A stretch of 35,590 bases of DNA, from the IMG/VR virus record IMGVR_UViG_3300045988_094110; one strand, 5' to 3'. Within the stretch, counting starts at the first letter, position 1, and the number at the start of each line of letters is the position of its first letter. Origin of the DNA: a virus. Made by a program: the position numbers and the translations under genes. Below, in pieces: positions 1-35,590 of this stretch. Under the pieces are notes generated by a model. That model was not told where the DNA came from. It ran no database searches and was given only the letters and a program-made list of their open reading frames with translations.

Positions 1-26
1 CCCTGCGGGGCCACCTTCAGTCTACG
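1..26. repeat. Terminal direct repeat copy 1, identical to 35565-35590; circular-assembly overlap
   Basis: ccctgcggggccaccttcagtctacg is present at both extreme ends (26/26). Gene order is continuous across the junction: the tail-completion gene at 35197-35532 is followed by the major tail gene at 119. Confidence 0.9.
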
Positions 27-118
27 CGCTAAGAGCCGCCTTCGGCGGTTGCGCTACGACACGCGCCTGCGGGCGCAGCCCCACGGGGGAAGGCTTAAGG
101 AAGAAAGCGAGGTTATAT
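27..118 (+). promoter_or_regulatory. Structured late-gene leader, copy B, 3' part (starts at 35529 and crosses the circular junction); ends in the major-tail RBS
   Basis: It shares gggggaaggctt(a/g)ag(ga/a)gaaag(c/a)gaggt with 33361-33388 upstream of the capsid gene. It carries a ~57-nt insertion containing hairpins CCGCC-ttc-GGCGG and GCGCC-tgcg-GGCGC. Confidence 0.5.
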
Positions 119-676
119 ATGGCAGATGCAAATCTGGTAACGGTCAGCAAGCCGAAGGTAGGCGGCGCGGTATGGCGCGCGCCGCTCGGGACGACGCTGC
201 CCACCGACGCCACGACGGCGCTGGGCGAGGCGTTCAAGTCGCTGGGCTACATCAGCGAGGACGGTATGACGAATGCCAACTCCCCCAAGAGCGACAGCAT
301 CAAGGCGTGGGGCGGTGACACCGTGCACACCTACCAGACCGAGAAGCCGGACACCTTCCAGTTCCAGCTGATCGAGGCGCTGAACGCGGAGGCGTTGAAG
401 GCCGTTTACCGCGACGACAACGTGACCGGCGATCTAGAGACCGGCCTGACGGTGAAGGCCAACGCCAAGGAGCAGCAGGATGCCTGTTGGGTGGTTGAGA
501 CCATCCTGAACGGTGATACCGTGAAGCGCGTCGTTGTCCCCTGCGCCAAGATCACCGAGATCGAGGACATCGTCTACAAGGACGATGAGGCGCTGGGCTA
601 CGGCGTGACGATCTCGGCCACGCCGGACAGTGCGGGCAACACCCACTATGAGTACCTGAAGAAAGGTAGCGCATGA
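119..676 (+). CDS. Major tail (tube) protein, phi13/TP901-1-like
   Basis: 185-aa ORF with a GAGG RBS 6 nt upstream. It sits immediately before the G/G-T chaperone pair and the tape measure. The sequence style matches siphovirus major tail proteins. Confidence 0.8.
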   Translation: MADANLVTVSKPKVGGAVWRAPLGTTLPTDATTALGEAFKSLGYISEDGMTNANSPKSDSIKAWGGDTVHTYQTEKPDTFQFQLIEALNAEALKAVYRDDNVTGDLETGLTVKANAKEQQDACWVVETILNGDTVKRVVVPCAKITEIEDIVYKDDEALGYGVTISATPDSAGNTHYEYLKKGSA

Positions 677-939
677 TGTTCACGGGGAAAACAAAGAGCG
701 GGTTTGCGTACTGCATCCCGGAGAAGCGCATCCAGAACATGGAGCTGCTGGATGCGCTGACCGAGCTGGAGACGAACGGCGCGGCGCTGCCCAAGGTGGT
801 GAACCTGCTGCTTGACGCGGATGCTAAGCAGAAGCTGTACGATCACGTGCGCGACGAGGACGGCACGGTGCCGGTGAAGGCCGTTTCGACGGAAATCTAC
901 GACATCTTCGAGAACGGCAGGCAGGCAAAAAACTCCTGA
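673..939 (+). CDS. Tail assembly chaperone (gpG-like)
   Basis: 88-aa ORF with ATGA overlap onto the major tail gene. It lies just before the tape measure and ends with a slippery heptamer. Confidence 0.75.
   Translation: MMFTGKTKSGFAYCIPEKRIQNMELLDALTELETNGAALPKVVNLLLDADAKQKLYDHVRDEDGTVPVKAVSTEIYDIFENGRQAKNS
927..933 (+). promoter_or_regulatory. Programmed -1 ribosomal frameshift site A_AAA_AAC
   Basis: In the 673 frame the codons are GCA AAA AAC TCC TGA. The -1 frame reads AAA AAA CTC CTG ACC CTC GCC TGC ATG and continues without a stop into the 951-1313 ORF. Confidence 0.75.
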
Positions 940-950
940 CCCTCGCCTGC

Positions 951-1313
951 ATGGCCGCGCGGTTCCCGGATGAGCTGACCTGCGACATGGCCGAGACCTA
1001 CCATGTACTGGACTGGCGGGCGCTGGGTCTGCCGTTGGCGGCCACGCTGGCCGCAGGCTTGCGGGAAAACAGCCGCACCCGGATGGCGCTTGCCGGGAGC
1101 GTGTCCACAGTGGACACGCTGCTGCTGGGCGCTGCGGTGGATGCGCTGCACCTGCTGGTCTGGGCCAAGACGAAGGATGGACAGAAGGGCCGCAGCCGCC
1201 CGGAGCCGGTGGTGAACCGTTTGCTGGGCGTGCCCAGCCAGCGGCAGGCCACCGGCTTTTCCTGTGCGGCGGAGTTTGAGGCGGCGCGGGCGAGGATATT
1301 GGGAGAGGGGTGA
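951..1313 (+). CDS. Tail assembly chaperone extension (gpT-like / Gp15-like), probably made as the G-T fusion join(673..933,933..1313)
   Basis: The ORF is in the -1 frame relative to 673-939 and is open from the slippery site. This is the conserved position upstream of the tape measure. Confidence 0.7.
   Translation: MAARFPDELTCDMAETYHVLDWRALGLPLAATLAAGLRENSRTRMALAGSVSTVDTLLLGAAVDALHLLVWAKTKDGQKGRSRPEPVVNRLLGVPSQRQATGFSCAAEFEAARARILGEG
1101..1117. repeat. 17-bp palindrome family copy 1: GTGTCCA-cag-TGGACAC (perfect; extended to agcGTGTCCAcagTGGACACgct)
   Basis: Read directly from the sequence. It lies inside the gpT-like CDS in phase GTG TCC ACA GTG GAC ACG (V-S-T-V-D-T). Confidence 0.9.
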
Positions 1314-3502
1314 ATGAAATGGCGAAGCAATCGCTGGCGAGTGCTTATGTGCAGATCATACCGTCGGCGGACGGCATCAGCGGCAAGCTGGCCGAGGTCA
1401 TGGGCGGCGAGGCGGCGTCTGCCGGTAAGATCAGCGGCAAGAGCCTGGGCTCGGCGCTGGTGGGCAACCTGACAAAGGTCGTGGTGGCGGCGGGCATCGG
1501 CAAGATGCTGCAGAGCGCCTTTACCGGCGGCACTGCGTTTGAGAGTGCCATGGCTAAGGTCGGCACGATTGCCGACACGGCCAAGGTGCCGCTGGAGAGC
1601 CTGAGCAGTCAGGTGTTGCAGGTGTCCGGTGACATGCACATCGGCGCGAATGAGATCGCCGAGGCGGCCTATCAGACCATCAGCGCCGGACAGGACACCG
1701 GCAACGCCGTGGCCTTTGCCGGGCAGGCGTCCATGCTGGCAACGGCAGGCTTTACGTCCAGCGCCTCGGCGGTGGACATCCTGACGACGGCACTGAATGC
1801 TTACGGCAAGGGCGCGGACGAGGCGGGGCACGTTTCGGACGTGCTGCTGACGACGCAGAACCTGGGCAAAACCAGCGTTGACGAGCTGGCGGGCAGCATG
1901 GGCCGGGTCATACCGCTGGCAGCTGCTTACAACGTGAGTCTGGAGAACCTGTCCAGCGGGTTGGCCATCATGACGGCAAACGGTATTGCCACGGCGGAGG
2001 CATCGACCTATACAAAGTCGATGCTGAACGAGCTGGGCGACACCGGCTCGACGGTGGGCAAAATCTTGAAGCAGCAGACCGGCAAGAGCTTTGCCGAGCT
2101 GAACGCCGACGGTAAGAGCCTGGGCGATGTGCTGCAGGTGCTGTACGACAGCGTGGGCGGCAACGCCACGAAGTTTGCGGGACTGTGGAGCAGCGTAGAG
2201 GCCGGTACGGGCGCATTGTCGCTGGCAAGTTCCGGCGCGGACAAGTTCAACGGTGTGCTGCAGCAGATGCAGGCCGACAGCGGCGCGACACAGACGGCCT
2301 ATGACACGATGACCGACACGATGGCCTACAAGCTGGACGGCGTGAAGACCAACGCCCAGAACCTGGGCACGGCGCTGTTTGATGCCGTGAGCGGGCGGCT
2401 GGGCGAGGGCGTGGCGCTGGCGGGCGGCTATCTGCAGACACTGTCCGAGAGCGTGCAGCAGAACGGCATTGCGGGGCTGGCGCAGGGTCTGGCGGCGGTA
2501 TTTACCGACCTGACAACCAACATCGGGCCGCAGCTTTTGCAGACCGGCACGGCCCTGCTGGGCAAGCTGGGGGACGGCCTTGTGACCGGCATCCCCCAGC
2601 TTTTGGCGCAGGCCCTGCCGGTTGTGGCGAACCTTGCCAGCGGCTTGCGCGAGAATGCCGGGCAGCTGGTGGATGCGGGCATCCAGTTCATTTTGAATCT
2701 GGCAACCGGGCTGATGAACGGACTGCCGACGATGATCACGTATCTGCCGGGCATTGTGTCGGACATTGCGGGCATCATCAACGACAACGCACCGAAGCTG
2801 CTGGTGGCGGGCGTGCAGCTGATCGTTACGCTGGGGCAGGGGCTTATCCAAGCGATACCGGCATTGGTGGCGAATCTGCCGCAGATCATACAGGCGGTTG
2901 TGGATGTGTGGACTGCCTTCAACTGGCTGGATCTGGGCGGCAAGGTCATTAAGCTGATGGGCAGCGGCATCAAGAATATGGCAGGCTTTGTCAGCAGCAG
3001 CGTGAAGGGAATGATGGAGCAGCCCATCGCCTATCTGAAGAGCCTGCCGGAAAAGTTCTGCCAATGGGGCAAGGATATGATCCAGGGCATGATCCGCGGC
3101 ATCACGAGCATGATCGACGGTGTTGTTGGCTCTGTAAAGAATGTGGCGTCTGCGATTGCTTCGGTCATCCACTTCTCCCGCCCGGACATCGGGCCGCTGC
3201 GCAGCTATGAGCAGTGGATGCCCGATTTTATGAGCGGGCTGGCAAAGGGCATCCGGGACAACCTGTGGATGGTCGAGGATGCCGCCGATGCGCTGGCGCT
3301 GACAACGGCCCAGCCCATGCAGCTGCAGGTGGCGGGCGTGCTGCGCGGCAACCAGCAGACGGTGGCAGCCAGCTGGCAGCCGCAGCCCGGCGTTGCCTAC
3401 CAGCAGACGAATAATTTCTACACCCACGACAGCCTGTCGGAATCCGAGCTCACCCGCGAGGCGGAGGACATGATGAACCGGCTGCGGTGGGGAATCCCAT
3501 AA
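1310..3502 (+). CDS. Tail tape measure protein
   Basis: 730-aa Gly/Ala/Leu-rich ORF after the chaperones, resembling a TP901-type tape-measure core. GTG 1310 overlaps the upstream stop. In-frame ATG 1319 with RBS GGGAGAGGGG is the more likely start. Confidence 0.85.
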   Translation: MNEMAKQSLASAYVQIIPSADGISGKLAEVMGGEAASAGKISGKSLGSALVGNLTKVVVAAGIGKMLQSAFTGGTAFESAMAKVGTIADTAKVPLESLSSQVLQVSGDMHIGANEIAEAAYQTISAGQDTGNAVAFAGQASMLATAGFTSSASAVDILTTALNAYGKGADEAGHVSDVLLTTQNLGKTSVDELAGSMGRVIPLAAAYNVSLENLSSGLAIMTANGIATAEASTYTKSMLNELGDTGSTVGKILKQQTGKSFAELNADGKSLGDVLQVLYDSVGGNATKFAGLWSSVEAGTGALSLASSGADKFNGVLQQMQADSGATQTAYDTMTDTMAYKLDGVKTNAQNLGTALFDAVSGRLGEGVALAGGYLQTLSESVQQNGIAGLAQGLAAVFTDLTTNIGPQLLQTGTALLGKLGDGLVTGIPQLLAQALPVVANLASGLRENAGQLVDAGIQFILNLATGLMNGLPTMITYLPGIVSDIAGIINDNAPKLLVAGVQLIVTLGQGLIQAIPALVANLPQIIQAVVDVWTAFNWLDLGGKVIKLMGSGIKNMAGFVSSSVKGMMEQPIAYLKSLPEKFCQWGKDMIQGMIRGITSMIDGVVGSVKNVASAIASVIHFSRPDIGPLRSYEQWMPDFMSGLAKGIRDNLWMVEDAADALALTTAQPMQLQVAGVLRGNQQTVAASWQPQPGVAYQQTNNFYTHDSLSESELTREAEDMMNRLRWGIP

Positions 3503-3517
3503 AGGAGGCGGTGCAGC

Positions 3518-4390
3518 ATGGCGCGGACCGTGCCGGTATATACCTATCAGGCCGCGGATGGCCGAAGCCTGCGGTTTGCCGCGGACAGCGATTTCTGGAT
3601 CACCGATATGAGCGGCGACGACGGGCTGGACATCGAGACAAAAACGAGCCAGTCCTACGGGCAGACCGGCAAGACGATCACAAATCAGTCCGTCGGTGAG
3701 CGCAGCGTGACCGTGACGGGGGCTATCCTGCGGGACCTGGACGCCAACGAGGCGCTGCTGAAAAAGCTGGTGCGGCCCCTGACGGCGGGACGCTGGTGCA
3801 AGACGGTGGGAAGCACGGTTTGGTACCTGGACGTTGTGCCCGCGCAGACGCCTGTTGTGAGCGGCGGGGCCAACCTGCTGAACTTTCAGTTCAAATTGAA
3901 AGCGGCATTCCCCTACTGGCGCACCGAGGATACGGCCCGGATGCTGCTGGGCGGCATGGAGCCTACCTGGTTCCCGACGCCTGTCTCGACAGCGGGGAAC
4001 TTCGCGATCAGCCGGTACAAGCACAATATGTACACGAATTTTGTCAACGACGGCAACGCCGAGACGGCCTTTACGCTGTATTTGCAGGCGGCGGCCAAGG
4101 TGAAGAACCCGATGCTGTGGAATAACGGCACGCGGACCTTCATCCGGCTGAATACCACGATGCAGGCGCATGAGCGCGCGGTCATCTGCACAGCGGACGG
4201 AAACCGCGGCTGCCGGTACTACACGGCAGACGGCGCGGAGGACAACGGATTCCGGCTGCTGGACATTGACAGCGATCTGTGGATGATGCTGACACCCGGT
4301 GACAATGTGCTGCGGATGACGGCGGACGAGGGTAACGAGAACCTGACGGCCATCGTCACGGCCCCGAAGGGGGTGGCGAGCGGTGTATGA
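3518..4390 (+). CDS. Distal tail protein (Dit / siphovirus tail family)
   Basis: 290-aa ORF directly after the tape measure, with RBS AAGGAGG upstream. Confidence 0.65.
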   Translation: MARTVPVYTYQAADGRSLRFAADSDFWITDMSGDDGLDIETKTSQSYGQTGKTITNQSVGERSVTVTGAILRDLDANEALLKKLVRPLTAGRWCKTVGSTVWYLDVVPAQTPVVSGGANLLNFQFKLKAAFPYWRTEDTARMLLGGMEPTWFPTPVSTAGNFAISRYKHNMYTNFVNDGNAETAFTLYLQAAAKVKNPMLWNNGTRTFIRLNTTMQAHERAVICTADGNRGCRYYTADGAEDNGFRLLDIDSDLWMMLTPGDNVLRMTADEGNENLTAIVTAPKGVASGV

Positions 4391-5465
4391 CATCCTGCGC
4401 CTGTACGTGTATCACGATGGAGTGCGTGTGGGCATGGCGGAGAGCGCGGACAGCCTGCAATGGATGCCCGCGTTTGACGATTTGGGCGAGTTCAAGCTGG
4501 TCTGCGCGGCGACAGAGACGAACCGCGCGCTGCTGGTGCTGGACGCGGTGCTGTACAACCCGGATACCCCCGGTCTGGCCGCGGTGGTGCTGGCGGTAGA
4601 GGCCGATGGAGACAACCACCGGATGACGGTGCGCGGGAAGTTCAGCCTGTGCCTGTTCAAGAGGCGGACCGCCCGCGGGAGCCGCACCATCACGGACGGC
4701 GCGGCGGGCCTGCTGGAGGTCTGCCGTACCAATCTGCGCGGGCTGGGCGTGGCCGTGCCGCCCGCTGCCGGGTTTACGGCCCCCTGCGAGGAGACGGTAG
4801 CCTGGGCGGACTGTGCCAGCGCTGCCGTGCAGCTGATGCAGGCGGGCGGCTTTGGGGGCCGGGTGCGCTTTGACCCTGCCACCGCCGCCCAGACGCTGGA
4901 GCTGTTGCAGGGCAAAGACAGAAGCGTGCCGGGCACGGCGCTGTACAACGGTTATTTTTCCACCCGGATGCAGAATCTATCCGGCGCGGTGTACACGCAG
5001 GACGCGAGCGATTACGCCAACGTTGTGCTGTGCGGCGGCGAGGAGCCCGGCGAGAACGACAGCTTTACCCGGTATTTCTGCGAGCTGGGCGACATGACGG
5101 CCAGCGGCAATGCCCGGCGGGAGCTATGGGTAGACGGGAGCAGCGTGCGGCATAAATACACTGCGCAGAACGCCGACGGCACGACAAGCGACGCCGAATA
5201 CAGCGAGGCGGAGTATCAGGCTGCCGTGCAGAACTACGCGCGCGCGGCGCTGAAGAACCATATGAGCACGCGGCAGCTGAAATGCACCGCGGCCAACACA
5301 AACCTGATCTACGGCACGGACTACGAGCTGGGCGATCTGGTGCCGGTGCGGGTGGAGGAGCTGGGGCTGAACGCTGTGGCGCGGGTGGCGAGCATCCGCC
5401 TGATCTATGAGAGCACCGGCGGCAGTCTGCAGCCGGTGCTGGACCATTTCACATTTAAGGAGTGA
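4383..5465 (+). CDS. Tail-associated / baseplate hub protein (Tal-like, Siphovirus Gp37-like)
   Basis: 360-aa ORF whose GTG start overlaps the Dit stop. It occupies the position after Dit. Confidence 0.5.
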   Translation: MYDILRLYVYHDGVRVGMAESADSLQWMPAFDDLGEFKLVCAATETNRALLVLDAVLYNPDTPGLAAVVLAVEADGDNHRMTVRGKFSLCLFKRRTARGSRTITDGAAGLLEVCRTNLRGLGVAVPPAAGFTAPCEETVAWADCASAAVQLMQAGGFGGRVRFDPATAAQTLELLQGKDRSVPGTALYNGYFSTRMQNLSGAVYTQDASDYANVVLCGGEEPGENDSFTRYFCELGDMTASGNARRELWVDGSSVRHKYTAQNADGTTSDAEYSEAEYQAAVQNYARAALKNHMSTRQLKCTAANTNLIYGTDYELGDLVPVRVEELGLNAVARVASIRLIYESTGGSLQPVLDHFTFKE

Positions 5466-5470
5466 GCCAA

Positions 5471-6745
5471 ATGACAGAGCTTACCTGCTGGCCGCTGGAC
5501 AATAAAGAGTATACCGCCGAGGCGCTGGGCGCGGCTTACGCTGCGCGCAGCCGCGGTATACTGCACGCGGCGGATTTTACCGCCACGGCTAACGGCGACA
5601 ACACACTGACCATCGGCCCCGGTGTGGGGTGCATCCACCCCGGGGCATACTGGGCGGCGTTCCCTTACCTGCTGGCCAATACCCAGCTGACCTTTACGGA
5701 CGCGGACGGCACAAACCCGCGTTGGGATGCCGTTGCCCTGACCTACGACAAGAACACCAACACGGCAGGGCTGGAGGTGCGCACGGGCACGGCCTCGGCC
5801 TCCCCTGCCCTGCCGGAGTTGCGCCGGGATGACGACTACGATGAAATCTTCCTGTACCGCATCACCCGCCCGCGTGGCGCGACGAAGATCAGCGCAGACA
5901 ACATTGTGGACCTGCGGCTGGACAGCACCTGCTGCGGGCTGATGCGCGATACGATGGACAGCGTGGACACCGGCGTGATGAACGCCGCGTTCACGGCGTT
6001 TTTGCAGCAGATCGAGGCGGAGCTTGCCCAACTGCACGCGGGCACTGCCGTGATGACCAAGGGCGAGTACGACCCGGCGGGCCTGGGCCTTGATGCGGCG
6101 GTGCAGCGGTACAGCTGCACGAAGTCCGGCAAGGTCTACGCCCTGAAGGGCACCGGTGCGGTGGGACGGTTTAAAGTCCCCGCCGCGTGGAGTGCGGGCG
6201 ACACATGGACGGTAAACGGCAAGACTGTACCGGCCTACTGCGGCGCGGATGCGGCGGACGGTGACAGCGTTGTTGCCGGGCGGTGGGTGCTGTTTACCTT
6301 TGACGGGAGCCGACTGGATTTTAACGGCGGCGGTGGATTATCCAATGCAAAGCTGGCACAGGCCACCGCCACGGAAGCGGATGTGCTGGCGAACTCTGCG
6401 TTTTACGCGAAAGACAAAACGCTGCGCACCGGCAATGTGCCGCGGCGCGGGGACTGGGGCGCGACGATTGCACCGGGTGAGTCGGTGACGGTGCCGGACG
6501 GAAAGCACGACGGCGGCGGTAGAGTGAGCGCAAAGGCGCTGAAAACGGTGACAATCACCATGGCCACAGGCGGGGGTCCCTGGAGCTACACTTTTACGGG
6601 CGGCACGCTAGTCGGCATCCGCGACATCGCGCAAAGTGGGGATAGCTCGGAGATCGGGCTCCTGCGCATCAGCGGGAACACCATCACCATGGAATGGAGC
6701 GGAAACGGCATCGTGAACCGCCATATCACGCTGATTTACTATTAA
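5471..6745 (+). CDS. Tail/baseplate structural protein, function unknown
   Basis: The ORF track gives 5462-6745. ATG 5471 lies 9 nt after RBS AAGGAG (5456-5461). The gene is in the tail module. Confidence 0.55.
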   Translation: MTELTCWPLDNKEYTAEALGAAYAARSRGILHAADFTATANGDNTLTIGPGVGCIHPGAYWAAFPYLLANTQLTFTDADGTNPRWDAVALTYDKNTNTAGLEVRTGTASASPALPELRRDDDYDEIFLYRITRPRGATKISADNIVDLRLDSTCCGLMRDTMDSVDTGVMNAAFTAFLQQIEAELAQLHAGTAVMTKGEYDPAGLGLDAAVQRYSCTKSGKVYALKGTGAVGRFKVPAAWSAGDTWTVNGKTVPAYCGADAADGDSVVAGRWVLFTFDGSRLDFNGGGGLSNAKLAQATATEADVLANSAFYAKDKTLRTGNVPRRGDWGATIAPGESVTVPDGKHDGGGRVSAKALKTVTITMATGGGPWSYTFTGGTLVGIRDIAQSGDSSEIGLLRISGNTITMEWSGNGIVNRHITLIYY

Positions 6746-6755
6746 GGGGGCAGAC

Positions 6756-7994
6756 ATGGCAGATACAATCGTACTTATGAACTACGACGTCCTCGTGAAT
6801 AACAGGATGTCGTACTCCCCCTGCATTGAGCTGGGGACCAAGGACAGCTACGGTCTGGAGCAGATAAAAATCATCCGGGGCGAGGGCTGGACGGAATTGG
6901 AAGTCCTGGCGGTGTTCCATACGCCCGGCGGGGCCGCTATCAAGAAAACTGTTGGCGCGGACGGCGTGCTGGAGGTGCCGCCGGAGGCGACTGCGGGCCT
7001 TGCCGGGCAGGGCAAAATTGTTTTTGTGGGACTGGCCGAGGATAAGCAGCGCATCACGGCTGACCTTGCCTACTCCATCCGGGATCACTCTGGCATTGAC
7101 GGAGACAACCCCGGTACGCCTACGCCGGATGTGGTGCAGCAGATCTTGGAAAACTCCAACAACGCGGTGCGGGTGGCGCAGGCCGCCAAGGATGCCGCGG
7201 AAAACGCGCACCGGGCCGCTGAGGATGCCGCCATCAAGGCCGGCGAGGAGGCGGGCGGTGCAGCTGCCAGCGCGGCGGCGGCCAAGGACAGCGCAGATAC
7301 CGCCAACGCGGCCAAGAATGCTGCTGCGGAGTCTGCGGGCGCGGCGGCAGACTCCGAGGCAAACGCTGAGGCTGCGGCGACTGCTGCCGGAGAGTCGCAG
7401 GCCGCGGCATCGCAGTCTGCGCAGAGTGCAGCGGCCTCAGCTGCGGCTGCCGCTGAGGAGGCCGAGAGCATTGGCGAGGCTGCCGCCAAGGCCACGCAGG
7501 AGGCCGGTGCGGCTGCCGGGTTTGCCGCGGCGGCAAAGGAGAGCGTTGGGGCTGCTGCTGCATCCGCTGCAAAGGCGGGGCAGTCTGCCGGTACGGCCAC
7601 GGAAAAGGCAAGCGCAGCGGAAAACGCGCGGGCTGCGGCAGAGAGCGCCAGCGCCAGCGCATCCGCCAGTGCAAAGCGGGCCGAGGATGCCGCCAAGACC
7701 GCCGGTGATGCCGCAACAAAGGTTATCAACGAGGGCGTGGCCGAGAAGCTGACCGAGATGCAGGGCATCCAGGAGGACGTCAAGACCCGGCAGCAGGATG
7801 TGACCGAGAAGCAGGCCGATGTTTCCGCCAATGTGGAGCTGGCGCGCCAGGCGGCGCTGAGCAACGGCTATATGCAGATGGGCGTTGACCCGGACACGGG
7901 GCATCTGATGTATACGCGCACGACCAACCTGAAGGACAAGCTTGATTTTGCCATTGTTAATGACACGAATTTGGAGGTACAGATCCATGGCTGA
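6756..7994 (+). CDS. Tail fibre / baseplate upper protein-like with a long Ala-rich low-complexity shaft
   Basis: 412-aa ORF. It has a globular N-terminal domain followed by ~170 aa of A/S/E/Q-rich repeats (AAASAAAAKDSADTANAAKNAAAESAGAAADSEANAEAAATAAGES...). Confidence 0.6.
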   Translation: MADTIVLMNYDVLVNNRMSYSPCIELGTKDSYGLEQIKIIRGEGWTELEVLAVFHTPGGAAIKKTVGADGVLEVPPEATAGLAGQGKIVFVGLAEDKQRITADLAYSIRDHSGIDGDNPGTPTPDVVQQILENSNNAVRVAQAAKDAAENAHRAAEDAAIKAGEEAGGAAASAAAAKDSADTANAAKNAAAESAGAAADSEANAEAAATAAGESQAAASQSAQSAAASAAAAAEEAESIGEAAAKATQEAGAAAGFAAAAKESVGAAAASAAKAGQSAGTATEKASAAENARAAAESASASASASAKRAEDAAKTAGDAATKVINEGVAEKLTEMQGIQEDVKTRQQDVTEKQADVSANVELARQAALSNGYMQMGVDPDTGHLMYTRTTNLKDKLDFAIVNDTNLEVQIHG

Positions 7995-8346
7995 TAGTTC
8001 TGTTTTTACCACCGATCTGGGCGCTGTGACCGCCTACGCCGATGCCAAGGCGCACGGCTACACCGGCACGCGTGAGGAGTTCGCCACGCTGCTGGCGAAC
8101 GCGGGCAACAACCTGGCCGAGGCGAACGCGGCCAAGGCTGCCGCGCAGGCCAGCGCTACGCAGGCAGGCCAGAGTGCGAATGCTGCTGCGGCATCTGCTA
8201 AGGCTGCCGCGTCTGCCGTGGGTGCAACGTTCTACGGCGTGGAGTTCACCGGCAGCACGTCGGCGGGGACGCGGACGGGGGCGGGCAAAACGATTTTGAC
8301 GGCGTCTATCCTTGGGCGGGTATGCGGCGCTGCTGCTGCACGCTGA
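7987..8346 (+). CDS. Tail fibre / receptor-binding protein, N-terminal part (frame broken at 8287-8290; continues in the 8322-9518 frame)
   Basis: ATG 7987 overlaps the upstream stop. There is an Ala-rich stretch, then ...GATFYGVEFTGSTSAGTRTGAGK. After the A4 run this frame gives nonsense residues and a stop. Confidence 0.6.
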   Translation: MADSSVFTTDLGAVTAYADAKAHGYTGTREEFATLLANAGNNLAEANAAKAAAQASATQAGQSANAAAASAKAAASAVGATFYGVEFTGSTSAGTRTGAGKTILTASILGRVCGAAAAR

Positions 8347-9518
8347 ACGCGGACGGCACGGTCACGGTCAACGCCTACAAGGGCCAGCCCGGCTACATTG
8401 AGGATGGCACGAACGGCGAGGTGCTGGTTGAGGTGCCGCTCTTCTATGTCTCCGGCATGTTGGATGTCAATCCGCGCGTGTCGGCTGTGCCGATGCCGGG
8501 ATTCCGCGCACCGCGGAAGTTCCAGAACGCGGACGGCTCCCTCAAGCAGAAGTGCTACCTGCCCGCGTTCCCCGGCAGCATCGGTGCGGACGGCAAGCTG
8601 CACAGCATTGCGGGCGTTGTCTCCACCGGCAACAAGACGATCTCGCAGTTCTTGGCTGCGGCCCGACTGTGGGGCGAAACCTACTGCATCAACACGAGCG
8701 CTGACTTTGAGGTGCTGGCCTACTTGATGATCGTGGTCTATGGCACCCGCAACGTCCAGGCTAAGATGCGCGGCGTCTCCAACCTGTACGCCACCGGCAT
8801 CGCCGTGACCGGCGCGCTGACCTCAGAGGCCGCCGTTATCGTTGCCAAGGGTGCGCTGGAGGTCGGCAATGTCATCTCCATCGGCACCGGCGGCGAGGGC
8901 GAGACCGTCGCCAGTCGGCGCATCGTCACCGCCATCGAGGCCATTGAGGGCGATACTGCCAATGTGAAGGCCGTGTTTACCGGCGACGCTGTGGCGACCA
9001 CCACCGATCACAAGGTCTGGCGCATCATGGAGGCAACCGGCACGGCTAACAGCGTCATCTCCACCTGTGGCAGTCCCGTCAGCAACACCGACGGCAAACA
9101 CAGCTTTGTGTTTTATGGCGTGGAAAATCCGCTGTACGGCAATCAGTGGCGCATGGAGTGCGACTGGAAACTGATTGACGGAGTCCCCTACTACTGCGAC
9201 GATCCGACTAAGTATCAGTGGAGCAGCGCCAACGACTACATCAAGCTGGATACGCTGACCCTGCCCGGTGAGGGCTGGGCAAAGAACCTCCAAGCGGATG
9301 AGCGCGTTCCCCAGTTGCAAATCACCAAAGAGGTCGGCGGCAGTTCGTCCACCTATCTGGCCGACTATTTCTACATCAACAAGAGCGGCACCCGCATCGT
9401 GCGGCGCGGCTGCTACTCCAGCAACGGGGATCCGGTCGGCGCATTCTACGTCGACCTCAGCAGCGATGCCTCGTGGTCCTGGTGGACCAGTTCGGCGGAC
9501 CTTTCTATTCCCGGTTAA
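8322..9518 (+). CDS. Tail fibre / receptor-binding protein, C-terminal part; DGR target carrying the VR at its C-terminus
   Basis: This frame is open upstream of ATG 8322, at least back to 8220. It reads ...QNDFDGVYPWAGMRRCC..., which joins naturally onto the upstream ORF. The last ~38 codons are the VR. Confidence 0.75.
   Translation: MRRCCCTLNADGTVTVNAYKGQPGYIEDGTNGEVLVEVPLFYVSGMLDVNPRVSAVPMPGFRAPRKFQNADGSLKQKCYLPAFPGSIGADGKLHSIAGVVSTGNKTISQFLAAARLWGETYCINTSADFEVLAYLMIVVYGTRNVQAKMRGVSNLYATGIAVTGALTSEAAVIVAKGALEVGNVISIGTGGEGETVASRRIVTAIEAIEGDTANVKAVFTGDAVATTTDHKVWRIMEATGTANSVISTCGSPVSNTDGKHSFVFYGVENPLYGNQWRMECDWKLIDGVPYYCDDPTKYQWSSANDYIKLDTLTLPGEGWAKNLQADERVPQLQITKEVGGSSSTYLADYFYINKSGTRIVRRGCYSSNGDPVGAFYVDLSSDASWSWWTSSADLSIPG
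9392..9506 (+). repeat. DGR variable region (VR)
   Basis: 115 nt align without gaps to 9602-9716 (offset 210) with 10 mismatches. 8 of the 10 are at TR adenines. Confidence 0.9.
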
Positions 9519-9527
9519 GCGGGGGAT

Positions 9528-9551
9528 CGCGGGGGCAGCAAAGCCCCCGCG
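9528..9551 (+). other. GC-rich hairpin just 3' of the VR (cGCGGGGGC-agcaaa-GCCCCCGCg), a DGR target-recognition-type hairpin
   Basis: 9-bp perfect stem, 6-nt loop, no following T-run, 22 nt after the VR end. Confidence 0.6.
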
Positions 9552-9601
9552 CACTATGTAAGTTTGACATCATCCGGGACAGGCTAACGGTCTCATCATC
9601 G

Positions 9602-9716
9602 CCGCATCGTGCTGCGCGGCAGCAACTCCAACAACGGGGATCAAGTCGGCGCATTCTACGTCAACCTCAACAGCGATGCCTCGTTGTCCTGGTGGAACAG
9701 TTCGGCGGACCTTTCT
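9602..9716 (+). repeat. DGR template repeat (TR)
   Basis: This is a non-coding copy of the VR. In VR phase it contains six AAC codons plus CAA. I count about 23 adenines in it. Confidence 0.9.
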
Positions 9717-9858
9717 TTGGCTGCAATCCTTGCGGATTGTAGGCGACCTTTACAGCGAGACCGGGATGCCTTAGCCCTAGCTAAAAATTGGCCCATCCGG
9801 CAGCCCTAGTAGACGCGCCAGCGGACGAACCGGCTGGAGGCCAAAGAAAGACTATAAA
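9717..9858 (+). ncRNA. DGR spacer (Sp) RNA region between TR and RT
   Basis: Non-coding. It has local hairpins CAATCC-ttgc-GGATTG (9724-9739) and CCAGC-N10-GCTGG (9819-9838). There is also an 11-nt perfect complementarity between 9711-9721 and 9840-9850. Confidence 0.5.
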
Positions 9859-10926
9859 ATGCCTAAGCGCATCGGAAATTTAAAGCCGGTCATGGTTGAC
9901 CGGGAATTTATACGGAGGTGTATGGTAGATCATGCGAAAAAGAGGATGCACGACCCGACCACGCTGCCCGCCTTGACGCACATTGAGACGTGCATCGACC
10001 AGGTGCAGCACTGGATCATCTACGGCGGCTGGACGCCCAGCGAACCGATACACACCCAGCACTATGAGCCGAGTAACGGCAAGCTGCGGGACATTGACTA
10101 TGTGCCGTACTGGCCGGACGGGGTCATGCACTGGGTACTGATTGAGGCGATCTATGACGTGGTCGTGCCTAAGATGGGCCCCTACTGCATAGCGGGCATC
10201 AAGGGCCGAGGGCCGCACAGCGCCGCCAAACAAGTGGCGCGGTGGATGAAAACGGACCGCGCTGGGATGAAGTACGGCGCAGAGTTGGACATACACCATT
10301 GCTTCCCCGAAAGCGACCACGATTTTATAGAGTACGGCTATAGGCAGCTGATAAAAGATAAATACTGGCTGCGTATGGCTGACGCCGTCGTGGACAGTTT
10401 TCCCAACGGCTTGCCGATTGGATATGTGACGTCGCACTGGTTCCAAAATCTTGCCATGACGGCGTTTGACCGCTATGTGCGGGGTCTGGACGGCGTGGAG
10501 CATTATTATCGCTATGTTGACAACGTTCATCTGTACGGCCCAAACAAGCGAAAGCTGCACCGCGCCCTGGAGGCTGCAATGGAGTGGTTGGCGGCGGCTG
10601 ACTACGCTTGCAATACCTGCTGGCAGGTCTACCGCACCGACTACATAGACGCCGACGGCAAGCACCGAGGCCGCGCCCTAGATGGGCTGGGTTTTGTGAT
10701 TTACTGCGACCACACGATCTACCGCAAGCGCACCACGCGGCGGCTGATCCGGCTGTGTCTCAACATCAAGGCCCGCCCGCATGGTGTGCCGACGCCGCAT
10801 CAAGCCAGGCAGGCCGCGTGTCGCATCGGCCAGCTGAAACACGCTAATATGCACCGATTCCGCGTGAAATACGTTGACGGTGTTGTGAGTTATCGCAAAA
10901 TTAGAAAGGTGGTACAAAATGCTTAA
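9859..10926 (+). CDS. DGR-type reverse transcriptase
   Basis: 355 aa. RT motifs read as LDIHHCF (A), GLPIGYVTSHWFQNL (DGR-like motif 4) and YRYVDNVHLYG (motif C, non-canonical YVDN). It sits directly after the TR. Confidence 0.85.
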   Translation: MPKRIGNLKPVMVDREFIRRCMVDHAKKRMHDPTTLPALTHIETCIDQVQHWIIYGGWTPSEPIHTQHYEPSNGKLRDIDYVPYWPDGVMHWVLIEAIYDVVVPKMGPYCIAGIKGRGPHSAAKQVARWMKTDRAGMKYGAELDIHHCFPESDHDFIEYGYRQLIKDKYWLRMADAVVDSFPNGLPIGYVTSHWFQNLAMTAFDRYVRGLDGVEHYYRYVDNVHLYGPNKRKLHRALEAAMEWLAAADYACNTCWQVYRTDYIDADGKHRGRALDGLGFVIYCDHTIYRKRTTRRLIRLCLNIKARPHGVPTPHQARQAACRIGQLKHANMHRFRVKYVDGVVSYRKIRKVVQNA

Positions 10927-11344
10927 ATGTGAGTGCAACGAAAAACACGCCCGCCTTGAGTGCGAGCCGCTGCCCAACGGTCTGACGTTGGTGCGCGTCT
11001 ACGAGGATGAGCAGGAGGTCACCCGCGAGGCTGTGTCCAACATGGACACGCCCTGGCACGGGTACAGCTACACGACATACGAGACGGTCACGCAGGTGCC
11101 CGATGGGCGGGTTGACGTTGACGCCTGGGCCGCGCTGGTCAAGCAGGCCGACCATGACGCTGCTGCCGCTGCCGTGCGCGCTGAGCGGGACAAGCTGATT
11201 GCCGCGACCGACTGGACAGTGCTGGGCGATGCCAAGACGGTGAAGGCCGACTGGAAGGCCTACCGGCAGGCCCTGCGGGATGTGCCCGAGCAGGCCAGCT
11301 TCCCCTACGCGGTGGAATGGCCCACGCCGCCGGTGGAAGAATGA
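10919..11344 (+). CDS. Tail fibre assembly / chaperone-like protein
   Basis: 141 aa. The C-terminal motif RAERDKLIAATDW...WKAYRQALRDVPEQASFPYAVEWPTPP is typical of phage tail-fibre assembly chaperone domains. Confidence 0.55.
   Translation: MLKCECNEKHARLECEPLPNGLTLVRVYEDEQEVTREAVSNMDTPWHGYSYTTYETVTQVPDGRVDVDAWAALVKQADHDAAAAAVRAERDKLIAATDWTVLGDAKTVKADWKAYRQALRDVPEQASFPYAVEWPTPPVEE
11033..11049. repeat. 17-bp palindrome family copy 2: GTGTCCA-aca-TGGACAC (perfect)
   Basis: Read directly. It is in a CDS in the same codon phase as copy 1 (V-S-N-M-D-T). Confidence 0.9.
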
Positions 11345-11469
11345 GCGAGGAAGCAGATCTGCTGGCGCGGGTGATGCTTGTGCTGTGGGACTACCGCGAG
11401 GCCATACCGGCCGCGCGGGATCTGCTGGATGAGTATGAAGCGCTGGTGATGGATACGGATGAGGGATAG
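11341..11469 (+). CDS. Small hypothetical protein (42 aa)
   Basis: ATGA overlap with the upstream stop. It fills the gap before the endolysin. It is below the ORF-track length cut-off. Confidence 0.3.
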   Translation: MSEEADLLARVMLVLWDYREAIPAARDLLDEYEALVMDTDEG

Positions 11470-11472
11470 AAA

Positions 11473-12261
11473 ATGAAACAGAACGGTATTTTTTTAGGCC
11501 GCACGGAAATCCTGTACAACTATGGCCGCTATGGCTATACGCGCGGCAACGGAAAGACGTGGCACGGCGGCGTTGACGTTGTCGGCTTGGATGACGCCTA
11601 TGTGCGGATGCCCTACTACCAGAACGATGACGGCACGCTGCGCAGCATCTCCGCCACGATCCGGCGCGCACGGTGCATCACCGATCACAATGATAAAACG
11701 TGGGAGTGGGGCAACTACGTCGGCGCGCTGTTCGATGCCAACCAGACGCCGGACGACATCAATTATTTGGTCATGGCGCACAACGCCAAGTTGATCGTGG
11801 AAGAGGGCCAGCACGTCAAGAGCGGCGACATCCTGGCCGTGATGGGCAACACCGGCAACGCGGCGGGCGGCTATAAGCACGTCCACCTGGAGGCCAGAAA
11901 CACCGTCACCGGGCGCGGTGTTGACCCCACACGGTACAGCGGCACACGCAACGCTGTGGGCGTTTACGGTGCGGCTGACAACGGCAGCACCGAGCAGATC
12001 AGCGACAAGCCCACCGGCAAGACGATGCAGTGCTTGATGATTGGGCCGCTGGACACGCGGGGCATGAACAAATGCGACGCGCTGGCCGTTAAGCTGCGGC
12101 TTATCAGCGCAAGCCGCTACTATGTGCTGCCGGTCGGCACGGAGACGTACTGCGTCTGCGTTGGTGCAGTAAGCAACGGTGACGCGGTGAGCTTCTACCA
12201 GTTGGCCGAGGCCGAGGGCTGGACGAAAGACAACAAATATTTGGCCCGGTATGTGGGCTGA
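11473..12261 (+). CDS. Endolysin, M23 peptidase family, with a C-terminal putative wall-binding domain
   Basis: WHGGVDV, GNTGNAAG and HVHLE motifs, with RBS GAGGGA upstream. It is immediately followed by the holin. Confidence 0.75.
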   Translation: MKQNGIFLGRTEILYNYGRYGYTRGNGKTWHGGVDVVGLDDAYVRMPYYQNDDGTLRSISATIRRARCITDHNDKTWEWGNYVGALFDANQTPDDINYLVMAHNAKLIVEEGQHVKSGDILAVMGNTGNAAGGYKHVHLEARNTVTGRGVDPTRYSGTRNAVGVYGAADNGSTEQISDKPTGKTMQCLMIGPLDTRGMNKCDALAVKLRLISASRYYVLPVGTETYCVCVGAVSNGDAVSFYQLAEAEGWTKDNKYLARYVG

Positions 12262-12932
12262 TGGAGGGCAAAGATATGGAAAACAGCAACAATACCTTTT
12301 TGGCGGCGAAAGCGGCCATTGCGGCGGTCTGTGGGGCGTTCACGGCGGCGTTTGGCTGGCTGGGGTGGCTGGTGGCGGCCTGGGCCGTCTGCATGGTGCT
12401 GGATTGGCTTAGCGGCAGTGCAGCGGCAGCAAGCCGCGGCGAGTGGTCGAGTGCCGTAGCCCGCGCGGGAATTTGGCACAAAGCGGGGATGCTGGTGGTG
12501 GTCGTAGTGGCCGCGCTGACGGACGCAGTATTGAGCATTGCCGTGGCAAACCTGCCGGGGCTGGGGCTGACGTACTCGAGCCTGATTCTGCCGGTGGTAC
12601 TGGTGTGGTACATTTTTACCGAGTTAGGCAGCATTGCCGAAAACGCCGCCGAAATGGGCGCGAATGTGCCGGAGTGGCTGCTGAAGCTGCTTGCCGCTGG
12701 GAAAAGCGCAGCGGACAAGAGCGCGGGCGGTATTACCGTGGAAACCGGGAAAAATGCGGACGGCTCCCCTATTGGGCATCTGGTTGCAACACAACTGGAT
12801 GAGTTGAAAATGGAAGATTTGGAGCAGCTGGCAATCGACATGGGGCTGACTGTGCAGGACGGCGCGAAGCGTGCGGATTTAATTGCGCAGATCAGTGCAG
12901 AGCCGGTGAAGGTACCGAACGTCAGGAAGTAA
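12261..12932 (+). CDS. Holin (phage_holin_4_1-like) with a C-terminal HeH/Rho_N-like extension
   Basis: It has several hydrophobic helices and the motif IFTELGSIAENAAEMG. The C-terminal tail LDELKMEDLEQLAIDMGLTVQDGAKRADLIAQI resembles Rho N-terminal/HeH motifs. An alternative start is ATG 12276, after GGAGGG. Confidence 0.7.
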   Translation: MEGKDMENSNNTFLAAKAAIAAVCGAFTAAFGWLGWLVAAWAVCMVLDWLSGSAAAASRGEWSSAVARAGIWHKAGMLVVVVVAALTDAVLSIAVANLPGLGLTYSSLILPVVLVWYIFTELGSIAENAAEMGANVPEWLLKLLAAGKSAADKSAGGITVETGKNADGSPIGHLVATQLDELKMEDLEQLAIDMGLTVQDGAKRADLIAQISAEPVKVPNVRK

Positions 12933-12937
12933 AACAA

Positions 12938-12976
12938 GCGGCAGGCTGCCCGATGTGGGTGGCCTGCCGCTTTTTT
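12938..12976 (+). terminator. Rho-independent terminator of the late/lysis operon
   Basis: GCGGCAGGC-N15-GCCTGCCGC followed by TTTTTT. Confidence 0.8.
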
Positions 12977-12999
12977 ACGGTGATTTTTGGGGCAAATTA

Positions 13000-13047
13000 C
13001 TACGAACTTTTTACGAACTTTTGGCCGATTACGAACCATTTACGAAG
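13000..13047 (+). repeat. Four direct TTACGAA(C/G) repeats, candidate integrase arm-type sites in attP
   Basis: ctacgaac at 13000, ttacgaac at 13011 and 13029, ttacgaag at 13040 (spacings 11, 18, 11). A further ttacga lies at ~13216, on the int side. Confidence 0.45.
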
Positions 13048-13093
13048 CATTATCTTACAGTATTTGACAGTATATAACACTATCAGACAAATG

Positions 13094-13138
13094 AAAAACC
13101 GCGATACAGCAACCTTTGCAGGTTGTATCGCGGTTTTT
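13094..13138. terminator. Bidirectional terminator hairpin (downstream of int on the minus strand)
   Basis: CCGCGATACA...TGTATCGCGG stem, flanked by AAAAA upstream and TTTTT downstream. Confidence 0.65.
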
Positions 13139-13142
13139 ACAT

Positions 13143-13170
13143 TGGCGGAGTAAGAGAGATTTGAACTCTT
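13143..13170 (-). other. tRNA 3'-end-like segment, candidate attP core
   Basis: The minus strand reads aagag-TTCAAAT-ctctc-ttactcc-g-CCA. That is a T-stem/loop, a 7-nt acceptor strand, a discriminator and CCA. No 5' half is present. It is adjacent to int. Confidence 0.4.
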
Positions 13171-13247
13171 AAAAAACTACGCCAGAGCGACAAACAATAC
13201 AATACTGCGAACAATTTACGATGCCTATTTGATTTCTCTTTTCCACG

Positions 13248-14360
13248 TTATTGATTTGTAAAATAACTGTTTAAAATGTCTGCGGCTTCATCGACGGCGC
13301 GGGCCTTGGCCTCGGCGTACCAGCGCTGGGTTGTCAGGATGTCGGCGTGGCCCATCAGCTCCTTGATGACCACAGGGCTGATGCCGCACTCCACCAGCAC
13401 GCCCGCAAACTCGTGCCGGAGCTGGTGGGCGGTGAAGTCGGCCTCCAGCACGGCCTTGTAGAGTGCCTCGCCGGTGACGCTGGTCTTGCCGGTTTTATAG
13501 CGCTTGCCGCTGTCGTGGGCGCGCCCAATGCTGATGCAGTATTGCCGCCATGCGTTTTCGTACCGGCTTTTGGTGTAGGGCCGCGCGCCGCCAAAAATAA
13601 AATCATCGTCCGCCAGATCGTCCAGCCGGCCGGCAAGCACATCCGCCAGCGGCTGCAGGATCGGCACCGTGCGCAGGGCGCTGGCAGTCTTGGGTGGCTC
13701 CAACACCGGCGTGTTGGAGTGCCAGACTACCGCCTTTGTCACGCTGATTTTTCCCCCGGCTAAATCGCGCTTCTGCAGCGCCATCACCTCGCCCAGGCGC
13801 AGGCCGGCATACATCATCATGGCGGGGCATAGCCCAAAGCCCTCGGGGTGGGCTTTTACATCGGCAATTTCCTCCTCAGTGGGGGCGCGGCGCTTTTTCT
13901 GGGGCAGCCCTTGGGGGAGCTTGAGCAGTGTGCAGGGATTGGTGTCGCCGTTCATCTCGGCGCACCAATACTGCCAGATCAGGGAGAGCACCGACTTCTG
14001 CCCGGCAATGCTTTTATAGGCATAGCCCTGCGCGGCCATGTGCATCAGCTCGCGGTTGATGTCGGTGCTGGTGATCTCGCGCATGCCCTGCCCCTCAAAC
14101 CAGCCCTTGGCGAGCTCCACCTTATGGCGGTAGCCTCGGCGGGAGCCATACTTGATGCACGGCTCCTTGGCGCGCCAGAACGCCTCTGCGACCTCGCAGA
14201 AGGGGTCCCCCCTGTCCCGGCGGGTGCTGGCTTCTATGAGGGCCGCATCGATCTTGGCCTGCACCTCCTTTGCGGTGCGGCCGTAGAAGTGGCGGGTCTT
14301 GCCATCAATAACGCGGCAGCGCTCGATCAGGCCGTCCGCGCGTTTTTTCGTTTTTGCCAT
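13248..14360 (-). CDS. int: Tyrosine recombinase / phage integrase
   Basis: 370 aa. The C-terminus has AHQLRHEFAGVL...LMGHADILTTQRWY (the R..HxxR..Y catalytic pattern). RBS AAGGAGG is upstream. Confidence 0.9.
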   Translation of the reverse strand: MAKTKKRADGLIERCRVIDGKTRHFYGRTAKEVQAKIDAALIEASTRRDRGDPFCEVAEAFWRAKEPCIKYGSRRGYRHKVELAKGWFEGQGMREITSTDINRELMHMAAQGYAYKSIAGQKSVLSLIWQYWCAEMNGDTNPCTLLKLPQGLPQKKRRAPTEEEIADVKAHPEGFGLCPAMMMYAGLRLGEVMALQKRDLAGGKISVTKAVVWHSNTPVLEPPKTASALRTVPILQPLADVLAGRLDDLADDDFIFGGARPYTKSRYENAWRQYCISIGRAHDSGKRYKTGKTSVTGEALYKAVLEADFTAHQLRHEFAGVLVECGISPVVIKELMGHADILTTQRWYAEAKARAVDEAADILNSYFTNQ

Positions 14361-14385
14361 GTAAAAACCTCCTTATAGATACACT

Positions 14386-14414
14386 TTGACAAGCGTGTCC
14401 GGAGGTGATACAAT
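14386..14414 (+). promoter_or_regulatory. Strong sigma70-type promoter pointing away from int (TTGACA-17-TACAAT)
   Basis: TTGACA at 14386-14391, a 17-nt spacer, TACAAT at 14409-14414. Confidence 0.55.
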
Positions 14415-14420
14415 ACAGAT

Positions 14421-14502
14421 GCTGGTCGGTATTGTGTCCACTCCGGACACGCTGATCTTGAATGCCTGCGGTGTTGGTAGCGCCGCGGGCGTTTTTTATT
14501 TT
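14421..14502 (+). ncRNA. Candidate ~80-nt small RNA, antisense to the int leader
   Basis: It would start ~7 nt after the -10 box. It contains the GTGTCCActcCGGACAC hairpin. It ends at a short GC hairpin (14479-14493) followed by TTTTTTATTTT. Confidence 0.3.
14434..14450. repeat. 17-bp palindrome family copy 3: GTGTCCA-ctc-cGGACAC (1 mismatch)
   Basis: Read directly. Intergenic, upstream of int. It is also the inner part of a larger inverted repeat, agcgtgtccggag (14392-14404) / ctccggacacgct (14441-14453). Confidence 0.8.
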
Positions 14503-14630
14503 AAACTTTCGCCGTTTGCCCAGATGCGGAACTGCGTTGCCCGGCGGGTCGCGCTGTGCTTTTTTTAAACTACCGAGAAATCCTCGGCGGTGTTTAAATT
14601 GGAAATTCAAAGCTGTTGGGTTTGCAACTG

Positions 14631-14897
14631 TCACTCCAGTTTTTCAAATACCATAGTTGCCTGAATACGGTCACCGCCCATCAGGCCCTTGCTGCCGCTG
14701 CTGGTAGTAGAAATCGTGTGCAGGCGATACCCCTTTGCAGCCTGCTCATTGATGACATTTTCCAATTCCGTCAGATTGCCGGAGCCGGTTCCGATAAATT
14801 TTTCTTTCAGGACGACTTGCAGCACAACATAATGGTAGTTATTGCCGGATGCCCTGGAAAATGTGGATTCCTCCTGAAGTGTGTCAAAAATGCCCAT
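14631..14897 (-). CDS. DUF4177-like small protein
   Basis: 88 aa with RBS AGGAGGT 7 nt upstream. The pattern YHYVVL...LENVINEQAAKGYRLHTIS...MVFEKL resembles DUF4177. Confidence 0.5.
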   Translation of the reverse strand: MGIFDTLQEESTFSRASGNNYHYVVLQVVLKEKFIGTGSGNLTELENVINEQAAKGYRLHTISTTSSGSKGLMGGDRIQATMVFEKLE

Positions 14898-14935
14898 AAT
14901 AAGTACCTCCTATTTTATACCGCTGCTGCGGTTTG

Positions 14936-14998
14936 TTACAACTTCCTGCACAGGCCAACAGCTTTGCCTTCGATAGAGATTTTGTCAAGCTTGGGGTC
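14936..14998 (-). pseudogene. Remnant 3' end of a second S24-repressor allele (20 codons plus stop)
   Basis: The minus strand reads DPKLDKISIEGKAVGLCRKL*. The intact repressor ends ...TITIEGKAVGLCRKL*. Identity is 34/39 nt over the last 13 codons, and all differences are synonymous. Confidence 0.8.
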
Positions 14999-16160
14999 AC
15001 TCACGATTTTTCTGCTTAAGAGTCCTTGTTTGTTCAATAAGCGCAATGTATTCACTTTCCGTTAGCTTGGTTATATTCTGTCCTTCGGCAATCAGTTCAT
15101 TTGCCTTACCGAGCTTTCTGGCAACCGCCCATTCAGGAAGGTGAGAAATGTCCCCGACAACAAGATATACGGTCTTGGTGTTTACTTTTTCCCGAAGATT
15201 CGCGCCAACATCCTTTAATAAGCCTTCAAGGTAATCCCGGTCAAGGAAAAAATCACCGGTAAAAGCGAAATTTTTATCAAAAATAGGTGACCATGCAAAT
15301 TCCTTTGCGATAGCGGCCTTTTGTGATTTTTTCCGCTCGCGTTCCTGATGCGTAAATTCCTTCTCGTCTGTAGTCATTTTTCGGATACAATATTGCAACA
15401 AGCTGTTTGCGGTTTTTGCATCATCTAAAGCGCGATGAGCATTACCTGTATCCAGGCATAGACGATTTGCAAGAGATTGTAGCCTATAAGATTTCCCGGG
15501 GATGCAGTTTCTAGCAACTTTTACCGTATCAATATAAGAAATAGATGCTATTTCGGTGTGGTCTGAAATAGCACGAGAGACAAAAGCTAAGTCGAAAGTG
15601 ACATTGTGCCCAACAACAATCTGATTTTTTATTCTTGATACAACATCTGGAATTACATCCTCTAACTGCGGGGCATCGCGCAAGTCAGACTCGGAAATTC
15701 CATTTATGGCGGTAGCCTCCGAAGAAATAGGAATAGTCGGCTTTATGAGGCTTGTATATTCGTTTGTAATTTCTCCATTTTTGACTGTAATGATTCCGAT
15801 TTCAACCATCTGATCTTTTTCTGGGCTGAGGCCGGTGGTTTCAGTATCAAGCACGACATAATCTGTCAATTTTTTAAGGCTTTCTATATCATCGGGGGCA
15901 TTTACCAATGAAATGCGATTATTTTTGTTAGAGGTAAATGACCCCGGTGCTTTAAGCTCTTTGACGTTCTGCCCCAGTAGCTGTTGCAGACAAATCAGAA
16001 CAAACCCATAAGCTAAAAGCGCAACCAAAAGCGAACTAGCCAAAGAAATGAAAATGCCATGGCCTTCTACGAGATAATACGAAAATAAAATAAAAGTGAC
16101 AAGAACAGCGCTCAAAAGCGAAAGAACTTTGATAGTTTTCTTTGATGAAGTGTTTTTCAT
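14997..16160 (-). CDS. Membrane-anchored DEDDh (DnaQ/epsilon-like) 3'-5' exonuclease with a C-terminal BRCT domain
   Basis: Two N-terminal hydrophobic helices. Exo motifs VVLDTETTGL, GHNVTFDLAFV and HRALDDA. BRCT-like region FAFTGDF...TVYLVVGD...KLGKANEL. ATG 16160 lies 6 nt after RBS AAGGTG and 14 nt after the repressor stop (the ORF track extends to 16190). Sampled 60-nt lines are ~33-37% G+C. Confidence 0.75.
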   Translation of the reverse strand: MKNTSSKKTIKVLSLLSAVLVTFILFSYYLVEGHGIFISLASSLLVALLAYGFVLICLQQLLGQNVKELKAPGSFTSNKNNRISLVNAPDDIESLKKLTDYVVLDTETTGLSPEKDQMVEIGIITVKNGEITNEYTSLIKPTIPISSEATAINGISESDLRDAPQLEDVIPDVVSRIKNQIVVGHNVTFDLAFVSRAISDHTEIASISYIDTVKVARNCIPGKSYRLQSLANRLCLDTGNAHRALDDAKTANSLLQYCIRKMTTDEKEFTHQERERKKSQKAAIAKEFAWSPIFDKNFAFTGDFFLDRDYLEGLLKDVGANLREKVNTKTVYLVVGDISHLPEWAVARKLGKANELIAEGQNITKLTESEYIALIEQTRTLKQKNRE

Positions 16161-16174
16161 TTTCGGCACCTTAT

Positions 16175-16813
16175 TTACAGTTTCCTGCACAAGCCAACGG
16201 CCTTGCCTTCGATGGTGATGGTGTTCATATCTTCGCCGATGCGGATGATTGTGGGAAAGGCTGGGTTTTCGGCGCGGAGCTCGATGTGGTCGGTGAACAG
16301 AAACACGCGCTTAAGGGTGGCCTCGCCATCGATCAGGACGGCAGCGACCTCGCCGTTCTCGACCATCGGCTGGCTGTGGATGGCTACGACATCGCCGTCT
16401 TTGATTTTTGGCTCCATGCTGTCGCCCTGGCACAGCAGCGTGAAGTCGGCGTGCCAATCGCTGGGGACTTCATCGTAGGCCTCGACATTCTCCTCCGCGA
16501 GGATGGGTGTGCCGCAGGCGATTTGCCCCACACGCGGGATGCGGTCCCGCTTCGGCAGCGGCTGGAACCCGGCAGGGATGGGAGTAGCGGCAACAGGATT
16601 TTTCCGTTCGACGGTTGATCGCCCCATGAGATAATCCATGTCGACATTGAAAATGTCTGCGATAGCTTCAAGCGTTTCAAAATCTGGTTCGCGGCTGCCA
16701 GTTTCATACATGCCTATCGTACTGCGGGATACTTTTAGCAAGGCAGCGAGTTGCTCTTGCGTTATGCCTCTTTCGATGCGAAGGGATTTTATAATTGCCG
16801 AAAATTTAGCCAT
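16175..16813 (-). CDS. Phage repressor, XRE HTH + S24 (LexA/cI-type) autopeptidase
   Basis: 212 aa. N-terminal HTH (ITQEQLAALLKVSRSTIGMYETG). C-terminal GDSMEP...LKRV Ser/Lys dyad. Confidence 0.9.
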   Translation of the reverse strand: MAKFSAIIKSLRIERGITQEQLAALLKVSRSTIGMYETGSREPDFETLEAIADIFNVDMDYLMGRSTVERKNPVAATPIPAGFQPLPKRDRIPRVGQIACGTPILAEENVEAYDEVPSDWHADFTLLCQGDSMEPKIKDGDVVAIHSQPMVENGEVAAVLIDGEATLKRVFLFTDHIELRAENPAFPTIIRIGEDMNTITIEGKAVGLCRKL

Positions 16814-16844
16814 GCGAAGTCAATCCTCTCTGTGTACTAATCTT

Positions 16845-16872
16845 ATAATATCGCGAATCGTGAGAAAGTCAA
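16845..16872 (-). promoter_or_regulatory. Candidate repressor (PRM-like) promoter
   Basis: On the minus strand: TTGACT, a 16-nt spacer, TATTAT, then RBS GAGAGGA before ATG 16813. Confidence 0.45.
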
Positions 16873-16894
16873 CCGCAAAATGTCACGAAATGTG

Positions 16895-16922
16895 TTGACA
16901 AATACCAAGAGCGTGATATACT
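16895..16922 (+). promoter_or_regulatory. Candidate early lytic (PR-like) promoter
   Basis: TTGACA (16895-16900), a 16-nt spacer containing a TGn extended -10, then TATACT (16917-16922). Confidence 0.5.
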
Positions 16923-16931
16923 GTATATATA

Positions 16932-16946
16932 GTCACGGTTCGTGAC
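16932..16946. promoter_or_regulatory. Operator-like palindrome GTCACG-gtt-CGTGAC just after the PR -10 box
   Basis: Perfect 6-3-6 palindrome. Related half-sites (a)TGTCACGA occur at 16880-16888. Confidence 0.5.
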
Positions 16947-16968
16947 AAATGAAAGCGAGGTGATTCTG

Positions 16969-17166
16969 ATGGATTCGGAGAAGATTGCGCAAACATTGGT
17001 TGAACTGCGGGGCGCTCGACCGCGCGCCGAGGTTGCAACAGCGCTGGGTGTAAGCGTTTCTGCACTGGCGATGTACGAGACTGGCGCTAGAATCCCCCGC
17101 GATGAAACAAAGCGTAAAATCGCGCAGTATTACGAGAAAACCGTGGAGGAGATTTTTTACGCCTAA
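16969..17166 (+). CDS. Cro-like XRE-family HTH protein
   Basis: Divergent from the repressor gene. RBS GAGGTGA lies 5 nt before ATG 16969 (the ORF track starts at 16942). HTH read as RAEVATALGVSVSALAMYETG. Confidence 0.75.
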   Translation: MDSEKIAQTLVELRGARPRAEVATALGVSVSALAMYETGARIPRDETKRKIAQYYEKTVEEIFYA

Positions 17167-17168
17167 AA

Positions 17169-17187
17169 ATGTCACGATAAGTGACAT
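17169..17187. promoter_or_regulatory. Operator-like palindrome ATGTCAC-gataa-GTGACAT
   Basis: Perfect 7-5-7 palindrome sharing the aaaatgtcacga block with 16877-16888. Confidence 0.45.
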
Positions 17188-17191
17188 GCAC

Positions 17192-17208
17192 GTGTCCACC
17201 TTGGACAC
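17192..17208. repeat. 17-bp palindrome family copy 4: GTGTCCA-cct-TGGACAC (perfect)
   Basis: Read directly. Intergenic between the cro-like gene and the next HTH gene, directly 5' of RBS AAGGAG. Confidence 0.9.
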
Positions 17209-17226
17209 GCAAAGGAGTTGATACAG

Positions 17227-17580
17227 ATGAACGGAGTGTACGACAGGATCCGTCAGCTTCGCATTGCCAACGGGCTGACGCTGGAGGAGCTGGCCCGGGC
17301 CGTCGGCTACAAAGGCAGGTCGATGATGTCACAGGTCGAGCTGGGCAAGGTCGATCTGCCGCTGTCCAAGGTCGCCGCTATTGCGCAGGCCCTGCACACA
17401 ACCCCTCAGGAGCTGCTGTTCCCCGCCTCACCTCCCGAGAAGGTGGCTGCAGCTATAACCGTAGCCGTCAAGCTGGACGGCATGGATGAAGCCCTTGATA
17501 AAGCGCACGAACTGGTAAGGACAATCGAAAAGACCAAGTCGCTGGTGGGCGACCTGGCCGTGGACACACAAAGGAGGTAA
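17227..17580 (+). CDS. Second XRE-family HTH regulator
   Basis: ATG 17227 lies 9 nt after AAGGAG (the ORF track starts at TTG 17218). HTH read as LTLEELARAVGYKGRSMMSQVELG. Confidence 0.65.
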   Translation: MNGVYDRIRQLRIANGLTLEELARAVGYKGRSMMSQVELGKVDLPLSKVAAIAQALHTTPQELLFPASPPEKVAAAITVAVKLDGMDEALDKAHELVRTIEKTKSLVGDLAVDTQRR

Positions 17581-17582
17581 GC

Positions 17583-17795
17583 ATGGCACGCGAAAAGCAA
17601 GGCTACCGGGATGCGCTAGAGCGCATCCGGCACGAGGCCGCTGGCGAGATGGTGACAGTGGCCGAGGCCGCGCACATCGTCTACGGCACCGACCCCCAGG
17701 CGGCACGCAAGGTCTGCCGCAATATGCACGGCTGGACCGGCCAGGGCCGCGACAAGCGCATCCCGGCCACCGCACTGGCAAGACAGATCTGCTAG
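17583..17795 (+). CDS. Small DNA-binding-like protein (possible excisionase or regulator)
   Basis: 70 aa with RBS AAGGAGG. The VTVAEAAHIVYG segment resembles excisionase/MerR-type HTH motifs. Confidence 0.35.
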   Translation: MAREKQGYRDALERIRHEAAGEMVTVAEAAHIVYGTDPQAARKVCRNMHGWTGQGRDKRIPATALARQIC

Positions 17796-17806
17796 GAGGT
17801 AAACAG

Positions 17807-18640
17807 ATGACCAAGGAACAGATGCGCGCCGCGTTTGAGCATTGCGACCCGGCGCGGTATCAGGAGTTTTATAATACCGTCCGGGTGCTGGCCGCCCGGC
17901 CGGACATCAACCTGCGGCGCCAGATACAGTTTTTGCTGCTGGCTGCCGATCAGGGCACCCGCCTGTACTGGGCGCGCGTGAAGGGGGGGGCGAGCCGGAC
18001 GATGAGTAAAGCCGCACCCGTCTGGACGCCCGATGAGCTCCGGCAGATGCAGGAGGACTGGCGGCGCGCGGACCACAACCTGGGCCAGGTGGCCGAGCTC
18101 CACGCCTGCACCCGCGCGGATGTTGTTGAAGCACTGGGGCTGACCGAGGCGGACTTGAAGCCGCGCCAAAAGAAAAAGTACCCCAGCTGGGAGACGCAGA
18201 ACCCCGAAAAGGCCGCCGAGTTCGTCCGCCTGCTGGCGGGCGGCGCAGGGATGACCGAGGCCTGCAAGGCGGTGGGCATTAAGAACACCAACACCGGCTA
18301 TGTAATTTACAACCGTATCAGGGAAAGGAACGCACTTATGAGCAACGAAGAAAAAATTGTGACAGCCGTGGCGCAGGCGATTCAGCCGCCCGCAGCGGAT
18401 CAGCCGGAGCCCGTCCGGCCCGAGGATTACACGGTGGACAAGCCCGCCGCGCCCGCCAAGTCCAAAAAGACCGCCCGGGCATTGGCGGACGCGCTGGACG
18501 GCATGAGCCTGTTGGTGGATGTGCTCAACAGTAAAAAGCTGCTGTCTGCCGATGAGGTCGAATTCTGTAAGCGCGTCATGGCGCGGGGCGATGCCTTCCG
18601 CGTCGGCATCGAATACGGGGAGGCGCTGAAGAATGCCTGA
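17807..18640 (+). CDS. Hypothetical early protein with an internal HTH-like segment
   Basis: 277 aa with RBS AGGAGG. Contains GMTEACKAVGIKNTNTGYVIYNRIRE. Confidence 0.5.
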   Translation: MTKEQMRAAFEHCDPARYQEFYNTVRVLAARPDINLRRQIQFLLLAADQGTRLYWARVKGGASRTMSKAAPVWTPDELRQMQEDWRRADHNLGQVAELHACTRADVVEALGLTEADLKPRQKKKYPSWETQNPEKAAEFVRLLAGGAGMTEACKAVGIKNTNTGYVIYNRIRERNALMSNEEKIVTAVAQAIQPPAADQPEPVRPEDYTVDKPAAPAKSKKTARALADALDGMSLLVDVLNSKKLLSADEVEFCKRVMARGDAFRVGIEYGEALKNA

Positions 18641-18917
18641 TATGAACAAGCGCGGCCTGCCCGCCTACGCCTACGCCATGAGCCGCTACACCCAGCGCGT
18701 TGTCCGCGTGGTGCGCGGCGAAAACACACTGTTTGGCATCAGCGTTCAGGGGACCGTGGATGTGCTGAACGAGGCTGCGGGCGTCACCCGCGCCCAGGCT
18801 GCTGCCATGTACGGCGGGGCCGTGTGCGGCTGGGACAGCCCGATGGCCGACCCTAAGAACTACGATGAGGTCGGTTTCTATATCGGCCCAGCAACGGAGG
18901 TTAAAGATGGAGACTAA
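18633..18917 (+). CDS. Hypothetical protein
   Basis: 94-aa ORF that overlaps the upstream stop. Confidence 0.45.
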   Translation: MPDMNKRGLPAYAYAMSRYTQRVVRVVRGENTLFGISVQGTVDVLNEAAGVTRAQAAAMYGGAVCGWDSPMADPKNYDEVGFYIGPATEVKDGD

Positions 18918-19470
18918 AGAAAGCACCACCCCCGCCCAGAGCGGGAACCCCGGTCTGCTGCACGCGGATGAGATCATCGTCAGCGTGCTGGAGACGGACG
19001 CCGACAGCGTGCGCATCAAGTTGTGGCCGGACGCCGCTGCGGTGCGCAGCCGCCTGAGTGTGCTGGAGATGGCGATAGGCGCGGACTCTTACAGCATCCG
19101 CCGCTATGTCTGCGGGCGGGCGCTGTACTGCGCCGTTGCCCTGGACGACGCCACCCGGGACGCCCCCTGCCCGGCGGGGTATCAGGTCAACGCGGACGCC
19201 AACCTCAACGAGGCAGACGGCAGCCTTGTGGCCGCTGCGGCAGAGTGGGGCCTTGGCTTTGGGGTGTTCAACCTGCCGCCCCTGCGCATCAGCAAGGACC
19301 GCGTGCAGATCAACCCCGTGGCGAGCCGCGATGGCAAGACGATCCACCATTACGTGCTGGCGGACAGGCTCACCGTGGCGGGCATCGGCTACGATACGGA
19401 CGGCGATGTGACCGAAATCAAGCTGCGCAAGGCGTCCGATGGGAGCGTGATCACATGGCAAGCAAACTGA
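18907..19470 (+). CDS. Hypothetical early protein (recombination-module position)
   Basis: ATG 18907 follows RBS GGAGG (the ORF track starts at 18865). It precedes NinB. Confidence 0.45.
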   Translation: METKESTTPAQSGNPGLLHADEIIVSVLETDADSVRIKLWPDAAAVRSRLSVLEMAIGADSYSIRRYVCGRALYCAVALDDATRDAPCPAGYQVNADANLNEADGSLVAAAAEWGLGFGVFNLPPLRISKDRVQINPVASRDGKTIHHYVLADRLTVAGIGYDTDGDVTEIKLRKASDGSVITWQAN

Positions 19471-20033
19471 TCGCCCACCTGGCCGCGTGGTACATCCCGA
19501 CCGGGCGCACAGACCTGGATGGCATGGAGGGTCTGACCGTGGACTGCGGCTACCTGCTGGAGGCCCAGCGGATGCACACCGAGCTGGAAGCCCGCGCCCG
19601 CGGCAAGCCCCTGATGGTAGAAATCGAGATCAAGCCGGTGCGGGACAAGCGGACGCTGGACCAGAACAGACTGATGTGGGCCTTGCTGAACAAGCTGGCC
19701 CTGGCAATGAACGGCGGCACCCCGGGCGGGGTGACTGCCGAACAGTGCTATCTGGACCTTTTGGCGGAGTTCGGCGTGGAGAGGGAGATCTTCGAGATGC
19801 CGCTGCGCGCCCTGCCGCAGTTCAAGCGCGCCTACCGCGTGACGCATATCATCGAGCACCTGCCCGGCGGGCGGTGTCGGGTGGCCGCTGCACCGGGGAC
19901 ATCCTGCTACACCACCCAGCAGATGCACGACTTCATTGAGAGGATCTTTGACCAGTTGAGCTTGCTGGGCGTGGACGACGCCGAGACAACCGAGCAGTAC
20001 CGGGACTGGAGGCGTGCCGATGGATTGCATTAA
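19455..20033 (+). CDS. ninB: NinB/Orf-family recombination mediator
   Basis: The motif RDKRTLDQNRLMWALLNKLA matches the NinB hallmark RSLDQN..LW. The in-frame ATG at 19455 lies within track ORF 19023-20033. Confidence 0.6.
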   Translation: MASKLIAHLAAWYIPTGRTDLDGMEGLTVDCGYLLEAQRMHTELEARARGKPLMVEIEIKPVRDKRTLDQNRLMWALLNKLALAMNGGTPGGVTAEQCYLDLLAEFGVEREIFEMPLRALPQFKRAYRVTHIIEHLPGGRCRVAAAPGTSCYTTQQMHDFIERIFDQLSLLGVDDAETTEQYRDWRRADGLH

Positions 20034-20229
20034 GTGCAACAGCAGCCAGGTGCGCGTCATCGACACCCGCGCCAAGGGGACCCGGCGGATATACCGCCGC
20101 CGCGTCTGCATGATGTGCGGCTGCCGCTGGACGACGGTGGAGCCGCCTGTTGGTGATGTGCGCCAGGCGGTAGATGCCGTCAACGGACTGGAGGAGCACC
20201 GTGGCAAAAAGCATACTGCAAAGCGATAA
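20014..20229 (+). CDS. NrdR-like zinc-ribbon protein lacking the ATP-cone
   Basis: CIKCNSSQVRVIDTRAKGTRRIYRRRVCMMCGCRWTTVE parallels the NrdR N-terminal pattern CPxC..T.VxDSR...RRRRxCxxCxxRFTTxE. Confidence 0.55.
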   Translation: MPMDCIKCNSSQVRVIDTRAKGTRRIYRRRVCMMCGCRWTTVEPPVGDVRQAVDAVNGLEEHRGKKHTAKR

Positions 20230-20497
20230 AGAGTGCTACCTGTGCCGCAAGCGCTACAATCTGCGCACCACGCGCAGCCTGGAGGAGCATCACATCCTGT
20301 TTGGACGCGGGCGGCGCGAACTGTCCGAACAGTACGGCCTCAAGGTCTGGCTGTGCCACGACCATCACAATGAGCCGCCCTTGGGCGTCCATTTTGACCC
20401 CACCGCCCGGCGGGAGTTGGAACAGGCGGCACAATTTGCCTTTGATAATCTCCACGGCCCCGGCAGCTTTGCCAAGGTTTTCGGAGAAGAAATTTAG
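20201..20497 (+). CDS. His-Me finger (HNH-like) protein
   Basis: CYLCRK...EEHHILFGRGRRELSEQYGLKVWLCHDHHN. GTG 20201 follows GGAGGAG; the track's alternative start is 20174. Confidence 0.45.
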   Translation: MAKSILQSDKECYLCRKRYNLRTTRSLEEHHILFGRGRRELSEQYGLKVWLCHDHHNEPPLGVHFDPTARRELEQAAQFAFDNLHGPGSFAKVFGEEI

Positions 20498-20510
20498 GAG
20501 GATGCAAACA

Positions 20511-20885
20511 ATGCCCCAGATCGTAAACAAAAAGAGCGTGCTGGAGATGGCGATGGGCGCGATTGCCGAGATTACAGACTATGAGGTAGAGCGGGTCGTG
20601 GCGAACATCATGGACCCCAACACCAACGCCACGGCCAAGCGCAAGATCACCATCACGCTGACGTTCGCGCCGGATGACTACCGCCAGCAGATCGGCATGG
20701 ATGCGCAGGCAAAGACCACCCTCGCGCCGATCCAGCCGGTGCGCACGTCCCTGTGCATTACCAAGGCGCGGGACGGCAGCCTGCCGCTGGCCGAGATGAC
20801 GCCGCAGGTCCCCGGACAGGTGGACATGGACGGCGATGAGACACCGATGCCCGCCATGGCCCGCGTGGGCCGGGCCGGGTATTAA
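20511..20885 (+). CDS. Hypothetical early protein
   Basis: ATG 20511 lies 9 nt after AGGAGG (track ORF 20301-20885). Confidence 0.5.
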   Translation: MPQIVNKKSVLEMAMGAIAEITDYEVERVVANIMDPNTNATAKRKITITLTFAPDDYRQQIGMDAQAKTTLAPIQPVRTSLCITKARDGSLPLAEMTPQVPGQVDMDGDETPMPAMARVGRAGY

Positions 20886-20905
20886 CACACAGAAAGGACA
20901 AGACA

Positions 20906-21649
20906 ATGGAAAACAGCTTTTTGAAAGACGCTATTAACCGTATTGTGGAGCTGGCGACCCCCTTCACCCTGGAAACGCGCGACGGGCGTCAGTTCTGCTC
21001 CGCCAATCTGCGCGAGGTCAGGCCGGAGGTCCCGTCCCCGGTGCGGTACTCGGTGGACACGCTGGAGGCGCTGGTCAAGCTGATCCGCACCGAGGGTATC
21101 AACCACTCGCCCCTGCTGTATGTGCGTGTGGACAGCGCCCGGCGGGTCATGGTGGACACTACATACACGCATAAAGAATACGCAGAGTTCAGCCGCTTGC
21201 CGCTGTATGAGGCCGTGAGCGATGTGCCGAGCATTTCTGTCAACCAATACATGAGCCAGGAACACGCCGTTATCGAACTGCAGAGCCTGTACGCTGTCAC
21301 CGATGACCGTGACTACCTGCTGGCCCTGCTGAGCCGCATTGACGTCAATCAGGGCGTGTCCAGTGTGGACAACGGGATCAGCCAGGAGGTCAGTGTCCGC
21401 ACCGGCGCGGTGCTGAAGGAGCAGCAGACGGTGCAGCCCATCGTCCACCTGCAGCCCTACCGCACTTTCCTTGAGGTCGAGCAGCCCGCCAGCGACTTCT
21501 TGCTGCGCCTCGACAAAAATGGCCGCCCGGCACTGTACGAGGCTGACGGCGGTGCGTGGAAGCTGGAGGCCAAGCGCAACATCGCCGCCTATCTGGGCGA
21601 GCAGCTGGCCGATCTGGTGGAGCGCGGCAGTGTGGTGGTGATGATCTGA
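20906..21649 (+). CDS. Conserved hypothetical phage protein preceding ssb
   Basis: 247-aa ORF with an ATGA overlap onto ssb. Confidence 0.5.
   Translation: MENSFLKDAINRIVELATPFTLETRDGRQFCSANLREVRPEVPSPVRYSVDTLEALVKLIRTEGINHSPLLYVRVDSARRVMVDTTYTHKEYAEFSRLPLYEAVSDVPSISVNQYMSQEHAVIELQSLYAVTDDRDYLLALLSRIDVNQGVSSVDNGISQEVSVRTGAVLKEQQTVQPIVHLQPYRTFLEVEQPASDFLLRLDKNGRPALYEADGGAWKLEAKRNIAAYLGEQLADLVERGSVVVMI
21356..21372. repeat. 17-bp palindrome family copy 5: GTGTCCA-gtg-TGGACAa (1 mismatch)
   Basis: Read directly. It is in a CDS in the same phase as the other coding copies (V-S-S-V-D-N). Confidence 0.75.
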
Positions 21650-22098
21650 TGCTGAATATCTGTGCATTGCAGGGCCGCCTGGCCCGGGACCCGGAGCTGC
21701 GGCAGACCAACACGGGCAAGCAGGTGGCGACGTTCACCCTGGCCGTTGACCGCGGGCGCAGGGACGCAAACGGGCAGAGTCAGGCGGACTGGATACCTGT
21801 CATCGCGTGGGAGAAGGCCGCGGAGTTCGCCTACAAGTGGCTGCACAAGGGCCAGATGGTAGCGGTGGATGGACGGCTCCAGAGCCGAACCTACACGGCC
21901 AAGGACGGCACCAACCGCACCGTGCTGGAGGTTGTGGCCAACAACATCAATTTCTGCGGCAGCAAGGCGGACAACGCCGCCCAGGGCTCCCCTGCCCCGG
22001 CGGGCCAGCCCCGCGTCACCGGTTCGGCACCGGCCTACAATCAGGGGCCGGGTGACGACTTCGCCATGATCGAGGATGAGGGCGACCTCCCCTTTTAA
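21649..22098 (+). CDS. ssb: Single-stranded DNA-binding protein
   Basis: OB-fold pattern (GRLARDPELRQT..G..VATFTLAV...W..V.AW) and an acidic C-terminal tip, DEGDLPF. Confidence 0.9.
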   Translation: MLNICALQGRLARDPELRQTNTGKQVATFTLAVDRGRRDANGQSQADWIPVIAWEKAAEFAYKWLHKGQMVAVDGRLQSRTYTAKDGTNRTVLEVVANNINFCGSKADNAAQGSPAPAGQPRVTGSAPAYNQGPGDDFAMIEDEGDLPF

Positions 22099-22195
22099 AC
22101 GTTGAAAAATTGAAAAATGACCTTGCAGGGATGCGCCGAAAAGAGCGCGGCGCACCCCTGTGTTAAGGTCAGCCGTTTTTAGAAAGGCAGAACCT

Positions 22196-23011
22196 ATGGA
22201 CAATCCTGGATTTTTCGCCATTCTCCCCGCCACGGTGCGGTATGATCGGCGGCTGAAGCCCGCCGAAAAGATTTTTTACGCAGAGATCACCTCTCTGGCC
22301 GAGAAGACAGGCTACTGCTACGCGAGCAACGCCTACTTCTGCCCGTTGTACGACACAACGGAGCGCACAGTCCAGCGCTGGGTGAAGCACCTGCAGGAGC
22401 TGGGCTATGTGGCCGTTAGCTACGCCCGGGACGGCGCAGCCAATCAGCGGTACATTTCCCCGCTGGTCGGCCTCGTGCCGGATGTATGCGCCGAAAACCA
22501 CCCCGACAAAAATGTCGGTGAGCGACACCAGGTGTCGTTGGGCGACAAAAATGTCGCACCCACCCCGACAAAAATGTCGCCTACCCCCCGACAAAAATGT
22601 CACCCAGAACAATACAAGAATAACAATACAAGAGAGAACAATACGCGTGCGGGCGCGCGCGCGAGGGAGACTGCCGCGGAAATACTGCAACAGGCCTTCC
22701 CCGAGGATGCGCGGCTGACCGCTGCGCTGCTCTCCTTTGCTGAGAGCCGGGCGGTCGGCAAGCACCCTCTGACGGCCAACGCCGCCAAGCTGGCCTGCAG
22801 CAAGCTCATCCAGCTGGCCGATGAGGCTGGTGTCCGTGACCGCTACGGCTACATGGCCGCCGTGCTGGAGCAGAGCATTCTGCGCGGCTGGGAGGGACTT
22901 TTCCCCCTGAAAGATGATTTCACCGACCGCGCCCCGGCGGTGCAGCCGGTCAACGGGCAGGATCGCCCGCGTGAGATCAGCCCGGACGATGATATCACTG
23001 ATTTTCTGTGA
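22196..23011 (+). CDS. Replication initiator / replisome organiser with an N-terminal winged-HTH
   Basis: N-terminus reads FYAEITSLAEKTGYCYASNAYFCPLYDTTERTVQRWVKHLQELGYV. Iterons are embedded in a low-complexity linker. It is followed by a helicase. Confidence 0.65.
   Translation: MDNPGFFAILPATVRYDRRLKPAEKIFYAEITSLAEKTGYCYASNAYFCPLYDTTERTVQRWVKHLQELGYVAVSYARDGAANQRYISPLVGLVPDVCAENHPDKNVGERHQVSLGDKNVAPTPTKMSPTPRQKCHPEQYKNNNTRENNTRAGARARETAAEILQQAFPEDARLTAALLSFAESRAVGKHPLTANAAKLACSKLIQLADEAGVRDRYGYMAAVLEQSILRGWEGLFPLKDDFTDRAPAVQPVNGQDRPREISPDDDITDFL
22504..22602 (+). repeat. Origin iterons: 4x CGACAAAAATGTC(G/A) plus variant CGACACCAGGTGTCG
   Basis: Copies start at 22504, 22543, 22566 and 22589, with the variant at 22523. 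Each copy is itself palindromic (CGACA-AAAA-TGTCG). Spacing is ~19-23 nt. Confidence 0.75.
22608..22645 (+). repeat. AT-rich direct repeats AACAATACAAGA x2 plus AACAATACG (putative unwinding element)
   Basis: Copies at 22608, 22622 and 22637, immediately after the iterons. Confidence 0.6.
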
Positions 23012-23019
23012 GGTTAGGC

Positions 23020-24342
23020 ATGGAGAAAACAATGGACAGGCGCACCGCCAACCAGTGGGCGTTTCTGGGTGCAGCGCTGATGGATCCCGAGGCCGCGCGG
23101 CCCTATATGTCCCGGATGGTGGCGGCCATGTTTGCCCCCGGAGGGTGCCGGGAGGTCTTTGCTGCGGTTCAGCGGCTCTCGCTGGGCGGGCAGGCGGTGG
23201 ATGTGATCACGGTCGCCAATGCCGCACAGGCCGCAACCGGCAGGGACTGCAAGGCGCTGCTGGTGCAGATGGCCGATACATGCCCGAGTGTTACCAATAT
23301 CGGCAGCTATGCCGCGCAGATTCTGGAGGATTACCGGTACGAGCTGCTGCAGGCAGATCTGATGAAGTGCATGGCCAAGGACGCAATGGACGCCGACAGT
23401 GTTTGCCGCCAGCTGCGCCGCACGCTGGCGATGCAGGACGCCATCAGCACAACGCAGGCCGACACCACCGCGCGGGAGTTTGATGCCGTGCTGGAAACGG
23501 CACTGGCCCAGCTGGATGAGCCGGACACCAGCCTGAAGCTGGGCTGGCCGGAGCTTGACCGGTACGGTGTATTCCACCGCGGCCGCACCTGCGTGGTGGC
23601 CGGCCGGCCCGGCTGCGGCAAGACGGATTTCAGCATCAATCTGGCAAGCCGACTGAGCAAAAAGTACCGCGTCTACTACCTGACGCTGGAGGAGACGGCA
23701 GAGGCGCTGATGGACCGCATCCTCTCCAAGGTCAGCCGCATCGACAGCGGCAAGCTGACCAACAAGACCCTGACACCGCGCGAGCGGGAGATCATCGACA
23801 ACACGGCGGGCATCCTGCGCCGCCACCACAACATGATGCTGGACGCCGACAGCAACCTGACGATTGACGGGCTGGAGGCAAAGCTTATCCAGCACAAACC
23901 GGACATCGCCTTTATTGACCACATCGGACTGCTAAGCCCCACCGACCCGCGCCAGACCGAGTACCAGAGCATCCGCGAGATCACCCGGCGGCTGAAGGTG
24001 GCCGCCATGAAAATGGGCATCGTCATTGTGGAGCTGTGCCAGATCAACCGCGCCGGAGTGAAGGGCAACGAGGGCCGCTTCTGCAATTTGGAGGATCTGC
24101 GCGGCTCCGGCACGATTGAGCAGGACGCCAACAGCGCGATCTTTGTGGAGAACAGGCGCACCGAGGACAGCAAGGAGCTGCGCGGCGAGGACGCCTATCA
24201 GGATACCGCCGTTATGTACGCCAAGAACCGCGAGGGGCCGACGGGCGTTGTGTCCATGCGATGGCAGCCCCAATACCATCAATGGCAGCCGACCCCTAAA
24301 GAGGATTTTGAAGAAATCGACCAGATGAACTGGCCGCAATAA
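23020..24342 (+). CDS. dnaB: Replicative DNA helicase, DnaB family
   Basis: Walker A VVAGRPGCGKTDF, plus DnaB_C-like motifs (IDHIGLL, IVELCQINR, LRGSGTIEQDA). ATG 23020 lies 6 nt after GAGG. Confidence 0.85.
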   Translation: MEKTMDRRTANQWAFLGAALMDPEAARPYMSRMVAAMFAPGGCREVFAAVQRLSLGGQAVDVITVANAAQAATGRDCKALLVQMADTCPSVTNIGSYAAQILEDYRYELLQADLMKCMAKDAMDADSVCRQLRRTLAMQDAISTTQADTTAREFDAVLETALAQLDEPDTSLKLGWPELDRYGVFHRGRTCVVAGRPGCGKTDFSINLASRLSKKYRVYYLTLEETAEALMDRILSKVSRIDSGKLTNKTLTPREREIIDNTAGILRRHHNMMLDADSNLTIDGLEAKLIQHKPDIAFIDHIGLLSPTDPRQTEYQSIREITRRLKVAAMKMGIVIVELCQINRAGVKGNEGRFCNLEDLRGSGTIEQDANSAIFVENRRTEDSKELRGEDAYQDTAVMYAKNREGPTGVVSMRWQPQYHQWQPTPKEDFEEIDQMNWPQ

Positions 24343-24375
24343 CACCCGCCGCCCCGGCGGGACAGGAGGATTACT

Positions 24376-25155
24376 ATGATCAGCATTGCAATTATCAACT
24401 TGAAGGGCGGCGTCGGAAAATCCGTCACCGCCTGCAACCTGGCCGCCGAGCTGGCCGCCAAGAGCAAGAGCGTTCTGGTGGTGGACCTCGACAAGCAGGG
24501 CAACACCAGCAAGTTCTTTGGCGTGTTGGACTACGACAGCCCCAGCGTGGCCGAGGTGATGCTGGGCGAGGACGACATCATGGCGGCCATTGTGAAGGGC
24601 GTCGATGTTTGGGGCGTACATCTGCTGCCCTGCGACATGCGAATGCTAAAGGCCAACCGCACGATACTGATGGACAACGGCCCGCGGCAGTTCCATCTGA
24701 GGGACGCGCTGAAATGTGTGGCCGGGGACTACGACTACTGCATCATGGACTGCCCGCCGGACTTGGACATGGGCAGTATCAACGCCCTGTGCGCGGCTGA
24801 CTGGGTCATCATCCCGGTGGACTGTGACAAGTGGGCCTGCGACGGGATGCAGGAGATAGTAGAGCAGATCGAGCAGGTGCAGGCCTACTACAACCCGCGC
24901 CTGAAGATCATGGGTGCGCTGATGACGAAGTACCGCCGCACCCGGTACGCGGAGGACATCATCGTTCAACTGTGCGCGTCGGGAATCAGCGTGCTGGAGA
25001 CTGTCATACGCTACACCGTCAAGGTCAGCGAGGCCGCGCATGCAGGCATGCCGCTGTTGGAATACTGCCCGGACTGCACGGCAGCGGTGGATTACAGGGA
25101 GCTGACGGAAGAAGTTGAGCGGATCGTGTCCAATGTGGACACAAAGGAGGGCTAA
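24376..25155 (+). CDS. parA: ParA/Soj-family partition ATPase
   Basis: Deviant Walker A NLKGGVGKSVTACNLA, with RBS AGGAGG upstream. Confidence 0.85.
   Translation: MISIAIINLKGGVGKSVTACNLAAELAAKSKSVLVVDLDKQGNTSKFFGVLDYDSPSVAEVMLGEDDIMAAIVKGVDVWGVHLLPCDMRMLKANRTILMDNGPRQFHLRDALKCVAGDYDYCIMDCPPDLDMGSINALCAADWVIIPVDCDKWACDGMQEIVEQIEQVQAYYNPRLKIMGALMTKYRRTRYAEDIIVQLCASGISVLETVIRYTVKVSEAAHAGMPLLEYCPDCTAAVDYRELTEEVERIVSNVDTKEG
25126..25142. repeat. 17-bp palindrome family copy 6: GTGTCCA-atg-TGGACAC (perfect)
   Basis: Read directly. It lies in the last codons of parA (V-S-N-V-D-T), directly 5' of the parB RBS AAGGAGG. Confidence 0.9.
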
Positions 25156-25158
25156 GCG

Positions 25159-26553
25159 ATGAGTAAGGGATTTTCTATCAACGACATTCTCGGCAGCACA
25201 AAAGCCAACGCCCCGGCGGGGCAGAAAATGCAGGTCGTCATGCTGCCGGCGGCAGACATCGAGCCGAACCCGGAAAATAGCATCTACGAGATCGGAGATG
25301 TATCGATGCTCAAAGCCGACATTGCCGAGCGCGGCCTGCGCAGCCCGCTGGAGGTTCTGCCCGCCCGGGCCGGGAAGTATATGCTGCTGGCCGGCCACCG
25401 GCGCTGGACAGCTTGCCGGGCCCTGACTGCCGAGGGCGTGGCCGGGTTTGAGGTCCTGCCCTGCGTTATCCGCCAGAGTCAGGGCGAGGATGACGACTTG
25501 ATCGCGCTGATCACCTCCAACGCCACAGCGCGCGAGCTGACGGACGGTGAGCGGCTGCGCCAGTACCGGGCACTCAAGCAGGCACTCGAACGCAAAAAGG
25601 CGGCGGGTGCGCTCGATGGCCGCATCCGTGATGAGATGAGCCGCATCACCGGCGATGGCACCGGCACACTGGGGAGGCTGAATGCCATCGCCAACAACTG
25701 CGTGCCGGAGGTTCTGGCGATGGTGGAGCGCGGCGAGATCACCATGACGCGGGCCTACGAGTGCAGCAAGCTTTACAAGGTGCAGCAGGCAGAATACGCC
25801 AAAAACAAGTACGCCACTATGCCGCCCATCACCGATATGGCCCGGCGGGCGGCCATCAAGTATCTGGTCGAGTGCGGCCTGGCCGGCCAGTTTAAGAAGC
25901 TCGACTACGTTCACAAGAGCGAATGGAACTACGCTGACAACAGGCTGGATGCCCGAAAGCTGGAGCCTGTGACGCTGGATCTGACTGAGGGCGAGACGGA
26001 TGCGCTGCTGCGCATTGAGCCTTCTGGTTGTTACAACTTTCGCGTCAGGATGCTGGACCCGGCGGATACAAACGAGGTTATTGCCGAAAGCTCACTCACT
26101 ACACGAGATTTGTTCGATGCCGCCAAGCGCCTGTACATCAACAAGGACGATCTGGCGGCGTACAAGGCCGAGGTGAAGGGCAAGCGTGATCAGGAGCGTG
26201 CCCGGCAGGAGGAGGCCGGAAAGTGGCAGGCGCTGGCCCGGCAGGAGCTGGAGGCGTTCGACAGCTGGCCGCTTGTGACGCGGCTGAAGGACCTGGGCCT
26301 GACGATCCGTGAGCGGAAGATGGCAGACGGCGGGCGGCTTATCATTGCCGTGGATGACCTGACGCGCTTTTCAGGCCATGTGGACGGCTTCCAATACCGC
26401 GAGTGCTTCGCAGTGCGCCTCGGGCCGAACGGCGAGCGCGCAGGCCGGGACGGAGACATCAATGCGCTGGAATGGTACAAGCGCTGGTACAGCACCGGCG
26501 CGGGCATTGAGAACTACATTGCCGAGGACATCGAGAGGAGCGAGAAGAAGTGA
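25159..26553 (+). CDS. parB: ParB-like protein (ParB/Srx N-terminal domain) with a long C-terminal extension
   Basis: NPENSIYEIGDVSMLKADIAERGLRSPLEV....LLAGHRRWTACRAL matches ParB box motifs. Confidence 0.75.
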   Translation: MSKGFSINDILGSTKANAPAGQKMQVVMLPAADIEPNPENSIYEIGDVSMLKADIAERGLRSPLEVLPARAGKYMLLAGHRRWTACRALTAEGVAGFEVLPCVIRQSQGEDDDLIALITSNATARELTDGERLRQYRALKQALERKKAAGALDGRIRDEMSRITGDGTGTLGRLNAIANNCVPEVLAMVERGEITMTRAYECSKLYKVQQAEYAKNKYATMPPITDMARRAAIKYLVECGLAGQFKKLDYVHKSEWNYADNRLDARKLEPVTLDLTEGETDALLRIEPSGCYNFRVRMLDPADTNEVIAESSLTTRDLFDAAKRLYINKDDLAAYKAEVKGKRDQERARQEEAGKWQALARQELEAFDSWPLVTRLKDLGLTIRERKMADGGRLIIAVDDLTRFSGHVDGFQYRECFAVRLGPNGERAGRDGDINALEWYKRWYSTGAGIENYIAEDIERSEKK

Positions 26554-26813
26554 AGTGCATGTACAACCAGAGCAAGCGCGGCTTGCCGTCCGATGTGCGG
26601 ACGATGGCGCTGAAGGTCGATGCGGTAGTCAGCCGCGCATGGAACGAGATGCTGGTGGCGATGGAGCAGTCCGGCCTCAGCGCAAAGACGATCAACAAGA
26701 CAAGAGAGAAGCTGACCGAGGTCGTGCTGCCCTATGTGGATGATTTACGCAACCCCAACGGTGGGCTGAAGAATGCCGGCAACCCGCAAAATGTGAGGGA
26801 TGGCGACATCTGA
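26550..26813 (+). CDS. Hypothetical protein
   Basis: 87-aa ORF. GTG 26550 overlaps the parB stop. An alternative start is ATG 26559. Confidence 0.4.
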   Translation: MKCMYNQSKRGLPSDVRTMALKVDAVVSRAWNEMLVAMEQSGLSAKTINKTREKLTEVVLPYVDDLRNPNGGLKNAGNPQNVRDGDI

Positions 26814-26915
26814 GTGCAGGCCTATCTCGTGGCGCGCGGCATCAAGGCGTTCGATGTCCCGGAGGTGGACTATGGAGAAGATCACGTTTGACGTAGATCA
26901 GTAAGGAGCGAGACT

Positions 26916-27284
26916 ATGGACGCAATACAATTCTTGAAAATTGTTGGACGGATTTGCAAGGCGAATGACGGAAAATGTGATGAGTGCCCATTAGATAAAT
27001 ACCCCTGCAGTGCATATATAAACCGCATAAGAGACGCTGAACCAGATAGTGGCATTGAAGAAATGGTAAACATTGCAGATAGGTGGGCAAAAGATCACCC
27101 CTTCAATACCCGCCAGAGCCAGTTATTGAAGATGTTTCCAGATGCGAGAACCGATGACGCCGGAATCCTTGTTTATTGTCCAGATGCTTTCATTGCAAAA
27201 GAAATAAGTGCCGAATATTGCAACAAATACAATAAATGCCAAGAGTGTCGCAAAGACTACTGGCTTGCGGAGGTGGACACATGA
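26916..27284 (+). CDS. Cys-rich hypothetical protein on a low-G+C insert (moron)
   Basis: 122 aa with RBS AAGGAG. Cys clusters: CKANDGKCDECP...C and C...CNKYNKCQEC. Sampled lines are ~33-42% G+C. Confidence 0.55.
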   Translation: MDAIQFLKIVGRICKANDGKCDECPLDKYPCSAYINRIRDAEPDSGIEEMVNIADRWAKDHPFNTRQSQLLKMFPDARTDDAGILVYCPDAFIAKEISAEYCNKYNKCQECRKDYWLAEVDT

Positions 27285-27709
27285 ACTACGATGAGTGCGT
27301 TGCGTGGATGGGCCGCTACTGCGCAGCCAAGCATGCGGCACCGCGCCTGCGGGAGAAACTTGCCGAGGAGACCCGGCGGGCCGAGTATGCAGAGGTCCTG
27401 CGAAAAGCCCCGGCGGGTACGGCAGAGACAAATCTTGAGAGTGCCATTGCCAGCATCAATGCCCGGCGGGAGAAGCTGGCCGCCCAGCTGACGGCCGGTG
27501 AGGCCGCGCAGGTGGAGATCGAGGAAGCCATTGGCAAGGTCCCGGACGCGCTGGAGCGCGAGGTCCTGCAGGCGCGGTACATCGATGGACGCACCAATCG
27601 TCAGATCGCGGCACGGATGAGAGTGAGCGAGCGCTATGTACGCAAGCTGCACCGGAGAGGAATTTTGCAAATTTTAAAATTAGTTCCGCTTAGTTCCGCC
27701 CAGGTGTGA
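27281..27709 (+). CDS. Late-gene transcriptional regulator (sigma region-4-like / DUF1492-like)
   Basis: The C-terminus LEREVLQARYIDGRTNRQIAARMRVSERYVRKLHRRGILQI is a sigma70 region-4-type HTH. It lies upstream of the packaging genes. ATG 27281 follows GGAGGTGG. Confidence 0.6.
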   Translation: MNYDECVAWMGRYCAAKHAAPRLREKLAEETRRAEYAEVLRKAPAGTAETNLESAIASINARREKLAAQLTAGEAAQVEIEEAIGKVPDALEREVLQARYIDGRTNRQIAARMRVSERYVRKLHRRGILQILKLVPLSSAQV

Positions 27710-27776
27710 TACACTCAGGTTGCCGGGTGATGGGGCTTGACACACGGCGCTGCAATGTTTGCGAAACCTCCTAGAG

Positions 27777-27810
27777 GGAAACAGTCGCCCCAGCTGGGAC
27801 GGCTGTTTTC
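27777..27810 (+). terminator. Rho-independent terminator after the late regulator
   Basis: 15-bp stem ggaaacagtcgcccc / gggacggctgttttc with loop agct. The 3' arm ends in TTTTCTT. Confidence 0.6.
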
Positions 27811-27854
27811 TTGGTATCCAGGCGCAGGGTATGCAGGGCGGGCGGGTACGCCTG

Positions 27855-27881
27855 GCCGGTTCGATTCCGGCAGCTTGGCCA
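27855..27881 (+). other. tRNA T-arm/acceptor-like fragment (GCCGG-TTCGATT-CCGGC-agcttgg-cca)
   Basis: Canonical 5-bp T-stem, 7-nt TTCGATT loop, then 7 nt and CCA. I could not build a matching 5' acceptor strand or cloverleaf. Confidence 0.3.
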
Positions 27882-28390
27882 TGTATTTTCTCCTTTCCCT
27901 TTCACAGCTGACAGCCGGGAAAGACCGGCACTATATGAGACGCACGAGTCCGTATGAGGTCTTGTGCGCGAATACTGGCGCAAGAGAGGCTACCGGCCTT
28001 TTCGCGCCCGCTTTATTCTTTTTCCGTGTCTGCTGGCGGGTAAGTTCAGCAGAACCGCCGCGGGTCAAGCGGATCGCGCCATATCATCCGAGGTGGCGCG
28101 GTTCCCGGCCTCAAGGTCGTTCTGGGCCGGGGTTGTATGCTGTATAGCCAACCGCTAGACTCCACACGGCGGGATGGGCGCTGTGCTCCGCAAGCAAGGC
28201 ACGGCGCAGGTGCAAGGCCTGCATGCAGTACCAGTACGCCGCTGTCGGCGTAGCAATAAATTGGCAGATGACGGGCGGAAATAGACCGCCATGCCCGGCG
28301 GGCGGGAGAGGCTCAACTACATCGAGACAAAGAAACTCCGTCTCGCGCCGCTGGGCAGCTATTGTATTCACTACGGCCCGGCGGGTCAGC

Positions 28391-28407
28391 GTGTCCACGT
28401 TGGACAC
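28391..28407. repeat. 17-bp palindrome family copy 7: GTGTCCA-cgt-TGGACAC (perfect)
   Basis: Read directly. It lies in the non-coding region, 40 nt upstream of the HNH start. Confidence 0.9.
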
Positions 28408-28446
28408 AAAACGCCGGACCAAGAAAATATACCGGGAGGGGTGTGC

Positions 28447-28815
28447 ATGAAAATGACCCCCACGAAAAACAACCCCCGCTATGCCAACGGCAATCTGCGG
28501 CGCAAGCATAGGGCCAGACTCCGGGCCATGGGGTGCGAGTGCGGCATCTGCCATGGGCGGTTCGGGCCGATTCATTACGACGAGCCGAGCGATGCGGCGC
28601 ATCCGCTGAGCTTTGTTGTGGATGAAATCAAGCCTGTTGCTAAATGGAAACAGTTTGGTTATCCGTCAGCGCGGGCCGCAGCGGAGGATTGGGACAATCT
28701 GCAAGCTGCGCATTACTTTTGCAATGCGCAAAAACGAGACAAAACAGCGAGTTTTTCGCTTGATTTCGGTGCAAAAATGACGAAAATTCCCAAGATTACG
28801 GACGGCAGCTGGTAG
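28447..28815 (+). CDS. Packaging-associated HNH-family protein (variant motif)
   Basis: ATG 28447 follows GGGAGGGG (the ORF track starts at 28291). It reads CECGIC...VVDEIKPV...NLQAAHYFCNAQK, where canonical proteins read DHI.P...N...C..CN..K. Confidence 0.7.
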   Translation: MKMTPTKNNPRYANGNLRRKHRARLRAMGCECGICHGRFGPIHYDEPSDAAHPLSFVVDEIKPVAKWKQFGYPSARAAAEDWDNLQAAHYFCNAQKRDKTASFSLDFGAKMTKIPKITDGSW

Positions 28816-28817
28816 GT

Positions 28818-28836
28818 GGGGAGGGTCCCCCTCCCC
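28818..28836 (+). other. G/C hairpin GGGGAGGG-tcc-CCCTCCCC between HNH and the small terminase
   Basis: 8-bp perfect stem, 3-nt loop, no T-run. Confidence 0.4.
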
Positions 28837-28882
28837 CGCCCACGGCGACCCTGCTGCTGTCCAGCGCCGATTTACACACGGG

Positions 28883-29137
28883 GTGTTTATGAAGCTGAAG
28901 AATGTGAAGGGCGGAAGGCTTGAGGAGCTGAAAAACCTGAAGCTGGTGCTGGCGGCGGCAATCGACGGGTACAGTGACCCCAAGGCGCTGCCGCAGCTGG
29001 CAAAGCAGTACCGGGAAACGGTACGGGAGATTGAGGAGATAGAGGGAGCGGCGAACAGTGAGGACGAGATCGGTGAAATCCTTGGCGAGCGCGCCGCTGA
29101 TGGGAAGTCAGGAGCCGTCCGAAAGAGTCGCACCTGA
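28883..29137 (+). CDS. Putative terminase small subunit
   Basis: 84-aa charged ORF directly upstream of, and overlapping, the large terminase. ATG 28889 is an alternative start. Confidence 0.4.
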   Translation: MFMKLKNVKGGRLEELKNLKLVLAAAIDGYSDPKALPQLAKQYRETVREIEEIEGAANSEDEIGEILGERAADGKSGAVRKSRT

Positions 29138-30497
29138 CTACACCGCCAGCGACGGGCTGGATGCGGCCAAGCTGGTGCGCATCGGCGGGACGGTGCTGGA
29201 CCCATGGCAGAGCGACATTCTGGACGATTGGCTGGGGCGCACGCCCGCGGGTAAGTGGGCCGCGCCCTCCGCGGGCGGCAGCGTGCCGCGCCAGAACGGG
29301 AAAAGCCTGCTGATCCAGGCGCGCAGCGAGGCGGGAATGCTTTTGTACAACGAGCAGGTCGTCTACACGGCGCACCTGCAGAAAACCGCCACCGAGACGT
29401 TTGAGGAGATGCGGGACTTTTTTGAGGGACCGAAGCTGCGCCGCCATGTGGCCGAGATCAAGACGGCCATCGGGCGCGAGCAGATCATCCTGAAGTCCGG
29501 CGCGCGCATCAAGTTTCTGGCGCGCACCCGCAACGGCGGACGCGGCCAGCACGGCGACCTGCTGATCTTTGACGAGGCGCAGGAGCTGGACGAGACGCAG
29601 CAGGCGTCGTTTCTGCCTGCCATCTCGGCCAGCCTGAACCCGCAGACGCTCTATCTGGGCACGCCGCCAGACGAGAACGCCGACGGCACGGTTTTCCGCC
29701 GCATCCGCGCCGGTGCGCTGGACGGCAGCGCCAAGCGCACGGCATGGTTTGAATACTCCGTCAAGGAGATCGGCGACATCCACGATCCGGCGCGGTGGGC
29801 CGCGGCCAACCCGGCGCTGGGGCGGCGCATCCAGCTGTCCACCATCGAGGGCGAGGCCGCGCAAATGTCCCCGGATACGTTTGCGCGGGAGCGGCTGGGC
29901 TGGTGGAGCCCGGTGGTGACGGAAAAGCTGGACTATGCGCTGGACAAGAGCGCATGGGACCGCTGCGCCAGCGATGCCGAGAAGCCGGAGGGCAAGACAG
30001 CCTACGGCGTGAAGTTCGCGGCGGACGGCTCTGTGGTCTGCCTGTGCGGCGCGGTCATCCCGAAGGACGGCCCGGCGCGGGTATCGCTGATCGACATGCA
30101 GCCCACAGGCCGCGGCTACGGCTGGCTGGCCGACTGGCTGAACGCCCGCTATGACCGCGCCAGCTGCGTCGTCATCGACGGGCGCAATGGCGTGGATGTG
30201 CTTGTGGACCGGATCAAGGGGAACTGGCGGGCCAGGAACTCTGTTATCCGGCCATCGGCCAAGGATGTGATCGCTGCCGTCAGTGCCCTGACCGACGCCG
30301 TGAACGAGGGACGGCTGACATGGTACCGCCCGCAGACAGCCCTGCGTGAAAGTGCCGTGACCAGCATCAAGCGGCCCATCGGCGGCGGGTACGGCTTCGG
30401 CGGCGACAACAGTCTGCCGGTGGAGGCCTGCGCTCTGGCGCTGTGGGGTGCCAGGACCAGCAAACGAGACCCGACCCGGAGAATGCGGATCGGCTGA
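29058..30497 (+). CDS. terL: Terminase large subunit
   Basis: Walker A-like GGSVPRQNGKS, Walker B LLIFDEA, and a nuclease-half-like C-terminus. GTG 29058 lies 9 nt after GAGGGAG. Confidence 0.85.
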   Translation: MRTRSVKSLASAPLMGSQEPSERVAPDYTASDGLDAAKLVRIGGTVLDPWQSDILDDWLGRTPAGKWAAPSAGGSVPRQNGKSLLIQARSEAGMLLYNEQVVYTAHLQKTATETFEEMRDFFEGPKLRRHVAEIKTAIGREQIILKSGARIKFLARTRNGGRGQHGDLLIFDEAQELDETQQASFLPAISASLNPQTLYLGTPPDENADGTVFRRIRAGALDGSAKRTAWFEYSVKEIGDIHDPARWAAANPALGRRIQLSTIEGEAAQMSPDTFARERLGWWSPVVTEKLDYALDKSAWDRCASDAEKPEGKTAYGVKFAADGSVVCLCGAVIPKDGPARVSLIDMQPTGRGYGWLADWLNARYDRASCVVIDGRNGVDVLVDRIKGNWRARNSVIRPSAKDVIAAVSALTDAVNEGRLTWYRPQTALRESAVTSIKRPIGGGYGFGGDNSLPVEACALALWGARTSKRDPTRRMRIG

Positions 30498-30510
30498 TGA
30501 GGAGAATGTG

Positions 30511-31950
30511 ATGATCGCACTGAATTTCGGCACGGTGGCCGGGCTGACGGGGCCGGAGCAGAAAGCCCTGGACGAGCTTGTCCGGGTCTACAGCCTGCAT
30601 CAGGCCGGCAACGCCGAGAAGGAAAAATACTACGAGGGCCACGTTGCGCTGAAGGACGTGAACCTTGGGATCGCACTGCCGCAGGGCATCCGCAACCTTG
30701 AGATCGGGTGCAGTTGGGGGCAGAAGGCCGTGGACGTGCTGGCCGCCCGCAGCATGTTTGACGGATTTGTGAGCAGCAGCGGCGACAATGCTGTGCTGAA
30801 CCGGTTGATCGCGGACAACCGGCTGATCGCCGAGTACGGCAAGGCCTGCCGGGACGAGCTGAAGTACGGCTGTACGTTCGCAACGCTGTCCGCAGACGCG
30901 GCCATCGGCTGCAAGATACGGTTCCACTCCCCTGCTACGGCGGCAGCGCTGTGGAGCGGCGAGAAGGGGCGCATTGCCTGTGGGCTGGCGATCATTGACA
31001 CCGTGCCGGACGAGCATCTGACCGGCGTGTGGCAGCCGCGCGTGGTGAACCTGTACATGGACAACGCGGTGACAGTGCTGCGCCGGAGGCAGGACGGCTG
31101 GAATGTCCAGCGGATGACCCACGCCATGGGCCGCCCGCTGATGGAGCCGCTGATCTGGAATGCCACGAGCGGCAAGCCGTTTGGCCGCAGCCGCCTGAAG
31201 CGCTCCATCCGCACGCTGATAGACGACTACATCCGCACCGTGACGAACGCCACGATTGCGCTGGAGTTTGACACAACGCCGCAGAAGTACATTCTGGGTG
31301 TGACGGACGAACAGTACGATGTGCTGATCTCCGACAAGTTCAAATCCTACGTGGGCAGCCTGCTGGCGGCGACCAGCAACCCCGAGACCGGCGAGAACCC
31401 GGTATTCGGCCAGCTGGCGCAGGGCAGCCTGAGCCCCCACACCGAGAAGATGCGGATGACGGCGACCCAGTTTGCGGCGGCCACCGGCCTGACCGTGACG
31501 GACGTGGGCGTTGTGAACGATGCGAACCCGACCAGCAGCGATGCCATTCTGGCCCAGAGCCAGACGCTGGTGCTGCTGGCCCAGCAGCTGAACACCGGCA
31601 ACGGCGACGCGCTGCGCACGATTGCCCAGATGGCGCAGGCCATCCTGCGCAACGTGCCGCCCGGTGCGCTGACCGAGGATGAGCGGAACGTGATGCCGCA
31701 CTTTAAAAATCCGGCTATGCCCAGCGTGGCCGTGACGGCGGACGCCGCCATTAAAATTGCCACGGCCCGGGAGGAGTTCGCCAGCACGGACACGTTTTTG
31801 GAGATGATCGGCTTTGACCAGGCCGACATCCGCCGCATCCGTGCGCAGGAACAGCGGGTGCGGGGACAGCAGGTGCTGATGGAGATGGAGGATGAGGATA
31901 ACGACGCAGGCGTGGGAGACGTACATCCGCAGGCTGGCGCAGCTGAATGA
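30511..31950 (+). CDS. Portal protein
   Basis: 479 aa, directly after terL. ATG 30511 follows GAGGAG (the ORF track starts at 30448). Confidence 0.8.
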   Translation: MIALNFGTVAGLTGPEQKALDELVRVYSLHQAGNAEKEKYYEGHVALKDVNLGIALPQGIRNLEIGCSWGQKAVDVLAARSMFDGFVSSSGDNAVLNRLIADNRLIAEYGKACRDELKYGCTFATLSADAAIGCKIRFHSPATAAALWSGEKGRIACGLAIIDTVPDEHLTGVWQPRVVNLYMDNAVTVLRRRQDGWNVQRMTHAMGRPLMEPLIWNATSGKPFGRSRLKRSIRTLIDDYIRTVTNATIALEFDTTPQKYILGVTDEQYDVLISDKFKSYVGSLLAATSNPETGENPVFGQLAQGSLSPHTEKMRMTATQFAAATGLTVTDVGVVNDANPTSSDAILAQSQTLVLLAQQLNTGNGDALRTIAQMAQAILRNVPPGALTEDERNVMPHFKNPAMPSVAVTADAAIKIATAREEFASTDTFLEMIGFDQADIRRIRAQEQRVRGQQVLMEMEDEDNDAGVGDVHPQAGAAE

Positions 31951-32599
31951 GAAGGCCGCGCAGCTTATGGCGGAGTACCTGGCCGCCCACGGCACCGCCG
32001 ACACGGAGGCGCTGACCGACTATGCCGCGGCGCTTGTGCAGAAATACGGTGAGGGCAGCGCCGAGCTGGCCTGCCAGATGTATGATGCCATGGCGGCGCT
32101 GCAGAATGCCAGGGTGTCCCCTGCCGAGCCTGCGGCACCTGCAAGCCGCCGCGAGGTGGCCCGGATGGTGCTGGCCACCCGGGAGAGCCCGCCGCAGATG
32201 CAGAGGGGCGTGAGCAGACTGGTAAAGCGTGCCGGGGCTGACACAACGCTGAAAAACGCGCAGCGGGACGGCGCGGAGTTTGCCTGGGTACCGCACGGCG
32301 ACAGCTGCGCCTTTTGCCTGACGCTGGCAAGCCGCGGCTGGCAGAGAGCCAGCCAGGCGGCCATCAAGGGCGGCCACGCAGAGCACATCCACGCCAACTG
32401 TGACTGCGAGTACGCTGTCCGGTTTGACGGGCGCACAAGCGTGGCCGGGTACGACCCGGAGGCTTATCTGGCGCAGTATAACGCTGCGGGCGGCGATATA
32501 AACAGGATGCGCCGGGTGGACTACGCCGCCAATAAAGAGCGCATCAACGCACAGAAGCGGGCAGCGTATGAAGCGCGGAAGATCCGGGGAGACCCATAA
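31892..32599 (+). CDS. Head morphogenesis protein, Mu F / SPP1 gp7-like
   Basis: WVPHGDSCAFCLTLASRGW...HANCDCEY motif. Located after the portal. Confidence 0.75.
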   Translation: MRITTQAWETYIRRLAQLNEKAAQLMAEYLAAHGTADTEALTDYAAALVQKYGEGSAELACQMYDAMAALQNARVSPAEPAAPASRREVARMVLATRESPPQMQRGVSRLVKRAGADTTLKNAQRDGAEFAWVPHGDSCAFCLTLASRGWQRASQAAIKGGHAEHIHANCDCEYAVRFDGRTSVAGYDPEAYLAQYNAAGGDINRMRRVDYAANKERINAQKRAAYEARKIRGDP

Positions 32600-32603
32600 A
32601 GCC

Positions 32604-32625
32604 AACAGCAGACAGCACTGCTGTT
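32604..32625 (+). terminator. Hairpin AACAGCAG-acagca-CTGCTGTT (weak terminator or processing site)
   Basis: 8-bp stem followed by only a TTATAT tail. A second hairpin, TCTCCGC-N8-GCGGAGA, follows. Confidence 0.3.
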
Positions 32626-32748
32626 TATATGCCCGTCTCCGCTGCACGAGGCGGAGAAAGGCACTGATTTTGCCCGGCACGGCGTTAAACTGTACAGCCA
32701 GTGCGGATGCGACCCGCGTGAACAAAGCGCAGGCGGAAAGGACCAGAG

Positions 32749-33297
32749 ATGAAACGTGAAGAAGTAAAAAACAAGATTCCCGGCATCACTGACGAGCAGC
32801 TGGACTGGCTGATGGGCGAAAACGGCAGGGACGTCACTGCCGAGAAAACCAAAGCTGCCAACCTGCAGACGCAGGTGAACGACCTGACGACCCAGCTGAA
32901 CACCGCCAAGGACGGCCTGAAGGCGTTTGAGGGTGTGGATGTGGCTGATTTGAAGGGGCAGATCACCAAGCTGCAGGGCCAGCTGAGTGAGCAGGCGGAC
33001 GGCTTCGCCTTTGACAGCGCCCTGGATGCCGCCATCCACGGTGCCCACGGGCGCGATGTGAAGGCAATCCGCGGGATGCTGGATGTAGCCGCACTGAAGG
33101 CCAGCAAGGACCGCACCAGCGACATCAAGGCTGCGGTGGAGGCGCTTGCCAAGGAAAAGGCATGGGCCTTTGAAGACATTGGCAGCGGTTACCCCAATGT
33201 GCCCGATGGCGGCAGTGCCGGTGCCGGCGGCGGTACACCTGCGGCAGATGGTGTGGAGGCAGCCTTCAAGGGGATGAATCCGGGGCTGAATGTGTAA
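32749..33297 (+). CDS. Capsid scaffolding protein
   Basis: 182 aa with coiled-coil character, directly upstream of the major capsid gene. Confidence 0.7.
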   Translation: MKREEVKNKIPGITDEQLDWLMGENGRDVTAEKTKAANLQTQVNDLTTQLNTAKDGLKAFEGVDVADLKGQITKLQGQLSEQADGFAFDSALDAAIHGAHGRDVKAIRGMLDVAALKASKDRTSDIKAAVEALAKEKAWAFEDIGSGYPNVPDGGSAGAGGGTPAADGVEAAFKGMNPGLNV

Positions 33298-33395
33298 CGG
33301 CAGATGGCGGCAAGGTCTGCCCTCATCCGCCGCTGCGGCGGCACCTTCTCCCCCCCCCGAGGGGGAAGGCTTGAGAGAAAGAGAGGTAATTTTTT
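33295..33395 (+). promoter_or_regulatory. Structured late-gene leader, copy A (upstream of the major capsid gene)
   Basis: taacggcagatggcggcaaggtctgccctcatccgccgctgcggcggcaccttc...gggggaaggcttgagagaaagagaggt is homologous to 35529-35590 plus 27-118. It can form three hairpins. Confidence 0.55.
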
Positions 33396-34262
33396 ATGGC
33401 ACATGCAAATCAGGAACGCTGGAGCAAGCTGGTGGACGCAAAGCTGCGCAATCAGCTGGTGACCCGCGATAATGCAATCTTCAACAGCCGCTACGAGGGC
33501 AACCCCAAGAGCGGCAAGGTCAAGATCCCGGTGCGTGACACCGAGGTGGAGGTAAAGGCCTACGACAAGGCCAACGGCATCGACCCGAAGGCCGGTACGA
33601 CCACCTACCTTGACCTGGACATCGACCACGACGAGGCCGTGAACGAGCTGATCGACGGCTACGATGCCGCCAGCGTGCCGGACGGCATTGTGGCGGACCG
33701 TCTGGACAGCGCGGGCTACAGCCAGGCACTGTCCATCGACAAGGCAAGTCTGGAGGCCCTGCAGGGCGCAACGGGCGCAAACATCTGCGCCACCAAGAGC
33801 GCCGTGACCGAGGAAAACGCCTACAAGCTGGCGTTGCAGGCCAAGCGCGTGCTGGGCCGTAAGGGCGTGCCTAAGGATGGCCGCTTCATGATCGCATCCC
33901 CGGAGTACATGGAGGTGCTGATGCTGGACAGCCATTTCATCAAGCAGGGCGACCTGTCCCAGGAGCTGGTGCAGACCGGCGCTGTGGGCAAAATCGCAGG
34001 CTTTGCGGTGTATGAGTCCAACAACATGGACTTTGAGAACGCGAACCGCGTTGCCAGCAAAAAGACCACCACCGACTTCATCTGCGGGCACCCGAACTGG
34101 TGCCACCGTGTTATGGAGTGGCAGGTCCCCGTGCATCTGCAGGATCTGAACGGAAGCGGCAAGTACATTGGCGCAAGCGCCGTGCAGGGCCGTAAGGTGT
34201 ACGGTATCAAGGTATCCAAGCCGCAGACGCTGTTTATCAAGCGTACCGAGGCGGCGACCTAA
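33396..34262 (+). CDS. Major capsid protein
   Basis: 288 aa, after the scaffold and before the connector genes. The leader carries a strong RBS. Confidence 0.8.
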   Translation: MAHANQERWSKLVDAKLRNQLVTRDNAIFNSRYEGNPKSGKVKIPVRDTEVEVKAYDKANGIDPKAGTTTYLDLDIDHDEAVNELIDGYDAASVPDGIVADRLDSAGYSQALSIDKASLEALQGATGANICATKSAVTEENAYKLALQAKRVLGRKGVPKDGRFMIASPEYMEVLMLDSHFIKQGDLSQELVQTGAVGKIAGFAVYESNNMDFENANRVASKKTTTDFICGHPNWCHRVMEWQVPVHLQDLNGSGKYIGASAVQGRKVYGIKVSKPQTLFIKRTEAAT

Positions 34263-34273
34263 GGAGGCGCACC

Positions 34274-34642
34274 ATGCGATATGCTACCCTGGCCGATGTG
34301 GAGGCCGGCTTCCGCACGCTGGAGGAGGATGAGCAGCGCCGCTGCCTGGCTTTGCTGGAAGAGGCCGCTACCATAATCGACACATGCAGCGAGAATGCCG
34401 CACCGGACCGCAAGCAGCTGGTGAGCTGCCGCATGGTGCGCCGCGTTTTAGGCGACGGAGCCGCGGCCCAGCTGTACCCCATGGGGGCGACCCAGGGGTC
34501 TGCGTCCGCGATGGGCTACACCCAGAGCTGGACGATGAGCGGCGGCAGCAGCGGTGAGCTGTATCTGTCAAAGCTGGAGAAGCGGCTGCTGGGCCTTGGC
34601 AGCCGCGTGGGGGCGCACAGCCCGCTGGAGGATCTGACATGA
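34274..34642 (+). CDS. Head-tail connector (gp6-like)
   Basis: 122 aa with RBS AAGGAGG. The N-terminus YATLADVEAGFRTLEEDEQRRCLALLEEA is typical of gp6-like adaptors. Confidence 0.65.
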   Translation: MRYATLADVEAGFRTLEEDEQRRCLALLEEAATIIDTCSENAAPDRKQLVSCRMVRRVLGDGAAAQLYPMGATQGSASAMGYTQSWTMSGGSSGELYLSKLEKRLLGLGSRVGAHSPLEDLT

Positions 34643-34971
34643 TCCGCGGGGCTGATGTGCTGCTGTACGTCAGGACGAAGGTCGGCGAGGATGAATTCCA
34701 CGCGCCGGTCTGGCGGGAGACGCCGGTGGTCGTGCACAATGTACTGATCGGAGAGCCGGACGCGGACGCCGTTGTGAGCGAGCTGCAGCTTGCCGGGAAG
34801 CGCCTGGCCTATGTGCTGGCGATCCCCAAGGGCGACACCCACGACTGGGACGATGTGACGGTAGAGTTCTTTGGCCGGAAGTGGCGCACCTACGGCGGTG
34901 TGACCGAGGGCATCGAGGAGCTGCTGCCGCTGGCCTGGAACAAAAAGGTGAAGGTGGAGCGCTATGAATAA
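34639..34971 (+). CDS. Head-closure / head-tail adaptor protein
   Basis: 110-aa ORF, translationally coupled, in the connector module. Confidence 0.55.
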   Translation: MIRGADVLLYVRTKVGEDEFHAPVWRETPVVVHNVLIGEPDADAVVSELQLAGKRLAYVLAIPKGDTHDWDDVTVEFFGRKWRTYGGVTEGIEELLPLAWNKKVKVERYE

Positions 34972-35200
34972 AGTGCGTATCAAGCTGCACAGCGCTGGCG
35001 TCCGGGCGCTTTTGAAGGGCGCCGAGATGCAGAACATCCTGAAAGAGCAGGCCGCGGCTGTAGCGGCGCGATGCGGCGACGGCTACGAATACCGCACCGA
35101 CGTAGCCCAGAAGCGCGCTGTTGCGGACATCTACCCGGCTACCCCCGACGCCCGCCGCGACAACAGCAGGCACAACACGTTGGAGAAATCACTGAAATGA
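34964..35200 (+). CDS. Hypothetical connector-module protein
   Basis: 78-aa ORF that overlaps its neighbours. Confidence 0.45.
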   Translation: MNKVRIKLHSAGVRALLKGAEMQNILKEQAAAVAARCGDGYEYRTDVAQKRAVADIYPATPDARRDNSRHNTLEKSLK

Positions 35201-35532
35201 TCGAGACGACAGTTCTGGACTTTTTGGGCGGCAGGCTGGCCGTGCCGGTGCTGGCAGAAGTGCCGGAAAAGCCCCCCGGCAGCTTTGCCGTGGTGGAGAA
35301 AACGGGCGGCGGACGCAGCAACGGCCTGAAGCAGGCTACGCTTGCCGTGCAGAGCTACGGCGAGACGCTTTTGCAGGCGGCCCGGCTGGATGATGACGTT
35401 GTGGAAGCGATGGCCGAGCTGGCAACGCTGACCGGCGTAGGAGCATGCAGACTGGTCCGTGACTACAACTTTACCGATACGGCGAACAGGCGATACAGAT
35501 ACCAGGCGGTATTTGAGATCGTGTATTATTAA
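35197..35532 (+). CDS. Tail completion / tail terminator-like protein
   Basis: ATG 35197 has an ATGA overlap (the ORF track starts at 35071). It is the last gene before the major tail gene on the circular map. Confidence 0.55.
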   Translation: MIETTVLDFLGGRLAVPVLAEVPEKPPGSFAVVEKTGGGRSNGLKQATLAVQSYGETLLQAARLDDDVVEAMAELATLTGVGACRLVRDYNFTDTANRRYRYQAVFEIVYY

Positions 35533-35590
35533 CGGCAGGCGGAGCAAGGTCTGCCCTCATCCGGCCCTGCGGGGCCACCTTCAGTCTACG
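35529..35590 (+). promoter_or_regulatory. Structured late-gene leader, copy B, 5' part
   Basis: taacggcaggcggagcaaggtctgccctcatccggccctgcggggccaccttc aligns to 33295-33348 with a few substitutions and one indel. Confidence 0.55.
35565..35590. repeat. Terminal direct repeat copy 2 (identical to 1-26)
   Basis: 26/26 identity with the window start. Confidence 0.9.

Follow-up and report, generated by a model that had tools for sequence, protein, structure and literature searches.

Dispersed palindromes that accompany a ParB-family protein in a temperate phage: candidate parS-type sites

ParB-family systems and the present locus

In Type I partition systems (Spo0J/ParB–parS and SopABC of the F plasmid), the gene of a Walker-type ParA ATPase is followed by that of a ParB-CTPase-fold protein with a helix-turn-helix (HTH), and a short palindromic cis site adjoins the operon; in F, the sopC repeats contain 7-bp inverted arms. 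ParA and ParB are also encoded by temperate phages, namely P1 (ParABS) and N15 (SopAB with four dispersed centromere sites). Other ParB-like proteins act from several sites on mobile elements. Plasmid RK2, with KorB and IncC, carries 12 dispersed OB palindromes, and KorB is a CTP-dependent sliding clamp locked by KorA or TrbA (PMC11790492, PMC13584720). On ICEclc, the ParB-like CTP clamp BisD loads at parS-like bisS sites of the integrated element and switches on promoters at a distance (PMC12409273). Prophage operons encoding ParA and ParB-CTPase-DUF3850 proteins have been surveyed and were left without a DNA site or function (PMC12704722).

The window, i.e., the whole 35.6-kb stretch of DNA analysed here, is the complete genome of a temperate siphophage. 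It contains seven copies of the palindrome GTGTCCA-N3-TGGACAC and adjacent parA and parB genes (Table 1); no published description of this palindromic site was found in the literature. ParA matched the profiles AAA_31 (3.9e-47), CbiA (1.4e-26) and the ParA-like phrog_164 (5.7e-62). Its ATPase domain begins at residue 3, indicating a short form that lacks the N-terminal extension of Type Ia ParA/SopA. ParB had a Pfam ParB_N match above the cutoff. It opens with the conserved peptide MSKGF, its ParB-CTPase fold contains a GHRR box, an HTH region follows at approximately residues 150–210, and the C-terminal half is of unknown fold. Its sequence matches in the PDB were ParB, Noc and KorB, the last being remote (E = 0.17). 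The structural model was confident over residues 110–350, with pLDDT below 50 for residues 1–110, and its best fold match was Spo0J (1vz0; E = 6e-6, ca. 200 columns), followed by Noc, KorB and Myxococcus xanthus ParB. The protein thus belongs to the ParB/Noc/KorB fold family.

The locus shares with Type I ParABS the adjoining Walker ParA, a ParB-CTPase N-domain with the GxRR arginines, a central HTH and a palindromic site conserved with ParB. GHRRW of the phage protein aligned with GERRW of Caulobacter crescentus ParB (6t1f), and G79, R81 and R82 were invariant in the family alignment, in which the MxKxF peptide at the N terminus and the G[HE]RR box were retained, together with an HTH-like block at approximately residues 150–210. 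However, the core of the site, GTGTCC-N5-GGACAC, has an odd spacer and bears no relation to TGTTNCACGTGAAACA, the sites are scattered, some of them within open reading frames (ORFs), and the replicon is an integrating phage. The Box II glutamate of GERR is replaced by histidine in the phage clades, and the long C-terminal half is a further difference. Residues M1, K3 and F5 are kept in the family (MSKGFSI or MAKKFSI) and differ from the canonical ParA-binding motif LG[KR]GL, the consensus of the ParA-activating N-terminal peptide used in an earlier survey (PMC12704722).

The layout also resembles that of RK2, in which a ParB-family protein with a ParA partner accompanies many identical palindromes over a mobile element, many of them intergenic or at promoters. 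In the window, three of the seven dispersed sites are intergenic, one of them on a weak −35-like hexamer. The similarity to KorB is nevertheless remote, and four sites fall inside genes, well away from promoters. ICEclc is likewise an integrative element, and its ParB-like protein has its own loading sites and an extra domain absent from ParB, although BisD works with two bisS sites and a partner, BisC, whereas the phage system keeps an adjacent ParA.

The comparison with N15 made in the first-pass annotation was apt for the dispersed layout but not for family membership. The window phage encodes a tyrosine integrase (13248–14360) and no protelomerase. On contigs of 41–97 kb, the identical integrase lies directly beside host sdaAB/rnf genes, revealing an integrated form, and a circular or terminally redundant 35.6-kb form was also found. 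A plasmid prophage of the P1/N15 type was rejected on the basis of the integrase, the integrated copies beside host genes and the short ParA. Furthermore, parAB appears to be embedded in the rightward early (lytic) operon, and no promoter of its own was predicted. Because the phage integrates, a partition role is not needed for maintenance of the lysogen.

Seven palindromes in the phage genome

A pattern scan of the whole window recovered exactly the seven sites listed earlier by the first-pass annotation, five perfect and two with one mismatch, and no others even with up to two mismatches allowed. Shuffled sequences contained 0.10 copies on average (maximum 3), and none of 100 shuffles reached seven, which upheld the view that the family is not due to chance. 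The conserved core was perfect in six copies and had one mismatch in the seventh. Neighbouring copies are separated by 2.8–9.9 kb, and the central triplet differs in every copy, as first noted. The proposed extension of the symmetry by a flanking C and G held only in part: both bases were present at two of the seven copies, and among 147 distinct family copies, C preceded and G followed in 53% each.

Table 1. Palindrome copies and partition genes in the 35.6-kb window
Feature	Position	Strand	Description
Copy 1	1101..1117	.	Perfect; in tail assembly chaperone-like gene 951-1313, phase 0 (VSTVDT)
Copy 2	11033..11049	.	Perfect; in tail fibre assembly gene 10919-11344, phase 0 (VSNMDT)
Copy 3	14434..14450	.	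GTGTCCACTCCGGACAC, one mismatch, core perfect; intergenic, upstream of int
Copy 4	17192..17208	.	Perfect; intergenic, between cro-like gene 16969-17166 and HTH gene 17227-17580
Copy 5	21356..21372	.	GTGTCCAGTGTGGACAA, one mismatch (last base A); in gene 20906-21649 (phrog_1029, unknown function), phase 0
Copy 6	25126..25142	.	Perfect; last codons of parA, directly 5' of the parB Shine-Dalgarno sequence
Copy 7	28391..28407	.	Perfect; intergenic, 40 nt upstream of HNH/terminase operon start 28447
parA	24376..25155	+	259-aa Walker-type ParA ATPase without N-terminal DNA-binding extension
parB	25159..26553	+	464 aa, proposed palindrome binder

Non-coding DNA makes up 7.3% of the genome, and the presence of three of the seven copies in it was more than expected (P = 0.011). 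Copy 3 is between a strong promoter-like site (14386–14414, plus strand) and a terminator-like hairpin (14460–14494), and copy 4 begins 5 nt after a different palindrome (17169–17187) and ends 10 nt before a Shine-Dalgarno sequence. The right arm of copy 7, TGGACA, overlaps a weak −35-like hexamer (28401–28428); its distance from the HNH/terminase operon was confirmed, with 28447 as the likely HNH start. Each of the four copies within genes is in phase 0 and encodes V-S-x-x-D-T/N. This common phase had been read as accommodation of a DNA signal by the proteins; it is real but accounted for by amino-acid tolerance, because C-P-x-W-T or V-[HQ]-x-G-H would be imposed in the remaining frames.

Co-occurrence of the palindrome with ParB in phages and plasmids

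When 119 viral loci were selected by the palindrome pattern alone, the window proteins most frequently encoded nearby were ParA (25 loci) and ParB (24 loci), down to 26%–40% identity, and the motif was frequently located at the parA/parB junction. Conversely, of 64 loci for which a close ParB relative was the sole selection criterion, 63 contained the palindrome, usually as three to seven copies in syntenic places. The position of copy 6, at the end of parA, was the most conserved across the ParB family. Among 52 loci selected with the ParB of Flavonifractor phage Cormatin or Enterocloster phage Saumur, 38 contained the core with no more than one mismatch. Twelve core-less loci of this group were inspected together with L178, the sole motif-less locus of the 64. 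A symmetric variant, GTGCCC-N5-GGGCAC, was found in L237 (three copies, one at +21 of parB), L223 and L222, a drifted site at −33 to −36 of parB in L239, L246 and L247, and imperfect versions only in L220, L221 and L224; L231, L250, L251 and L178 had no clear site.

Replicons whose ParB is only 27%–33% identical also carried the palindrome at or beside parAB and elsewhere. Phage Cormatin has three perfect copies plus GTGTCCGATTCGGACAC 48 nt into parB, and in phage Saumur, a copy is located between the parA stop codon and the parB Shine-Dalgarno sequence. A pCP13-like Clostridium perfringens plasmid with 25% G+C contains five perfect copies of GTGTCCCC[CG]GGGGACAC, one of them between parA and parB; all six of its palindrome copies are intergenic, making it the clearest parallel to RK2. 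The ParA-ParB pair of pCP13/pBCNF5603 (PCP01/PCP02) belongs to the same ParB family over residues 1–233 (31%–33% identity) and has the same palindrome core at parAB. The putative parS of these plasmids was placed in a different, 117-bp spacer, and pKZ200, which carries rep-parAB of pBCNF5603, was unstable (PMC4459074). Copies also flank parAB in Paeniclostridium sordellii pCS1-5 and Clostridioides difficile pCd5_2. The site was absent from a Gordonia phage and a Lactococcus lactis plasmid, which share only the N-terminal region of ParB. The C-terminal domains differ within the family, being coiled-coil-like in the plasmids, DUF3850 in Saumur and of unknown fold in the window; the Saumur protein, a DUF3850 fusion with a neighbouring parA, resembles the surveyed prophage operons.

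The palindrome arms showed zero variation in 34 (copy 5) and 14 distinct homologous segments, although the spacer, flanks and neighbouring wobble positions varied, and the central positions were unconstrained among the 147 distinct family copies. The replicons bearing the palindrome belong to hosts from several Clostridia families ranging from 25% to 63% G+C, and ParA and ParB were the only proteins common to all those examined. In these sequence comparisons, the palindromes are under selection at the DNA level, and their occurrence and variation follow those of this ParB family, with a symmetric change of the site in sister ParB clades. The suggestion that the palindrome is a site for the ParB-like protein was strongly supported in this way, the motif following ParB and being conserved at parA/parB. 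The site is common to a large uncharacterised ParA/ParB family on phages and plasmids of gut Clostridia.

Proposed function and alternative explanations

The palindromes are probably parS-type recognition or loading sites for the phage ParB, their putative binder. We infer ParB binding, clamp behaviour, ParA coupling and a biological role along the following lines. A ParB dimer would read the two GTGTCC arms via its HTH, leaving the central 3–5 bp unread, and, like other ParB-CTPase proteins, would probably close into a nucleotide-dependent clamp that slides outward. Loading at seven sites could distribute ParB over the whole genome. The neighbouring ParA ATPase might then act on the ParB complex and thereby position or segregate free circular phage DNA, as present following infection or excision, in the course of replication, or in a carrier state. 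Clamps beside promoters may also modulate transcription, with the late operon, the cro-HTH junction and the int upstream region as candidates.

The centromere role put forward in the first-pass annotation is a possibility only, given the integration of the phage and the placement of parAB in the early operon. It is conceivable, though we regard it as doubtful, that in integrating gut phages ParB-parS is mainly an organiser and regulator of the genome in the lytic or establishment phase and not a plasmid-style centromere. ParB clamps produced from the early operon would load at the genome-wide sites and, with ParA, position replicating phage DNA, and/or time the transcription of the late (HNH/terminase), int and early genes in the manner of KorB or BisD. 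If so, the same palindrome regulon would be present on the toxin plasmids of the pCP13 family.

An action of the palindrome in RNA, as a 6–7-bp hairpin that terminates or attenuates transcription, marks a processing site or acts on translation from just before the Shine-Dalgarno sequence, appears improbable. Copies in plasmids with 24%–25% G+C are flanked by A-runs and T-runs and resemble bidirectional intrinsic terminators, and symmetric changes of the site preserve pairing. In the window, however, none of the seven copies is followed by a T-run and the terminator scan reported none of them, on which grounds intrinsic terminators were rejected as the identity of the window copies; four are inside ORFs, and Rfam contained no family matching any copy. 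Copies directly precede Shine-Dalgarno sequences at copies 4 and 6, at three sites in Cormatin and at one in Saumur, but these gaps are simply the non-coding space available in a packed genome. A possible reader of the hairpin would be a PUA-like C-terminal domain, for example DUF3850, which has been linked to possible RNA functions (PMC12704722) and is carried by Saumur ParB; none was detectable in the window ParB. In addition, the arm sequence itself is conserved beyond mere complementarity across the entire range of G+C contents, and the loop is short (3–5 nt) and unconstrained in sequence.

The first-pass annotation had also considered the palindromes as operators of one phage HTH regulator coordinating int, early and late transcription, an alternative that was not supported and that we regard as very unlikely. 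The regulators considered were a CI-like repressor (16175–16813), the cro-like protein, the HTH protein encoded after copy 4 and a sigma-r4-like protein (27236–27709). The three intergenic copies are at plausible control points, and one of them, copy 7, overlaps the weak −35-like hexamer that precedes the late operon. Other temperate phages do have scattered repressor sites, such as the CIRs of phiC31 and the stoperators of Cluster A. Such immunity-repressor operator sets, however, need sites in the repressor/cro region and co-inheritance with the repressor, and the window palindrome showed neither. The divergent CI/cro promoter region (16814–16941) has no GTGTCCA palindrome and carries its own GTCACG-type palindromes overlapping promoter-like sites. 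Among the 119 motif-selected loci, no homologue of Cro or the second HTH protein was found, and CI-like proteins occurred in 11 and sigma-like proteins in six, against 24–25 for ParA/ParB, and conjugative Clostridium plasmids have the motif without these phage regulators.

There is a similarly slight chance that the sites are bound by another factor travelling with parAB, either a host or a small protein, or that a nuclease or methylase targets them. Binding by ParB is deduced from comparison of sequences, and the genes after parB vary among replicons and are uncharacterised. Nevertheless, a travelling factor is difficult to reconcile with ParA and ParB as the sole shared proteins, with hosts from several families and with a site that drifts in step with the ParB clades; ParA itself, at 259 aa, has no DNA-specificity domain. 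Finally, a chance or host-wide repeat with no phage-specific role is hardly credible, given no palindrome in approximately 10 kb of host sequence next to four integrated phage copies (the extent of this check), the absence from the control replicons, the seven copies observed against 0.1 expected and the five perfect G+C-rich copies in a plasmid with 25% G+C.

Palindrome copies in the window

A pattern search of the window returned seven copies of the palindrome GTGTCCA-N3-TGGACAC (named here by start position; see table), and allowing two mismatches added no further copy. Dinucleotide-preserving shuffles averaged 0.10 matches and never reached seven in 100 runs, bearing out the first-pass annotation, which had located seven palindromes in excess of chance. 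The central triplet differed in each copy. In copy 14434, the deviant base was position 11, the pairing partner of position 7; therefore, the invariant core is GTGTCC-N5-GGACAC, which was perfect in six of the seven copies and had one mismatch in the remaining copy. Four copies were ORF-internal, all in phase 0 and encoding V-S-x-x-D-T/N, and three were non-coding, although only 7.3% of the genome is non-coding (P = 0.011). The common codon phase had been taken earlier as a sign that the proteins accommodated a DNA-level signal. The phase was confirmed, but it needs no special explanation because the other two frames would force Cys-Pro-x-Trp-Thr or Val-His/Gln-x-Gly-His. The sites were 2.8–9.9 kb apart, and regular spacing was set aside as evidence, being suggestive by one post hoc measure only (minimum gap, P = 0.009, post hoc; maximum gap, P = 0.18; CV, P = 0.07).

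Coordinates of palindromes and associated features (window positions unless another replicon is named)
Feature	Position	Strand	Remark
Terminal direct repeat	1-26 and 35565-35590		26 bp
GTGTCC-type palindromes, perfect (starts)	1101, 11033, 17192, 25126, 28391
GTGTCC-type palindromes, one mismatch (starts)	14434, 21356
Diversity-generating retroelement	8322-10926
Tail protein	8322-9518		C-terminus is the retroelement target
Retroelement VR	9392-9506
Retroelement TR	9602-9716
Retroelement RT-18 RNA	9772-9850		Rfam match above gathering score
Retroelement reverse transcriptase	9859-10926		phrog_1423 match, 1.3e-55
attP (probable)	around 13154-13247		just downstream of int
Tyrosine integrase (int)	13248-14360	-
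Promoter/hairpin/terminator mini-unit	14386-14505	+	contains copy 14434
CI-like HTH+S24 repressor	16175-16813	-
CI/cro divergent region	16814-16941
GTCACG/CGTGAC palindrome family	16850-16950 and 17169-17187
GTCACG-type half-sites	near 16859 and 16881
GTCACG-type palindrome	16932-16946		GTCACGGTTCGTGAC
GTCACG-type palindrome	17169-17187		ATGTCACGATAAGTGACAT
ParA	24376-25155	+	259 aa
ParB	25159-26553	+	464 aa, ParB_N
ParB Box II (residues 79-82)	25393-25404		GHRR
Palindromes on C. perfringens plasmid NZ_CP148590	21706, 29021, 29075, 33509, 39567, 41382		positions on the plasmid

Association of the palindrome with ParB

Scanning IMG/VR by pattern yielded at least 119 loci, some of which are necessarily chance matches in a collection so large, and these loci were compared with all window proteins by tblastn. 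Among the motif matches listed, ParA (25 loci) and ParB (24 loci) were by far the commonest window-protein neighbours, down to 26%–40% identity, and in many divergent motif-selected loci the motif lay at the parA/parB junction. The first protein-first scan, which was blind to the motif, recovered 62 IMG/VR loci and two MAG contigs with a ParB relative of 50%–99% identity. These contained 258 sites in 1.10 Mb, with at least one site, usually syntenic, in 63 of the 64 loci, so that the count in related phages favoured the ParB proposal of the first-pass annotation.

Annotated collections were next searched with the ParB protein alone, extending the comparison to replicons with ParBs of 27%–33% identity. 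Flavonifractor phage Cormatin (61% G+C), an induced prophage of F. plautii YL31 (PMC10197239), carried three GTGTCCAAGTTGGACAC and, 48 nt into parB, GTGTCCGATTCGGACAC; one copy was directly ahead of the small-terminase gene. Enterocloster phage Saumur (48% G+C), carried by E. clostridioformis YL32, had GTGACCGAATCGGACAC in the interval from the parA stop to the parB Shine-Dalgarno sequence; Hi-C maps exist for both YL31 and YL32 (PMC10197239). The pCP13-like C. perfringens conjugative plasmid (25% G+C) had five perfect GTGTCCCC[CG]GGGGACAC and one variant, every copy being intergenic and one lying between parA and parB; copies on the pCP13-type replicon are written GTGTCCCCSGGGGACAC. On the C. 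perfringens plasmid NZ_CP148590 (L193), two palindromes were in tandem upstream of a pilin gene, and P. sordellii pCS1-5 (24% G+C) and C. difficile pCd5_2 (25% G+C) carried copies on both sides of parAB, directly ahead of parA and after parB. As negative controls, two replicons related only through the N-terminal region of ParB, one a Gordonia phage and the other an L. lactis plasmid, contained no site. Position 7 and its partner changed symmetrically between clades (A/T, G/C, C/G). ParA and ParB were the sole proteins common to all motif-bearing replicons compared, and the 259-aa ParA is without a DNA-specificity domain. The ParB-selected loci, the distant replicons and the symmetric variants thus favour the ParB-like protein as owner of the palindromes, and this comparative evidence makes it probable, with good support, that the palindromes are sites for the phage ParB.

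When the ParBs of Cormatin and Saumur served as queries in further protein-first scans, 38 of 52 loci had the core with at most one mismatch. The 12 loci without the core were inspected individually for variant sites, together with L178, the one motif-free locus of the first set. The symmetric variant GTGCCC-N5-GGGCAC was present in L237 (three copies, one at +21 of parB), L223 and L222, and only imperfect versions of it occurred in L220, L221 and L224. A drifted site was kept at -33 to -36 of parB in L239, L246 and L247, and inspection of L231, L250, L251 and L178 gave no clear site. L237, L223, L222 and L226 are IMG/VR contigs with a Cormatin-like ParB (about 36%–56% identity), a sister clade using GTGCCC-N5-GGGCAC. 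Individual palindromes of L226 combine GTGCCC and GTGTCC half-sites and have the look of an intermediate stage in a change of specificity. Recognition-helix residues were compared between the GTGTCC and GTGCCC clades, with too few sequences to claim a link; an alignment of six divergent ParBs contained no conserved stretch of 7–10 residues.

Constraint, control points and alternative readings

Two window sites, 21356 and 25126, had sufficient distinct homologous segments for comparison (34 and 14, respectively), and at both the 14 arm positions were without variation. Mean minor-allele fractions were 0.054 for the flanks of 21356 and, at 25126, 0.26 for the spacer and 0.12 for the flanks. Among 147 distinct copies, the arms were 99%–100% fixed and the outermost base pair 89%, with the three central bases nearly unconstrained. 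Fixed arms, a free centre and symmetric drift form the pattern expected of a dimeric DNA-binding protein, whereas an RNA hairpin would be expected to conserve pairing over sequence, its loops usually mattering. It is therefore improbable that the palindromes are RNA hairpins or terminators. With A-runs and T-runs on their flanks, the copies on AT-rich plasmids (L193, L194 and L195), which were intergenic throughout, may well double as terminators and could act bidirectionally; in contrast, the window copies have no T-run, more than half are ORF-internal, the terminator scan of the window reported none of the seven, and no Rfam family matched at any of them.

Operators of a phage HTH regulator, the other explanation put forward initially, are slightly less probable still and very unlikely. 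No GTGTCC-type copy occurs within the CI/cro divergent region, which has good promoter-like sites and the GTCACG-type family instead, and the other motif-bearing replicons do not share the phage regulators. The GTCACG-type palindromes overlap the divergent CI/cro promoter-like sites and therefore are probably the immunity operators; one copy is only 5 nt from the ParB-type site 17192. Chance or a host repeat is excluded by the shuffles (mean 0.10 against seven observed), by the perfect copies on a 25% G+C plasmid and, weakly, by the absence of the palindrome from the host sequence adjoining the prophage (~10 kb, four versions of one region), which bears in the same direction on the earlier concern about its density in the host chromosome.

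The intergenic copies do lie at control points, as initially described. Copy 28391 is 40 nt ahead of the late operon and overlaps a weak -35-like hexamer, copy 17192 lies in the gap separating cro from the following HTH gene, next to an immunity-type palindrome, and copy 14434 is inside the mini-unit upstream of int. This unit has a TG-extended promoter close to consensus (TTGACA-17-TACAAT), whose spacer contains a GTGTCC half-site; next come the palindrome copy and a terminator hairpin of 16 bp followed by a T-run. An RNA of ~85 nt is predicted (fold -42 kcal/mol, z = -6.5), which could be a small RNA that adjoins the int leader or is antisense to it.

If the window ParB acts like characterised ParB-CTPases, its dimers would load at the palindromes and form sliding clamps whose closure depends on nucleotide, and seven sites at these distances could allow ParB to coat the entire genome. 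ParA might then move or space the ParB–DNA complexes. A plain plasmid centromere is hard to reconcile with three features, namely integration, the copies at control points and the position of parAB, which follows cro and the replication genes in the rightward early operon and for which the promoter scan of the window found no promoter-like site of its own. In these features, the system resembles RK2 KorB–OB (PMC11790492) and ICEclc BisD–bisS (PMC12409273). A regulatory or organising role in lytic growth or establishment is a serious possibility, though less likely than not.

The ParB family and the phage genome

The window ParB has a ParB_N domain, and its GHRRW box aligns to GERRW of C. crescentus ParB. 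A six-member family alignment revealed conserved M1/K3/F5, G79/R81/R82 and N121/R125, and a conserved block at ~150–210 resembling the ParB HTH and following helices. An AlphaFold model (25 close relatives; mean pLDDT 67) was good for residues 110–350 and poor for residues 1–110, and the nucleotide pocket was therefore judged from alignments alone. Its fold matches were headed by Spo0J 1vz0 (E = 6e-6), followed by Noc, KorB and M. xanthus ParB. The Box II sequence is GHRR in ParB of the window, Cormatin and Saumur, against GERR in the clostridial plasmids, and Ser/Ala, not Glu, precedes the conserved Asn in the Box III-like segment. In characterised ParBs, the Glu of Box II has a part in CTP hydrolysis; therefore, nucleotide turnover of the GHRR type may differ. 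The C-terminal halves of ParB differ from clade to clade. Saumur ParB (L196, 13134-14549) is a fusion of ParB_N and DUF3850 (PUA-like) with parA adjacent. Unlike it, the unassigned C-terminal half of the window ParB contains two beta-rich segments; 25 relatives gave no Pfam match at E <= 1, BLASTP detected nothing similar to DUF3850 of Saumur, and fold matches were at chance level only.

No description of the GTGTCC-N5-GGACAC palindrome was found in the literature searched, including ParB, parS and pCP13 work. For pBCNF5603/pCP13, a different element, the 117-bp parB–PCP03 spacer, was proposed as a putative parS with no binding test, and a mini-replicon carrying it was unstable (PMC4459074); the published spacer resembles a terminator. 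A 2025 survey of the ParB-CTPase fold identified prophage ParB-DUF3850 as the only fusion class consistently beside parA and left its function open (PMC12704722). Sequence comparison places the window system in a wider family that includes these operons, with the palindrome as candidate DNA site. In human-gut metagenomes, one 90%-identity cluster of the ParB family has 4,362 members and 631 clusters match at E <= 1e-5; its members also occur on toxin plasmids, of the pCP13 type in C. perfringens and pCS1 in P. sordellii. Gut phages and clostridial toxin plasmids thus share a very abundant, uncharacterised ParABS family for which a candidate site is now defined. The 17-bp site opens the way to ChIP-seq, EMSA and CTP-clamp assays and to stability and incompatibility tests of toxin plasmids, raises the question of why integrating phages retain a ParABS module with genome-wide sites, and, together with its ParB, would give a new orthogonal ParB/parS pair with which DNA loci of Clostridia could be labelled.

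The window (61% G+C) is a siphophage genome with tail and head genes, and its terminal direct repeat indicates a complete circular or terminally redundant genome. Besides the integrase, repressor and ParAB, it encodes a cro-like gene, a second HTH gene, replication genes (HTH_36 initiator and DnaB), a sigma-region-4-like regulator and an HNH/terminase late operon. The identical integrase was also found on a 35,589-bp scaffold matching the window and on 41–97 kb contigs (L188–L190 and L192), where it abuts host sdaAB, RNHCP, M20 peptidase and rnfCDGEAB. The phage therefore integrates, and integration beside these genes is the basis for the probable attP. The host is only loosely assigned to a Clostridia-like bacterium of 62% G+C because a genome-contig scan with ParB gave just two loci, one in a Coriobacteriaceae MAG, the other in a MAG labelled Subdoligranulum variabile, on a contig of 128 kb. 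The window also contains a diversity-generating retroelement aimed at a tail protein; its repeat pair spans 115 nt with 91% identity, and template adenines account for 8 of the 10 mismatches.

Follow-up and report, generated by a model that had tools for sequence, protein, structure and literature searches.

A repressor-linked exonuclease-BRCT cassette of a temperate gut phage encodes a candidate membrane exclusion nuclease

Which function might a foreign nuclease gene have when it lies between the repressor and the integrase of a prophage? The question is raised by a temperate gut phage (record IMGVR_UViG_3300045988_094110), of which a stretch of 35,590 nt, here called the window, was analysed. 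A first-pass annotation had placed two genes in this interval, one for a membrane-anchored exonuclease with a BRCT domain and one for a DUF4177-like protein, and had read them together as a candidate new defence or exclusion module. ORFs and Pfam matches confirmed the order of the four genes, which are all encoded on the minus strand (Table 1). The repressor matched both HTH_3 (E 1.6e-19) and Peptidase_S24 (E 5.6e-25).

Table 1. Features of the lysogeny module, in window coordinates
Feature	Position	Strand	Evidence
Tyrosine integrase (int), last gene of the lysogeny module	13248-14360	-	Phage_integrase E 1.5e-13 (Pfam)
Intergenic element, DUF4177 gene to int	14386-14504	+	Repeat search, promoter scan, folding
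DUF4177-family protein, 88 aa	14631-14897	-	PF13783, phrog_22683; RBS AGGAGG
Direct repeat D1 copy B, 50-nt scar of the repressor-gene 3' end	14936-14985	-	Repeat search
Membrane-hairpin (predicted)/DEDDh exonuclease/BRCT protein, 387 aa	14997-16160	-	ORF, Pfam, AF2, alignment
BRCT domain, aa 297-386	15003-15272	-	Pfam BRCT, alignment, fold search
DnaQ-like DEDDh 3'-5' exonuclease domain, aa 84-263	15372-15911	-	RNase_T E 5e-33
Two long hydrophobic helices, predicted membrane hairpin, aa 4-68	15957-16151	-	Hydropathy and AF2
CI/LexA-type repressor, first gene of the lysogeny operon	16175-16813	-	Pfam, phrog_4
Direct repeat D1 copy A, the repressor's last 50 nt	16175-16224	-	Repeat search
Promoter-like site (TTGACT-16-TATTAT) ahead of the repressor gene	16845-16872	-	Consensus scan only

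As had been claimed, the exonuclease gene follows the repressor closely and has its own ribosome binding site: exactly 14 nt separate the repressor TAA from the exonuclease ATG, which is preceded by AAGGTG. The ORF reaches 16190 if a GTG start is used (14997-16190), but the ATG at 16160 is the likelier start. No minus-strand terminator was predicted between the two genes, and the promoter-like site upstream of the repressor is a candidate lysogenic promoter for the repressor, exonuclease and DUF4177 genes; repressor and exonuclease are probably co-transcribed. A divergent promoter-like site (16895-16922, plus strand, consensus scan) faces a cro-like HTH ORF (16942-17166). On the plus strand, the intergenic element ahead of int contains a strong promoter-like site (TTGACA-17-TGnTACAAT) and a terminator hairpin (14460-14504); a palindrome with 28-bp arms spans 14392-14453. 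RNA folding of 14418-14510 gave -42.2 kcal/mol (z -5.8), the element is conserved at 74-81% in other phages, and an Rfam search of 12900-17300 returned no match. It may represent a small antisense RNA or a control region of int.

The exonuclease gene had been regarded as foreign to the phage backbone on account of its base composition, quoted as ~33-37% G+C against ~65-70% in structural genes. The direction of this difference stands, whereas the figures were overstated: the gene has 40.6% G+C (GC3 37%; 60-nt lines 32-53%, mean 41%), structural genes have about 59-69% and the whole window 61%. Values for the integrase (62%, GC3 80%), the repressor (56%) and the DUF4177 gene (48%) were all higher. 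The foreign, accessory character of this gene within the lysogeny operon is supported.

The AF2 model of the 387-aa protein (pLDDT 91.7) has the order hairpin, linker, exonuclease, helix, BRCT, and both the complete DnaQ-like exonuclease and the C-terminal BRCT domain of the first-pass annotation were recovered by motifs, RNase_T and PF00533. The exonuclease motifs are DTETTG (aa 105-110), HNVTFD (185-190) and HRALDDA (242-248), and the catalytic residues D105, E107, D190, H242 and D247 are invariant in an alignment of 28 homologues. With D-x-E, D and H-x4-D elements on an RNase-H-like fold, the protein belongs to the DEDDh superfamily. Among exonuclease alleles dN/dS was 0.10-0.38, indicating purifying selection.

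In Foldseek searches the exonuclease domain matched the S. aureus DinG exonuclease domain and the T. maritima PolC exonuclease (2p1j, 36% identity), and further E. coli epsilon, Cas2-DnaQ and ExoX; the probability was 1.0 to the PolC, epsilon, DinG and ExoX exonuclease domains. Similarity to epsilon and to the PolC exonuclease domain, together with the names 'DNA polymerase III epsilon' and 'DNA polymerase exonuclease subunit' found in databases and of the kind carried by phrog_192, would point to a replication proofreading subunit. However, NCBIfam equivalogs all scored far under their cut-offs (e.g. dnaQ_proteo 104.6 vs 222.7), and the sole model passed was the generic dnaq subfamily-domain model (116.6 vs 71.5). 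The gene is moreover part of a lysogeny operon on the strand opposite to the replication module at about 17.8-26.5 kb, and its product is predicted to be membrane-anchored and is dispensable in sister phages. A proofreading role is scarcely credible and was rejected on the sub-cut-off equivalog scores and the lysogeny context.

The substrate of the exonuclease is probably DNA rather than RNA. An antiviral enzyme of ISG20/TONDO type, trimming the 3' ends of phage RNA, would resemble TONDO, in which a DEDDh exonuclease is combined with a variable auxiliary domain in prophages and mobile elements and defends against RNA phages (bioRxiv 2026, PMC13344964). TONDO targets RNA phages, whereas the closest folds of the 387-aa protein are DNA exonucleases; ISG20 is absent from its best 50 matches and the BRCT domain is ligase-like and DNA-associated. 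The TONDO authors also call their set distinct from other defence DEDDh domains (PMC13344964), and we consider an RNA-directed function very unlikely. The diDNase, an NrnC-like deoxydinucleotidase, has a DEDD fold specialised for dinucleotides (PMC11706625). The top structural neighbours found here are exonucleases acting on long DNA substrates, and neither Orn nor NrnC is among them; kinship with diDNase or with ISG20/TONDO is unsupported by these neighbours.

The BRCT assignment was obtained with PF00533 (E 9e-5, 23.1 bits vs a cut-off of 21.3). The beta-alpha-beta fold, the (S/T)-G turn and the distal Lys that mark a BRCT domain are present: G302 and R308 are invariant and T301 and K349 nearly invariant in the alignment, and the AF2 fold of this part (E297-301/H308-318/E321-323/E330-335/H343-358) has pLDDT >90. 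The closest solved BRCT structure is that of an NAD+-ligase (LigA, 1l7b, E 4.7e-4), and the domain may bind DNA ends.

The two N-terminal hydrophobic helices proposed earlier were supported by two predictions: Kyte-Doolittle hydropathy gave segments at aa ~9-31 and ~35-63, and AF2 gave helices at 4-32 and 36-68. On hydropathy and the AlphaFold model, the hairpin is probably inserted into the membrane, and the Lys-rich N-terminus, the EGHG loop and the basic stretch past helix 2 suggest that both of its ends are cytoplasmic. At least one hydrophobic segment lies N-terminal to the exonuclease domain in 22 of 25 close homologues, among which TM2-domain and zinc-ribbon-plus-TM variants of the anchor occur; across homologues the extension before the first exonuclease motif varies between about 97 and 207 aa. 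Thus, the membrane anchor seems to be kept as a feature, its sequence not being conserved.

The exonuclease gene is an exchangeable cassette, bordered by the repressor 3' end on one side and by a scar copy of it on the other. The two copies of the direct repeat D1 are 82% identical at a spacing of 1239 nt. Copy B still codes for ...IEGKAVGLCRKL and a stop codon; it lies 11 nt past the exonuclease stop and 38 nt ahead of the DUF4177 start, and the same scar is found 39 nt upstream of DUF4177 at loci bearing other cassettes. When the window was aligned to one such relative (L025), homology was lost at 16174 and came back at 14969. The L025 repressor is 99% identical, and its slot holds a DUF4236-TM protein instead of the exonuclease; since this repressor works with different cargo, the exonuclease is dispensable for repressor function. 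At nine loci, in relatives more distant than L025, the slot is empty. Other slot contents in relatives were lipoproteins, small TM proteins and a TM-hairpin + HIRAN protein, which looks like the mix expected of exclusion genes. As in exclusion morons, the exonuclease gene lies in the lysogeny module, is co-oriented with the repressor, varies in presence among sister phages and is dispensable. The window hairpin showed a weak pairwise similarity to the hairpin of the HIRAN cassette (E 1e-3), and a suggestive one was seen for P0025 (E 1e-7); homology of the hairpins is not relied on because hydrophobic composition may inflate such E-values.

The 88-aa product of the second gene was confirmed as DUF4177-like, with a PF13783 score of 27.5 bits above the gathering cut-off of 25 and a full-length phrog_22683 match (E 1e-45); its AF2 model is of low confidence (pLDDT 57.6). 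The protein is matched by 5971 database clusters, and the best 120 are all at least 74% identical. That it would form one two-gene defence system with the exonuclease is suggested by the adjacent and co-oriented genes in the window, in L009 and at eight IMG/VR loci. However, the exonuclease was present at only 8 of 80 DUF4177 loci, the remaining 72 being without it, and DUF4177 was absent from every other exonuclease context examined. In a Coriobacteriia chromosome, DUF4177 stands beside toxin-antitoxin and restriction-modification genes, again without the exonuclease. Relatives carry a second repressor-3' scar after DUF4177; scars thus flank the exonuclease and DUF4177 separately, and the two are therefore separately acquired cassettes. 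The DUF4177 gene is an independent, very widespread neighbour cassette and not a partner of the exonuclease, joined to it only in this phage lineage. A two-gene system is highly improbable, and the module of the first-pass annotation was rejected on distribution and the intervening scar.

The repressor-integrase interval had also been named as a classic position of exclusion genes, and homologues hold this position in many unrelated prophages. A repressor-like gene lies upstream in 45 of 47 full-length exo-BRCT loci in IMG/VR; these form roughly 20 visually distinct groups. On unrelated backbones, the gene sits between an immunity gene of CI-type or ImmR/ImmA, which it directly follows, and a tyrosine or serine recombinase. 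The repressor-adjacent position is also found in phages of S. pneumoniae, S. aureus, S. suis and C. jejuni, and in 7 of 10 usable loci from species-representative bacterial genomes (ORF lists read by eye); that scan used a generic exonuclease motif, so that about 10 of 80 loci were usable and the rest were mostly ordinary DnaQ/PolC/DinG loci.

The near-obligatory repressor linkage could, against an exclusion reading, instead mean a role in lysogeny control. By trimming 3' ends or ssDNA in the lysogen, the exonuclease might adjust the signal, RecA/SOS or ImmA, by which the neighbouring repressor is inactivated, and would then stabilise or time prophage induction and not target foreign DNA. The very tight spacing to the immunity gene, 5-25 nt across phyla, and the S24 autocleavage domain of the repressor agree with such a modulator. 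The 99%-identical repressor with other cargo and the empty slot of distant relatives do not, the gene accompanies S24-type and also ImmR/ImmA-type immunity modules, and a membrane anchor fits poorly with action at the nucleoid or replisome. We regard modulation of induction as unlikely.

Complete novelty of the protein was not upheld. Its exo-BRCT core belongs to a large catalogued phage family (phrog_192) with annotated members in Staphylococcus, Streptococcus and Campylobacter phages, e.g. S. aureus phiSa2wa UYL83194/phage 47 ORF013, S. pneumoniae IPP62_00002, S. suis Javan549_0060 and C. jejuni CJIE4 ORF8. Over aa ~100-377 these soluble proteins are 23-29% identical to the 387-aa protein, and like it they are encoded directly behind the repressor or ImmA gene and before int, but they lack the N-terminal membrane hairpin; existing annotations make them replication or ligase proteins (polymerase subunit, ligase or exonuclease). 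A BFVD fold search gave nothing beyond generic DnaQ-like proteins of viruses, which carry polymerase annotations. In the literature searched (BRCT and exonuclease with prophage or defence; DEDDh with anti-phage; PDC-S48), the architecture is unstudied, and no functional data were found on the 387-aa protein or any exo-BRCT homologue, soluble proteins included.

In Gram-positives, transforming ssDNA enters 3' end first, and the CJIE family of DNA/RNA non-specific nucleases blocks natural transformation. The exonuclease might accordingly be imagined as an anti-transformation or anti-recombination device that degrades ssDNA from the competence channel and guards the prophage against recombinational deletion. 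The substrate preference of DnaQ-like enzymes suits ssDNA 3' ends, and soluble homologues occur in prophages of the naturally competent genera Streptococcus, Campylobacter, Pasteurella and Moraxella. In CJIE4, a module of repressor and DNA/RNA non-specific nuclease is the allelic counterpart of the exonuclease module; both alternatives are expressed, ORF8 was seen by proteomics in lysogens, and transformation resistance is listed among known C. jejuni prophage effects (PMC3995785). The CJE1441-type endonucleases of this alternative allele are likewise prophage-borne and repressor-adjacent (PMC3995785), but belong to another nuclease family and another cell location. However, homologues of the exonuclease are common, too, in phages of Clostridium, Listeria, Paenibacillus and Staphylococcus, as well as in Oscillospiraceae, for which natural competence is not established, and the other slot cargo (lipoproteins, small TM proteins) resembles phage-exclusion genes. 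Protection against transformation as the main function is improbable.

The architecture had not been recognised as any named defence system, and none matched it at full length. The exonuclease domain matched the PADLOC models PDC-S48 and cas-associated DEDDh (E 9e-44 and 7e-39), but in the 387-aa protein and eight relatives only profile positions ~4-198 of 411 were covered and the C-terminal half differs. A member of PDC-S48 would have to match the 411- or 512-position profiles over their whole length, and membership was rejected because the exonuclease domain alone matches. No cas genes were present in the 12-19 kb region examined.

Phage lambda rexAB, lactococcal sie2009 and S. thermophilus ltp are lysogen-expressed genes beside or between repressor and integrase; their products are often membrane-associated, are dispensable for lysogeny and block injection or trigger abortive infection. 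None of them is known to be a nuclease, and they have no homology to the 387-aa protein. A parallel in action is SNIPE, a defence of E. coli built on a membrane-bound GIY-YIG nuclease, which cleaves phage DNA during injection and tells self from non-self by where it sits, at the site of DNA entry (Saxton et al., Nature 2026, PMC13190303). SNIPE has a poorly conserved N-terminal anchor of variable length, then a DNA-binding module in the cytoplasm and a nuclease; the 387-aa protein is predicted to share this layout, and in both cases most, not all, homologues are TM-anchored. However, SNIPE combines DUF4041 with a GIY-YIG endonuclease and the protein studied here a DEDDh exonuclease with BRCT, without kinship in sequence or fold; neither DUF4041 nor GIY-YIG gave a Pfam match in the 387-aa protein. 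The action of SNIPE was shown experimentally, whereas we infer that of the 387-aa protein, which is encoded in a prophage immunity operon.

We propose that the 387-aa protein is expressed in lysogens as a nuclease against free DNA ends at their point of entry through the membrane, SNIPE-like in action and unrelated to SNIPE; judged from gene context alone, the chances for and against this reading are evenly balanced. As a moron co-transcribed with the prophage repressor, the protein would be made in the lysogen and tethered by its helical hairpin to the inner face of the cytoplasmic membrane. The LigA-like BRCT domain would grip DNA ends and aid the DnaQ-type 3'-5' exonuclease, which would chew the free ends of incoming linear DNA, chiefly of superinfecting phage genomes and possibly of transforming DNA too. 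Incoming ends would be destroyed ahead of circularisation, replication or recombination, and an exclusion phenotype would be expected. Self DNA would be spared because the closed chromosome lacks the free 3' end that the enzyme would need and lies away from the membrane to which the enzyme would be bound. Two points count against an attack on ends: blunt duplex ends are usually poor substrates for DnaQ-type exonucleases, and many phages shield their ends. Since many Staphylococcus and Streptococcus homologues are without a membrane anchor, tethering is not essential to the function of the family.

More tentatively, and with doubt prevailing, repressor-linked exo-BRCT proteins may form a widespread class of prophage entry-point immunity in which foreign DNA is known by its topology. 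The class would comprise membrane-anchored forms, or soluble forms sometimes beside a membrane-anchored HIRAN protein, and a free 3'-OH or 5'-phosphate end at the membrane, and not sequence or modification, would be taken as the sign of foreign DNA and destroyed. The TM-hairpin + HIRAN cassette would then be a second, nuclease-free answer to the same problem, and the repressor-3'-end scars would be traces of a recombination pathway dedicated to cassette swapping.

If the proposed exclusion function is true, a second, evolutionarily independent family of membrane-located nucleases would stand beside SNIPE, carried by prophages of the dominant human gut Oscillospiraceae, in which phage-host biology is almost untested. 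It would also give a function to phrog_192, now labelled polymerase subunit or ligase, including prophage genes of S. aureus, S. pneumoniae and C. jejuni, and the slot between the repressor stop and the repressor-3' scars could be mined for further exclusion genes of gut phages.

The window looks like a complete genome of a temperate siphovirus type, with structural and lysis genes on the plus strand up to ~12.9 kb, a lysogeny module on the minus strand at 13.2-16.8 kb, and early and replication genes again on the plus strand from 16.9 kb. The four lysogeny genes reported in the first-pass annotation were all found, on the minus strand, and every exonuclease motif quoted there was present (see table). 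The ATG at 16160 is the more likely start of the exonuclease ORF than an alternative GTG at 16190; it is preceded by AAGGTG, is kept in relatives and lies exactly 14 nt past the repressor TAA. The G+C contrast described earlier was real, but the figures had been overstated at both ends: the exonuclease gene has 40.6% G+C (GC3 37%) against 61% for the window, and the integrase gene a GC3 of 80%.

Features of the lysogeny region and segments of the exonuclease protein
Feature	Position	Strand	Evidence or remark
17-nt motif, four copies	13001-13046 and 13206-13222		
Tyrosine integrase (int)	13248-14360	-	Phage_integrase
Intergenic element	14386-14504	+	Promoter-like site, palindrome, terminator hairpin
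DUF4177 ORF, 88 aa	14631-14897	-	PF13783 above cut-off
Direct repeat, copy B	14936-14985		82% identity to copy A
Exonuclease ORF	14997-16160	-	RNase_T + BRCT
Direct repeat, copy A	16175-16224		Final 50 nt of repressor gene
CI/LexA-type repressor	16175-16813	-	HTH_3 + Peptidase_S24
Two long helices	aa 4-32 and 36-68		AlphaFold2; coincide with two hydropathy peaks
Short disordered linker	aa 69-83		AlphaFold2
Exonuclease domain	aa 84-263		AlphaFold2
Connecting helix	aa 266-287		AlphaFold2
BRCT domain	aa 297-386		AlphaFold2

Two further elements were seen near int. In the low-GC stretch that separates the lysis genes from the int 3' end lies the 17-nt motif TACGAAC..TTTACGAA, whose copies may be arm-type binding sites of the integrase in attP. 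Between DUF4177 and int, a plus-strand promoter-like sequence close to the consensus (11 of 12 matches, with an extended -10) overlaps a palindrome with 28-bp arms, and a strong terminator hairpin comes next. This intergenic element folds with -42.2 kcal/mol (z -5.8), is 74-81% conserved in other phages and had no match in Rfam; it may encode an antisense RNA of ~85 nt or serve in the control of int.

The exonuclease protein was modelled with AlphaFold2 using 28 homologues as input, giving a confident model (pLDDT 91.7). In the alignment of 28 homologues the DEDDh residues D105, E107, D190, H242 and D247 were invariant. Nearest to the exonuclease domain were DNA 3'-5' exonucleases, namely the S. 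aureus DinG N-terminal domain, the T. maritima PolC exonuclease (36% identity), E. coli epsilon, the Cas2-DnaQ trimming domain and ExoX, and these neighbours speak against an RNA-directed role like that of the ISG20-like TONDO exonucleases (PMC13344964), which we regard as very improbable. Annotation of the protein as a polymerase subunit was unsupported. The BRCT domain had its nearest counterpart in NAD+-dependent DNA ligase (1l7b, E 4.7e-4); G302 and R308 were invariant, and T301 and K349 were kept in at least 90% of homologues. Equivalent positions in other BRCT domains bind phosphate or 5'-phosphorylated DNA ends, and by analogy the BRCT domain studied here would share this binding. An N-terminal hairpin with both termini in the cytoplasm, which would put the nuclease on the membrane's inner face, is suggested by the Lys-rich N-terminus, the EGHG loop between the helices and a basic stretch following helix 2. 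Of 25 close relatives, 22 had one or more hydrophobic segments ahead of the exonuclease domain; anchor sequences varied (plain hairpins, TM2 domain, zinc ribbon plus TM), as did the length ahead of the first exonuclease motif (~97-207 aa).

A repeat search revealed a 50-nt direct repeat around the exonuclease gene. Copy B, located 11 nt past the exonuclease stop, still encodes the C-terminal peptide and stop codon of the repressor with synonymous differences, and is thus the scar of a different repressor allele. The DUF4177 protein was used to scan IMG/VR, which returned 80 loci; in 40 of these a full-length repressor homologue upstream made the slot between the repressor stop and DUF4177 measurable. 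The slot was empty in nine loci (gap of 16-21 nt), and it held the exonuclease as in the window in eight, a 283-aa lipoprotein-like protein in eight, a 239-aa DUF4236 plus TM protein in five, a 245-aa soluble protein in four and a 139-aa protein with C-terminal TM segments in two (L081, L082). Single loci contained a 128-aa small TM protein (L028), a lipoprotein together with a DUF4236-TM protein (L060), a 241-aa TM hairpin plus HIRAN protein (L065, 4142-4867; Pfam HIRAN E 1.3e-8) or a gap of ~170 nt without an ORF of at least 60 aa (L092). Scars of the repressor 3' end were found upstream of DUF4177 in several cassette types; the distance to DUF4177 was 17 nt in L060 and L065 and 39 nt in cassettes with the exonuclease or DUF4236 and in that of L028.

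Close relatives showed where exchange occurred. The repressor of locus L025 is 99% identical to that of the window, and its slot carries the DUF4236 cassette; nucleotide homology runs through 16174, one base beyond the repressor stop, and starts again from 14969 inside the scar. A copy of the intergenic element closes this DUF4236 cassette (L025, 4693-4774). The phage locus L009 is 99.3% identical to the window from DUF4177 through the exonuclease to the 3' two-thirds of the repressor, whereas the backbone is only 89% identical and the N-terminal part of the repressor and the operator region are unrelated. Phages swap this module through recombination that uses the conserved repressor 3' end as its anchor. 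Several database proteins (P0002, P0004, P0005, P0007, P0019) consist of the exonuclease N-terminal part fused to other sequence via a transposase fragment or a deletion into a DUF3644 gene, and thus the exonuclease is sometimes inactivated. In relatives, a DUF3644/EC042_2821-domain gene lies between DUF4177 and int (L182:7521-8519; L181:1797-2990).

The proposal that the exonuclease and DUF4177 form a two-gene system was rejected, because the exonuclease occurred in only 8 of the 80 DUF4177 loci and a repressor-3' scar lies between the two genes. In L025, L028 and L031 another scar of the repressor 3' end, 97 nt long (5287-5383), lies 20 nt past the DUF4177 stop; DUF4177 is therefore a scar-bounded cassette itself, and these lysogeny operons are cassette arrays separated by repressor-3' scars. 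The window has neither this second scar nor the gene behind it. The 88-aa protein matched 5971 database clusters at E ≤1e-3, the best 120 of which were all at least 74% identical, and 50 positions were invariant across 24 sequences. It crosses phyla (loci L186-L189): a Leptogranulimonas (Coriobacteriia) chromosome encodes it next to the toxin-antitoxin genes RelB/YafQ, and it lies beside type I restriction-modification genes in one related contig. Altogether, the DUF4177 protein is no specific partner of the exonuclease. Bacteriocin-like activity of a 66-aa DUF4177 protein was reported in one paper (PMC11322243).

The closest full-length exonuclease relatives are 51-57% identical, from sources naming uncultured Gemmiger and Subdoligranulum. 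In these and the more distant relatives examined, the gene always lay directly behind a CI-like repressor or an ImmR/ImmA pair and ahead of a tyrosine or serine recombinase, in otherwise different backbones. S. pneumoniae IPP62, S. aureus phiSa2wa, S. suis Javan549 and C. jejuni CJIE4 each encode a soluble exo-BRCT protein (23-29% identity) at this site, with Pasteurella Pmp8 as an exception. The exo-BRCT gene was complete in 47 IMG/VR loci, which form roughly 20 distinct groups by eye and hence are not independent; a repressor-like gene in the same orientation preceded it in 45 and a recombinase followed it in 33, many others stopping at the contig edge. The same order was read by eye from ORF lists in seven of ten usable bacterial loci of a species-representative genome collection. 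This near-obligatory linkage to repressors would fit a role in induction control, but near-identical repressors work with other cargo and the predicted membrane anchor speaks against it, so that we consider such a role improbable. The exo-BRCT genes examined were 5-21 G+C points below their prophage flanks in high-GC hosts (L001, L003, L010, L015, L101, L122 and the window) and equal to them in low-GC hosts. Since the low-GC alleles are mutually only 33-57% identical, low G+C is persistent and goes beyond one recent transfer. Among close alleles dN/dS was 0.10-0.38.

Neighbouring genes were also recorded. In three unrelated Clostridia prophages, soluble exo-BRCT genes adjoin genes for 168-180-aa proteins (L104:5403-5945, L157:5403-5915, L102:6948-7454) with a common Cys-rich motif, GCC..Y.EC....C, and without a Pfam match; these may be exo-BRCT partners. 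Between the exo-BRCT gene and the integrase, a Megasphaera prophage carries another RNase_T-like ORF, which is divergent (217 aa, E 1.2e-4; L122:7138-7791).

The gene is dispensable and exchangeable, its location would secure expression along with the repressor, the slot is also used by lipoproteins and small membrane proteins, and the product is predicted to be a membrane-tethered DNA exonuclease with its catalytic residues intact. These properties make a lysogen-expressed exclusion nuclease attacking free ends of incoming DNA the best reading, to which we give an even chance. The TM hairpin plus HIRAN cargo of L065 fits this reading, as HIRAN domains bind DNA 3'-OH ends. The hairpin of the L065 protein is similar to the one in P0025, an exonuclease homologue (pairwise BLASTP E 1e-7). 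In another locus the gene immediately ahead of a soluble exo-BRCT gene encodes a protein with two TM segments that matches HIRAN weakly (L123:4895-5815; E 0.0036, under cut-off). In C. jejuni CJIE4 the repressor plus exo-BRCT module alternates allelically with a repressor plus non-specific nuclease module, and lysogens were found to contain proteins from both modules (PMC3995785). This alternation also fits an exclusion nuclease; the Campylobacter case, together with the presence of homologues in prophages of naturally competent genera, also leaves a low probability for an anti-transformation role.

Experimental precedent comes from SNIPE of E. coli, a membrane-bound nuclease that cleaves phage DNA during injection and whose N-terminal anchor varies (PMC13190303). 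The proposed principle is alike, but SNIPE consists of DUF4041 and GIY-YIG domains without sequence relation to the exonuclease protein, which thus would work like SNIPE and is not a member of it. The first-pass annotation had recognised no named defence system in the combination. The PADLOC candidate PDC-S48 matches the exonuclease domain only, which argues against identity with it. The exo-BRCT core is already catalogued as a large phage family, annotated by domain similarity alone. The literature search found no paper testing any exo-BRCT prophage protein. The first-pass interpretation was thus partly supported, the two-gene system being dropped and the single gene kept as a strong candidate for an exclusion or defence moron. 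The architecture is that of a membrane-located nuclease carried as an immunity-region moron, and such a prophage-expressed nuclease would attack free ends at the membrane as DNA enters the cell.
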